A stretch of DNA of 49,887 nt from a bacterium (GCA_021844025.1 JAKBUF010000003.1:1-49887); one strand, 5' to 3'; numbered from the stretch's first letter, positions 1 to 49,887 are shown. The notes: generated by a model not told the origin, from the sequence alone. Translations and numbers: made by a program.

Positions 1-69
1 CAATCGAAGCTCTTTATTGATGATGGGGAGTACCCATCTAAGTCGTTCTTCTTGTATTGTTTGTGCCAT
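1..69 (-). mobile_element. 5' end of a possible IS transposase (IS481/IS3-like), truncated by the window edge
   Basis: Manual translation from CAT at 67-69 gives MAQTIQEERLRWVLPIINKELRL, open to the edge. It resembles, from memory, N-termini of CPR integrase-core transposases. Only 23 aa are visible. Confidence 0.4.
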
Positions 70-134
70 AGCTATAGCCATTTCTCCATTCTAGGAGAAA
101 ACCGCCATATGTCCTTGCACATTACCCTCGTTTA

Positions 135-163
135 TTGACACTTCTTGTATTTTTTGGTATTTT
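135..163 (+). promoter_or_regulatory. sigma70 promoter of rnpB
   Basis: TTGACA (135-140), 17-bp spacer, TGnTATTTT (155-163), 6 nt upstream of the RNase P P1 5' strand. Confidence 0.7.
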
Positions 164-169
164 ACTTTT

Positions 170-693
170 GGCACGCAGGATGACATTGCCACTTTATAGT
201 GGTAAGGAAAGTCCGGACACTTATACGCATCTCACCAAGGTAAGATGCTTGGAAATGATCAATTTCCAATTTCCAATTTTCATTCAATTTTTTAATTATA
301 TAATTTTAAAATTTATTGATCATTGGTCATTGACCATTGAAAATTTAACAAGTATTGAACTTTCGTGAGGTGCGTAACGTGTAGTGGGTAACTCCCACCC
401 AACGAAAGTTGAGAGGTGCGAACAGAGACGGGTGTATTTGAAAGAATACATCCACCCTTTGGAGCTTTATGCGAAAAAGGGTGTAGTCCTTGTGGTAACA
501 TAAGGAGTGAAACGGCAAAATCCTTACATGAGTGCAAGACCGTATCCAGCTCCACTTTTGGGAGTATAGAATTTATTTTCAAAAGTGGGGCTGGGTGAGT
601 CGCTTGAGCCTGAGAGTAATTGAAGGCCTAGATAAATTGTCATCTATCCACATCTTTTGATGCGGTGGACAGAATCCGGCTTACATGCGTGCC
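170..693 (+). ncRNA. rnpB: RNase P RNA, with a large insertion
   Basis: P1 GGCACGCA (170-177) pairs with TGCGTGCC (686-693). P2 GATGACA pairs with TGTCATC. Conserved motifs AGGAAAGTCCGGAC (205-218), GTGGGTAACTCCCAC, AACAGAGA, GTGAAACGGC, AGTGCAAG, CTAGATAAAT and ACAGAATCCGGCTTAC (669-684) are present. Confidence 0.95.
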
Positions 694-733
694 GGTTTTT
701 GTTTTTTATATTTTCTTATGATATTTTTGTAAT

Positions 734-1144
734 ATGTCATTCCAGTCAAAGCGGGATCATTTTTTTGAAAACTTTTGGCGCTACACCACTAACGTGTGGA
801 CGTTGGTGTGTATTGGTATTGTATTGCTCGATTTCTTTACGAACGGTTCGTATCACTATTTGGTTGCTCCAGCCTCTGTTATATACGGATCTCTGCTCAG
901 TATTTTTGTGGGAACCAAGGAGTTTAATCGGTGGTTTGAACGCGATGGATCCGGAAGACACCCCGGAGAGATTTTCGTGGCAGCGTGGAGTGCGGTGTTT
1001 GTATTTTTGATTATTATTTCATTGTGGCTTGGTAATTCTTTTGTGATTTCCTCTGATGTTATTTCTATATATATTATGGTTTTGACGGTGTTTGCTATTA
1101 CTCAGAGTTCAAAACAGTTATATACCAAAAAGAAAAAGCGTTAG
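734..1144 (+). CDS. hypothetical membrane protein (4 predicted TM segments)
   Basis: 136-aa ORF with four hydrophobic stretches and a basic C-terminus. Confidence 0.75.
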   Translation: MSFQSKRDHFFENFWRYTTNVWTLVCIGIVLLDFFTNGSYHYLVAPASVIYGSLLSIFVGTKEFNRWFERDGSGRHPGEIFVAAWSAVFVFLIIISLWLGNSFVISSDVISIYIMVLTVFAITQSSKQLYTKKKKR

Positions 1145-1278
1145 GCCTTACCATATTAAACGGGGTTTACTTAATAAAGTATTTGTGTTAGATTTATAAA
1201 ACCACTTTTTTGGGTGGTTTTATTTGTTCTTTAAATTAATTACTTATTTTTCTCATAACTTTTCAGGAGACACTCATT

Positions 1279-1941
1279 ATGAATATGAGTAAGATGGGAA
1301 GTAAAAATGTTCAGAATGCTGTTAAAAAAACTTATGAGGATGCACTTCGTGAGTTTGAAGACGGTATTATTGGACAAGATGTATGGTCCTTTTTATTTAC
1401 TGCGGCGGGATTACCGATTCCTCCCGGGTTGGTTAAAAAAACTCTTCCTCACTCTCAAGATCTAAAAGGCATAAAGAGAGAAAACGGAGAAATGATAATA
1501 ACCACAATCGGGAATATTAAAAACGGTATTTCCATAAATGGATTGTTTTGGGGGAGGCTCGGTGTCTCTTTTAAAAATAATTTTTCCATTGATGGGCCGT
1601 CATGGAGGCGGTATTTACAAACTGGTTTTGCTCACGAAGTTGGTATCTTTGTTGGAAATCCTGCAGGAGTAGGAAAGGGGCTTGATCTCACTATTCATAG
1701 AGGAACACTTCTTGGCGATGATCACTTTGTCCCGTTCTCTGGATTGCAAGTAATTCCAGAGTCTGTCCACTATCTGTTAAAGGGTGAGTTTCTAAATAAA
1801 AATCACGTCGTTTTATGTAATGATGTTTTTAGGAAAAACGTGATGATCGGAGGTGGAGATTCTCACCTTAAAATGTATGACAAAGGAGTTTGTCCCCATG
1901 TCGTTTCATTGGGGAAAATGAGGAAGGTGTTTATAGATTGA
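1279..1941 (+). CDS. hypothetical protein
   Basis: 220-aa ORF with AGGAG SD upstream and a terminator downstream; no recognised motif. Confidence 0.65.
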   Translation: MNMSKMGSKNVQNAVKKTYEDALREFEDGIIGQDVWSFLFTAAGLPIPPGLVKKTLPHSQDLKGIKRENGEMIITTIGNIKNGISINGLFWGRLGVSFKNNFSIDGPSWRRYLQTGFAHEVGIFVGNPAGVGKGLDLTIHRGTLLGDDHFVPFSGLQVIPESVHYLLKGEFLNKNHVVLCNDVFRKNVMIGGGDSHLKMYDKGVCPHVVSLGKMRKVFID

Positions 1942-1973
1942 AAAAACCCGGGGAGCAATCCTCGGGTGTTTTT
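1941..1973. terminator. bidirectional intrinsic terminator
   Basis: AAAAAACCCGGGGA-GCAA-TCCTCGGGTGTTTTT between convergent genes. Confidence 0.75.
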
Positions 1974-1999
1974 ATAAAATATTGTACGACTGAAAAATT

Positions 2000-2212
2000 T
2001 TATTTTTCTTTTTCAATCTGTTCTTTAATATACAATCCCCAGCTTTCCGTTTCTTTTTTGTTTGCTTCTAGTTTAGCGAGTTCTTCAAGAATATGTTGAT
2101 TTTTATCTTGTGCGTACTTATTTTGCAAATAGGTATAGGTAATGTCTATTTTAGCGAGTGTTTCTTGTGCATCATCTAGGTAATCCTGCAAAATTTCTTT
2201 TTTCGTTTTCAT
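2000..2212 (-). CDS. small coiled-coil hypothetical protein
   Basis: 70-aa charged helical ORF with an ATG start, converging on the terminator. Confidence 0.65.
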   Translation of the reverse strand: MKTKKEILQDYLDDAQETLAKIDITYTYLQNKYAQDKNQHILEELAKLEANKKETESWGLYIKEQIEKEK

Positions 2213-2309
2213 ATAATTAGTTTAGTGATAATCTAAGGCGCAGTGTAGCGTATGTTTTACTTGGAAGCAAGTTTTTTTATTCATAATTTTATGGTACACT
2301 AATTTTTAT

Positions 2310-3017
2310 ATGTCACATACGCATCGTAAACGAGTAAACGTTCCCTCTATTCACTTGAATGTTGAGCCGCTGTCTCACAAAGATATTGTGGAAGCTGCTA
2401 AAAAACGTGTTTCTATTGTGAACAAAGAGTTAATAGAAGGAATGGAATTTATTGGTTCGTATCCTAAGTCGGTCACTTTCTTTGGATCAGCTCGATTTAA
2501 CGAGCACAATCCTTGTTATGAAAAGGCGCAGCGCATTGCGTCTATTTTAGCAAGGAAGGGGTATGCAATTGTAACGGGAGGGGGCCCTGGAATTATGGAG
2601 GCGGCGAATCGGGGTTCTTCCGATGTGGGGGGTAGCTCAATTGGTTTTAATATTGTGCTTCCTAAGGAGCAGGTTATGAATCCGTATGTACAGGATCATA
2701 TCGATTTTGAATATTTCTTTACTCGTAAGGTGTGTCTAACTTTTTCCGCGGAAGCATATTTATATTTTCCGGGCGGGTTTGGAACGCTCGATGAATTTTT
2801 TGAGATTCTCACCCTGGTACAGACGCGTAAAATTCCTCGAGTTCCTATGATTTTGGTAGGTGTTGATTTTTGGTTGCCACTCAAACATTTTGTTGAGAAT
2901 TTATTACTTAATACCTACAACACTATTTCTAAAGAAGAGCTTGATCTTTTTGTTATTACCGATGACGAAGATGAAATTGTTCGGTTAGTGACACAAGCTC
3001 CTATGAGGAAAGAATAA
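2310..3017 (+). CDS. LOG family (TIGR00730) Rossmann-fold nucleotide phosphoribohydrolase
   Basis: Motifs FGSAR, TGGGPGIMEAANRG, PGGFGTLDE. Confidence 0.92.
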   Translation: MSHTHRKRVNVPSIHLNVEPLSHKDIVEAAKKRVSIVNKELIEGMEFIGSYPKSVTFFGSARFNEHNPCYEKAQRIASILARKGYAIVTGGGPGIMEAANRGSSDVGGSSIGFNIVLPKEQVMNPYVQDHIDFEYFFTRKVCLTFSAEAYLYFPGGFGTLDEFFEILTLVQTRKIPRVPMILVGVDFWLPLKHFVENLLLNTYNTISKEELDLFVITDDEDEIVRLVTQAPMRKE

Positions 3018-3077
3018 AATTGAGTTATCGACTTTTTATTTTTGTATTTTAAATTTTACTACGGTATACTTACTTAT

Positions 3078-4463
3078 ATGGCACAGCAAAAAAAGAAAAA
3101 ACTTATTCCTGTAACCGATATTGTTCCGTCTGATTCTGTTATTGAACAAAAAACAAGAAAAGAACCCACTCAAGTCATTTTATCTGACGAAGCTTTTTCG
3201 GATGTTTCCGATATAAAAATTGATGCGTTTCGTGATTTTGGAAAATCTTCTCATTCCGCGTCTTCTCGCGCTGCTTTGCAGCCCTTACCCGAATCATGGG
3301 AAACCCCCACTCCTCCACGCCGTAAAAAACGGTCGTATAAAGGAATATTAGCGGGTATGGTAGTGCTCGCGGCTGCTATGTATGTGGTGTTTGGTATTCT
3401 GCCGCGCGTTACCGTTTCCATTGTGGCTAAAAAAATTCCAGTGCAATTACAGACGTCTTTTAGTGTAGTTGCCACCTCATCTATTACTATGACCGACACA
3501 CAAGTGCCGGGTGAAATTGTTACCGAACAAAAAACAAACATTTTTAAATTTCCTGCAACAGGAAAAGAAACCACACAACAAAAGGCCAAAGGTACTGTAG
3601 TGATTTTTAATACTTACAGCACCGCACCACAAGTGTTGGTTGCAACTACCCGTTTGCAGTCTCCCGATGGAAAAATTTTCAGGTTAGTAAATCGCGTGGT
3701 GGTTCCTGGTGCAAAAAAATCCGGTGCAGTTCTTGAACCCGGGAGCATTGAGGCAGATGTGGTCGCGGACCAAACAGGCGCTTCTTATAATATTGATCCG
3801 GTTGATAAATTTACTATACCCGGATTTCAGGGTAGTGATAAATACAACAAGTTTTATGCATCATCAGTTGATCCTATGGCAGGGGGAAGCGATGGCCAAA
3901 CCACCGTTGCTACCAATGATGATGTTGATAAGGCCCAACAAGATGCGGTACAGAAAATGAAAGATAGTATTACTTCAACGATCGCACTTAAAATTCCCAA
4001 CGAGTTTACATACGTGAAGGGATCAGAACAGTTTCAGATTCTTACTAAAAAGGTAGATACTCGTCTTGATAAAGATAATAATTTTACGGTAGCTCTTGAG
4101 GCTCAGGAATCGGTAGTAATTTTTAAAGAAGGGGATATAAAATCGTTATTACAAAAACAGGCTCAGCAGCAGGGGACTATTCCTACCGATTATGCGGAGC
4201 AACAGGGAACTATTACCTATGATCAACCAGTGGTTGATTGGAAAGGGGGTAGTATGATGTTGCCAGTTTCTTATAAGGCCATTTTCTGGAAGCCAATAGA
4301 CGTGAATCAGTTACGCGCTAATATTTTGGGGAAGAATGAATCTGATCTCAAAACAACCGTTCTGTCTTTGCAGGGTATTGATAAGCTAACCGTTTCTTTC
4401 TGGCCGTTTTGGGTGTCTCATGTTCCGAGTTCATCTTCTCGGGTTACTATTACTGTTGAGTAG
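3078..4463 (+). CDS. membrane-anchored baseplate J/gp47-like domain protein
   Basis: One TM segment followed by FPATG..KAKGTVVIFN..LVATTRLQSPDGKIFR..VVVPG..G..YNI, a pattern typical of CPR baseplate-J-like proteins; ATG at 3078 preferred over TTG 3042. Confidence 0.7.
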   Translation: MAQQKKKKLIPVTDIVPSDSVIEQKTRKEPTQVILSDEAFSDVSDIKIDAFRDFGKSSHSASSRAALQPLPESWETPTPPRRKKRSYKGILAGMVVLAAAMYVVFGILPRVTVSIVAKKIPVQLQTSFSVVATSSITMTDTQVPGEIVTEQKTNIFKFPATGKETTQQKAKGTVVIFNTYSTAPQVLVATTRLQSPDGKIFRLVNRVVVPGAKKSGAVLEPGSIEADVVADQTGASYNIDPVDKFTIPGFQGSDKYNKFYASSVDPMAGGSDGQTTVATNDDVDKAQQDAVQKMKDSITSTIALKIPNEFTYVKGSEQFQILTKKVDTRLDKDNNFTVALEAQESVVIFKEGDIKSLLQKQAQQQGTIPTDYAEQQGTITYDQPVVDWKGGSMMLPVSYKAIFWKPIDVNQLRANILGKNESDLKTTVLSLQGIDKLTVSFWPFWVSHVPSSSSRVTITVE

Positions 4464-4607
4464 ACCCTTATAAAGCTAGAAAGCTAGTATGCACTTGACT
4501 CTTACGCCAAAACAAATGAAAAAACCTTATCTTACCATGAAATCCCATACCTATTTGGTGCGGGGGTTGACTTTGTTTTTTATTTCGGCTACTATAAACT
4601 CTCGTTA

Positions 4608-4835
4608 ATGTCTTTACCACACACCTCTGAAAATTTGGTAAGCGGGGTTATTATTGAAGCGTTGCCTTCCGCTATGTTTCGTGTGAAGGTTGGCGACCAA
4701 ATTGTTCTTGGGCATCTTTCTGGTAAAATGCGCATTCATTATATAAAAGTTATGCCGGGAGATACGGTGTCTCTTCGGTTGAGTCCAGACGGTAAACGGG
4801 GCATTATTATGCGCCGTGGACTTATACGGAAATAA
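4608..4835 (+). CDS. infA: translation initiation factor IF-1
   Basis: [14 protein letters not shown]...[17 protein letters not shown]. Confidence 0.95.
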
Positions 4836-4868
4836 TAATCAATTATATTTTTATTACATTTGTATATT

Positions 4869-4982
4869 ATGAAGGTGAGATCTTCGGTTAAGAAAATTTG
4901 TAAAAATTGCCAAACGGTCCGTAGAAAGGGTCGGGTTCATGTTATTTGTAAGAATGTGAAGCATAAACAGAGACAAGGATAG
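4869..4982 (+). CDS. rpmJ: 50S ribosomal protein L36 (not in ORF track)
   Basis: Manual translation [37 protein letters not shown]. Confidence 0.97.
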
Positions 4983-4988
4983 AAAACT

Positions 4989-5098
4989 GTATTAAGGGGT
5001 TAGTATTATGTATTAAGATTAAGGAAGATAATAAAATATTAGCCCAAAAATAAAATTTTTTCTTACTACTTACTATATACTACTTAATACTCACTCAT
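4989..5098 (+). repeat. heptamer-periodic inverted repeat (GTATTAA/TACTACT family) between rpmJ and rpsM
   Basis: G-arm GTATTAAGGGGTTAGTATTATGTATTAAG after the stop; C-arm CTTACTACTTACTATATACTACTTAATAC before the ATG. Confidence 0.7.
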
Positions 5099-5482
5099 AT
5101 GCGTTTATTTGGAATCAACATACCAGACCAGAAAAGAATCGACACTTCGTTGACGTATTTCTATGGTATTGGAAGGACAACTGCTCAAAAAATATTACAG
5201 GAAATTAAACTAGATCCTACAAAGCGTACAAAAGACCTTGATCCTGAGGAAACTAATCGTATCAAGGAATATATTGAGAAGCATTTAAAGATAGAAGGTG
5301 AGTTACGTCAGGTTATTCGCTCAAATATTTCTCGTTTAAAGGACATTCAGGCATATCGTGGTATGCGACACGCTCGCAAGCTTCCGGTGCGTGGGCAGCG
5401 TACTAAAACTAATTCTCGTACCGTGCGCGGTAATGTTCGTAAAACAGCGGGAAGCGGAAAGAGAAAAGTAGATCTTAAATAA
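5099..5482 (+). CDS. rpsM: 30S ribosomal protein S13
   Basis: YRGMRHARKLPVRGQRTKTNSRT. Confidence 0.98.
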   Translation: MRLFGINIPDQKRIDTSLTYFYGIGRTTAQKILQEIKLDPTKRTKDLDPEETNRIKEYIEKHLKIEGELRQVIRSNISRLKDIQAYRGMRHARKLPVRGQRTKTNSRTVRGNVRKTAGSGKRKVDLK

Positions 5483-5535
5483 AATTTTAATTATCAATTT
5501 ATTATTTAGTGTTTGGAGATTAGAATTCTACACAT

Positions 5536-5976
5536 ATGGGTAAAAAGAAAGTTATACAAAAATCAGGAGATACTAAAGAAGGCGCGGACCAGAAAGTTTC
5601 CGCAGTTTCTTCTAAAACTGGATCTAAAAAGATAGACTCCGGTTTTGTGTATGTGAATGCTAGTTACAACAACACCGTTATCACGGTTACCGATACAGCG
5701 GGTAATGTTATTGCCTGGTCATCGGCTGGATCCCTTGGATTTAATGGTCCTAAAAAGGCAACTCCATTTGCCGCTTCTAAGGTTGCCTCTACCGTTATTG
5801 AAAAGATAAAAAAATCAGGTCCGTTTTCAGTCAGTATTATTGTAAAAGGAATTGGAAGTGGTCGTGATAGTGCTATTCGTACTTTTGCAACCCAAGGTTT
5901 TGCTATTACTTCGGTAAAAGACGCAACTCCTATTCCGCATAATGGGCCCAGACCCGCAAAGGTTCGTCGGGTATAA
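5536..5976 (+). CDS. rpsK: 30S ribosomal protein S11
   Basis: ASYNNTVITVTD..KKATPFAA..DATPIPHNG. Confidence 0.98.
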   Translation: MGKKKVIQKSGDTKEGADQKVSAVSSKTGSKKIDSGFVYVNASYNNTVITVTDTAGNVIAWSSAGSLGFNGPKKATPFAASKVASTVIEKIKKSGPFSVSIIVKGIGSGRDSAIRTFATQGFAITSVKDATPIPHNGPRPAKVRRV

Positions 5977-6009
5977 AACAAACAGATTAAAACACTTGTT
6001 AATCCATCT

Positions 6010-6630
6010 ATGAAATTATTACCAGCAAAAGAAAAAAAGGAGCGCGCGTTAGGAACTAGACTCGGTCTAAAACCGTTTCGTTCGCTGTCTCCTAAGGCAG
6101 CAATGGTACGTCGACCGTATCGTCCCGGTGTTCATGGTTCAAAAAGAGTACGTGCTGGGTCAGAATTTAAACTCCAATTAATGGAAAAGCAAAAGATGAA
6201 GGTTTCGTATGGATTAACTGAAACTCAGTTACAGCGCGTGTTCGAATATGCAATCTCAAACAAAAAAGAACCTGTTTTGAATTCTATTTTAGATAAATTA
6301 GAGTCTCGTTTGGATAGTGTGGTCTATCGTATGGGGCTTGCTCCTTCTCGTATTGTGGGGCGTCAGCTAGTTAATCACGGACATTTCATGGTTAATGGAA
6401 GAAAAGTTACTATTCCTTCATATCATGTGCGAGTAGGTGATGTGGTGTCTGTACGAGAATCAAGTAAGACCATGCCCCTTTTTAAAGATCTCAAGAACAC
6501 TCTTAAAGGAAACAAGGAATCATGGATTAAGGTGAATGAACAGGAAATTACTGGTACCGTTGTAGCAAAGCCCGAACATATTGAGTTACCGTTCAACCTA
6601 AATTTGGTGGTTGACTACTATGCCCGGTAA
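6010..6630 (+). CDS. rpsD: 30S ribosomal protein S4
   Basis: PGVHG, LMEKQK, LESRLDSVVYRMG, RQLVNHGHF. Confidence 0.98.
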   Translation: MKLLPAKEKKERALGTRLGLKPFRSLSPKAAMVRRPYRPGVHGSKRVRAGSEFKLQLMEKQKMKVSYGLTETQLQRVFEYAISNKKEPVLNSILDKLESRLDSVVYRMGLAPSRIVGRQLVNHGHFMVNGRKVTIPSYHVRVGDVVSVRESSKTMPLFKDLKNTLKGNKESWIKVNEQEITGTVVAKPEHIELPFNLNLVVDYYAR

Positions 6631-6754
6631 TACCTATAGAATTTTTAATTTCAAATTTTTAATTTTTAAATAAAATTTAATTTTCAATATTTTAAATTAG
6701 AATTCCTTCGCCGTCCGGGGGATAATAAAAATTTAAAATCTAATCATATATCTT

Positions 6755-7561
6755 ATGGAGCACACATTTTTGAGTAAAAACGTTATTATTCGAACGGTGT
6801 CGGAAAACGAGTCAACTGGCGTGTTCGAGTTATCTAACCTATACACTGGGTACGGAGTGACTTTGGGGAATGCGTTGCGGCGCGTTTTGTTGTCGTCTTT
6901 ACCAGGTGCAGCGGTTACTCAAATTAAAATCAAAGGAGCTAAGCATGAATTTTCTTCTTTAGAGGGAGTTTTAGAAGATGTGGTAAATATTATGTTGAAC
7001 GTGAAAAAAATTCGTTTTGCATTTTTTGCTGATGAGTCTCAGACCCTTACTCTTAAAAAGAAAGGATCTGGAGAGGTTACCGCAGCCGACATTAAAACCC
7101 CTTCACAGGTGGTGATTAAAAATCCACAGGCACACATTGCCACCTTGACTTCACGTGATGCCGAGTTTGATATGGAATTGACTATTGAAAAAGGCTTGGG
7201 ATATGTTCCCGCTGAATTTCGTAAAACTGAGAAGCTTCCCATAGGAGCTATTGCACTCGATGCTATTTTTACTCCTGTGGTAAATGTTAATTTTGAAGTT
7301 TCTAACATGCGCGTGGGAGACCGAACTGACTACAATAAACTTACTCTTACCATTGAAACTGATAAAACTATTACTCCATCCCGAGCTCTTCATAAGGCGG
7401 CAAACATTCTAAAAGATCATTTGCAAATTGTTTCTGAGATTGTAGTTACTGATGTTGAGGGAGCTGTTTCCTCTGAGGGTGAAGTTGCGAAAGAATCGCC
7501 TAAAGGTGGAGAAAAAGAACCAAAGGAGACCAAGAAGAAAACTTCAAAAAGTAAGAAATAA
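6755..7561 (+). CDS. rpoA: RNA polymerase alpha subunit (short; apparently lacks alpha-CTD)
   Basis: GYGVTLGNALRRVLLSSLPG, HEFS, GLGYVPA, RVGDRTDYNKL. Confidence 0.97.
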   Translation: MEHTFLSKNVIIRTVSENESTGVFELSNLYTGYGVTLGNALRRVLLSSLPGAAVTQIKIKGAKHEFSSLEGVLEDVVNIMLNVKKIRFAFFADESQTLTLKKKGSGEVTAADIKTPSQVVIKNPQAHIATLTSRDAEFDMELTIEKGLGYVPAEFRKTEKLPIGAIALDAIFTPVVNVNFEVSNMRVGDRTDYNKLTLTIETDKTITPSRALHKAANILKDHLQIVSEIVVTDVEGAVSSEGEVAKESPKGGEKEPKETKKKTSKSKK

Positions 7562-7566
7562 AGATC

Positions 7567-7929
7567 ATGAAACACTTACAGAAAACAAAAAAGAAATTTG
7601 GACGCAAACGAGGACAACGTCAAGCGTTTATTAAAAATTTAGCAAAGAACGTTATTTTAAACGGACGCATTGAAACAACCGAAACACGCGCCAAAGCGAT
7701 TCGCCCAGTAGTGGAAAAATTAGTCACGCTTGCAAAAAAACAAACCCTCGCTTCGTTACGTTTATTAATCTCTCGTGTTTCAAAGGAAGCTGCGACTAAA
7801 TTATATTATGAACTAGCTCCCGCATATAAAAATCGTGCAGGAGGGTATATGCGTATCACCAAACTTTCAAAAACTAGAAAAGGGGACAGCGCCCCGATTG
7901 CAGTGTTGGAGTTTGTGGATACGAAGTAA
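7567..7929 (+). CDS. rplQ: 50S ribosomal protein L17
   Basis: IETTETRAK..VEKLVTLAK..RAGGYMRITK. Confidence 0.97.
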   Translation: MKHLQKTKKKFGRKRGQRQAFIKNLAKNVILNGRIETTETRAKAIRPVVEKLVTLAKKQTLASLRLLISRVSKEAATKLYYELAPAYKNRAGGYMRITKLSKTRKGDSAPIAVLEFVDTK

Positions 7930-7965
7930 TTATATAGTTTTTTGTGAATGGCGCGCATGCGTCAA

Positions 7966-7994
7966 TTGACAAGGTTTGTTTTTTTGTCTACTAT
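7966..7994 (+). promoter_or_regulatory. sigma70 promoter of tuf
   Basis: TTGACA-17 bp-TACTAT. Confidence 0.75.
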
Positions 7995-8033
7995 TATCAA
8001 TAATATAAAAAATTAAATTAATCATTAAAACAT

Positions 8034-9233
8034 ATGGCAGATAAAGCAAAATTTGAGCGCACGAAGCCTCACGTGAACGTCGGAACAATTGGTCATGTGG
8101 ACCACGGAAAGACTACGTTGACTTCGGCTATTACCAACGCCTTGTTTCTTAAGGGGTTGATTTCCAAAAAGGAAGAAGTAAACGATATTGATAACGCGCC
8201 GGAAGAAAAGCAGCGTGGTATTACTATTGCACTCCACCATTCTGAATATGAAACCGAAAAGCGCCATTATGCGCACATTGATGCACCGGGACACGCAGAC
8301 TATATTAAAAACATGATCACGGGAGCTGCGCAGATGGACGGAGCTATTTTGGTGGTTGCTGCAACTGATGGACCGATGCCCCAGACTCGTGAACACATTT
8401 TGTTAGCTCACCAGGTGGGAGTTCCTCGTATTATTGTGTTTTTGAACAAAGTTGATCAGGTTAGCGATCCCGAATTGATTGATTTGGTAGAAGATGAAGT
8501 TCGTCAACTCTTGAAGAAATATAACTTCCCTGGCGATGAGGTTCCGGTTATTCGTGGATCAGCACTAAAAGCATCTGAAGCAAAAACTGCTGATGATCCG
8601 GCATTGGAGCCTATCATGCAATTAGTAAAGGCATTAGATGATTATATTCCTGAGCCAGCTCGTGAAACTGATAAGCCGTTCTTGATGCCTATTGAAGACA
8701 TTTTCTCAATTGAAGGACGTGGAACTGTAGTTACCGGAAAAATTGAACGGGGAATTGTAAAAGTAAATGAAGAGATTGAAATCGTTGGACTTCGCCCAAC
8801 CCAAAAAACTGTGGTAACTGGAGTTGAAATGTTTAAGAAACTCTTAGATGAGGGTCAGGCGGGAGACAATGTGGGAGTCTTGTTGCGTGGTCTTAAGAAA
8901 GAAGACGTGGAACGCGGACAAGTATTGGCAAAACCGGGTACTATTACTCCTCATACCGATTTTGAAGCACAAGTATACATCTTGAATAAGGAGGAAGGAG
9001 GACGTCATACCCCATTCTTTAAAGGATACAAACCGCAATTCTACATTCGTACTACTGACGTAACGGGAGAAGTTATTTTACCGGAGGGAACCGAAATGGT
9101 TATGCCGGGAGATACTATTACCATTACTGTTAAATTAATTGCCCCAGTCGCATTGGATGAAAAACAAAAGTTTGCAATCCGCGAAGGAGGAAAGACAGTA
9201 GGAGCGGGATCCGTAACTAAGATTATTAAATAA
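8034..9233 (+). CDS. tuf: elongation factor Tu
   Basis: [38 protein letters not shown]. Confidence 0.99.
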
Positions 9234-9252
9234 TAATTAGTGCCTGCACATT

Positions 9253-9579
9253 ATGGCAAAACAGAACCTTGAAAAAAATAGAATTCGGCTCAAGATTAAG
9301 TCCTACGACCACCGTTTAATAGATGCTTCTACAAAGCAGATTATTGAGGCGGCGGCACGTAATGGTGCTGAGGTAGTAGGTCCGATTCCTTTGCCCACTG
9401 AGATGCGCAAATACACCGTGAACCGGTCAACGTTTGTGCATAAAAATTCTCGCGAGCAGTTTGAAATGCGATTGCATAAACGGCTTGTTGAAATTTTGAA
9501 CCCGGGGCAAAAAATTGTTGAATCGTTAAGTAATCTGAATTTGCCATCTGGTGTTGATATTGAGATTAAACTAATTTAA
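9253..9579 (+). CDS. rpsJ: 30S ribosomal protein S10
   Basis: GPIPLPT..SREQFEMRLHKR. Confidence 0.98.
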   Translation: MAKQNLEKNRIRLKIKSYDHRLIDASTKQIIEAAARNGAEVVGPIPLPTEMRKYTVNRSTFVHKNSREQFEMRLHKRLVEILNPGQKIVESLSNLNLPSGVDIEIKLI

Positions 9580-9602
9580 TTTTAGTTGTAGACATTATCT
9601 TT

Positions 9603-9631
9603 AAACCCCCGCCTCTAGAGGCGGGGGTTTT
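9603..9631 (+). terminator. strong intrinsic terminator after rpsJ
   Basis: AAACCCCCGCCTCTAGAGGCGGGGGTTTT, a perfect palindrome. Confidence 0.8.
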
Positions 9632-9736
9632 GGTATCTTGCTTTTTAAATATCAATTATCCTATGATGTATCTAGTACTACAAATTAGTTGACCCTAGAT
9701 CTAAACATAAATAAAAACGAATAATGAGGAGGAACC

Positions 9737-10189
9737 ATGATATTCTTTTTTATTTCCGTCGCTATCACGATATTTTTTATCTCTCTAGTTGTTCACGTTA
9801 CCCTACAGAGAAAAAAAATAAGAAAACACCGTGCAATCGAAATGCTTATTTGTGCTGTTGGTTGTGTTGTGGTAAGTGTTCCTTATGTTGTCTATGTAAT
9901 TTTTTTTTCTGGCGCATCTCTTCTTGATCCAGTTCTTACCACGGCACTTATCAACGCACTTGCTGTTATTATCCTATTTCTCAGTAGCATGATGGCTGCT
10001 GAGAGCGCTGAGAGAGCGTTTGCATTTGAAATATTTTTATCCTCCATTATTGTTGTGTTCTCGTTTATTATCTTTGATGATATGTCTCTTGCTGGTGGTG
10101 GAGCCTTTGTTTTTGTTCTTGCCACCCTTCATTTTCTTGGGCGTGTGGGGGCAAATATGATTATCATGACAAGAAAATATAGTATGTAG
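9737..10189 (+). CDS. hypothetical membrane protein inserted between rpsJ and rplC
   Basis: 150 aa, about 5 TM segments, GAGGAGG SD, hairpin at 10199-10226 downstream. Confidence 0.75.
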   Translation: MIFFFISVAITIFFISLVVHVTLQRKKIRKHRAIEMLICAVGCVVVSVPYVVYVIFFSGASLLDPVLTTALINALAVIILFLSSMMAAESAERAFAFEIFLSSIIVVFSFIIFDDMSLAGGGAFVFVLATLHFLGRVGANMIIMTRKYSM

Positions 10190-10283
10190 TTAATTTTTTT
10201 AGTGGCCTTTATACAGAGGTCACTAATTTATTATGAAGATTGGTGGCAACCGTTTCCCGCTCATTTATTGTTAATAAGTTGGG

Positions 10284-10312
10284 TTGACAAGATGTGGTTC
10301 ATTTGCTACACT
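10284..10312 (+). promoter_or_regulatory. sigma70 promoter of the rplC operon
   Basis: TTGACA-17 bp-TACACT with a TG extension. Confidence 0.75.
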
Positions 10313-10393
10313 TCTTTGGCGTATTTATAGCGTTACAAACTTTATTGAAGTAGCTCGGATACGCTATCCGACGCTTTTCTTTTTTAGAAAAAC

Positions 10394-11008
10394 ATGGCTT
10401 TCATTATTGGCAAAAAAATCAAAATGGATCAGTTGTGGTCAGAGAATGGAAGAGTAACCCCGGTTACTCATTTGAGCGTTGGTCCTGTAGTGATTACCCA
10501 GATAAAAACTAAAGAAAAAGATGGATATGATGCGTTTCAGGTTGGATACGACTCTTCAATTAAAAAGGTTTCAAAGCCGATCGCAGGACATCTTAAAAAG
10601 AGTGGAGAAAAATTATTCCGTATTTTTAAAGAATTTAAATCATCTGATACTAACGCGCATGCAGTGGGAGATACCATTGATGTTTCTGTTTTTAAGGTAG
10701 GAGATACATTAAAAATTACCGGAGAAGAAAAAGGACGCGGGTTTCAAGGTGTAGTGAAACGACATGGATTCCATGGGGGCCCGAAAACTCACGGACAAAA
10801 AAATCGGTTACGTGCCCCAGGATCATTGGGAGCTACCGCTCCGCAGCGTGTTTTAAAAGGAAAAAAAATGGCGGGCAGAACCGGAAATGAAACTGTTACT
10901 TTGCGCAGAGTTCCCGTGATTGCGGTTGATGCAGAGAAAGGAATTCTAACGGTAAAAGGAGCAGTTCCTGGTAATGCGCGCAAGCTTGTTTTTATACAAA
11001 CCATGTAA
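10394..11008 (+). CDS. rplC: 50S ribosomal protein L3
   Basis: KGRGFQGVVKRHGFHGGPKTHG..RAPGS..KGKKMAG. Confidence 0.98.
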   Translation: MAFIIGKKIKMDQLWSENGRVTPVTHLSVGPVVITQIKTKEKDGYDAFQVGYDSSIKKVSKPIAGHLKKSGEKLFRIFKEFKSSDTNAHAVGDTIDVSVFKVGDTLKITGEEKGRGFQGVVKRHGFHGGPKTHGQKNRLRAPGSLGATAPQRVLKGKKMAGRTGNETVTLRRVPVIAVDAEKGILTVKGAVPGNARKLVFIQTM

Positions 11009-11009
11009 T

Positions 11010-11675
11010 ATGAAGCAAATTTCTGTTTTAAATAATCAAATGAAAGAAGTTGAAAAAATCGCTGTTCCCGAGCGTATGTTTGGCGCAAAATGGAATGCAG
11101 ATTTAGTTCATCAGGCAGTGGTAACCCAACAAGCAAATAGCCGTAACATTGTTGCTCACGCAAAGGATCGTTCGGAGGTTTCTGGGGGAGGTAAAAAACC
11201 GTGGAAACAAAAAGGTACGGGGCGTTCACGTCATGGTTCTATTCGTTCACCGTTATGGAGTGGTGGTGGAGTGACCCATGGCCCGTTGAAAGATAAAGTG
11301 TACGCGAAGAAAATAAATAAAAAAATGAAGAATGCGGCGTTATTTAGTGTTCTTTCTAAGAAACTCGCCGATAGTCAGTTGTTGGTTCTTGATTCTTTTC
11401 TCTCAGATAAAGCAAAGACACTAAAAACCAAAGATGCGCTTGCGTCTATTTCGCCAGTTATAAAAAATACACGAGCCTTGTTAATAGCTGGGATTGCCCA
11501 CAAGGCATTGCATACTGCTCTACGTAATATTCCTAAAGTTTCTTGTATCTCTTCTGCTTCGGTGAATGTATACGATGTTTTGAACGCGCACACCGTTGTT
11601 TTTGAAAAAGATTCAATCACTGAATTGGTCGCGCGATATAGTAAAAAATTACCTTCCGCAGCGGACACTAAATAA
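11010..11675 (+). CDS. rplD: 50S ribosomal protein L4
   Basis: RSEVSGGGKKPWKQKGTGRSRHGS; start at ATG 11010, right after the rplC stop. Confidence 0.97.
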   Translation: MKQISVLNNQMKEVEKIAVPERMFGAKWNADLVHQAVVTQQANSRNIVAHAKDRSEVSGGGKKPWKQKGTGRSRHGSIRSPLWSGGGVTHGPLKDKVYAKKINKKMKNAALFSVLSKKLADSQLLVLDSFLSDKAKTLKTKDALASISPVIKNTRALLIAGIAHKALHTALRNIPKVSCISSASVNVYDVLNAHTVVFEKDSITELVARYSKKLPSAADTK

Positions 11676-11683
11676 TCATTGAT

Positions 11684-12049
11684 ATGGCGTTATTTAATAA
11701 AAAACAACAAACCGTTTCAAAGACTACTTCCCAGACAAAGTCCGATGGAAGTCTTACCCATAAACCGGCTCGTTTCGGTGCGGTTTTGCGTCCTCGGGTT
11801 ACTGAAAAAGCTTTCCGTGTTGCAGAACATAATCAATATGTATTTGATATTGATCGCTCTGTTTCAAAACAAGAAGCCGCAAAGCAAATCGCTGCATTAT
11901 ATGGAGTAACCGTTGTTCGATCTCAAGTGGTTCGTACGAAAGGAGTAAAGCCAAGTCTGCGAGGTTTGGCAGGAGGTTCAGTTTCTTATAAAAAAATTAT
12001 TATTACGGTCGCAAAAGGTCAGCAAATTGATATAACCGGTAAAGCATAA
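11684..12049 (+). CDS. rplW: 50S ribosomal protein L23
   Basis: RPRVTEKA..NQYVF..YKKIIIT; position between rplD and rplB. Confidence 0.92.
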   Translation: MALFNKKQQTVSKTTSQTKSDGSLTHKPARFGAVLRPRVTEKAFRVAEHNQYVFDIDRSVSKQEAAKQIAALYGVTVVRSQVVRTKGVKPSLRGLAGGSVSYKKIIITVAKGQQIDITGKA

Positions 12050-12051
12050 CT

Positions 12052-12891
12052 ATGAAAAAGTTTTCTCCCAGCACTCCTTCTCGTCGTCATATGACGGTTG
12101 TGGAATATCAAAAAATGTTAACCTCAAAAAATCCTGAGCGTTCTCTTACGATTAAATTACCAACTCACGCAGGGCGCAATCATAGTGGACGTATTACCAT
12201 GCGTCATCAGGGGGGAGGAAATAAGAAACTATATCGATTAGTTGATTTCAAGCAGCAAGAATTAAATGTTCCTGCGAAGGTTGTTTCTATTGAGTACGAT
12301 CCATATCGTAGTGCTTGTATTGCTTTAATTTCATATCGTAATGGAAAAAAGAGCTATATACTTTCTTCTTCTGGTATGCGCGTAGGGGATCAAATTCTTA
12401 CCGCGCCCAAAGCTCCTTTAAAAGAAGGCAATCGTATGCTCTTGCAGAATATTCCAGTTGGTTATATGGTATACAACGTTGAAATGCGTCCTGGAAAAGG
12501 AGGACAATTTGCAAAATCTGCTGGATCATATGCAGAAATTTTGGCTCACGATGAAGGATATACTACCCTCAAGATGCCCTCAGGAGAAAATCGTAAAGTA
12601 TTATGGGAGGGATATGCTTCAGTGGGACAGGTTTCAAATATTGATTATGCTTTAATGAATTTAGGAAAAGCTGGTCGTTCACGCTGGTTGGGTATCCGTC
12701 CCACCGTTCGAGGAACTGCTATGAACCCAGTTGACCATCCGTATGGAGGAGGAGAGGGTAAACAGAAACGAGGAACCAAGCGTCCTAAGACTTTGTGGGG
12801 TAAGGTTACCGGTGGTCGCAAGACGCGCAATCCGAAAAAATGGTCAAATACACTTATTGTGAAACGAAGATTAAAAAAGAAAGCTAAATAA
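12052..12891 (+). CDS. rplB: 50S ribosomal protein L2
   Basis: IEYDPYRS, PTVRGTAMNPVDHPYGGGEG. Confidence 0.99.
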   Translation: MKKFSPSTPSRRHMTVVEYQKMLTSKNPERSLTIKLPTHAGRNHSGRITMRHQGGGNKKLYRLVDFKQQELNVPAKVVSIEYDPYRSACIALISYRNGKKSYILSSSGMRVGDQILTAPKAPLKEGNRMLLQNIPVGYMVYNVEMRPGKGGQFAKSAGSYAEILAHDEGYTTLKMPSGENRKVLWEGYASVGQVSNIDYALMNLGKAGRSRWLGIRPTVRGTAMNPVDHPYGGGEGKQKRGTKRPKTLWGKVTGGRKTRNPKKWSNTLIVKRRLKKKAK

Positions 12892-12916
12892 TAACACAAT
12901 AGAAAACCAATAACGT

Positions 12917-13210
12917 ATGTCACGAAGTTCAAAAAAAGGACCATATATTGATCCAAATATTGAGAAGAAGATTTCAAAACAAAAACCTGACGATGGGCCT
13001 ATTAAAACGTGGTCTCGTAGTTGTGCCATTTCTCCCGAAATGGTTGGATACACTTTTATGGTTCACAATGGAAAGAATTTTATTTCAGTAAAGCCAACTG
13101 AAGAAATGATCGGGCATAAGTTGGGTGAATTTTCTCCGACACGCAAATTTACTCGTCATGGTGGTAAAATGCAAAAAGAATTAGAAAAGAAAACAACTGA
13201 AACAAAATAA
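12917..13210 (+). CDS. rpsS: 30S ribosomal protein S19
   Basis: [21 protein letters not shown]. Confidence 0.98.
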
Positions 13211-13222
13211 TAACGGACTTTT

Positions 13223-13786
13223 ATGAAGCAATCATCTCGCATTATTTCACCAGCATCATCTAAAATCGCAACAGCTCGTTTGCGCCATCTTCGTATGGCT
13301 CCTCGAAAAGTTCGTTTGATTGGTAATATTATCAAACGTATGCCCGTAGGCGAGGCCGAGGCTCAGTTATTAGTACATGCACGACGAGCATCTGATCCTA
13401 TGTTGAAATTGCTTCGTTCAGCGATTGATAACGCAAAGAAAAGTGGGCTTGATATAGCTAAAACAATTGTAAAAGAAGTCCGTACTGATAAGGGACCTAT
13501 GTTGAAACGTTGGATGCCCCGAGCGCAGGGACGTGCGACTCCTATTCATAAACATACCAGTCATATTAGTATGATTCTACAAGAGACTGAACAAATAGTT
13601 GCGACGCGTTTTGTGCCGGGAAAGCGGGTAAAAAAGAAAGAGCACGAACATGAACATGAACACGATCATTCTTCTAAAAAGCAATCTAGTAAGGATAAGG
13701 AACATCGAGAAGATGAAGTAAAAACAGAAGTAAAAACAAAAGATAAAGGATTTTCGCAAAAAATGTTTCAAAGAAAATCCGTTTAA
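13223..13786 (+). CDS. rplV: 50S ribosomal protein L22 with C-terminal extension
   Basis: RMAPRKVRL..KLLRSAIDNA..KRWMPRAQGRA..TSHI. Confidence 0.96.
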   Translation: MKQSSRIISPASSKIATARLRHLRMAPRKVRLIGNIIKRMPVGEAEAQLLVHARRASDPMLKLLRSAIDNAKKSGLDIAKTIVKEVRTDKGPMLKRWMPRAQGRATPIHKHTSHISMILQETEQIVATRFVPGKRVKKKEHEHEHEHDHSSKKQSSKDKEHREDEVKTEVKTKDKGFSQKMFQRKSV

Positions 13787-13798
13787 TATTGTATTTGT

Positions 13799-14470
13799 AT
13801 GTCACAAAAGATTAAACCAACATCATTACGTATAGGTATTATTAAAGAGTGGAGTTCCCGCTGGGTTCCGCGTCGTTTTCGTTTTGGCGCATTATTACAG
13901 GAGGATCATATTTTGCGTTCGGCTATTGAAAAGAAAATTGGTTTTGCGGGTATTGATTCTATTATATTTGAACGATCAGCAGGAGTATGTAAAATTACCA
14001 TTCGTACCGCAAAACCCGGTTTGATTATTGGACGTGGAGGAAAGGGAATTGAAGAGCTCTCCGCGTTCCTTCAAAAACAATTACAGCAATTTAGATCTAG
14101 AAAAGGAATAAAAGAAGCATCAACCCTTAATATTTCTATTGAAGAAATTAAACGATATGAAATTTCAGCGACGGTGATTGCTCAGAATATTGCAGCCGAT
14201 ATGGAGAAACGTATGCCGTATCGCCGTACTATTAAGAAGTATTTGGAACGAATCATGCAGAATCGTGATGTGAAAGGAGCAAAGATAAAAGTGGGAGGAC
14301 GTCTCGATGGAGCAGAAATTGCTCGTACTGAGCAGCTTTCTTCTGGTAGTTTGCCACTCCAGACTTTGCGCGCCAATATTGATTATGGAGAAGCAACCGC
14401 ATTCACTACCTATGGAACGATTGGAGTAAAGGTCTGGGTGTATAAGGGTCAAGTATTTAAGCATTCATAA
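13799..14470 (+). CDS. rpsC: 30S ribosomal protein S3
   Basis: KPGLIIGRGG, GRLDGAEIARTE, PLQTLRANIDY. Confidence 0.98.
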   Translation: MSQKIKPTSLRIGIIKEWSSRWVPRRFRFGALLQEDHILRSAIEKKIGFAGIDSIIFERSAGVCKITIRTAKPGLIIGRGGKGIEELSAFLQKQLQQFRSRKGIKEASTLNISIEEIKRYEISATVIAQNIAADMEKRMPYRRTIKKYLERIMQNRDVKGAKIKVGGRLDGAEIARTEQLSSGSLPLQTLRANIDYGEATAFTTYGTIGVKVWVYKGQVFKHS

Positions 14471-14478
14471 TAGAACGT

Positions 14479-14898
14479 ATGTTAGCGCCTAAAAAAACAA
14501 AGTATCGTAAAGGACAAAAAGGACGCTCGCGCACGCGTGCGGTAGAGACACGGGGTATCTCGTTGAGTTTTGGTAATTTTGGGTTACAGGCTCTAAGTTC
14601 CGCGTATGTAAATGCACAACAAATTGAAGCGGTTCGTAAATCTATTTCTCATTTTACTAAACGAGGAGGAAAATTGTGGATTCGTATTTTCCCTGATAAG
14701 CCAATCACCAAGCGTCCTCCGGAATTAACTATGGGAGGTGGAAAAGGATCTCTTGATCATTATGTATTTCCCGTTAAACCTGGCCGAGTGTTGTTTGAAT
14801 TGGATGGTCTTCCGGAAAAAACAGCTCGTGAAGCATTAACACGCGCATCCTACAAACTACCAGTTAAAACTCGTATCATAGTCAAAACCAATCAATAA
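14479..14898 (+). CDS. rplP: 50S ribosomal protein L16
   Basis: LWIRIFPDKPIT..MGGGKG..YKLPVK. Confidence 0.98.
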   Translation: MLAPKKTKYRKGQKGRSRTRAVETRGISLSFGNFGLQALSSAYVNAQQIEAVRKSISHFTKRGGKLWIRIFPDKPITKRPPELTMGGGKGSLDHYVFPVKPGRVLFELDGLPEKTAREALTRASYKLPVKTRIIVKTNQ

Positions 14899-14907
14899 AT
14901 TGTTTAT

Positions 14908-15111
14908 ATGAAAAAGAATTATAAAGATGAATTACGATCACGCGATGTTTCTTGGTTGGTAGCCCATACTCGAGATTTGCGAGAAAAATTAGCTCGGTTG
15001 CAATTTGATGCGCGATCCGGTAAGAATGCAAATCATAAAGAAATAAAAAATGTTCGGTTGGAAATAGCAACTACACTTACTTTTATTCACGAAAAAAGAA
15101 ACCATGTCTAA
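14908..15111 (+). CDS. rpmC: 50S ribosomal protein L29
   Basis: Position and the IKNVRLEIATTLT motif. Confidence 0.9.
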   Translation: MKKNYKDELRSRDVSWLVAHTRDLREKLARLQFDARSGKNANHKEIKNVRLEIATTLTFIHEKRNHV

Positions 15112-15409
15112 TACTACTCATATGAAAGCAAGAAAATTAATAGGTGTCGTCGTTTCCGACCGCATGGATAAAACGCGTGTAGTGGCAGTTGAGCGTTTAA
15201 TAAAACACGCTCGCTACCAGAAGTTTTTCAAAGATACAAAACGCTATAAAGTGCACGATGAACAGAACATGTTTCATGTAGGAGACACGGTTTCTATACA
15301 AGAAACTCGTCCTCTTTCCCGCGAAAAAAGATGGAAGATTGTTGAATTAATTAAAAAAGGGACCGATCAAAAAGAAGCAGAAGATAAAACAATAACCGAT
15401 ACCGAATAA
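15104..15409 (+). CDS. rpsQ: 30S ribosomal protein S17
   Basis: GVVVSDRMDKT..ETRPLSREKRW. Confidence 0.97.
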   Translation: MSNTTHMKARKLIGVVVSDRMDKTRVVAVERLIKHARYQKFFKDTKRYKVHDEQNMFHVGDTVSIQETRPLSREKRWKIVELIKKGTDQKEAEDKTITDTE

Positions 15410-15438
15410 TTTCTATATTATAACTTTATATTTAGTTT

Positions 15439-15807
15439 ATGATTCAAGAACGATCTATTTTAAAAGTTGCAGATAATTCCGGAGCGAAAACGATTCGTTG
15501 TTTTCGTATTTTGGGAGGTACCCGACATCGATATGCTCAGTTGGGAGATGTTATTGTTGCCTCTGTACAAGTCGCTGAACCAAGAAAACCGGTTGCTAAG
15601 AAAGATATTGTACAGGCTGTAGTAGTGCGTCAAAAGAATGTGTTTCGTCGTAAAGACGGATCGTATGTACGTTTTGATGAGAATGCAGCTATTTTGATTG
15701 ATGCAAAAAAAGAACCACGTGCCACCCGTGTGTTTGGTCCGATTCCTCGTGAAATTCGTGAGCGTGGATTTGAAAAAATAGTTACTATGGCAAAGGACGT
15801 TGTCTAA
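15439..15807 (+). CDS. rplN: 50S ribosomal protein L14
   Basis: VADNSGAK..FDENAA..TRVFGPIPRE. Confidence 0.98.
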   Translation: MIQERSILKVADNSGAKTIRCFRILGGTRHRYAQLGDVIVASVQVAEPRKPVAKKDIVQAVVVRQKNVFRRKDGSYVRFDENAAILIDAKKEPRATRVFGPIPREIRERGFEKIVTMAKDVV

Positions 15808-15827
15808 ATTCTAATTTTAACTGATAT

Positions 15828-16079
15828 ATGAACACATTGCATATAAAGAAAGGGGATACCGTGCGGGTTCGCACTGGACGAGATAAAGGAAAAACCGGCA
15901 AGGTAATCAAGGCTCTTCCTAAAGAAAATCAGGTAATAGTTGAAGGAATCAACGTGTATAAAAAGCACGTACGTCCGCGTACCCAACAAGAAAAGGGTCA
16001 GACAGTTATGGTTCCGCGTCCTATTTCTGTGGCAAATGTGGGATCAGTTGAGAGAAATTCTAAACGTAAATCCGCATAA
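15828..16079 (+). CDS. rplX: 50S ribosomal protein L24
   Basis: IKKGDTV..GRDKGKTGKV..VIVEGIN. Confidence 0.96.
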   Translation: MNTLHIKKGDTVRVRTGRDKGKTGKVIKALPKENQVIVEGINVYKKHVRPRTQQEKGQTVMVPRPISVANVGSVERNSKRKSA

Positions 16080-16103
16080 GTATAAGGTAATTTATTGATT
16101 CCT

Positions 16104-16685
16104 ATGAAAAAAAATACACAAGATACATTTGAAAAGAATTTTGCCACGGAACTCGCGCGCGAACTTTCTATTTCCAATATTCATGCGGTTCCGTATATAG
16201 AAAAAGTGGTGGTGAATGTGGGAGTGGGACGCGCCAGTCAACAACCGTCTTTTAAAGACAAATTATTACCCGAAATTCAGAAAGAGTTAGCGTCAATCAC
16301 TGGCCAAAAACCCTCTGGACGAAGTGCTAAAAAATCAATTGCGGGATTTAAGGTGCGCGAAGGTCAGTTGATTGGGCTCTCGGTTACTTTGCGTGGATCA
16401 CGTATGTATGATTTTATTCGTAAGATTACTTCTGCGGTATATCCGCGTGTACGCGATTTTCGTGGGATAAACTTGAAAAATATAGATAAACAAGGTAATC
16501 TGAACCTCGGTTTTCGTGAACACGTGGTGTTTCCGGAAGTAGTTCCGGAGGCCTCAATGGTTTCTTTTGGATTGCAGGTTACTTTGGTGGCGCGCAATAT
16601 CAAAAATCAAGCGCAGGCTGTTGCGTTGTATAAGAAAATCGGATTTCGTTTCAAGGAGTCGGAAAAAACAACCAAGCGAAAATAA
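16104..16685 (+). CDS. rplE: 50S ribosomal protein L5
   Basis: [37 protein letters not shown]. Confidence 0.97.
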
Positions 16686-16689
16686 TTTT

Positions 16690-16875
16690 ATGGCAAAAAA
16701 ATCAGTTATTGCTCGATCAGAAAAAAAACCGAAGTTTTCAACACGTGTGGTACGCCGCTGTTTTCGCTGTGGTCGTAAACACGGATATATGCGCGACTTT
16801 GAATTATGCAGAATTTGTTTTAGAGAAATGGCGGGTCGTGGAGAGATTCCCGGTGTGCGTAAATCATCATGGTAA
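16690..16875 (+). CDS. rpsN: 30S ribosomal protein S14, Zn-ribbon type (61 aa)
   Basis: [27 protein letters not shown]; true ATG at 16690. Confidence 0.97.
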
Positions 16876-16880
16876 ATATT

Positions 16881-16960
16881 AGTCATCAAGTAGAAAGTTT
16901 TAAAGTTATAAAGAAATTTTTACTTGATAACCTTAAAACTTGATAACTTTCAACTTACAC
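16881..16960 (+). repeat. heptamer-periodic inverted repeat (AAGTTAT/ATAACTT family) between rpsN and rpsH
   Basis: AAGTAGAAAGTTTTAAAGTTATAAAG pairs with CTTGATAACCTTAAAACTTGATAACTTTCAACTT, ending 4 nt before the ATG. Confidence 0.7.
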
Positions 16961-17341
16961 ATGTATACTCAATTACTTACTAAAATAAAAAATGCGCAGT
17001 CATTAAAGAAAGACGTAGTGCGTGCCGCGTGCTCTAAAATGGATGAGCAGATTTTACAACTCTTGGTTGCCGAAAAGTTCATTATGGGATTTGAAAAGAA
17101 GGGGAAAAATCCAAAAAGATTTTTTGAGATTCAATTATTTACTACCCATACAAAGCATGGTATTACCGGTGTTGAGTTTGTGAGCACTCCTTCTCGTCGA
17201 GTGTATATTCCGTACGCGCGATTGCGACCAATCCGCCAAGGATATGGAATTTCTGTTGTTTCTACCTCAAAAGGAATCATGACTAATAAACAGGCACGCG
17301 TGCAGAAGGTTGGCGGACAAATTTTATTTAATATATGGTAA
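16961..17341 (+). CDS. rpsH: 30S ribosomal protein S8
   Basis: LLTKIKNA, VSTPSRRVY, GISVVSTSKGIMT..VGGQI. Confidence 0.95.
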   Translation: MYTQLLTKIKNAQSLKKDVVRAACSKMDEQILQLLVAEKFIMGFEKKGKNPKRFFEIQLFTTHTKHGITGVEFVSTPSRRVYIPYARLRPIRQGYGISVVSTSKGIMTNKQARVQKVGGQILFNIW

Positions 17342-17383
17342 GAATTTAGAGTAATCTCTAGATGTATAAAACAAATCAAACAC

Positions 17384-17929
17384 ATGTCTAAAATCGGAAA
17401 AAAACCAATAGAAATACCAGCAGGAGTCACTATTTTATTTGAAACTTCTGAGGTGGTTGTTACCGGACCGAAAGGAACCATACGTGTCATTAAGCCACGT
17501 ACTGTTGAAGTTACCCAGTCGGGTAATCAGTTGGTTCTACAACCTGCTGATGAAAATCCTCAAACAATTATGAATTGGGGAACCACCCGCTCTCTTATTG
17601 AAAACGCAATTTTGGGAGTTACCCAAGGATTTGAAAAAAAACTTGAGGTTGAGGGGGTTGGATTCAAAGTATCTATGGAAGGAACCGTACTCGTTTTAAA
17701 AGTTGGGTTTTCTCATTTGGTTAAGTTCCCAACTCCTGAAGGGATTACTATACAAGTTGATAAAAATACCATTACTGTTTCAGGAATTAATAAACAACAA
17801 GTCGGACAAACGGCAGCAGTTATTCGTAGTATTAAAAAACCTGAACCATATTTAGGTAAAGGAATTCATTATCAAGGAGAAGTTATTCGTCGTAAAGATG
17901 GTAAGAAGGCTAGTGCTACCGCAAAATAA
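17384..17929 (+). CDS. rplF: 50S ribosomal protein L6
   Basis: MSKIGKKPI..PEPYLGKGI. Confidence 0.98.
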   Translation: MSKIGKKPIEIPAGVTILFETSEVVVTGPKGTIRVIKPRTVEVTQSGNQLVLQPADENPQTIMNWGTTRSLIENAILGVTQGFEKKLEVEGVGFKVSMEGTVLVLKVGFSHLVKFPTPEGITIQVDKNTITVSGINKQQVGQTAAVIRSIKKPEPYLGKGIHYQGEVIRRKDGKKASATAK

Positions 17930-17938
17930 AATTTAGTT

Positions 17939-18295
17939 ATGAATAATCAAAAGACAAAAGAAATTATTTGGAAAAAACGCGCGCGTCGTACTCGTGCGGT
18001 GTTACACGGTACTGCACAGCGGCCTCGGGTATCTGTTCACAAAACAAATGCATACGTATATGTTCAGTGCATTGACGACGATTCGCAAAAGACCTTGGTA
18101 AGCGCATCAACCGCTCAAGCAGATATGCGTACCGCACAAGGAAAAGAAAAGATACAAGCTGTTATTGATCGCGTTACTCTGCAATTAAAGGAAAAAGGAA
18201 TTACCTCAGCAATTTTTGATCGGGGTGCATATCGATTCCACGGTGTGGTGCGTAGCATTGCTGATGGATTGCGCTCAAAGGGTATTCGTATATAA
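17939..18295 (+). CDS. rplR: 50S ribosomal protein L18
   Basis: RPRVSVHKTN..FDRGAYRFHG. Confidence 0.96.
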   Translation: MNNQKTKEIIWKKRARRTRAVLHGTAQRPRVSVHKTNAYVYVQCIDDDSQKTLVSASTAQADMRTAQGKEKIQAVIDRVTLQLKEKGITSAIFDRGAYRFHGVVRSIADGLRSKGIRI

Positions 18296-18309
18296 CTAGT
18301 TTACCATAT

Positions 18310-18831
18310 ATGACTAATAATCAACCAACAAATCAGTTTAATTCATCAAATCGTTCACGGCGTCCTTCGCGTGGACCGCGTCCAGGTTCTACTGCTCCTA
18401 AGCGCGAACTAAAAGAAAAGACTCTTGACCTACGCAGAGTTACTCGTGTGGTAAAAGGGGGAAAGCGCTTTTCTTTTCGTTGTACGTTAATTGTGGGGAA
18501 TGAGCGGGGATTGGTAGGAGTTGGTATTGCAAAAGGATCTGATGTTGCTCAGGCAATTGATAAAGCTCGTCATGATGCGCAAAAACACACATTTACTGTT
18601 CCGTTGCGTCAGACTACTATCGCGCACGAAACTCAGGCAAAGTTTAGCGCTGCTCGTGTACTTATTAAACCAGCAAAGAAAGGATCGGGATTAAAAGCTG
18701 GTGGAGCAGTACGGAGCGTTTTACTGATGGCTGGAATTTCAGACGCATCAGCAAAATGTCTCGGAAGAACTAAAAATAAATTAACAAACGCGCTTGCGAC
18801 ACTCGAGGCACTTAAGCAATTAAAATCATAG
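18310..18831 (+). CDS. rpsE: 30S ribosomal protein S5
   Basis: RRVTRVVKGGKRFSF..AGGAVR. Confidence 0.98.
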   Translation: MTNNQPTNQFNSSNRSRRPSRGPRPGSTAPKRELKEKTLDLRRVTRVVKGGKRFSFRCTLIVGNERGLVGVGIAKGSDVAQAIDKARHDAQKHTFTVPLRQTTIAHETQAKFSAARVLIKPAKKGSGLKAGGAVRSVLLMAGISDASAKCLGRTKNKLTNALATLEALKQLKS

Positions 18832-18838
18832 ATCTACT

Positions 18839-19255
18839 ATGCGATTACACGAATTACAACCTAAAACGAAACGTCCTTCTCAAAAACGAGTAGGAAGAGG
18901 AGGGAAACGCGGAACTACTTCTGGTAAGGGACAAAAAGGACAAAAGTCTCGTGCAGGGCACAAAATACGACCCGCGCAGCGCGATTTAGTCATTCGTACT
19001 CCGAAACGAAGAGGATATAAAAATAAACCCAAGCATCCACATGCGTTTGCTTTGTCTTTGGATATTATTAATCGTTTATCTGAATCAGTTATTACCAAAG
19101 AAGTATTGGTAGAACATCGGATTATTCGTTCTGCTTCTATACCGGTTAAAGTGGTTGCAAATGGTTCTATTGAGCACGCAAAGGAGATTGTTGGATTTCC
19201 TGTTTCTGATAAAGCAGCGCAGAAGATAAAAAAATCCGGCGGCAGCATTAAATAA
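18839..19255 (+). CDS. rplO: 50S ribosomal protein L15
   Basis: KRVGRGGKRGTTSGKGQKGQKSRAG. Confidence 0.97.
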   Translation: MRLHELQPKTKRPSQKRVGRGGKRGTTSGKGQKGQKSRAGHKIRPAQRDLVIRTPKRRGYKNKPKHPHAFALSLDIINRLSESVITKEVLVEHRIIRSASIPVKVVANGSIEHAKEIVGFPVSDKAAQKIKKSGGSIK

Positions 19256-19272
19256 TTTTTGATTTACGATTT

Positions 19273-20544
19273 ATGCCCAAAATTACGAATTTATTTAAAA
19301 TCCCCGATTTGCGGAAAAAAATATTTTTCGTATTATTTTGGTTGATTGTGTTTCGTATTCTTGCTGCTATTCCAGTTCCTGATGTTGATCTGAGCCGATT
19401 ACAAAACTTTTTTGAAGGAAATCAGTTGTTTGGATTTTTAAATATATTCTCGGGAGGCGGTCTTTCTAATTTGTCTATTGCTATGTTGGGAGTTGGTCCC
19501 TACATTACCGCAACAATTATTATGCAGCTTCTTACTATGATCTTTCCTAAGCTCAAGGAAATGTATTATGAAGAGGGAAGTGCGGGGCGTATGAAATTTA
19601 ATAGATATTCAAAATATTTAACTGTTCCGTTAGCGTTTTTGTCTGGGTATGGATTTTTGAATCTTCTTATTTCTCAGCAGGTACTTCCTCAAATGGGGCT
19701 TACTTCTCTTTTGCGAGATACACTCATTGTGGTTGCTGGTTCTATGGCTTTGGTGTGGATAGGGGACCTTATTTCTGAGCAGCACTTAGGAAATGGTGTG
19801 TCGTTAATTATTTTTGCGGGTATTGTGAGCCGTATTCCTACTACCATACAACAGTTATTTGTATCATTTGATTCAACGGTTTTGATTAGTTACCTTGCGT
19901 TCTTGATCATTGCTCTTATTGTTATTGCGGGTGTGGTATATGTAAATGAAGCGGAACGGCGTGTTCCTATTACGTACGCCAAACGTGTTCGGGGGAATAA
20001 AGTATATGGAGGGGTTTCTAGTTATTTGCCACTAAAAGTAAACCAGGCGGGGGTCATTCCTATTATCTTTGCTATTTCTGTTCTTATGTTCCCGCAGTTT
20101 ATAGCCCAGGCGGTTGCTATTTTTTCGCGTGATACTTCTACGCGTCTTATAGATTTTGTTTCGGGTATATTTAATAACCACTATTGGTACGCATTGTTTT
20201 ACTTTGTGTTGGTGGTTTTGTTCACTTATTTTTATACTGCGGTTACGTTTGATCCAAAAGAGATTTCAAAAAATTTACAACATTCGGGGGGAGTTATTTT
20301 AGGAATTCGTCCAGGAGAAATCACCTCATCTTATTTGGGTAAAATTATTGCTCGCATTACTTTGTGGGGAGCTATCTTTTTAGGGGTCATTGCTATTTTA
20401 CCAAACATTACCACTATTATAACCGGTATTACTATTGTCTCTATTGGGGGTACTGCGCTCCTGATCGTGGTTTCGGTTGCTTTAGAGGTTTTGCGCCAGG
20501 TAAATTCTCAGCTTATCATGCGTGAATACGAGGGATTTGAGTAA
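19273..20544 (+). CDS. secY: preprotein translocase subunit SecY
   Basis: LGVGPYITATIIMQLL, GNGVSLIIFAGI, NQAGVIPIIFA, GIRPG. Confidence 0.99.
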   Translation: MPKITNLFKIPDLRKKIFFVLFWLIVFRILAAIPVPDVDLSRLQNFFEGNQLFGFLNIFSGGGLSNLSIAMLGVGPYITATIIMQLLTMIFPKLKEMYYEEGSAGRMKFNRYSKYLTVPLAFLSGYGFLNLLISQQVLPQMGLTSLLRDTLIVVAGSMALVWIGDLISEQHLGNGVSLIIFAGIVSRIPTTIQQLFVSFDSTVLISYLAFLIIALIVIAGVVYVNEAERRVPITYAKRVRGNKVYGGVSSYLPLKVNQAGVIPIIFAISVLMFPQFIAQAVAIFSRDTSTRLIDFVSGIFNNHYWYALFYFVLVVLFTYFYTAVTFDPKEISKNLQHSGGVILGIRPGEITSSYLGKIIARITLWGAIFLGVIAILPNITTIITGITIVSIGGTALLIVVSVALEVLRQVNSQLIMREYEGFE

Positions 20545-20569
20545 ACTTTTTATCTAAACTAATAATATA

Positions 20570-20599
20570 ACACATCCGCCTTCCGGCGGATTTGTTTTT
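20570..20599 (+). terminator. intrinsic terminator after secY
   Basis: ATCCGCC-TTCC-GGCGGAT followed by TTGTTTTT. Confidence 0.65.
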
Positions 20600-20631
20600 C
20601 AAACGTAAGTGAATATGATACACTCCTTTCT

Positions 20632-21348
20632 ATGGCAACTACATCATCAAAACAAAAATCCTCATCTATAGGGGCAGTGGTCATATTTGGATATCCGGGG
20701 TCGGGGAAGAGTACCCAGGCACAAATGATTGCTGAACGGTTTGGTTTTTATCATTTTGATACGGGCAGATTTGTAGAACATTTGGTATATGATCCTCGAA
20801 CAGCTTCTCGCCCAGATATAAAACATGAACGGAAATTATTTGAAACAGGTAAGTTAATGGATGCTGATTTTACTTTGAAACATATCGGTGCTCGTATAAA
20901 GGATCTTGCCAAAGGAGGGGAACGAATTGTTTTTAGTGGTTCTCCTAGAAATCTTGCCGAAGCTTTTGGAGATAAAAAATATAAAAAGGGGTTTGTTGAT
21001 GTATTGGATGAGGCGTATGGGCGCAAAGGAGTGTTATATATTTTACTCAAGGTTACTCAAAAAGAATCTCTTGAACGTAATTCAAAACGTTTGGTGTGCT
21101 CGGTGTGTCAGACTCCATTATTAGGGAAAACTCATGCATCACTTACTTCTTCTTGCCCATTTTGTGGAGGTAAACTATACCGACGTTCCCTCGATGACCC
21201 AAAAACTATTCTTGTGCGATTTAAAGAGTACGAACAAAAAACTCTTCCTATTATTCAAGAACTTCGCAAAAAACGGATTGTGGTACATGAAGTTTCGGCA
21301 AGTGCCATGCCGCATATTGTGTTTAAACGCATCTCTCAATTTTTATAA
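20632..21348 (+). CDS. adk: adenylate kinase (Zn-binding LID)
   Basis: P-loop GYPGSGKSTQA, GSPR, CSVC..CPFC, position between secY and map. Confidence 0.9.
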   Translation: MATTSSKQKSSSIGAVVIFGYPGSGKSTQAQMIAERFGFYHFDTGRFVEHLVYDPRTASRPDIKHERKLFETGKLMDADFTLKHIGARIKDLAKGGERIVFSGSPRNLAEAFGDKKYKKGFVDVLDEAYGRKGVLYILLKVTQKESLERNSKRLVCSVCQTPLLGKTHASLTSSCPFCGGKLYRRSLDDPKTILVRFKEYEQKTLPIIQELRKKRIVVHEVSASAMPHIVFKRISQFL

Positions 21349-21353
21349 TCTTT

Positions 21354-22112
21354 ATGGTTTCTTTAAAGACAGCTCAAGAAATAGAAACACTTAAAAAATC
21401 TGGCGCTATTCTGAAATCGTTGTTGCACGAGCTTTCTTTGCGTGCGCGTGAAGGAACTTCTCTTACCGAATTAGATTCTTTTGCTCGGTCGTTTGCTAAA
21501 AAGCATTCAGCACACCCAGCTTTTTTAGGATATCGTCCTGAGGGTGCGCGTCACGCGTATCAGGCGGCCATCTGCACCTCATTAAATGAAACGGTCGTTC
21601 ACGGAGTGCCTCATCAATATCGTTTGGTTTTAGGTGATGTTTTAAAAATTGATGCCGGTATTATTTATGAAGGTATGTATACCGATTCCGCTACCACCGT
21701 TGTTATTGGAAAGCCGTCTCCCCAGGTAAAACGGCTTATTTCTGCAACTAGGAAGGCTTTAGATGAGGCTCTTTCCATTATTAAACCCGGTAAAACCGTT
21801 GGGGATATTGGGTGGGTTATTGAACGACGTGCTCATTTAGAACATTGTAAAGTACTTCATGCTCTCACAGGACATGGAGTAGGGTATGAATTACATGAGG
21901 ATCCTCCTATTTATAATTATGGAACTAGGGGGGAGGGAATGGTGTTACGTGAAGGTATGGTGCTTGCTATTGAGCCCATGTTTAGTCTTTCGAGTGAAGA
22001 CATTGTTCAACAGTCAGATGAAAGTTATGCCTCTGCTGATGGAAGTTTAACCGCTCATTTTGAACACACGGTAGTGGTCACTAAACGAGGTCATTTAGTG
22101 GTAACCGCATAA
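21354..22112 (+). CDS. map: methionine aminopeptidase type I
   Basis: VHGVP, DSATT, GHGVGYELHEDP, AIEPM, AHFEHT. Confidence 0.97.
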   Translation: MVSLKTAQEIETLKKSGAILKSLLHELSLRAREGTSLTELDSFARSFAKKHSAHPAFLGYRPEGARHAYQAAICTSLNETVVHGVPHQYRLVLGDVLKIDAGIIYEGMYTDSATTVVIGKPSPQVKRLISATRKALDEALSIIKPGKTVGDIGWVIERRAHLEHCKVLHALTGHGVGYELHEDPPIYNYGTRGEGMVLREGMVLAIEPMFSLSSEDIVQQSDESYASADGSLTAHFEHTVVVTKRGHLVVTA

Positions 22113-22120
22113 TTATACGC

Positions 22121-22846
22121 ATGCCTTCAAAATCATCTCAACCATTGGTTTCTCTTGTTATACCGTGCGGAAAAGAACCCCATCGTATTGTTACGGCGTT
22201 ATTAGACATGGACGCATATTTTAGTAAACAGTCTTTCGCGTATGAGTTATTAGTGGTGTTTTATTCCTCTGATATACACACGCGTGATATTGTGCATCGT
22301 ATGGGGTCATTAATCCCTCATATGCGCACCATGGAAGTTAAATCGGGTGTGGGTAGCGCTATTCAAAGAGGAATGCTTGACGCACATGGCTTAATGCGTA
22401 TTTATGTTCCTCCTTTGCTGGCTCAACATGTCCAGTTATATCAAACGACCGAGAGTTTTTTTAGAAAAGGATATGATGTTGTCTCTGGATCTTATTATGC
22501 ATCGGAAGTAACCACAAAACCCCCCTTGCCCTGGGATCGGTTCTATCAATGGTTTATTCGCTTACTATTCCGCTTTTCTCCTCGTGATAGTGGCTCTGGG
22601 TGGGTGGCTTATTCTCAGAAAGCGGCGGTGCGTATTTTTCCTCTTACCACAGCTCATTCCGATGTTATTATTGGTGAATCGTTGGCGTTGGCTCGTTATG
22701 AAAATATGCGCGTAAAAGAACTTCCTATTACTGCGTCTGTTCGTCCACGTATTTCTTTTTGGTTGTATATGAGAAAAGTTTTTGAATCGGTAGGTATTTT
22801 TATTCACTTTTTCGTCTCGGGCCGTGCTTCTCGTAAGCGCATGTAA
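22121..22846 (+). CDS. glycosyltransferase family 2-like protein (degenerate)
   Basis: VSLVIP, YELLVV, GVGSAIQRGM..A.G, GYDVVSGS, DSGSG, VKELPI resemble Dol-P-glucosyltransferases; acidic DxD motif absent. Confidence 0.65.
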   Translation: MPSKSSQPLVSLVIPCGKEPHRIVTALLDMDAYFSKQSFAYELLVVFYSSDIHTRDIVHRMGSLIPHMRTMEVKSGVGSAIQRGMLDAHGLMRIYVPPLLAQHVQLYQTTESFFRKGYDVVSGSYYASEVTTKPPLPWDRFYQWFIRLLFRFSPRDSGSGWVAYSQKAAVRIFPLTTAHSDVIIGESLALARYENMRVKELPITASVRPRISFWLYMRKVFESVGIFIHFFVSGRASRKRM

Positions 22847-22863
22847 TCTGGTTCTTTTTGAGG

Positions 22864-22892
22864 TTGACTTTGTGAGTAATACGCAGTATATT
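22864..22892 (+). promoter_or_regulatory. sigma70 promoter of greA-lysS
   Basis: TTGACT-17 bp-TATATT. Confidence 0.6.
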
Positions 22893-22915
22893 TGTTTGAT
22901 ATTTATTATATTGTT

Positions 22916-23380
22916 ATGAGTGAACATTACGTAAGCAAGGAGAAAATGGAGGAGCTCAAGCATGAATTACGCGAACTAAAGACTAGTCATCGTATTGAGA
23001 TTGCGGAGCGTTTGAAGCGCGCGAAAGAGTTTGGAGACCTCTCTGAAAATTTTGAATATGCACAGGCAAAAGAAGATCAGGACCATTTGGAACATGATAT
23101 TTTTAAGCTTGAAAATCTTATTAAAAATTCAAGTGTTATTACCAAATCAAAAAATAAAAGTGTGGTAAGTGTGGGGCTTACGGTTGCCTTGCGAAAGGCA
23201 GATAAAAGTACTTCAACATTTACCATTGTTGGGTCTCAAGAGGCAGATCCTTCCCATAATAAAATCTCTAACGTATCTCCCATTGGGAAAGAATTAATTG
23301 GTAGAAAAATTGGGGACGTGGTGAAGGTAAAAACTCCTAAAGGAAGTGTTGTACAATACGAAATAATTGCGATAGAATAG
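22916..23380 (+). CDS. greA: transcription elongation factor GreA
   Basis: GDLSENFEY, IVGSQEADP..ISNVSPIG. Confidence 0.96.
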   Translation: MSEHYVSKEKMEELKHELRELKTSHRIEIAERLKRAKEFGDLSENFEYAQAKEDQDHLEHDIFKLENLIKNSSVITKSKNKSVVSVGLTVALRKADKSTSTFTIVGSQEADPSHNKISNVSPIGKELIGRKIGDVVKVKTPKGSVVQYEIIAIE

Positions 23381-23398
23381 AAACGGAACTATCCGTGT

Positions 23399-24850
23399 AT
23401 GGCTATTGATTCTATTTTTGAAGAACGGGTAAAAAAACTGGATCTTTTACGTAGTGAACAAGTTGATCCTTACCCAATTATCAGCAAACGCTCTCTTTTG
23501 ATTGAGAGCTTTTTGGGTTCTTTTTCGTCTCTTGCACGAAAAAAACAAACCGTGTATTTGGCAGGGCGCGTCCGTTCCATTCGTGATCAGGGTAAGATTC
23601 TTTTTGTTTCGTGTCAGGATTCAACCGGAAAGGTTCAGTGCATTCTAAAGAAAGATATATTATCTGACTTTACTCGTATTAAAAAAACGTTAGATATGGG
23701 CGATATCATTCAGGTGAGTGGTACCGCGCTGATCTCAAATACCGGTGAAAAAAGTTTATTAGTCAAAAAATACATTTTATTAAGTAAATCATTACGTCCA
23801 TTACCTTCTGATTTTTATGGGCTTGAGGATGTTGAAACCCGTTTACGTAAGAGATATTTAGATACTCTTTTAAACACTAACGAGTATACCTTATTTATAA
23901 AAAAAGCTATCTTCTGGAAGTCTATGAGAGATTTTCTGGAAACAGCTGGTTTTATGGCGGTAGAGACTCCTGTTTTTGAGGTTACGCCGGGAGGAGCGGA
24001 AGCAGAACCATTTGTGACTCATCATAATGCGCTTGATGAAGATTTTTATTTACGTATTTCTCTTGAGATTGCTTTAAAGAAAATGATTGTGGGGGGGTTT
24101 GAAAAAATTTATGAAATTGGGCGTATTTTCCGAAACGAAGGTATAGACGCCGAACATTTGCAGGATTATACCCAACTTGAATTTTACTGGGCATATGCGG
24201 ACTATCGGGAGCTTATGAAGTTTGTAAAGAAAATGTATCAGTCGGTTATTAAAAAAACATTTGGTACGTTGGTGCTTCCGTTTGGTAATAAAAAAATAAA
24301 TTGGGGGGGTGCATGGAAGACAGTTGATTATTGTGTGGTGTTTAAAAAATATAATAAGTTGGATGTTCTTTCGTGTTCTGATGATGATTTAAAAAATCGT
24401 GCAAAAGAATTAGGAATCTCGTTTGAAAAGGGTATTGGGCGAGGGAGACTTATTGATCTTATTTATAAAAAAACCGTACGGCCGCTTTTAATTCAGCCAA
24501 CGTTTCTTATTAATCCGCCAGTTACTATTGAGCCATTAGCGAAACGCTCACAAAAAGATCCTCGTGTGGTGGAGCGGTTTCAGGTTATGGCGTATGGTAC
24601 TGAACTGGGCAAGGGATTTTCTGAACTGAATGATCCTATTGATCAACGTAAACGATTTGAGGAGCAAATGAAACTTCGCGAGAAAGGAGATAAAGAGGCT
24701 CAAATGCTTGATGAAGAATTTTTAGAGGCGCTGGAATATGGTATGCCCCCAACCGCGGGATTCGGAACTTCTGAGCGGTTGTTTGCGGTGCTTGCGCAAC
24801 GCCCTATTCGGGAGACTATTTTTTCTCCTCCTATGAAGAAGAAAGATTAA
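23399..24850 (+). CDS. lysS: lysine--tRNA ligase (class II)
   Basis: GGAEAEPFVTHHNAL, FRNEG, ALEYGMPPTAG. Confidence 0.97.
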   Translation: MAIDSIFEERVKKLDLLRSEQVDPYPIISKRSLLIESFLGSFSSLARKKQTVYLAGRVRSIRDQGKILFVSCQDSTGKVQCILKKDILSDFTRIKKTLDMGDIIQVSGTALISNTGEKSLLVKKYILLSKSLRPLPSDFYGLEDVETRLRKRYLDTLLNTNEYTLFIKKAIFWKSMRDFLETAGFMAVETPVFEVTPGGAEAEPFVTHHNALDEDFYLRISLEIALKKMIVGGFEKIYEIGRIFRNEGIDAEHLQDYTQLEFYWAYADYRELMKFVKKMYQSVIKKTFGTLVLPFGNKKINWGGAWKTVDYCVVFKKYNKLDVLSCSDDDLKNRAKELGISFEKGIGRGRLIDLIYKKTVRPLLIQPTFLINPPVTIEPLAKRSQKDPRVVERFQVMAYGTELGKGFSELNDPIDQRKRFEEQMKLREKGDKEAQMLDEEFLEALEYGMPPTAGFGTSERLFAVLAQRPIRETIFSPPMKKKD

Positions 24851-24868
24851 CATTTAAGTTCGGTCTAG

Positions 24869-24890
24869 AGTCCCGAGAGGGGCTTTTTTT
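24869..24890 (+). terminator. intrinsic terminator after lysS
   Basis: AGTCCC-GAGA-GGGGCT followed by a T tract. Confidence 0.7.
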
Positions 24891-24940
24891 ATTTGCTATT
24901 CTTTGATATTCTATATTTGTGTTTACTTTTATTCTTACTT

Positions 24941-25075
24941 TATGCCCAGTAACTTTACTTTATACGCCGTAGGCGAAAAGACCTGTGCTGGAAATAACAG
25001 AAAGAAATAAAACGTAGTTTTGCATACATATTCATAAAAAGTATAATTTAAATAAAGTAACGTTAACTGGGTATG
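24941..25075 (+). mobile_element. start-codon-associated MITE-like/structured element, copy 1 (serS)
   Basis: TATG-CCCAGTAACTTTACTTTA...TAAAGTAACGTTAACTGGG-TATG; the right ATG is the serS start; homologous to 32397-32529 and 40307-40439. Confidence 0.75.
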
Positions 25076-26305
25076 ATCGATATTGATCTCATTCGAAAAC
25101 AGCCGGAAAAAGTAGCCGAAGGATTACGTAAACGAGGAAAAGACACCTCGCTGCTTGAATCATTTAAAAAACTTGATGATACTTGGCGGGAGCTAATAAA
25201 AAAAAGTGACGAGATTCGTGCTCAACAAAAAAAGGCTGCCCAAGATCGTGATCAGGAGAAGGGGAGAGAACTTAAAGAACAACTCAAGAAACTCGAAGAA
25301 AATGTAACTGAGCTTGAGCGTGAGAGATATATTCTTTTATTAGAGTTTCCCAATATTCCATTTGATGATGTGTTAGTTGGTCCCGACGAATCTCATAATA
25401 AGCAAATCCGATTTTGGAAAGAAAAACCGGAGTTTGATTTTCCTATAAAGGATCATATGGAATTAGGAGAGGCACTTGGTATTATTGATACCCAAAAGGC
25501 GGCGCATGTCGCGGGTTCTCGATTTTATTATTTAAAAGGAAAGGGAGCGTTGTTAGAGTTAGCTTTGGTTCAATACGCATTTGAAACACTTACTAAAGAG
25601 GGGTTTGAGGCCATTATTCCTCCGGTAATGATTCGTCCTGATACGTATGAGCGTATGGGGCGCCTTACTGATTCGCAGAAAGAAGAGCGCTATTATTTGC
25701 CTAAAGATGATTTATATTTAGTGGGAAGTGCCGAACATACTTTGGGGCCATTGCATATGGATGAAACGTTTATGCTCGATCAATTGCCAAAAGAATATGT
25801 TGGTTTTTCCACTTGTTTTCGTCGGGAGGCAGGAACCTACGGGAAAGACACCAAGGGAATTTTGCGAGTGCATCAATTTGATAAAGTTGAAATGTACGCA
25901 TTTTGTACCCCAGAAAAGTCTGAAGATGAACATAAAAAACTGCTTTCCATGCAAGAGAAGTTGTTTCAGGGACTAGAAATTCCATATGAAGTGGTTGAGA
26001 TTTGTACGGGGGATATGGGTCCTACCGATGCACGGCAGTTTGATGTTAATGCATGGATCCCCAGTCAACAAACATATCGGGAAGTTGCATCGTGTTCTAA
26101 TACCACCGACTACCAGACAAGGGGAATTAATACGAAAGTAAAAACTGTTGATGGTAAAACTCAATTTGCCCACGCGCTGAACGCAACCGCTCTTGCGATG
26201 AGTCGTACTATTATTGCTATTTTAGAAAATTACCAACAAAAAGATGGTTCGGTAATAATACCCCAGGTGTTACAGAAATATACAGGATTCAATTCTATTG
26301 TATAA
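25073..26305 (+). CDS. serS: serine--tRNA ligase
   Basis: MIDIDLIR, GSRFYY, CFRREAG, RVHQFDKVE, EVASCSN, ILENYQ. Confidence 0.98.
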   Translation: MIDIDLIRKQPEKVAEGLRKRGKDTSLLESFKKLDDTWRELIKKSDEIRAQQKKAAQDRDQEKGRELKEQLKKLEENVTELERERYILLLEFPNIPFDDVLVGPDESHNKQIRFWKEKPEFDFPIKDHMELGEALGIIDTQKAAHVAGSRFYYLKGKGALLELALVQYAFETLTKEGFEAIIPPVMIRPDTYERMGRLTDSQKEERYYLPKDDLYLVGSAEHTLGPLHMDETFMLDQLPKEYVGFSTCFRREAGTYGKDTKGILRVHQFDKVEMYAFCTPEKSEDEHKKLLSMQEKLFQGLEIPYEVVEICTGDMGPTDARQFDVNAWIPSQQTYREVASCSNTTDYQTRGINTKVKTVDGKTQFAHALNATALAMSRTIIAILENYQQKDGSVIIPQVLQKYTGFNSIV

Positions 26306-26376
26306 AGTATTAAGTATTAGGGATTGCATGCCTCTTTCCCGTACTACTTACTACTTATTCCTTACTACTTATATTT
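26299..26376 (+). repeat. heptamer-periodic inverted repeat (GTATTAA/TACTACT family) joining the serS stop to the next start
   Basis: GTATAAAGTATTAAGTATTAGGGA pairs with TCCCGTACTACTTACTACTTATTCCTTACTACTTAT. Confidence 0.65.
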
Positions 26377-27159
26377 ATGCGCGATTATCTCCAAGAAAAA
26401 CGAGAAGAAAACAGAAGAAAGAAAGGCAAAAAGTTACGTGTTATTATAGGAATTGTTTTGGTCATCATTTTAATATCTGGTGTTATTTGGCTACTTCGGG
26501 GTTCGTGGTACACTGTGCAATCCGTATCCGTTGAACAGTTAGATAGTGTTTTGTCGCAAGAGGTAGCATCTACCACCGACTCATATATTCACTCTCGTTC
26601 GTTTCTTGCGAGTATTTTTCTCAATGCAAATAGTTTTTTGGGTTTTGGGGGTAACTCTCTTGAGCAAGAAATTTCCCGCACCTATCCAGTACTTACCGAT
26701 ATTACTGTTTCAAAAAATTATTTTACTCGAGTTATAACTATACAAGCGCGTGAACGTGCTAAAACAGCGCTGTGGTGTGATTCTCAAAATTCTTGTTGGT
26801 GGTTTGATGATGATGGTGTTGTATTCCTTGAAGCTCCCGTTACCCAGGGGCAGCTTCTTAAAAAGGTTATTTCGTCTTCAAATACACCTATTACTATTGG
26901 TCAGCATATTCCTTTAGATAGTTCTGTTCTTAATTCTATTTTTTCATTTCTAGACGCGATACACGCTCCGGGAAAAAGTTTGTTGTGGAACCCCGCACTT
27001 GAAGAAATAACCACTGAAGCGCGTAAAGGTTTTCCAACTATTTACTTTAGCACCAGACAAGATCCTTCATACGCGCTTCCTTCCATTGAAAAAATTTCAA
27101 ATCTTCAAAATATTTCTTACATCGATTTGCGGGTTACTAATAGAATATATTATAGGTAA
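26377..27159 (+). CDS. FtsQ/DivIB-like cell division protein
   Basis: Basic N-terminus, one TM segment, POTRA-like region (ITIQARER), DDDGVVF and a C-terminal YIDLR. Confidence 0.7.
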   Translation: MRDYLQEKREENRRKKGKKLRVIIGIVLVIILISGVIWLLRGSWYTVQSVSVEQLDSVLSQEVASTTDSYIHSRSFLASIFLNANSFLGFGGNSLEQEISRTYPVLTDITVSKNYFTRVITIQARERAKTALWCDSQNSCWWFDDDGVVFLEAPVTQGQLLKKVISSSNTPITIGQHIPLDSSVLNSIFSFLDAIHAPGKSLLWNPALEEITTEARKGFPTIYFSTRQDPSYALPSIEKISNLQNISYIDLRVTNRIYYR

Positions 27160-27260
27160 TTTTCAGTTATCAGTTATCAATTTTCATTAAATTTTTTAAT
27201 GTTTCAATTATTTAATTGAAAATTCATTGATAGTTGGAAATTGGTAATTGAACATTATTG
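27160..27260 (+). repeat. AT-rich inverted repeat (CAATTTT/AAAATTG family) related to the rnpB insertion
   Basis: CAGTTATCAGTTATCAATTTTCATTAAATTTTTTAAT...GAAAATTCATTGATAGTTGGAAATTGGTAATTGAA. Confidence 0.7.
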
Positions 27261-27267
27261 ATTTTAT

Positions 27268-27615
27268 ATGCTTCCATCTTTTCATCTTTCTCAATATCTT
27301 TGGACAACTCATGCAAAAGTAAAAATGTCTTACTATAGACTTTCTGAAAGTAGGGTAAAACGGGTGTTGCGTAATCCGGTCCGGACCGAGGAGGGAATTG
27401 CTCCCAAAACGTTTGCGTGTATGCAGCCGGCGTCTACGAAAACCAAAGACGGCAAGAAAATGTGGAGTCAAGAACTATGGGTCATGGCGCAACATACAAA
27501 GAAGGGAGATATTAAAATTATTTCTGCGTGGCGATACCCAGGAATGTCAAAAATTCGCGCTCCGTTACCTGTGGAGGTACAGATGGAAATAGAAGAAGGA
27601 ATGAGTGAGTTATAA
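27268..27615 (+). CDS. hypothetical protein (DUF4258/RelE-like fold possible)
   Basis: WTTHAKVKM..RVKRVLRNP..ELWVM..IKIISAWRYPG. Confidence 0.7.
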   Translation: MLPSFHLSQYLWTTHAKVKMSYYRLSESRVKRVLRNPVRTEEGIAPKTFACMQPASTKTKDGKKMWSQELWVMAQHTKKGDIKIISAWRYPGMSKIRAPLPVEVQMEIEEGMSEL

Positions 27616-27822
27616 AGTTAAAAGTTGAAAGTTATAAAGATGCTACAAAATATGCACTCTTCTCCAGTAGTAGAACACTTCACTGTTTCAGTAGGAGATT
27701 AAGCTCTCTACGTGATGTGGTGAGGCGCGCTTTTAAATCTTGATATTTTTTGATATTCTACATTGGTGTGGTTATCCTTGTTTTCTTTTTACTTTAAAAC
27801 TTGATAACTTTAAAACTGATAT

Positions 27823-29103
27823 ATGGAATTTTTATCATTACTGTCAAAAAACGACCCGGAAACGCTACATAAAACGCTCTATGAGCGGTTTTTAGCTGAT
27901 TGGAAGGGAATTACCCCCCATGAACTATTGGAGCTCTTACATGTCAAAATAGAACAAGCGCTTACTTTTGATGAACTGGCCGATAGGTTGAATAAGAAAA
28001 AGAAAATAAGTGTGAAACTGGGAATTGACCCGACTGGCCCCGATGTGCATTTGGGGCACCTGGTTCCCATTATGTTACTGCGGCAATTTCAAAAAGCAGG
28101 ACATGTGGTGAATTTAATTATTGGAGATTTTACTGCTATGATCGGAGACCCAAGTGGTAGAAATACTCAGCGAGAAGCATTAACTTCTGCGCAAGTCGCA
28201 GCAAACAAAAAAACATATCTTAAACAAATTGGGCCGTATTTAGATGTAAAGACAGCACGTATCCATCATAATTCTAAATGGCTTTCTAAGTTGACTGCCA
28301 AAAGAATTCTTGCCGACTTACAAATGATTCCCGCAAGTAGTGTCTTACAGCGAGAAGATTTTAGAACTCGTTTGGAGACAGGGGACCCTCTTTCTATGGC
28401 GGAACTCTTATATAGTTATTTACAGGGAACTGATTCGGTTGAACTGGTATGTGATATTGAGGTTGGGGGGCGTGACCAATTTTTAAATCTAGCCCTCGGA
28501 AGAGACCTTATGCGCGTTAAAGGAATGGAACCGCAAATAAATCTTACCACGCCGGTGTTGGAAGGAACTGACGGAAGTGGTAAAAAAATGAGTAAGAGCT
28601 ATGGGAATTATATTGCGCTTACTATGAGCGCAGAAGATATATTTGGTAAAACAATGTCTATACCCGATACGTTGATTACCCCGTATTTTAAGGCGTTTGC
28701 GGACATTAGAAAAACCGAGATTTCGTATTTAGAAGAATTGATCCGTCAAAATCCTTTGGAAATGAAAAAACAGTTGGCTCAGTTTATGGTGGCTATTGCA
28801 ACTAAAAAATTGAAAGAGGCACTTGTACAACGCGAGGCATTTGAGAAGAAATTCAGTAAAAAAGAATTTGATGTTGATCTACCAACACTTGTCGTTGCTC
28901 AGGGTACTGTTTTATTTGAAGCGCTTAAACAAGAGAAGGGAGTTACCAAAGCGAGTAATACAGAATTATTTCGTTTGTTTGAGAGCGGGGCGGTGCGTGT
29001 GGTAGATCCTATTGAGAGAGCACTGAGTGTAAAAGACTCATTAGATGCGCCATGTGTAATTCGAGTCGGAAAGAAATTGTTTCTAAAAATTGAGATAGAG
29101 TAG
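27823..29103 (+). CDS. tyrS: tyrosine--tRNA ligase
   Basis: KLGIDPTGPDVHLGH, IGDFTAMIGDPSGR, GGRDQFLN, KMSKSYGN, C-terminal RVGKK. Confidence 0.96.
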   Translation: MEFLSLLSKNDPETLHKTLYERFLADWKGITPHELLELLHVKIEQALTFDELADRLNKKKKISVKLGIDPTGPDVHLGHLVPIMLLRQFQKAGHVVNLIIGDFTAMIGDPSGRNTQREALTSAQVAANKKTYLKQIGPYLDVKTARIHHNSKWLSKLTAKRILADLQMIPASSVLQREDFRTRLETGDPLSMAELLYSYLQGTDSVELVCDIEVGGRDQFLNLALGRDLMRVKGMEPQINLTTPVLEGTDGSGKKMSKSYGNYIALTMSAEDIFGKTMSIPDTLITPYFKAFADIRKTEISYLEELIRQNPLEMKKQLAQFMVAIATKKLKEALVQREAFEKKFSKKEFDVDLPTLVVAQGTVLFEALKQEKGVTKASNTELFRLFESGAVRVVDPIERALSVKDSLDAPCVIRVGKKLFLKIEIE

Positions 29104-29130
29104 GTATAATGCGAATGTCGCGAATATCAT

Positions 29131-29703
29131 ATGCAAATGACGCGAAAATTAGGAGGAACTAAGTTCATTTTACACGGAGGATTTAACCCAGGCGAAGGTT
29201 CAGAAAATGATGCATTCTTTCAGGAGATACTTAAATCCGTTCCACAAAAGGTGGATATTTTACTTGTTTATTTTGCTAAAGAAGAAAACCGGGTTGATAT
29301 TAATAGAAAGGAAGACGTAGAACAATTTGAAAAGAATAAGGGAAACAAAATATTATCTTTTCAGACAGCCAACGAGGAAATATTTAGGAACCAAATGAAG
29401 AAAGCAGACATTGTTTATTTACATGGAGGACTGTCCACCAAGTTGCTGTCTGTCTTAGAAAAGTTTACAGATTTAGACGAAATGTTTAAGGGGAAAATAG
29501 TAGCGGGTGACTCTGCTGGGGCGAATGTTTTATGCAAATCTTTTTATAGTGAGATATCAAAGGGTGTATTTAATGGACTCGGGATCCTTCCTCTGAATAT
29601 AGTTTGCCATTATACACCAACTCATTTAGGCACGATTAGTAGGAATTTGGATTCTGATGTGTTATATTTGCCAAGCTATGAATATAAGGTTTATTGGAAA
29701 TAG
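29131..29703 (+). CDS. peptidase E / S51 (type 1 glutamine amidotransferase-like) protein
   Basis: LHGG, ADIVYLHGG, AGDSAGA nucleophile motif, GLGILP..VCHY. Confidence 0.8.
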   Translation: MQMTRKLGGTKFILHGGFNPGEGSENDAFFQEILKSVPQKVDILLVYFAKEENRVDINRKEDVEQFEKNKGNKILSFQTANEEIFRNQMKKADIVYLHGGLSTKLLSVLEKFTDLDEMFKGKIVAGDSAGANVLCKSFYSEISKGVFNGLGILPLNIVCHYTPTHLGTISRNLDSDVLYLPSYEYKVYWK

Positions 29704-29766
29704 TTAAAATTTTCTTTATAATTCTTCCTTAATACATAATACATATCCCTTAATACTATTCTATTT

Positions 29767-30774
29767 ATGAAACTCAGTATTGGAATTGTTGGATTGCCGA
29801 ATGTCGGCAAGAGTACTCTTTTTAAAGCGCTTACACATAACGAAGTGCATATTGCTAATTACCCATTTGCTACTATTGATCCGAATGTGGGAGTGGTAGA
29901 GGTTCCCGACGAACGCTTGCAAAAACTCACCCAACTTAGCGCTTCTAAAAAAACAATACCTGCCATTGTTGAATTTTATGATATTGCGGGCTTGGTAAAG
30001 GGAGCGAGCCAAGGACAGGGTTTAGGAAACCAATTTCTCTCACATATTCGTGAGGTGCAAGCAATCGCGCATGTTGTTCGTTGTTTTACAAATAGCGACA
30101 TTATTCATGTGGAGCAAGAAATTGATCCAAATAGAGATTTGCACATTATTCATAATGAGCTGATTTTTAAGGACCTGGAAACGGTACAGAAGAGAATTAT
30201 AAAAGCAGAGGGAGAAGCTCGTACCGGAGATAAGCAAAAGATTGCCGATTTAGCATTTCTCAAAAAGATAGAGGAAATGCTTCTTAACGAAAAATTAGTT
30301 TCAAATTTGGATCGTGAAACGTTGGATTACCCTCTTCTTAAAGAATTAGCTCTTCTTACTTCAAAACCGCAACTGTATGTGTTGAATGGAAATGCAGCAG
30401 ATGTTCCGCAGTCTTTAATAGATGAAATCGCGGCAGAAAAAAACATGTATGTAGTGCTTGATCTCGCTCAGTTAACCGATCTAGCGCCCTTAATTTTAAA
30501 AGCATATGAACTGCTAGGGCTTATTAGTTTTTTTACTACCGGAGAAGATGAAACGCGAGCCTGGACCATTACCAGGGGAGAGAAAGCGCCTCAGGCGGCT
30601 GGAGTTATTCATACCGATTTTGAGAAAAAATTTATTCGTGCTGAAGTGGTTGCGTATAATGATTTTATTTCTTGTGGCGGATGGAGCCAAGCAAAGCAAA
30701 AAGGAAAACTTAGACTAGAAGGAAAAGAATATATTATTCAAGATGGCGATATTATAGAAGTGAGACATGGGTAG
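29767..30774 (+). CDS. ychF: redox-regulated ATPase YchF
   Basis: [49 protein letters not shown]. Confidence 0.98.
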
Positions 30775-30831
30775 TTAAGTATTATGGGGAGGGTATTAAG
30801 TATTTAGGAGTTTATAAGAACGCAGAAATAG

Positions 30832-30863
30832 AAAAGGGTTGCTACATCAGTAGCAACCCTTTT
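30832..30863. terminator. bidirectional intrinsic terminator
   Basis: AAAAGGGTTGCTAC-ATCA-GTAGCAACCCTTTT. Confidence 0.85.
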
Positions 30864-30865
30864 GG

Positions 30866-31681
30866 TTATGCTTCAATACTTAAACCTACTTCGGCTTGAG
30901 GATTTTCGCAGTATCCAAGACAATTCTCAGATATTGGTTTAAATATCTTGAAAGAACATTTTTTGAATCCGGAAAATGCTTTTTCCATTGGAACTTTTAC
31001 AAATGGTCCCAATTTCAATTGCAGCTGTTCTTCTGTAATATCTGCTTTGAGAAATTGCATAATAAGTTCTTCAATTTCTTTTTCGTGAACCCCAACTAGT
31101 TCCTCAAATCCATTTACAACGAGTGATTCGAAGTAATAGTATTGTCTCAAGATCATGCTCTCATAAATTTCTTGAGCATATTCTTTAATTTGATCTTCCT
31201 CTCCCTTAAAATCGATTATGACCTCTACCGGAACTATGCACTGCATAGTTTTATAACTTCCGTGTAAATTTACCTTGACGCCATATCCAAGATGTTTGCC
31301 ATGAATGTTTTCTCTCTCGTTGTTTCCTTTTAAACTCATAATCTCATAAACAACATCTCCTTTTTCTTTAAGATATGCATGTCCTATAAATTTAATTTCA
31401 TTTGATGCAGAAACAACGAATAAAGTTCTTTTTCCCCTGTCTTCTTCTGAGATATATTCGAGTCGTTTTGATCGAAAGATTGAAATTGGTAGTAATAAAC
31501 CAAAGGTGACAAGAGAAATTGTGAGAAGTTCGGGGTTAATGGATATTTGTGGTGGGTCGATCAGAGACATGAGGGAAGTAAACAACCAAAAAACAATGAA
31601 AATTAATGCTATTGTAAATGGAATATAGACTGGCCAACGAAGAAAAAAGGCTATGGTTTTACAATCTTTTTTTAAGTTCAT
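30866..31681 (-). CDS. hypothetical protein with two N-terminal TM segments
   Basis: 271-aa ORF with AGGAG SD and its own TTGACA promoter (~31746-31774, minus strand). Confidence 0.7.
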   Translation of the reverse strand: MNLKKDCKTIAFFLRWPVYIPFTIALIFIVFWLFTSLMSLIDPPQISINPELLTISLVTFGLLLPISIFRSKRLEYISEEDRGKRTLFVVSASNEIKFIGHAYLKEKGDVVYEIMSLKGNNERENIHGKHLGYGVKVNLHGSYKTMQCIVPVEVIIDFKGEEDQIKEYAQEIYESMILRQYYYFESLVVNGFEELVGVHEKEIEELIMQFLKADITEEQLQLKLGPFVKVPMEKAFSGFKKCSFKIFKPISENCLGYCENPQAEVGLSIEA

Positions 31682-31803
31682 TTTATCTCCTAAACGTTTT
31701 TGAGGTTTCGGTTATCGGTTAGTTAAGTTGTACAGATCTTCATAGATGATATAATTTAATTCACTATTTGTCAATATATCCTGTATGCACAAGAGGATAC
31801 TTA

Positions 31804-31829
31804 AAAAAGTGGCACGCACGTGCCACTTT
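31804..31829 (-). terminator. intrinsic terminator
   Basis: AAAAAAGTGGCACG-CA-CGTGCCACTTT hairpin downstream of 31844-32194. Confidence 0.7.
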
Positions 31830-31843
31830 GTCCTATACCTACT

Positions 31844-32194
31844 CTATGTTTCTTTTTTTCTGGCGAGATACTCCACAATTATCTTTCTCCATTCGGTAGG
31901 GTTTTTGTTGGGGGTAATAACGGAATCAATATAGCCCCACTCACTTTCTCCCAATCTTTTCCCGAATTCGTAGGGAATGGTGATTTGGGACACGTTCCCA
32001 TAAACATCCTTTTTAATATCCATTATTGGATTCCATGTGCTCTTGTAAAGAACCATTGATCCAATCGAAATCGTTTTTAGCTCTGTGACAATCTTATCCT
32101 TCTGCGGTGGTTTTTTTACTGTAGATGGAATTAGTAATAATATCCCAATAAGAATTATTGGGATGAGAACGAGTACCATTTTTCTTGCTTTCAT
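31844..32194 (-). CDS. hypothetical secreted/membrane-anchored protein
   Basis: N-terminal signal/TM segment, GAGGAG SD. Confidence 0.7.
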   Translation of the reverse strand: MKARKMVLVLIPIILIGILLLIPSTVKKPPQKDKIVTELKTISIGSMVLYKSTWNPIMDIKKDVYGNVSQITIPYEFGKRLGESEWGYIDSVITPNKNPTEWRKIIVEYLARKKET

Positions 32195-32311
32195 TTCTCT
32201 CCTCTCTAGTTATTGGTGGTATGAAATTTCTGATGTTAGTATGGCATATTATAATACTGGCGTCAATTCTTAATCTATGCACAAAATCTCATTATTCTGC
32301 TATACTGTAAC

Positions 32312-32396
32312 AGTTATCAAGTTCAAAGTTGTAAAGTTATAAAGGAATTAATTTTCCACTTGATAGCCTTATAACTTGATAACTTTATAACTCATT
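32312..32396 (+). repeat. heptamer-periodic inverted repeat (AAGTTAT/ATAACTT family)
   Basis: AGTTATCAAGTTCAAAGTTGTAAAGTTATAAAG pairs with CTTGATAGCCTTATAACTTGATAACTTTATAACT. Confidence 0.7.
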
Positions 32397-32529
32397 CATG
32401 CCCAGTAACATTACTTTATACGCCAAAGGCGAAAGGAATATATACTGGGGGGATAGAAAAAAGTAGAATATATTTTGTATAATTACTATAGAGAACATAA
32501 TTTAAATAAAGTAATGTTAACTGGGTATG
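32397..32529 (+). mobile_element. start-codon-associated MITE-like/structured element, copy 2
   Basis: CATG-CCCAGTAACATTACTTTAT...ATAAAGTAATGTTAACTGGG-TATG; the right ATG starts ORF 32527. Confidence 0.75.
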
Positions 32530-32925
32530 GATCCTATTAATTACGAAGAGCTTGCAAAAGAAGTTATAAAACAGCAACAGAAAAGTCCGGAACAAATACC
32601 CCAAAGCCACAAAGAGGCGGTGGTCTCTATTTTAAAAGAAAAAATGTCTGCGCAACAACCCGTTGTTCCTCAGCCCACATATCAACAACCAAAACCTTTA
32701 CAACCAAATATTGTCTCTACTGACCCCGATTTACCAACCTATGCCGCAAGTGCTCCGGAGGAATCAAAACAAGAAGTAAGAAATCTTATTGAATTCACTC
32801 TTTCTAAGGGCCTTTCCCAAGGGATTGCTCAAGCGGCAAAATCTGATCCGTTTGTGATTGATATGTATCACGATGCGCTTGCTGAGCATATTGTAACGCA
32901 AATGAAAGAAAAGGGAATGATTTAA
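32527..32925 (+). CDS. hypothetical protein
   Basis: 132 aa, Q/P-rich N-terminus, C-terminal KGLSQGI..DPFVIDMYHDAL; lies just upstream of the ATPase gene. Confidence 0.8.
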   Translation: MDPINYEELAKEVIKQQQKSPEQIPQSHKEAVVSILKEKMSAQQPVVPQPTYQQPKPLQPNIVSTDPDLPTYAASAPEESKQEVRNLIEFTLSKGLSQGIAQAAKSDPFVIDMYHDALAEHIVTQMKEKGMI

Positions 32926-32974
32926 AGAATTTTTTATCTTGTAATCTTGAACTTAATAACTTTATAACTCATTC

Positions 32975-35332
32975 ATGTCTTCTCCTTTATTTATTGGTGG
33001 ATTAGTAATATTAATATGCGGGCTTACCGCGCTTATTTTTTGGGCCATTAAGCGGAATCGTAATGAGCGACTACGTAAATCTCTTGCCACTAAATTACTT
33101 TTGATTCGAATTCCTCATGCTCCTTCCGATAAACCGTCTTCTTACAAAGAGGAAATCAATCTTACTGAACAATTATTTAGTATTCTTGCGGGGAATAAAG
33201 AGGGGACCGTTCTTGAAATAGCGGTACACCATGTAGGAGAAGAAATTCATTTTTATGTAGCAATTCATGAATCACTCGTTTCTTTTGTGAGTCGTCAGGT
33301 TGAGGGTATTTTTAAAGATGCGCGTGTTGAAGAAGTTGCTGAATATAACGTGTTTCAACCAAATGGATTCAGTAAGGGAGCGTATCTTTCTTACACGGAA
33401 AATTTTGCTCTTCCTATTCGTTCCTATGTTGAATCTGAAGGAGATACCTTTTCTCCTATTATTAGTGCATTTTCTAAAATACAAGAATTGGGAGAGGGAG
33501 CTGGTATGCAGGTATGTATTCGTCCCGCCGACTCTTCGTATAAAAAGAATGTAAAAACACTTATAGAGAATTTAAAAAAGGGAGCTTCTTTTAAAGAGCT
33601 TGCTTCACAGAATCTGTTTGACCTTAAAGATATGCGTCATGTATTTTCGTCGGCTCCTGAAAATAAAGAAGACGAAAAAAGACCCGTTGATGAATCCACT
33701 ATACAAGCGCTTGAAAAGAAGATTTCAAAACCTTTAGTAGAAGTGAATGTACGTTTTGTGGTATCTGCGGTGCAACAAGCGAATGCCGACGCTATTTTTG
33801 AGGGAATTTGCGGATCATTCTCTCAATTTGAGGCTCCCTTACGAAATAGATTTACTATTGTGGTTTCTAAAAATATTAAAAAATTTGCATATCAGTTTGT
33901 ATTTCGTGAATTTGACGATCGTCAACGTTTAATCATGAATATTGAAGAATTGGCTAGTATTTTTCATTTACCTACTAGCACTACACTTTCCCCCAAAATT
34001 AAGTGGTTAAAATCAAAAGAAGCACCTGCTCCCGCTAATCTTCCTACGGAAGGCACTAAACTAGGAGAAAGTTCATTCCAGGGGGTTGCAAAACCGGTAT
34101 ATATTACCGATGAAGATCGCCGAAGACATTTATATATTGTTGGGCAGACCGGAACGGGAAAATCCGCTTTATTAACCAATATGGCAGCTGATGATATTCG
34201 TCAAGGAAAGGGTGTGTGTGTTGTTGATCCTCACGGAGAGCTTGTTGATAGTATATTGGGCTGTATTCCTCGTGAGCGTGCGAACGACGTTATTATTTTT
34301 GACCCGGGGAATATTAATCGCCCGATTGGATTGAATATGTTGGAATTTGATCCTTCACGTCCGGAAGAAAAAACATTTATTGTAAATGAAATTCAGAGTG
34401 TCTTTAACCGATTGTTCAGCGCGGAGACCATGGGTCCTATGTTTGAACAATATATGCGTAACGCACTATTGCTTTTAATGGAAGATTCAATTAATGAGCC
34501 CGCTACGCTTATTGAGGTTCCGCGTATTTTTACCGATGATGAATTTCGTAAACGCAAACTAGCGCGCATTACTAATCCAGTTGTACTTGATTTTTGGCAG
34601 AAGGAGGCAGCTAAGGTTACGGGAGAAGCGTCGTTAAACAGCATGGCTCCTTACATTACCTCAAAGTTTAACAATTTTATTGCCAACGATTATGTGCGTC
34701 CTATTATTGGGCAAGTAAAATCATCTTTTAGATTTCGCCAAATTATGGATGATCGGAAAATTCTGTTAGTGAGTTTGTCTAAGGGAAGAATAGGCGATAT
34801 TAACTCGGGACTTTTGGGAATGCTTATTGTTGGCAAATTATTATTGGCTGCGTTTTCTCGTATTGATATTCCGCAGGAGCAGCGCGCTGATTTTAATTTA
34901 TACATTGATGAGTTTCAGAATTTTACCACTGATTCTATCGCGGTTATTCTTTCTGAGGCGCGTAAGTATCGGTTGAATCTTACTATTGCGCATCAATTTA
35001 TTGCGCAGCTTGAGGAAAAAATTCGTGATGCGGTGTTTGGAAACGTGGGCTCCATGCTTGCGTTTCGAGTTGGGGCAGGGGACACAGAGTTTCTTATTAA
35101 ACAATTTGAACCCGTTTTTTCTCAAAATGACCTTATGAATATTGATAATTTTAATGCGTATATTCGGATGCTTATTAAGGGGCAGACCTCAAAACCGTTT
35201 AATATAAAGACGCCTTTTTATCCCAAACAGGAGCATGAACTCGTACAACAGTTAAAAATGTTTTCTTCGGCAAATTATGGGGCCGATAGACAGGTAGTTG
35301 AAACAGATATCTTACATAGGCTTCGCTCATAG
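32975..35332 (+). CDS. VirD4/TraD/HerA-like membrane-anchored ATPase (DUF87-type)
   Basis: N-terminal TM segment, RRHLYIVGQTGTGKS (Walker A), VDPHG, LYIDEFQNF (Walker B), SEARKY, AHQFIAQL. Confidence 0.88.
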   Translation: MSSPLFIGGLVILICGLTALIFWAIKRNRNERLRKSLATKLLLIRIPHAPSDKPSSYKEEINLTEQLFSILAGNKEGTVLEIAVHHVGEEIHFYVAIHESLVSFVSRQVEGIFKDARVEEVAEYNVFQPNGFSKGAYLSYTENFALPIRSYVESEGDTFSPIISAFSKIQELGEGAGMQVCIRPADSSYKKNVKTLIENLKKGASFKELASQNLFDLKDMRHVFSSAPENKEDEKRPVDESTIQALEKKISKPLVEVNVRFVVSAVQQANADAIFEGICGSFSQFEAPLRNRFTIVVSKNIKKFAYQFVFREFDDRQRLIMNIEELASIFHLPTSTTLSPKIKWLKSKEAPAPANLPTEGTKLGESSFQGVAKPVYITDEDRRRHLYIVGQTGTGKSALLTNMAADDIRQGKGVCVVDPHGELVDSILGCIPRERANDVIIFDPGNINRPIGLNMLEFDPSRPEEKTFIVNEIQSVFNRLFSAETMGPMFEQYMRNALLLLMEDSINEPATLIEVPRIFTDDEFRKRKLARITNPVVLDFWQKEAAKVTGEASLNSMAPYITSKFNNFIANDYVRPIIGQVKSSFRFRQIMDDRKILLVSLSKGRIGDINSGLLGMLIVGKLLLAAFSRIDIPQEQRADFNLYIDEFQNFTTDSIAVILSEARKYRLNLTIAHQFIAQLEEKIRDAVFGNVGSMLAFRVGAGDTEFLIKQFEPVFSQNDLMNIDNFNAYIRMLIKGQTSKPFNIKTPFYPKQEHELVQQLKMFSSANYGADRQVVETDILHRLRS

Positions 35333-35427
35333 TCTATAGGTTCTGGTTATCTTCCTGCCCCTTTACCTACACGGGCAAGGGGGCTCTGTGCGTGGAAATA
35401 TGCCCATTTTTTTGATATACTGTTTAT

Positions 35428-36897
35428 ATGGTTGGAAAACAGGATATTCGGGTACGTATAGCCCCTTCGCCTACCGGACACCTTCACTTAGGCACTGTTC
35501 GTACGGCTTTATATAACTATCTTTTTGCCCAAAAAGAGCACGGAACGTTTATATTGCGAGTAGAAGACACCGATCAAGGGCGCTCGTTACCTATTTATGA
35601 AAATGAAATTCTAGATGGTTTACGGGCTCTAGGTCTTACTTGGCAAGAGGGCCCCGATGTGGGCGGCCCCTATGGTCCCTATAGGCAAACTGAACGAACC
35701 CAAATATATAAAACGTACATAGAAAAACTTCTTACCGAAAGAAAGGCGTATTATTGTTTTTGTACAAAAGAAGATCTAGAAAAGCAACGTGAAGCTATGC
35801 TCGTGGAAGGTATTGCTCCTAAATATGCTGGGACGTGTCGCTCACTCTCCGCACAGCAGGTGCAGGAAAAGCTCGCGGCGGGTGCCTCTTCAGTTATCCG
35901 TTTATTAGTATCTGATGGGGTAGAGGTTTCATTTGATGATGTTATTCGTGGCTCTATCTCAGTTATGAGTAATACCATTGGAGATATGGTAATTGCTAAG
36001 AATGTGAACACCCCATTGTTTCATCTAGCAAATGTTGTTGATGATTATGAAATGAAAATTTCACATGTGATTCGGGGAGAAGATCATATATCCAATACTC
36101 CTAAACAAATTTTAATTCAGCAGGCACTTGGGTTTCCTCGTGTACGATACGCGCATATTCCGCTTGTTCTTACCCCCGATCGTAAAAAAATGTCTAAGCG
36201 AAGTTTGGAAACATCATTTGTTGAATATTTACACGACGGATATCTTCCCGAGGCTCTCCTTAATTTTTTGGCGTTATTAGGATGGGCTCCCGAAGATGGG
36301 AGTGAACTGCTCACGTTACCAGAAATGGTTGAGCGTTTTTCTTTAAAGCGTATTCAAAAATCGGGCGCCGCTTTTAATATTGATAAACTTGATTGGTTTA
36401 ATGCGCAGTATATTAAAAAACTTTCTTTTGCGGAATTAGTACAACGACTTACTCCCTTTGTTCCGCCCGAATGGCTTTTGCAAAATAACCATCTTATGGA
36501 ACATGCAATTAACCTTGAGCGAGAACGCATAAAAAAACTCTCTGATTTTGTAGAGGGGGCTGGATTTCTGTTTTCACTAGGGGAGTATGAAACTTCTTTA
36601 TTAGTATGGAAAGGGTCTACTTTAGCTCAAGCTTCAGCACATCTTGCCAAAATTAGAGAATTGTTAGATAGTATAGAACCTTCAAATTTTACCGCAACAT
36701 ATCTTGAGTCGGTTATTATGCCGTATGCTCAGCAAGTCGGTCGGGGAGAGGTATTGTGGCCATTACGGGTTGCTCTTTCTGGTAAACAGAATTCTCCGGG
36801 TCCTTTTGATATTTTGGCTGCTTTAGGCAAAGAAGAATCTTTACGTCGTATTGATATTGGGGTTGCTAAAGTGGCCGGTGAACTGTCGTTATCATAA
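35428..36897 (+). CDS. gltX: glutamate--tRNA ligase
   Basis: RIAPSPTGHLHLG, LRVEDTD, HVIRGEDH, KMSKR, WPLRVALSG. Confidence 0.98.
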   Translation: MVGKQDIRVRIAPSPTGHLHLGTVRTALYNYLFAQKEHGTFILRVEDTDQGRSLPIYENEILDGLRALGLTWQEGPDVGGPYGPYRQTERTQIYKTYIEKLLTERKAYYCFCTKEDLEKQREAMLVEGIAPKYAGTCRSLSAQQVQEKLAAGASSVIRLLVSDGVEVSFDDVIRGSISVMSNTIGDMVIAKNVNTPLFHLANVVDDYEMKISHVIRGEDHISNTPKQILIQQALGFPRVRYAHIPLVLTPDRKKMSKRSLETSFVEYLHDGYLPEALLNFLALLGWAPEDGSELLTLPEMVERFSLKRIQKSGAAFNIDKLDWFNAQYIKKLSFAELVQRLTPFVPPEWLLQNNHLMEHAINLERERIKKLSDFVEGAGFLFSLGEYETSLLVWKGSTLAQASAHLAKIRELLDSIEPSNFTATYLESVIMPYAQQVGRGEVLWPLRVALSGKQNSPGPFDILAALGKEESLRRIDIGVAKVAGELSLS

Positions 36898-36910
36898 ATA
36901 GCTTTTTATC

Positions 36911-38221
36911 ATGGGGTTTCATTTTTTTTGGCATTATATAGGGACCGTAAAGTTGTTTATAGGCATTGTCGTGCTATTAATTGCAAGCGTATTCATTTCT
37001 CAAGTGGTTCATGCGGCAACTACTTCGGCTGTTTCTTCCAGTAAGGCAGACCCCGCGGCTGTACAAGCGCAGATTGATCAGCGCAATAAAGAATTGGCCG
37101 ACATTCAAAAACAAATAATAGAGAATCAGCAAAAGTTATCAGAAACACAACAACAAAAGCAAACCGTTTCATCTGAACTAAATAATCTAAACACCACTAT
37201 TCGGCAGGTTGATTTGGGTATTTCGGCAAGTCAAATTTCTTTACAAAAATTAGGATTGGAAATAGGCAATTTGCAAGATGATTTAGCAAGCGCCCAAGAT
37301 GATTTTTCTCAAAAACAAGCTGCTATGGCGGCTGTTTTTCAAAATATTCAGGTAAAAGATCAGGAAAATCCTTTATTGGCATTTGTGGGGTCAAAAAGCT
37401 TATCTGATGGGCTGCAATCTGTGCAAAATTTAGTGAGCTTAAATCAAACACTTGCCCTAAAAGCGCTTGAGTTACAGGAGTCGTATCGAGTTATGCAAAA
37501 CACACTTACGAGCGCGCAAAAGAAAAAAAGTGATAAAGAATTGGAGACCGAAAACCTGAAAAACAGAAAAATAATTGTTGCAGAATTAAAAGATGATAAA
37601 ACAAAACTTCTACAAGAAACCAAGAAAAAAGAAAGCGCATACCAACAATCATTAGATGACCTTGCTAAGCGCCAAGCAGAAATTGCTGCCGAAATTGATT
37701 CTATGGAATCTTCTTTGCGTGGCAAGATAGATTATAAGGAAATACCTAAGGCCGGTGTTGGAATTCTTATGACTCCGGTTGAAAATCCGGTGGTAACACA
37801 GGAGCATGGGTATACGCAGTCGGCTAGAAAACTATATCGGGGCAAGTATCATAACGGACTTGATTTTGGAGCTCCTATTGGTACCCCCATATTTGCGGCG
37901 TATGATGGGAAGGTTGTTTCGGTGGCGAATCAAGATTTATATTGTCGTCGTGGTGCCTATGGTAAATATATAGCTATACAACATCCTATTAATCTTACTA
38001 CGTTATATGGGCACCTCTCTTTGCAATTAGTTCATGAAGGGGATAGCGTTAAGCGGGGTCAATTAATTGGGTACTCAGGTAACACCGGATATGCTACCGG
38101 TCCTCATTTGCATTTTGGGGTGTATGACTCTTCAACATTTTATATTGGTCCTAGTAAGTCATGTGGTCCCAAAATGCCTTTTGGAGGAGATTTAAATCCT
38201 CGTGACTATTTGTCATTGTAG
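36911..38221 (+). CDS. M23 family peptidoglycan endopeptidase with coiled-coil (EnvC/MepM-like)
   Basis: Signal peptide, long coiled coil, HNGLDFG, YGHLS, GNTGYATGPHLHF. Confidence 0.92.
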   Translation: MGFHFFWHYIGTVKLFIGIVVLLIASVFISQVVHAATTSAVSSSKADPAAVQAQIDQRNKELADIQKQIIENQQKLSETQQQKQTVSSELNNLNTTIRQVDLGISASQISLQKLGLEIGNLQDDLASAQDDFSQKQAAMAAVFQNIQVKDQENPLLAFVGSKSLSDGLQSVQNLVSLNQTLALKALELQESYRVMQNTLTSAQKKKSDKELETENLKNRKIIVAELKDDKTKLLQETKKKESAYQQSLDDLAKRQAEIAAEIDSMESSLRGKIDYKEIPKAGVGILMTPVENPVVTQEHGYTQSARKLYRGKYHNGLDFGAPIGTPIFAAYDGKVVSVANQDLYCRRGAYGKYIAIQHPINLTTLYGHLSLQLVHEGDSVKRGQLIGYSGNTGYATGPHLHFGVYDSSTFYIGPSKSCGPKMPFGGDLNPRDYLSL

Positions 38222-38246
38222 TTATATTAAAGTATAATTTATACAA

Positions 38247-38525
38247 ATGGATAAAATTATTTTAAACGCGCTCCAGCCGGTTATAGCGTTTCTTCAAAAA
38301 CAAGGTCTTTGGGATGGCCTCGTGAGCACCTGGGATAAACTTTCTTCATTAACCGGGTCTTTAGTTGGTGGTTCGGGATTAGGATCGTTATTTGGAGGAT
38401 CCGGAGGATCTGGGAACTCGTCTTCTTTTATTGTTAGTTTCTTTAAATTAGTGGTTGCTATACTAGTAACCATTGTTAATGTTTTAATAGATATCGTTAA
38501 TTGGGCACTTGGGTTATTTAAGTAG
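38247..38525 (+). CDS. small Gly/Ser-rich membrane-associated protein
   Basis: 92-aa ORF with an amphipathic/hydrophobic C-terminus. Confidence 0.65.
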   Translation: MDKIILNALQPVIAFLQKQGLWDGLVSTWDKLSSLTGSLVGGSGLGSLFGGSGGSGNSSSFIVSFFKLVVAILVTIVNVLIDIVNWALGLFK

Positions 38526-38642
38526 TTGATAGGGGTTGTTTTAATTAAAGTATAATATATATGTCGCAAAATGTATATTGTGCGACATATAGTATACAAA
38601 ACAAAGAGGGTGAAATCATCACCCCCTTTTACTGCAAACTCT

Positions 38643-39092
38643 CTACGTTTTCTCATCCCAGATGTGTTTCATTAACCATAGGTCAAATCTTTTTCCAAAT
38701 GCCATCAGGACAAAATAAGTACCGAGTGCGGAGGCATATATTATTCTTGTCGTCCAATTGTATACGGTTAGATGTAGAATAAGTAATGCGCCCGAAATGA
38801 CAAGTAATGGAAATTTTACAAAGATCCATCCTGTTTGATATGGGGTGAGTTCCCTCGGACTTTTAAGGTAGCCGGACCACTTTAATATCGGTTTCGCTAT
38901 GCCCGGCTTTAGTAAGACCAATGGAATAAAACCAAGTAATATACCTAGAGTTATACAATGCCCCAGTAATCCTGGGAATGTTAGTTGTGAAATTATCTCT
39001 ACCACCGCTAATCCCCCAACAAGTATTGTCCCTACTATTATCGTAAGAATCAGATTCCTTATAGAATCTTTTAAAACAAGTACTGGTTCCAT
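38643..39092 (-). CDS. hypothetical membrane protein (4 TM)
   Basis: Hydrophobic ORF with AGGGG SD and a terminator-like hairpin at ~38603-38630. Confidence 0.7.
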   Translation of the reverse strand: MEPVLVLKDSIRNLILTIIVGTILVGGLAVVEIISQLTFPGLLGHCITLGILLGFIPLVLLKPGIAKPILKWSGYLKSPRELTPYQTGWIFVKFPLLVISGALLILHLTVYNWTTRIIYASALGTYFVLMAFGKRFDLWLMKHIWDEKT

Positions 39093-39264
39093 TTTGGATC
39101 CCCTTTGTTTGTTATAAAATCAGTTAAAAGTTCTGTGTAGAGTCTACTATATTATTCATAATTTGTCAATATTTATTGTTTTTTGTACTTGGGGTATATT
39201 TCATGTATTGGAAATTAATCGTTTCAATTTAGAACTTAAAATTTGGAATTTAAAACTTTTTCCC

Positions 39265-40038
39265 ATGTCTCCTTTTGAATCTTTTGCTCAGTTTCGCGAA
39301 CAAGGCGGATACGATATTAATGGCACGTGGTATCCTCGGGTAACCAAAATTGTTGAAATAAAATCAAAACCGGCGCTCTATAAATTTTATGGTGAGTTAA
39401 AAAGTTTTGATGAGGGTGAGCGTATTAAACAACAGTCCGCGAGCGAAGGGACACTAATTCATGAAACAATTGAGGCGCTTTTAATGAAGCAATCCCCTGT
39501 TATTCCTCCTTCCATACGTCCGGCCGTTGAGGCCTTTGAACGTTTTATAGAAGATAAACACATCCAGGTTGATCCGGCGTTCGTTGAATATCGGTTGGTA
39601 AATCATAAAGAGCGCTATGCGGGTACTATGGACGCTATGGCGAGCATTAATGGAGTGTGGGGCGTGTTAGATATCAAAACTTCACAATCAGTGTATCGGG
39701 ATTATGGTCTGCAAACTTCCGCGTATATGGCGGCATTGGAACCAGATTTTCCTTTGCTTGCTACTCGTTGGATTCTTCGTATAGATCAACACCAAAAATG
39801 CGCAAAATGTGGTGCTTTGCTCCGTTCAAAAGGTGGGCGTGATAAGGTAAAACTCCCCTGGCAACGAGAACTAAAAGCGCACGCACTTTCGTGTCAGCAT
39901 GAGTGGGATGGGCTTGTGGGAGATATTGAGCTAAAAGAATTTCCTAATTGGCAGCATGACTATGAGGCGTTTTTGGGTGCTAAGAAGCTGTGGGAGTGGG
40001 AGCATGAAGATAAATTAAAACAGATCGGGTATCTATAA
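39265..40038 (+). CDS. PD-(D/E)XK nuclease superfamily protein
   Basis: YPRVTKIV, GTLIHETIE, VEYRL..YAGTMD..VLDIKTS..LQTSAY; ATG at 39265. Confidence 0.82.
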   Translation: MSPFESFAQFREQGGYDINGTWYPRVTKIVEIKSKPALYKFYGELKSFDEGERIKQQSASEGTLIHETIEALLMKQSPVIPPSIRPAVEAFERFIEDKHIQVDPAFVEYRLVNHKERYAGTMDAMASINGVWGVLDIKTSQSVYRDYGLQTSAYMAALEPDFPLLATRWILRIDQHQKCAKCGALLRSKGGRDKVKLPWQRELKAHALSCQHEWDGLVGDIELKEFPNWQHDYEAFLGAKKLWEWEHEDKLKQIGYL

Positions 40039-40085
40039 GGAGAGTTTCTAGTTCTCAGTTTTGAGTTCTAAATTAATCTTAAAAA

Positions 40086-40253
40086 TTATTCAGCGGCTCT
40101 TTGCTGGATGATTATGGGTGCCTGTTCGTAGTCTCGAGCAACTAGATATCCTGTCGCAAATGCAATTGCGAGAGCTAAAAATGCCAATATTCCTAGAATA
40201 ATACTGGTTTTATTTTTCTTAACCCTTTCTTTTATGTTTCTAATCAAATACAT
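40086..40253 (-). CDS. small single-TM protein (55 aa, not in ORF track)
   Basis: Manual translation MYLIRNIKERVKKNKTSIILGILAFLALAIAFATGYLVARDYEQAPIIIQQRAAE. Confidence 0.6.
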   Translation of the reverse strand: MYLIRNIKERVKKNKTSIILGILAFLALAIAFATGYLVARDYEQAPIIIQQRAAE

Positions 40254-40283
40254 TTGACAGTTAGCTATTTTTTATAGTATACT
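40254..40283 (+). promoter_or_regulatory. sigma70 promoter upstream of element copy 3/rpmA
   Basis: TTGACA-18 bp-TATACT. Confidence 0.65.
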
Positions 40284-40306
40284 CTTTTTTACTGGAGATT
40301 AAAGCA

Positions 40307-40439
40307 TATGCCCAGTAACTTTACTTCACACGCCGTAGGCGAAAATGAAGTATTGTAAAGTGGGCAAAAAAACAAAGCTATTACAATAACAAACAGATTG
40401 TAGGAGCTAATTACAAGTAAAGTAAAGTTACTGGGTATG
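40307..40439 (+). mobile_element. start-codon-associated MITE-like/structured element, copy 3 (rpmA)
   Basis: TATG-CCCAGTAACTTTACTT...AAGTAAAGTTACTGGG-TATG with perfect 16-bp TIRs; the right ATG is the rpmA start. Confidence 0.8.
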
Positions 40440-40715
40440 GCACATACGAAGCAGCTAGGGTCCACGAAAAACGGCCGGGATTCCCTAGCAAAACGATTAG
40501 GCATCAAAAGACAGCAAGATCAAACCGTAAAAGCGGGTGAAATTTTAGTACGTCAACGGGGAGCAAAATATTTGTGTGGTGACAACGTTCGCCGCGGAGC
40601 CGATGATACTCTCTATGCCGCAAAGCCGGGTAGGGTTGCTTTTAAATTAGTTAAAAAGGCACTGTTTAATGGAAAGGCTCGGTATGTCACTAAGGTTTCG
40701 GTGGTTGGCGTATAG
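40437..40715 (+). CDS. rpmA: 50S ribosomal protein L27
   Basis: [30 protein letters not shown]. Confidence 0.98.
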
Positions 40716-40748
40716 CTCGTATTTTATAATTTTATTACTATTACATAT

Positions 40749-40779
40749 AAAAACTCGCATGTATTCCATGCGAGTTTTT
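40749..40779. terminator. bidirectional terminator between rpmA and rplI
   Basis: AAAAACTCGCATG-TATTC-CATGCGAGTTTTT. Confidence 0.85.
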
Positions 40780-40809
40780 AGTAAATGGATTTTTTCTAAT
40801 TACTACATA

Positions 40810-41277
40810 CTAGTCACCGGCTACTTTAATTTTTACCTGTGCTTTTATAGTTTCTTCTCCCCTACCCAATCGTGTAGTGATTAGGTGCTCTCCCAATTCT
40901 TTTATTGGTTTTATGTCTAGATGTACGTCTTCCATTCCCAGTAGACGGTCTCTGTTTTCTAAAAATTTTCCAATAACTTTTTGTATTTCTTCTTGGTGTA
41001 TTGAGGTAAACACTTCGTTGTTTTTTCCAGTTTTCACTTTAAAATCAAATGTTTGATTTTGTAATTCGGGAAGTAACGCGGCGATAACTTGTTTTCTTTT
41101 TTCTCTCTGTTCTGATTCCCTGTTCTTTTTTTGTTCCCAATTGCGAATGATCTCTGGTGTTGCTACTACCGCTAGTTTCTTTGGGAGCAATGCGTTCTTT
41201 GCGTATCCGCTGGAAACCTCAACCACCTCTCCTTGGTTGCCAACTTTTGGAACAAATTTAATAAGTAAAATTTTCAT
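40810..41277 (-). CDS. rplI: 50S ribosomal protein L9
   Basis: MKILLIK..GEVVEVSSGYAKNALLPKKLA..PIKELGEH; ATG at 41277. Confidence 0.95.
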   Translation of the reverse strand: MKILLIKFVPKVGNQGEVVEVSSGYAKNALLPKKLAVVATPEIIRNWEQKKNRESEQREKRKQVIAALLPELQNQTFDFKVKTGKNNEVFTSIHQEEIQKVIGKFLENRDRLLGMEDVHLDIKPIKELGEHLITTRLGRGEETIKAQVKIKVAGD

Positions 41278-41397
41278 ATTAGTTATCAAGTTCTAAAGTT
41301 ATAAAGTGAAAAACATAAATATCAATCCTCTTTTACCATTATGGGGCGTAATTACTATACCCATTAACGATATAGGCTGTGATACTTATACCGAATT

Positions 41398-42648
41398 CTA
41401 ATTATGTAATGCTTTTATAGCTGCTTGTAACCACACATCTTCTGTTGATGATGCGGTTGAGGTGCTTTCGGCTACCGAAATATCCGGAGTAATTCCATTT
41501 TTATCAATCATATTTCCATTGGGTGTGAGCCAGTGCGCAATAGTTACCTTAATCATTCCCTGCTCCAAAGGCAGTAATTCTTGCACGGTTCCCTTCCCAA
41601 AGCTTTTTTCTCCCACAATAACTGCTTTTTTATTATCTTGTAGGGCTCCCGCAAGAATTTCAGATGCGGATGCTGAACCTTTGTTAATAATTATTACTAT
41701 GGGTTTTGAAGAAAGCACTCCCGGACCCTCTGAGAAGAGTGACTGTGATTGACTTGGATCTTGAAATGCTTCGGTCACTACTTTTGTGCCGTTGGGTAGG
41801 AACCATCCGGCAATTGATTGGGCTCCATCTAAATATCCACCCGGATTGTTTCGTAAATCAAGAATTATAGATTTTGCTCCCAGAAGAATTGATTTTACTG
41901 CGGCCTGTTGGAACAGCTGCGGAGCTTTTTCATAAAAATTATATAATTTGATATATGCAATGGATCCATGCAAGTCTTCTTTCCCCTGATTGTTTATCAT
42001 TTTAAAATCAAGTGTGGGAATTTGAATAATGGCTCGCGTAATAGTTACTTTCTTTTCTCCTTCTTTCTCGTTATGGATAACCGTTAGGGTAACTTGTGTT
42101 CCTTCTCTTCCTCTAATGTGTTGCACTGCTTCCTCGGGAAGTAACCCTGCGGTATCTAAATCATCAATACGGGTGATTCTATCTCCTGCTTGTAAACCGG
42201 CTCGTTCTGCGGGGGTGTCTTTTAATGGGGCAATAATAACCAATTGATTTTGTTTATTTAAACCAATTTCTGCTCCAATGCCTCCAAATTGTCCTGAAAT
42301 TTCATCACTAAAACTTTTTGCCTCTTTAGGAGGAAAGAATACCGTGTAAGGGTCATTTAATGAATCTACTAATCCGTTAATAGCTCCGAATAATAGTTTT
42401 TGATTATCACCCACCGTGTCTTTAGAAACATATTTTGATTTTAATATGTTCCATACGTTCCAAAATTCTTGAAAGCTAATAGAACTATCGTTTTTTTGTG
42501 GGTCAGTTACTCCTTGTATAGTAATGTTTTTTGTAACTTCACTTCCCCGAGAAAATCCAAGGTAGTATCCATATCCGAGTGCTGCCGCGATAAGTACACA
42601 TACACTAACTACTACTAAAATCCGTTTGCCATGTATTGGTTTTTTCAT
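41398..42648 (-). CDS. S41 family C-terminal processing protease (CtpA-like)
   Basis: DPYT, PDZ GGIGA, ILDLRNNPGG, SASASEI, GEKSFGKGTVQ, GITPD. Confidence 0.95.
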   Translation of the reverse strand: MKKPIHGKRILVVVSVCVLIAAALGYGYYLGFSRGSEVTKNITIQGVTDPQKNDSSISFQEFWNVWNILKSKYVSKDTVGDNQKLLFGAINGLVDSLNDPYTVFFPPKEAKSFSDEISGQFGGIGAEIGLNKQNQLVIIAPLKDTPAERAGLQAGDRITRIDDLDTAGLLPEEAVQHIRGREGTQVTLTVIHNEKEGEKKVTITRAIIQIPTLDFKMINNQGKEDLHGSIAYIKLYNFYEKAPQLFQQAAVKSILLGAKSIILDLRNNPGGYLDGAQSIAGWFLPNGTKVVTEAFQDPSQSQSLFSEGPGVLSSKPIVIIINKGSASASEILAGALQDNKKAVIVGEKSFGKGTVQELLPLEQGMIKVTIAHWLTPNGNMIDKNGITPDISVAESTSTASSTEDVWLQAAIKALHN

Positions 42649-42776
42649 ATTATGCCGTTTTTATGTCTGTTATGACTACTATATCATGTTACGCAATAAT
42701 TGCCAAAAATGCGCATGGTGTGCAAAATATACCCTGTTGTCATTCGTGCCGCGGTGAGGTAATATATAAAACACGT

Positions 42777-43034
42777 ATGATTGGTCCAGATTATCTTGAT
42801 TCATTAAAAGATCGGGCATCAAAAAGTCACGTGTATCGTAAATACCAGCTTATTGGACTTTCTTTGGCTGAATTATTGGAAGATGATGCTCACAAAGCGC
42901 TGTATATTAAGCTTGCAAAGACCATTCATAATGATGTGTTGTTAGAAATTGCTAAAGATGTTTCTCAACGAGATAATATAAAAAACAAAGGAGCGTATTT
43001 TATGCGCCTGCTACAAGAAAAGAAATTATTATGA
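42777..43034 (+). CDS. hypothetical protein
   Basis: MIGPDYL..YQLIGL..HKALYIKLAK..NKGAYFM; stop overlaps the def start. Confidence 0.7.
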   Translation: MIGPDYLDSLKDRASKSHVYRKYQLIGLSLAELLEDDAHKALYIKLAKTIHNDVLLEIAKDVSQRDNIKNKGAYFMRLLQEKKLL

Positions 43035-43555
43035 GTTTGTTAAATCCTCAAAATTCGGTTATTTGGACCGTTACGAATCCTACCCATGAAAAGTTTTTAC
43101 GCACACCGGTTGCGGATTTTAACGTTACCTCGGTTCCTCGTAAAGAGCTTGAACACGTTATTACTCATATGCGAAAACTCATGATTGCTGAAAAAGGTGT
43201 GGGGCTTTCGGCAAATCAGATTGGGCTTTCGGTGCGTCTTTTTATTTGCCAACTTCCCACTGCACAAGGGACCGGATACCAAGGAAAGTTTTATGCAATT
43301 TTTAATCCTCGTTTAGTTCGAACGTCTGAAAAAAAAGTGTGTGATGAAGAGGGTTGTTTGAGTATACCCGGATGGTATGGATCGGTTGATCGTTTTTATA
43401 GTATTACGTTGTCGGGAGTAGACAAGCAGAATCGTCCCCTCTCTATTTCGGCGCGTGGGCTTTTGGCGCGCATTATGCAACATGAACTTGATCACTTAAA
43501 TGGTGTTCTTTTTACTGACCATGCAAGCAATGTGCAACGCATTGCTGAACTATGA
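43031..43555 (+). CDS. def: peptide deformylase
   Basis: GVGLSANQIG, EGCLSIP, QHELDHLNG. Confidence 0.97.
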   Translation: MSLLNPQNSVIWTVTNPTHEKFLRTPVADFNVTSVPRKELEHVITHMRKLMIAEKGVGLSANQIGLSVRLFICQLPTAQGTGYQGKFYAIFNPRLVRTSEKKVCDEEGCLSIPGWYGSVDRFYSITLSGVDKQNRPLSISARGLLARIMQHELDHLNGVLFTDHASNVQRIAEL

Positions 43556-44391
43556 ACTCTTTTAATCATCCATTTATTTTTTTTGGGAGTCCTACGTTTG
43601 CAGAAGTATTGCTGGCCGATTTGTTGCAGTCAGGCTTTGTGCCACGTGCAGTTGTGTGTAGTGCCGATAAGCCCTTTGGTAGAAAACAAATTATGACTCC
43701 CCCGCCCGTTAAGGAACTTGCCCTTGCCCACCACATACCGGTCATACAACCATCACAAAAGCCGCAACGGCAAGATTTTTCTGACTACTCCGATGTGTTA
43801 TTTGGTCTAGTGGCGGCATATGCTTATATTATTCCCCAAGAAGTTATTTCTTTATTTCCTAAGGGATTGGTGGGTGTGCATCCTTCATTGCTCCCTTTTC
43901 ATCGGGGAGCTTCTCCTATTCAAACCGCATTACTACACCAAGATCCTATAACCGGTGTTTCTTTATATTGTATTGATGATCAAATGGATCATGGCCCCGT
44001 TATTTCGCAACAGGAGGTTATTATTTCTGCGCAAGATACTTATACTACGTTGGAAGAAAAGCTTGCGCACGTAGGAGCTAAGCTTGTTGCCGATACTATT
44101 CCCCAATGGGCGTCGGAATCTTTAGTCGCGCATGAGCAAGATCATGCGCATGCTACCTATACACAAAAATTTATTACCGAAGACGGACGAGTTGATTTAA
44201 ATTTAGATCTGCCCCAAACCATTGCGCGTAAAATAAAAGCGCTCGCACATGATCCTGGGGTGTTTACGTATATAGATGGTAAACGAATTAAACTACTTGA
44301 AATTACAGAAGGTCCCACTGAATACGTTATTACCAAAATTATTCCCGAAGGAAAAAATGAGCAATTAGCTCATATTGTGTTAAAGAAGTAA
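43552..44391 (+). CDS. fmt: methionyl-tRNA formyltransferase
   Basis: FFGSPTFA, HPSLLP.HRGASPIQ, MDHGP; follows def. Confidence 0.95.
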   Translation: MNSFNHPFIFFGSPTFAEVLLADLLQSGFVPRAVVCSADKPFGRKQIMTPPPVKELALAHHIPVIQPSQKPQRQDFSDYSDVLFGLVAAYAYIIPQEVISLFPKGLVGVHPSLLPFHRGASPIQTALLHQDPITGVSLYCIDDQMDHGPVISQQEVIISAQDTYTTLEEKLAHVGAKLVADTIPQWASESLVAHEQDHAHATYTQKFITEDGRVDLNLDLPQTIARKIKALAHDPGVFTYIDGKRIKLLEITEGPTEYVITKIIPEGKNEQLAHIVLKK

Positions 44392-44424
44392 GGTTCTCTG
44401 GTGCGTGAATAAAAAAAGAGGCTG

Positions 44425-44898
44425 CTATACAGCAGCAGCCTTTGCAAACTTTCTCTCATCCAGTCCGAACTCTTGGGAGATGAGTCTCTTGTCTTCATCG
44501 GATGAGGTTAGAAAGAATATGTCAGATGGGAAATACCATCCAACTGGTTCTTGTTTATCTAACCCGAAGATGATGGCATCAGAGGTGTCTACCCGCACGA
44601 TAATCTTTTTGTATGTTTTGAGGTCTGCGCGATAAGAATCTTTAATATTAAGAACCTCATCAACCACAGACTTCTTCAACGAGATGTTATGACGGTCCAG
44701 TATTCTTTCTATAGTTTCTTTATAGGAGAATTCCAAACCATCAACAGATCCCCCAAACTCTTTCAGTAAAGTATATCTTCCCGTATTTGTCTGTTTTAAA
44801 GCGATCTTTCCATCATTTACCAACAGAAGAATGACTAGCCAAGGAAAAATTTTTCCTTGGGTTTCGGTCGAGATGGACTCCACTCCTCGGTCTCTCAT
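44425..44898 (-). CDS. hypothetical protein (possibly a degenerate Nudix fold)
   Basis: 157-aa ORF; ILLLVNDGKIAL..FGGSVD..ETIERIL only loosely resembles Nudix; own promoter and SD. Confidence 0.55.
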   Translation of the reverse strand: MRDRGVESISTETQGKIFPWLVILLLVNDGKIALKQTNTGRYTLLKEFGGSVDGLEFSYKETIERILDRHNISLKKSVVDEVLNIKDSYRADLKTYKKIIVRVDTSDAIIFGLDKQEPVGWYFPSDIFFLTSSDEDKRLISQEFGLDERKFAKAAAV

Positions 44899-44979
44899 CG
44901 TGTTTTCCTTTCTTTTATTTTTTCATTTCAGTTAATTTGTACTGTTTCTATATTACCATATAGATAATACAATGTCAAA

Positions 44980-45654
44980 TTACTGTGTAGATGGCCATGT
45001 TTGTGCGGCTGGAGGATAAATTTTAGAAAGTGGATGGTTAGCACAGTTGTGCTTTCGTGCCGGGCATATATTTCTGCCATATTCAATCATTTGGTAGCTT
45101 GCCCGTAACCACTTTGATTTAGGAATCAAACGCATAAGATCTTGTTCTATTTTATTTGGATCGCGGTGTTTGGTGAGCCCAAACTTGAGCGCGAATCGGC
45201 GTACGTGGGTATCTACCGCAATCCCCTCAATAACCCCAAACGCGTTTCCTAGTACAATATTTGCGGTTTTGCGTGCTACCCCCGGCAATAAAGTAAGTTC
45301 TTTCATAGTAGAAGGAACCTTTCCTTTATATTGGGTAAGAATAATGTGTGCCGATTCTTGAATATGTTTTGCTTTAGCACGATAAAACCCAGTTTGATAT
45401 ATGTCGCGTTCCAATTCTTTTCGCGGCGCGTTCGCGTAATCTGCTATGGTTTTATATTTTTTAAAAAGAGTTTTGGTTACCTCATTTACCTTTTTATCAG
45501 TGCACTGAGCCGAAAGCATGACCGCTACCAATAATTCCCATGGGTTTTTATGAGTAAGCATAATCCGGGCATGAGGAAACAAGCTATTTAATTTTCGTAA
45601 TAATTTTTGAGCCCGTTGTTTTAGGATTTTTTCTGATGTGTTTTTCGGTTTCAT
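44980..45654 (-). CDS. nth: endonuclease III
   Basis: LVAVMLSAQCTD, HhH LPGVARKTAN, AVDTHV. Confidence 0.95.
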   Translation of the reverse strand: MKPKNTSEKILKQRAQKLLRKLNSLFPHARIMLTHKNPWELLVAVMLSAQCTDKKVNEVTKTLFKKYKTIADYANAPRKELERDIYQTGFYRAKAKHIQESAHIILTQYKGKVPSTMKELTLLPGVARKTANIVLGNAFGVIEGIAVDTHVRRFALKFGLTKHRDPNKIEQDLMRLIPKSKWLRASYQMIEYGRNICPARKHNCANHPLSKIYPPAAQTWPSTQ

Positions 45655-45662
45655 GCTACCTA

Positions 45663-46376
45663 TTATTTAAATTCAGATTTTTGTTTTAGATATTTCACTC
45701 TCATTTGTTGAGGTAATTTTTCAATTGCGTACCGAAGCATGGTTCGTGGCATGGTGTGCGCGTGTTTGTTTAAGAACCGCAGCTCAGTTGGCAAATCTTT
45801 TTTACCGACTTCTCGCAGCATCCATCCGACCGCTTTATGAATTAAATCGTGAGAATCATGCAATAGTATTTTTGCTATTTGTAACGTGTCGGTATACCGC
45901 TTATTTTTAATAAACATATACGTGCTTAAAATGGCAATTCGTTTTTTCCACACGTCATTTGATCGCGCGAAGGTGTATAAAATTTCTCTCTTTTTGTTAA
46001 ACAGGTAATCTCCTACAATATGTGGCGCAGTTAGATCAATCAGGTCCCAATTATTAATATGCTTGGTGTGGGTGGTATAGAGTTTAAATATCTTTTCTTT
46101 TTGTGTTGTGCTTCCTATTTTATATTGGTGCACCAAAATCAAAAGCGCACTAAGACGCACCTCATGTACTGGACTTTTTAATGCCTGAGCAATTTCTTTT
46201 AGAGACAAATCAAGATGCTTAATACTGGTTGCTCGTTGTTGAGGAACCATAATTCCCCAAAACACATCCCCCTCTCCATATTCTCCCTTGCCGGTTTTAA
46301 AAAATCTCTGCAATATTTTTGCTCTTTGTTGATTTTTCTGCTTTTGTAAATCGGTGAGCAGGTGAGAAAGCGCCAT
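45663..46376 (-). CDS. DNA alkylation repair protein (AlkD-like)
   Basis: FFKTGKGEYGEGD, INNWDLID, DLIHKAVGWMLREVGK, MPRTMLRYAIE. Confidence 0.9.
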   Translation of the reverse strand: MALSHLLTDLQKQKNQQRAKILQRFFKTGKGEYGEGDVFWGIMVPQQRATSIKHLDLSLKEIAQALKSPVHEVRLSALLILVHQYKIGSTTQKEKIFKLYTTHTKHINNWDLIDLTAPHIVGDYLFNKKREILYTFARSNDVWKKRIAILSTYMFIKNKRYTDTLQIAKILLHDSHDLIHKAVGWMLREVGKKDLPTELRFLNKHAHTMPRTMLRYAIEKLPQQMRVKYLKQKSEFK

Positions 46377-46378
46377 AC

Positions 46379-46924
46379 CTAGGAAAGTTTTTTATGGGGC
46401 GGAAACCACGTTTGAGAAAGCTCCATGAGTATATAAGCGCTTAGGGTTCCTACCACTATTCCTCCTAAAATATCAGAGGGGTAATGAACTCCCGCCATTA
46501 CTCGTGCAATTCCAATTGCAAATCCGGATATATATAAAAAATATGCTGTTTTCTCATGGTAATACCACGCAATGGTAGCAATCGCAAATGCAAATGTGGT
46601 ATGCCCCGAAGGAAATGCATATGCGTTTACCGCAAATAAATGTGGTGCTTGTAATACAATGTAGGGGCGTAATCTTTGGTCAAATAAGTAAATAATCGGC
46701 ATGATCGCAAAGCGGGCAATTAATGTAATTAGTCCGGCGCGTACGAGTACATACCACCGTTCTTGCTGTCCTTTGTGTAACTTATAAATGGCAATCACAA
46801 AAATGATCCCTACAATAAATACATAGTATTGGGCAAAAAATAAAATGAGTTTATCTCCCCACCACGACTGATGTAGCAGTCCGTTGAGCCAATGAAATAA
46901 ACTAATATCAAATGATTCAATCAT
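46379..46924 (-). CDS. PAP2 family phosphatase (BcrC-like undecaprenyl-diphosphatase)
   Basis: RLRP, FPSGH, ARVMAGVHYPSD. Confidence 0.9.
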   Translation of the reverse strand: MIESFDISLFHWLNGLLHQSWWGDKLILFFAQYYVFIVGIIFVIAIYKLHKGQQERWYVLVRAGLITLIARFAIMPIIYLFDQRLRPYIVLQAPHLFAVNAYAFPSGHTTFAFAIATIAWYYHEKTAYFLYISGFAIGIARVMAGVHYPSDILGGIVVGTLSAYILMELSQTWFPPHKKLS

Positions 46925-46980
46925 GTGGGTATCTTACCATACGATTTGCGTGTTTGCTAGAATATTCATATACTTTTTGC

Positions 46981-48099
46981 ATGCATACCACCGGATTTCT
47001 TGCTACCCAGAATATATTATTTTTGATCGTTTTTGGCGCTATTGTTTTCTTTTCTCTTAAAAAACATTCCTCGGCTCATTCTACCGAGTTACTTTCATAC
47101 ACCGACTCAACGGAATTAAAAGGTCTTGCGTTTTGTATGGTGTTGTTTGCTCATATTGGATATTTCTTATTTCCTCATTGGGGTTGGGGTGATCAATTTG
47201 TGTATCCCCTTTCTATTTTGGGAGGTGTAGCGGTTAATTTGTTTTTGTTTTTATCTGGGTATGGACTTGCGCAAAGCGCTCGCACAGAAACCCCGTGGCA
47301 GTTTTATAAACGAAGATTTTTCAAGTTATATACTCCCCTATGGTTAAGTTCTCTTTTTATTGTTGCCCTTGATATCATTGGTAAAAAACCAATTTCGTTT
47401 TTACACGCGCTCCCAGGTTTTACTGGAATAATTACTCATGCCGATTTATACACCGACTTTAATTCTCCTTTGTGGTTCTTAACTCTTCTCTTTTTGTTTT
47501 ATTTGGTCTTTCCGTGGTTATTTAAAAAGGAACACGCCGTTCGTTCTACTGTTCTATTATTTATATTTGGTTTGGTAGTTCCGGGGTGGCTTGTTTTATA
47601 TGCGCCATTTGATGGAGGGGTCATACACCTATGGCTATTACATGCGCTAGCGTTTCCTTTGGGGGTTTTGGTGGCATTACTAGCAAAACTGCTACACAGG
47701 GGTCTGAATTTTATTCTGCACTCTTATTGGGTTCGTATTCCTCTTTTTATTATTACTTTGGCAGTATTTATGTACTTTGCGGTATATTCAGGTGTTAATA
47801 CTCCCTCAGAAGAGCTAATTAGTATTATTACTTTGTTTCTATTTTTATTTCTGTTTTTACTTGCTCCATTTCGATCGCTTTTATTCCGTTGGCTGGGAAT
47901 ATATTCGTATGAAATGTATTTAATCCATTGGCCACTACTCTTTAGGCACGATATTTTATTCTTTACTCTTCCGGCGTGGTTTGCGGTCATTGCCTATATA
48001 GCAATTTTATTTGGCATTAGTTTTGTCATGGCGTGGGTTTCTAAAAATATTTTTCATTTGCGATCAAATATTTCATCCGCTGAATTAGGGTCGCACTAG
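46981..48099 (+). CDS. acyltransferase family 3 (OafA-like) membrane protein
   Basis: LKGLAFCMVLFAH, AVNLFLFLSGYGL, FYKRRF, LWFL, GIYSYEMYLIH. Confidence 0.88.
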   Translation: MHTTGFLATQNILFLIVFGAIVFFSLKKHSSAHSTELLSYTDSTELKGLAFCMVLFAHIGYFLFPHWGWGDQFVYPLSILGGVAVNLFLFLSGYGLAQSARTETPWQFYKRRFFKLYTPLWLSSLFIVALDIIGKKPISFLHALPGFTGIITHADLYTDFNSPLWFLTLLFLFYLVFPWLFKKEHAVRSTVLLFIFGLVVPGWLVLYAPFDGGVIHLWLLHALAFPLGVLVALLAKLLHRGLNFILHSYWVRIPLFIITLAVFMYFAVYSGVNTPSEELISIITLFLFLFLFLLAPFRSLLFRWLGIYSYEMYLIHWPLLFRHDILFFTLPAWFAVIAYIAILFGISFVMAWVSKNIFHLRSNISSAELGSH

Positions 48100-48138
48100 G
48101 TTAAAGCTAAAAAAAGAGACGCCTGAGCGTCTCAAACT

Positions 48139-48522
48139 TTATGGCAGCCGCAATACCAGCGGAATGCCCGTTGCGACCATTCCTATGAATAGGAATAGTA
48201 ACGCATATGCCCACATCCCGTGGAACGGACTTTTTTCTCCTGTTAACCATAAATTAATAATGATTACTAAAAAGAAAAAAGGGATCGCAAACAACAAATG
48301 GACAAAAAATAAACCGTCCAAATGCTGTAATTCTTTTCTGGTGTGTACCCCTATTTCTATCACCCCGACCAATATCAAGGTAATAATCAGAAGCATTCGT
48401 GCTCCCCACTTGTGGGCGGTTGGCGAAGGAAGAGACCGAGTCGCCTTTCTTCCAGAAAAAATTAAAAATCCCATAGTTATTACCATGAGACTTAGTAGTG
48501 TAAAGATTATTATTTTATCCAT
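48139..48522 (-). CDS. hypothetical membrane protein (DUF420-like)
   Basis: 4 TM segments with His-containing motifs HKW, FVHL, FHG; ATG at 48522 with AAGGA SD; terminator at ~48109-48133. Confidence 0.65.
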   Translation of the reverse strand: MDKIIIFTLLSLMVITMGFLIFSGRKATRSLPSPTAHKWGARMLLIITLILVGVIEIGVHTRKELQHLDGLFFVHLLFAIPFFFLVIIINLWLTGEKSPFHGMWAYALLFLFIGMVATGIPLVLRLP

Positions 48523-48699
48523 TCTATTTTTTCCTTTTATTATTTTGTTTAATTTTCTAGAGAGCACTATATATGGTTTTTTTACGACTGTCAAAACATA
48601 CTTGACACGTGTGCTATAGTGATAATAGACATCACTCTTTATATATACGCACCACAAATCTTTGTGGTGCGGTTGGTGATGTCATGTGTTCTTTATTTA

Positions 48700-48792
48700 A
48701 GAAAGGAGGTGAATGATATGCGACGTCAATGGATGATTCCTGCGGTAGCTCATTGTGATAGTGGGTGTTCTCGTTGCCCTGTTCTCTTATGA
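48700..48792 (+). pseudogene. strong RBS plus frameshifted/truncated signal-peptide remnant
   Basis: AGAAAGGAGGTGA SD, ATG at 48718 encoding MRRQWMIPAV; a +1 shift continues LIVIVGVLVALFS; collides with the 3' end of the PAP2 gene. Confidence 0.4.
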
Positions 48793-49434
48793 GGATGGGG
48801 CTTTTTTAAATGCTTTTCCAACTACTATTCCGATTATGGTGCCAAATATAATGCCGGCAATAAATTCAGAAAACCAATGAATACTGGTAGATACTCCGAT
48901 CCCAATGTAAAGCGCATAGAGCGGAGCAAGATACCGAATTGCTTTTGAGTGTGGGTACAGAGTTACCAGCGAAAACGCCATAGCAAACGCAACGGTGGTG
49001 TGAGACGAGGGCCATCCCCAAAACATACCATGTTTTAAAATGCCAAAATTAAATTGATGACTTATATCTATTGTTGTTTCGTGGGGTGGCTGTATTCTTC
49101 CGGTGAACGCTTTATAAAAAGACGAAACCATAAGCCCCATAAGAGCGGCTTGGCCGAGTGCCCATCCGGTGTTTATTATTCTTTTACTCTTTTTAATTAG
49201 TCCAATTCCAAAGAGTACTATGGGTGCTATGATGGGCATTTGTCCGCCAACAATGACTGCGGTAAAGAATGGGGTACTCCTCCCCACGGCATATACGTGT
49301 GTGAAATACCACCAATCAAATCCCGAGAGTACAATTCCGGCAGTAAGTACCATTGCTACTCCTTGCCACAACAAATTATAACCTTTGAACAATCGCGCAA
49401 TGTTTTTGGGTATGGTGGTAAAAAATGTCTTCAT
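48787..49434 (-). CDS. PAP2 family phosphatase
   Basis: KAFTGRIQP, WPSSHT, IHWFSE. Confidence 0.85.
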   Translation of the reverse strand: MKTFFTTIPKNIARLFKGYNLLWQGVAMVLTAGIVLSGFDWWYFTHVYAVGRSTPFFTAVIVGGQMPIIAPIVLFGIGLIKKSKRIINTGWALGQAALMGLMVSSFYKAFTGRIQPPHETTIDISHQFNFGILKHGMFWGWPSSHTTVAFAMAFSLVTLYPHSKAIRYLAPLYALYIGIGVSTSIHWFSEFIAGIIFGTIIGIVVGKAFKKAPSS

Positions 49435-49435
49435 T

Positions 49436-49887
49436 CTAATTTAATAATTTTAATAATTCTTCGGCTTTTTCTTGAGTATCTAGATCAATAAGATGTCCTT
49501 TTAAATCAACATACCCGATTCTATGCCCGTCTTTTACTAATTGTGAAAATATGTCGGTCATTTTCTCTATGTGGTCCAACCCCTCTATTGCCAGAGGATT
49601 TAGAATACTAAATACGCCGCAAGTAAAATAGTCACCAACCTCTTCTTTTGATATTCTTGTGACTATTTCTCCTTCTGTTTTTACGTTGTAATCTCCCACT
49701 TGATATTTGCTCACGCCTATAATTCCATCATATGGGTTAGTAGACAGTAACCCCTTTAATCTTTTCACAAAATTTACTAGTGAATTTTGTGAAAAATAAA
49801 TATCTCCGAAAATATATATACAGGGAATATATTTTTTAAAATTGAAAAATAAGTTACCCAATCCGGAAATATTTGTTCTATCTATCT
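49436..49887 (-). CDS. sugar-phosphate nucleotidyltransferase-like protein, 3' part (5' end beyond the window)
   Basis: Frame open to the window edge; IFGDIYF, CGVFSIL, IDLDT motifs. Confidence 0.6.
   Translation of the reverse strand, partial: IDRTNISGLGNLFFNFKKYIPCIYIFGDIYFSQNSLVNFVKRLKGLLSTNPYDGIIGVSKYQVGDYNVKTEGEIVTRISKEEVGDYFTCGVFSILNPLAIEGLDHIEKMTDIFSQLVKDGHRIGYVDLKGHLIDLDTQEKAEELLKLLN

Follow-up and report, generated by a model that had tools for sequence, protein, structure and literature searches.

Correia elements of Neisseria (CREE) and the ERIC repeats resemble the element analysed here in being non-coding sequences of ~100-160 bp that are bounded by terminal inverted repeats, duplicate a short target and occur in many copies scattered over the genome. 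Transcripts of neighbouring genes include these MITEs as long hairpins. Correia elements duplicate TA, carry a conserved Correia repeat sequence, and occur in either orientation, with variable spacing to genes. Transposons of the IS1380/piggyBac type have ends that begin CC(C)...(G)GG and duplicate 4 bp (or 4-5 bp) of A/T-rich target. The palindromic elements derived from IS200/IS605 (PATE) are not known to duplicate their target and insert 3' of a fixed tetra- or pentanucleotide. In T4 gene 60 and the mitochondrial byps, matched take-off and landing codons flank a hairpin.

For CREE, promoter formation at the element ends, IHF binding, and RNase III binding with either cleavage or protection have been reported (PMC2649163). 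The Neisseria REP2 repeats and similar Borrelia repeats lie immediately upstream of genes, with an ATG fused to the ORF; REP2 is described with its own promoter, ribosome-binding site and ATG, and that description mentions neither terminal inverted repeats nor a target duplication (PMC3184786). The Rickettsia palindromic elements (RPE) are presented as small palindromic mobile elements tolerated inside the genes of reduced genomes, showing selection that passes only 'harmless' insertions (PMC10969869).

The present element was found in a window of 49,887 nucleotides from a 528-kb genome (G000); we place it in a large superfamily of elements from Patescibacteria of the Parcubacteria type (CPR, tiny genomes). 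An initial annotation of the window had reported three copies, at 24941-25075, 32397-32529 and 40307-40439, and had read them as a start-codon-targeting MITE or a translational switch. All three copies were seen at these positions in the reported arrangement, ATG-[~125 nt with 19-22 bp terminal inverted repeats]-(T)ATG-gene, and the ATG-to-ATG spacings of 131, 129 and 129 nt for copies 1, 2 and 3 agreed with those given (Table 1). Copy 1 reads TATG-CCCAGTAACTTTACTT...AACTGGG-TATG. The left context of copy 2, AACTTTATAACTCATTC-ATG, is found again ahead of the start at 32975, as the annotation had pointed out. In copy 3, GGAG lies 10 nt ahead of ATG1 and follows the promoter-like motif of rpmA, a transcript from which would include the entire element. 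ATG2 is the earliest possible in-frame start of the window ORFs, the L27 N-termini agree with those of relatives, and the genes behind the elements are intact, each occurring once in the assembly. A 16-mer end motif occurs five times in the window (1.13 expected). Folding gave a long terminal stem for each copy (-31.7, -36.9 and -42.4 kcal/mol; z-scores -3.7, -5.8 and -6.9); the reverse strands fold nearly equally well, as expected from inverted repeats.

Table 1. Features of the three element copies and the adjoining genes (window coordinates).
Feature	Position	Strand	Evidence or sequence
Copy 1 (ATG1 to ATG2, before serS)	24942..25075	+	CM E=2e-21
Copy 1 TATG duplicates	left 24941-24944, right 25072-25075	+	sequence
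Copy 1 5' terminal inverted repeat (P1 5' arm)	24945..24963	+	CCCAGTAACTTTACTTTAT
Copy 1 small subterminal hairpin P2, CGCC-GTA-GGCG	24965..24975	+	
Copy 1 3' terminal inverted repeat (P1 3' arm)	25052..25071	+	
serS, 410 aa, single copy in assembly, start = ATG2	25073..26305	+	Pfam SerS
Copy 2 (ATG1 to ATG2)	32398..32529	+	CM E=1.8e-18
Copy 2 flanks	left CATG 32397-32400, right TATG 32526-32529	+	
Copy 2 arms; P2	32401-32419 and 32506-32525; 32421-32431	+	
ORF, 132 aa, start = ATG2	32527..32925	+	no Pfam family
Native rpmA promoter-like TTGACA-17-TATACT	40253..40281	+	sequence; conserved in relatives
Copy 3 (ATG1 to ATG2, before rpmA)	40308..40439	+	CM E=1.9e-20
Copy 3 flanks	TATG 40307-40310 and TATG 40436-40439	+	
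Copy 3 arms; P2	40311-40329 and 40417-40435; 40331-40341	+	
rpmA (ribosomal protein L27), 92 aa, single copy, start = ATG2	40437..40715	+	Pfam L27

Across the genome we found twelve copies, nine full-length (CM E 3e-16 to 1e-21) and three short. The forward end pattern gave nine matches on one strand and seven on the other, compared with none for its reversed control. Eight of the nine full-length copies adjoin the ATG of an ORF, the hosts being serS, L27, an L28-like protein, MreB, RuvA, a class I aaRS, a DksA-like protein and an unknown ORF. The claim that the right-hand ATG is always the gene's start was thus correct for the three window copies and for these eight, and does not extend to the family as a whole. 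The family is patchy, with matches in 57 of 401 genomes of the order. Further multi-copy genomes are G001 (11 copies), G083 (13), G300 (10) and G276 (9), each with no match to the reversed control pattern. G001, G002 and G003 belong to the same genus as G000, and G002 and G003 gave no match to the element pattern.

The element is a mobile insertion. The serS and rpmA sites, where the annotation expected a single ATG in relatives, carry a single ATG and no element in five and four relatives, respectively, genomes of the same genus among them. The mreB site is likewise empty, with one ATG, in G002 and G003, and the rpsL promoter and the 3' end of the S7 gene (rpsG) are empty in G001-G003. In G000 and G001, mreB carries elements of different subfamilies with different duplication registers (TATG vs ATGA). 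The target duplication is 4 bp (rarely 5), identical on both sides and varying from copy to copy; TATG, ATGA, TTGA, TTTA, CTTG, CCTA, CAGG, AGGG, TTTG, AAAG and TATT are among the duplicated 4-mers. The annotation was therefore right about a 4-bp duplication and too narrow in equating it with TATG. Its reading of the copies as mobile, non-autonomous DNA bounded by terminal inverted repeats was borne out, and the orthologous sites in relatives are empty.

Members of the family are ~60-165 bp long, and their ends, CCCRGTA...TACYGGG, lead into imperfect inverted repeats of ~20 bp. They are non-coding, the ORF from ATG1 spanning 3-43 codons without conservation. The arms measure 19-22 bp, with 992 of ~1190 arm positions complementary. 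The mismatches (34 G.U, 52 A.C and 107 other in the ~1190 positions) do not point to selection for sense-strand RNA pairing. Several subfamilies hold fixed asymmetric mismatches in the arms, which look more like the distinct left and right ends of a transposon. Judged from the duplication, transposition would be of the DDE type with a staggered cut. No earlier description of the family was found. Rfam 15 gave no match in the window; the only weak hit, SNORA40, scored 18.5 bits against a gathering score of 51 bits (E=0.49).

The annotation had seen no cognate transposase in the window, and searches beyond it, in five element-rich genomes and by arm partners, gave the same result. No autonomous IS sharing the ends was found in these assemblies, MAGs often lacking repeats. 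Among 83 arms in species-representative genomes, the partner lay within 170 nt for 73 and, in tandem or nested arrangements, at 171-400 nt for 3. The other seven had none in the 4-kb search span: two at locus ends, and five in records not labelled Patescibacteria, which we took as chance 19-mer matches. PF01609 and IS1380-type PF13701 transposases were found in 0/5 element-rich genomes; piggyBac-type PF13843 was likewise at 0/5, a result of little weight since the control genomes also gave no match. The resemblance of the ends and the duplication to IS1380/piggyBac is a lead only. PF13358 matched in one of the five genomes. PF00665 also matched in one, in an IS30-like ORF whose ends are unrelated to the element.

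Unlike Correia elements, it has no known parent IS, its ends read CCCRGTA, its 4-bp duplication is often without TA (TTTG, CTTG, CAGG), and at least half of the copies lie precisely at start codons, in a single orientation. In contrast to the REP2 type, the present element takes its ATG from the target duplication and leaves the native leader upstream; promoter motifs are not sense-enriched in the elements (best score 8.32 sense vs 8.42 antisense), and relatives have the ATG without the element. PATE are set apart by the same variable 4-mer standing on both sides. RPE are in frame and translated within the protein, whereas these elements are stop-rich and lie ahead of the ORF; the exception is three pilin cases, in which part of the element would form a new leader peptide.

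Site preference was scored in two wider samples: 75 elements from genomes of the order, and 73 from species-representative genomes, chosen solely by one 19-mer arm. Starts were called not from annotation but from an ATG 0-2 nt from the element end, opening an ORF that spans 50 aa or more or runs off the locus. By this rule, 52/75 and 40/73 elements were at a start codon, and 18/75 and 33/73 lay away from one. The proposal that the element targets, or survives only at, start codons therefore stands as a strong bias, single-copy essential genes included, and fails as a rule. Of 43 ATG-flanked elements, 40 were at real starts (p=2e-7, even against a sense-only expectation of 0.57). The upstream intergenic DNA of G000, the background for this test, holds 281 TATG at starts, 211 other sense TATG and 253 antisense CATA, and no copy was found at the latter two sets; none of the 3956 coding TATG sites carries an element.

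Orientation relative to the gene was 38:1 in the species-representative sample (p=1.5e-10), and pairs with similar interiors had the same orientation in 18/18 cases. A outnumbers T on the sense strand in 42 elements vs 11. The ORF from ATG1 stops within the element in 49/50 cases (43/50 were the elements reversed), and an internal ATG/GTG/TTG ORF runs through the 3' arm in 17/39, compared with 35/39 on reversal (p=3e-5).

These observations are probably best read as an orphan MITE superfamily filtered by selection, in which the ATG is restored by the duplication and genes tolerate an element ahead of them only in its A-rich, stop-rich orientation. In most surviving copies, the duplicated 4-mer holds the start codon, as (T)ATG or ATGA; insertion leaves one ATG with the native leader and rebuilds an intact second one against the coding sequence. 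Copies would pile up at start codons because nearly any other insertion in a compact genome would be destructive, while here the gene is left whole. The tolerated orientation would be the one with an A-rich, stop-rich and start-poor sense strand; being stop-rich, it lets the ATG1 ORF end inside the element and leaves few spurious ORFs across ATG2. Selection would thus account for both the site and the orientation bias.

Two further niches were found. At promoter -35 boxes, 9/73 elements adjoin TTGAC, as do 3/3 copies of the short G000 subfamily. A -10 box matched at five or more of six positions and spaced 16-18 nt away accompanies 5/9 of the element TTGAC vs 6.3% of 1373 control TTGAC (p=1e-4), and duplication of TTGA would rebuild the -35 box. 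The third niche is the leader/mature junction of pilin-like ORFs, where three independent insertions lie exactly. All three contain an element ATG in frame and read ...VSTTG|F/Q; in L072 the N_methyl motif begins at the junction (E=8e-7). The terminal GGG of the element would supply the Gly(-1) codon and the internal ATG a new leader. Other non-start sites include the 3' end of rpsG and some mid-ORF positions.

Active targeting, in which the machinery recognises a DNA feature or a bound host factor at start or promoter regions, inserts preferentially there and leaves selection a minor part in the site bias, is a possible but rather doubtful alternative. Among insertions that arose after the species splits, 8/9 (G000) and 11/11 (G001) are already at start codons, which fits targeting at least as well as a pure filter, and the vacant non-start TATG upstream of G000 genes and the TTGAC preference of the short subfamily point the same way. 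Beside the rpsG copy, the native sequence equals the element's own end at 11/11 bases, so the transposase may read target sequence. The mreB gene was struck independently in G000 and G001, a third genome (L063) has an element before an MreB-like start, and RuvA-like starts are preceded by an element in two genomes; such repeated occurrences hint at hot spots. However, the non-start 4-mers are heterogeneous (AGGG, CAGG, CCTA, AAAG, TATT) and some lie mid-ORF, which argues for loose sequence specificity. Strict orientation was seen only where the element is co-transcribed with the gene. At -35 boxes it was 6:3, and the other duplicated 4-mers were near balance (T-rich 8 vs A-rich 10), so insertion itself looks unoriented and the bias points to selection after it. 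The pilin junctions, with different 4-mers (TTTA, CAGG) at the same functional position, are also more easily explained by a filter. A pure filter, for its part, requires that neutral sites be very rare or that insertions there be lost quickly.

The translational switch of the initial annotation corresponds to a host cis-regulatory RNA, a structured leader that would co-regulate growth and translation genes and spread by transposition. We consider this improbable. Many hosts are translation-related (L27, L28-like, L33, S10, S17, L14, L15, IF2, serS, class I aaRS, gatA) and the orientation is strict. The consensus structure comprises a 22-bp terminal stem and a 4-bp hairpin, with compensatory changes in 8/27 consensus pairs; the P2 hairpin is kept in 9/9 full-length G000 copies and has compensatory changes in the mreB copy. 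Yet the distribution is species-specific: G000 and G001 share only mreB as a target, by independent insertions, and their congeners G002 and G003 lack the element. Neither the interior nor the position of P2 is conserved across subfamilies (28 elements have the stabler hairpin on the 5' side, 20 on the 3' side), no Rfam family corresponds to it, and the copies upstream of -35 boxes are outside the mRNA.

We give very little credence to transparency at the RNA level, by which the element would be skipped through precise RNA excision or through ribosome take-off and landing on the duplicated codons, the latter resembling phage T4 gene 60 and the mitochondrial byps. Identical codons do always stand on both flanks, a stable hairpin begins directly after the first codon, and some copies lie within ORFs. 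The codon match is trivial here, being a product of the target duplication. Skipping would make insertions in ORFs harmless, yet the coding TATG sites of G000 are all free of the element, which argues against a general bypass, and the pilin cases are accounted for by the in-frame element ATG.

Under the filtering by selection that we favour, the real gene is probably translated from ATG2. The transcript would carry a terminal helix of 19-22 bp, bringing ATG1 and ATG2 side by side. Initiation at ATG2 may proceed with the helix looped out, so that the leader and ATG2 form a discontinuous ribosome-binding site; the helix may instead be cut by RNase III, a homolog of which is encoded in the genome, or be melted by ribosomes starting at ATG1. 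Against this, a helix of about -30 kcal/mol from ATG1 to ATG2 would normally block initiation at both. Hairpins in a single orientation on the starts of genes, many of them essential, imply that these cells can begin translation directly behind a 130-base hairpin.

Re-reading of the sequence placed the three element copies of the window precisely at the positions given in the initial annotation. The distances between the left-hand ATG (ATG1, on the side of the native leader) and the right-hand ATG (ATG2) were 131, 129, and 129 nt, as it had stated. ATG2 is the start of the downstream ORF in all three cases; these ORFs encode SerS, a 132-aa protein without a Pfam family, and ribosomal protein L27, the first and the last being assigned by Pfam. 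The copies share the layout (T/C)ATG-CCCAGTAAC(T/A)TTACTT ... AAGTAA(N)GTT(A)ACTGGG-T-ATG. The end motif occurred five times in the window (1.13 expected). Throughout the source genome (G000), it was found nine times in forward and seven times in reverse orientation, and a reversed control pattern gave no match. Folding placed both ATGs of each window copy inside a terminal stem of about 20 bp, with energies of −31.7 to −42.4 kcal/mol and z-scores of −3.7 to −6.9. The opposite strands folded with nearly equal stability.

The element proved to be a transposon-like insertion with a 4-bp target duplication. Orthologous sites without the element carried a single ATG in five relatives for serS and in four for rpmA, as the initial annotation had expected. 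The distance from the promoter-like TG(T/A)TATTCTAT of serS to the relatives' ATG is similar to its distance to ATG1 in G000. The rpsL promoter TTGACT-17-TATAGT is whole and without an element in the three same-genus relatives (G001–G003), and the mreB start is empty in G002 and G003. The mreB elements of G000 and G001 belong to different subfamilies and have different duplication registers (TATG vs ATGA); they are independent insertions at one start codon. Duplications recorded were TATG, ATGA, CATG, AATG, TTGA, TTTA, TTTG, CTTG, CCTA, CAGG, AGGG, and AAAG, with occasional 5-bp examples such as CGATG and TAATG. Because the flanking repeat changes from copy to copy yet matches on both sides, it is a true target duplication.

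Metagenome contigs from four runs of four studies showed the element to be present there: X3 had contigs across copies 1 and 3, X2 across copies 2 and 3, X9 across copy 2, and X12 across copy 3. Among the contig joints listed, none left out precisely one element, and no empty-site allele was thus found; as rare variants are lost from such contigs, this does not demonstrate fixation. Loose contig ends at 24941 and 24945 in X2, X3, and X9 look like other element copies with other flanks. Joints were also seen from near 27639 to 32369/32371 with other letters in between, which suggests that the segment around them is repeated or variable. Two neighbouring genes of the window are preceded by a 20-nt leader, AACTTTATAACTCATTCATG, and ATAACTT-like direct repeats. 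Some elements are tandem or adjacent, with one shared TATG or head to tail, and repeat insertion at a duplicated target appears to occur. Certain elements have a GC-rich palindrome of about 22 nt (cctgcctgccggcaggcaggg) nested in their 5' arm, which may itself be mobile and would then be a second type, smaller still.

The G000 assembly comprises 528 kb in 25 contigs and is 90% complete; the window is its contig C5. A profile and a covariance model made from the copies detected nine full-length elements (E-values 3e-16 to 1e-21), and the start-codon position described for the window held for eight of these, which adjoin the ATG of an ORF. The 62-aa protein behind one of them is presumably L28. 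Six of the named target genes and the 132-aa ORF are single-copy in the assembly by tblastn, a check in which mreB was not included. The genes behind the elements are intact, and ATG2 is the earliest start available in their frame. Beside the ninth copy, the native rpsG sequence TTTG-CCCGGTAATAT equals the element's own 5' end at 11/11 bases, so that the S7 stop codon is kept. This end-like sequence is conserved in three same-genus genomes, and the copy may represent an insertion beside it. Three short variants (66–85 nt) lack the interior, and all adjoin TTGAC(A/T). Two are located at the TTG(A) of consensus promoters (TTGACA-17-TATAGT before rpsL and TTGACT-17-TATAAT), and the third at a TTGACT without a properly spaced −10 box.

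Coordinates of the elements and related features (G, genome; C, contig; L, extracted locus; empty cells, no entry)
Feature	Position	Site or duplication	Remark
Full-length copy 1	G000:C5:24942-25075 (+)	start codon	serS
Full-length copy 2	G000:C5:32398-32529 (+)	start codon	132-aa ORF
Full-length copy 3	G000:C5:40308-40439 (+)	start codon	rpmA
Full-length copy, G000		start codon	62-aa protein, no Pfam match
Full-length copy, G000		start codon	MreB; gene divided between contigs C4 and C2
Full-length copy, G000		start codon	RuvA
Full-length copy, G000		start codon	class I aminoacyl-tRNA synthetase, 1201 aa
Full-length copy, G000		start codon	DksA/TraR-like zinc-finger protein; weak match below Pfam cut-off
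Ninth full-length copy	G000:C20:10152-10286 (L028:1501-1635)	TTTG	last rpsG codons
Short variant	G000:C20:9066-9131 (L028:415-480)
Short variant	G000:C2:44152-44236 (L035:1504-1588)
Short variant	G000:C2:40248-40323 (L032:2344-2419)
Pilin-like ORF insertion	L072:1501-1624	TTTA
Pilin-like ORF insertion	L152:266-391	TTTA
Pilin-like ORF insertion	L164	CAGG	element ending at G|Q junction
Tandem or adjacent elements	L075:1501-1784; L196; L113-L115
Nested GC-rich palindrome	L027 and L029 (G048); G387:C47	5' arm
Repeated leader	G000:C5:32357-32400 and 32945-32977		before two neighbouring genes
IS30-like transposase ORF	G000:C22:12675-13658 (L132:955-1938)		single, 327 aa, rve domain

The family was sought with the pattern CCCRGTA-N95-125-TACYGGG in 401 genomes sampled from the same order, and 57 of them gave matches. 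The reversed control pattern matched one to three times in some genomes, so single matches are unreliable. All the multi-copy genomes (G083 with 13 matches, G001 with 11, G300 with 10, G276 with 9, G072 and G400 with 7 each, and G328 with 6) had zero control matches. Two same-genus genomes gave no pattern match. One 19-mer of the arm matched at least 120 stretches in species-representative genomes. Among the matches listed, almost all came from records titled Parcubacteria, Paceibacteria, Patescibacteria, or candidate phyla within (Jorgensen-, Nealson-, Azam-, Moran-, and Doudnabacteria), and the few elsewhere look like chance. The subfamilies have the terminal CCCRGTA/TACYGGG in common and differ in the remaining arm and the interior.

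An element was called at a start codon by a simple ORF rule, when an ATG 0–2 nt from its end was the start of an ORF that either reached 50 aa or ran off the locus. All 11 copies in G001 were so placed; from their N-termini, we take the targets to include L33, S10, GatA, two GspE-type ATPases, MreB, GroEL, and an aspartyl- or asparaginyl-tRNA-synthetase-like protein. Sample 1 (75 unique elements of order genomes, combining first-listed pattern matches and loci extracted earlier) had 52 elements at start codons, 5 flanked by the ATG of a short ORF, and 18 without an ATG flank. Sample 2, drawn independently and solely by the 19-mer arm, comprised 73 unique elements. Start codons accounted for 40 of them; three were ATG-flanked (short, tandem, or rearranged), nine had a TTGA duplication adjoining TTGAC(A/T/G), two lay at the precise leader/mature junction of pilin-like ORFs, and 19 were elsewhere, mid-ORF sites included. 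Both samples are pattern-defined and require conserved termini, sample 2 covers one subfamily, and the counts include related genomes that are not independent of one another. A −10 match of at least 5/6 was found 16–18 nt downstream of five of the nine TTGAC-site elements, compared with 6.3% of 1373 control TTGAC sites (p = 1e-4); real promoters are thus commoner among the element-adjoining sites than chance would allow. Within ribosomal-protein operons, elements also precede L14, S17, and L15.

The start context of G000 is unusual, with TATG read at 315 of 506 crude starts (62%). The genome holds 3956 coding, 861 non-start intergenic (both strands), and 310 start TATG sites. Within 150 nt upstream of genes, 281 start TATG stand beside 211 other sense TATG and 253 antisense CATA, which makes start codons the largest single class of non-coding TATG. 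The most generous chance expectation for start codons, counting the sense strand only, is 0.57. The observed fractions exceeded it in G000 (8/8, p = 0.011), G001 (11/11, p = 0.002), and sample 2 (40/43, p = 2e-7). The 4-mers at non-start sites are heterogeneous, so the intrinsic sequence specificity looks loose, against which the clustering at starts stands out all the more.

Start-codon elements also share an orientation. The asymmetric arm, from which orientation was read in sample 2, lay on the gene-upstream side in 38 elements and on the other side in one (p = 1.5e-10). Element pairs with detectable interior similarity had the same orientation relative to the gene in 18/18 cases, and the AATAC arm was upstream in all 11 G001 copies. 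A exceeded T on the sense strand of 42 elements and T exceeded A in 11, with one tie. At −35 boxes the ratio was 6:3 (Fisher p = 0.017 vs 38:1), and strand asymmetry at other duplicated 4-mers, compared with element orientation, was T-rich in eight and A-rich in ten. Orientation is thus unbiased where the element lies outside the gene's mRNA, and for this reason we attribute the rule to selection on the transcript rather than to insertion chemistry. Codon content would give a concrete cause, as the A-rich strand offers many stops and few starts. The ORF from ATG1 ended within the element in 49 of 50 cases, against 43 of 50 if the element was reversed. An internal ATG/GTG/TTG ORF ran through the 3' arm across ATG2 in 17/39 elements vs 35/39 if reversed (p = 3e-5). 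A read-through ORF that couples translation to ATG2 was rejected on these counts; its rarity in the real orientation fits the stop-rich strand.

Three independent insertions separate leader from mature part in pilin-like ORFs at the exact junction. The 3' arm reads ...VSTTG in frame (e.g. ...VSTTG|FTLVELL), the terminal GGG replaces the Gly(−1) codon, and a new basic leader begins at an in-frame ATG located 54–84 nt within the element in each case. An N-terminal methylation motif begins at the junction in L072 (E = 8e-7) and was weak, below the cut-off, in L152 (E = 0.002); it was not found in L164. These cases look like a MITE replacing a leader peptide, and like the survival of rare insertions that rebuilt a working gene. 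Should the pilin-like genes be expressed, initiation within the element would be open to ribosomes as well.

The start-codon bias is probably explained by a filter, through which insertions survive only where the gene signal stays whole, together with retention. The loose 4-mer specificity, the confinement of the orientation bias to transcribed positions, the pilin and rpsG cases, and the rebuilding of −35 boxes by the duplication all argue for this. Retention could act as a third factor: copies wedged between two essential sequences would be lost by precise excision only, while small genomes, with their deletion bias, would shed those in neutral DNA. Insertion machinery that prefers start codons is the less likely explanation, although several observations speak for such targeting. 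Nearly every insertion that post-dates the species splits is already located at a start, and in G000 the several hundred other upstream TATG sites are all free of copies. The same start codons were struck again: mreB was hit independently in G000 and G001, a third genome has an element at an MreB-like start, and two genomes have one at a RuvA-like start. The match of native rpsG sequence to the element end also favors targeting.

Several other readings of the element were set aside. An internal outward promoter is not a general feature: the mean best match was 8.32 on the sense and 8.42 on the antisense strand, with sense scoring higher in 16 elements and antisense in 25. The interior of copy 1 holds TTTGCA-17-TATAAT, and one such match per region is the chance expectation. 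A conserved leader peptide was rejected, since the ATG1 ORF spans 3–43 codons and only its first codons are fixed, by the element end (MTQ-stop in ATGA-register copies). The small subterminal hairpin P2 was not a universal RNA motif; the stabler local hairpin was on the 5' side in 28 elements and on the 3' side in 20, with six ties. Arm mismatches comprised 34 G.U and 52 A.C pairs, so a G.U excess reflecting RNA-level selection was dismissed. Fixed asymmetric arm mismatches are kept in several subfamilies, a pattern that would suit a transposon whose left and right ends differ. Among the G000 copies, compensatory changes in the arms (CCCCGT/ACGGGG, TCCAGT/ACTGGA, and CCCGGT/ACCGGG) and in P2 (TGCT/AGCA) fit pairing constraints; we give them little weight because arm position 4 is often mismatched elsewhere in the family.

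No Rfam family matched, in line with the initial statement that the element was not recognized as a described family. Copy 1 had no blastn match in phage records, and the 19-mer arm of the common subfamily none in viral contigs. One viral contig matched the G000-type arm; it had no partner arm and looks like chance. The initial annotation saw no cognate transposase in the window, and none was found by a scan of arm partners and by five Pfam families in five element-rich genomes. Of 83 arms in the species-representative scan, 73 had a partner within 170 nt and three at 171–400 nt. Seven had none in the 4-kb search span; two of these were at locus ends, and the other five, from records without a Patescibacteria label, are probably due to chance. 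PF01609 and PF13701 were detected in 0/5 genomes, as was PF13843, for which the controls were silent too, making it uninformative. PF13358 and PF00665 were each found in one genome, the latter in the IS30-like ORF of G000, which was rejected as a partner since its own 21-bp inverted repeats are unrelated to the element ends. Metagenome-assembled genomes often lose repeated IS copies, so the autonomous partner is to be regarded as not found rather than absent.

The G000 lineage is SD-poor, with GGAG at −20 to −5 of 37 of the 506 crude starts. At rpmA, ATG1 is preceded by the native promoter and a GGAG, and a transcript from there should include the element in full. A helix so stable would normally block both ATGs. 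The terminal helix would also set ATG1 and ATG2 side by side, and three routes to translation can be envisaged. The helix may loop out between the native leader and ATG2, for which phage T4 genes 38 and 25 are precedents. Ribosomes starting at ATG1 might melt the helix base. Alternatively, RNase III, of which G000 has a homolog, could cut the ~20-bp helix and leave a short unstructured leader. For CREE hairpins, binding of RNase III, with either cleavage or protection by the enzyme, has been reported (PMC2649163). We tentatively propose that essential single-copy genes might routinely start behind a hairpin of ~130 nt and about −30 to −45 kcal/mol that parts the native leader from the ATG. The rpmA leaders of G001, G002, and G003 (L042–L044) contain a small hairpin upstream of the ATG (e.g. 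tcccaattgaaatctggga) that is missing in G000 and could be an L27 or L21 leader regulator.

The element has every structural character of a MITE except a known parent IS. Correia and ERIC elements are likewise hairpins transcribed with neighbouring genes, and the Neisseria REP2 upstream repeats have a similar position; the element is a member of none of these. MITEs are usually described as intergenic passengers. In the literature searched, subscription journals aside, no account was found of MITEs that reside at start codons or of any MITE in CPR bacteria. The accessible text of a 2024 review of prokaryotic MITEs has no occurrence of 'start codon', 'initiation codon', or 'Patescibacteria'. The main text of a 2024 survey of 183,232 genomes has none of 'Patescibacteria', 'CPR', or 'start codon', and its supplementary tables could list the family.

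Superfamily-wide, at least half of the copies are found in a single orientation at one precise point of each gene, its start codon, in genomes of about 0.5–1 Mb. The genes struck include those for ribosomal proteins, aminoacyl-tRNA synthetases, GroEL, IF2, and MreB. For annotation, this means that gene callers may pick the wrong ATG or report spurious small ORFs. The family offers a clean case to part target choice from survivorship in transposon site bias, with a mobile element that rebuilds functional signals (start codon, −35 box, and pilin leader) via its target duplication. It is also a natural experiment on translation start in uncultured CPR bacteria, in which Shine-Dalgarno sequences are little used. 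If the proposed initiation behind the hairpin is true, a non-canonical route would be in common use in an SD-poor lineage: the ribosome-binding site could be 'split' by a looped-out hairpin, ribosomes could be handed over from ATG1 to ATG2, or RNase III could be required to mature the transcripts into short-leader mRNAs. A transposon family would then have specialised to exploit this route, perhaps homing to start codons.
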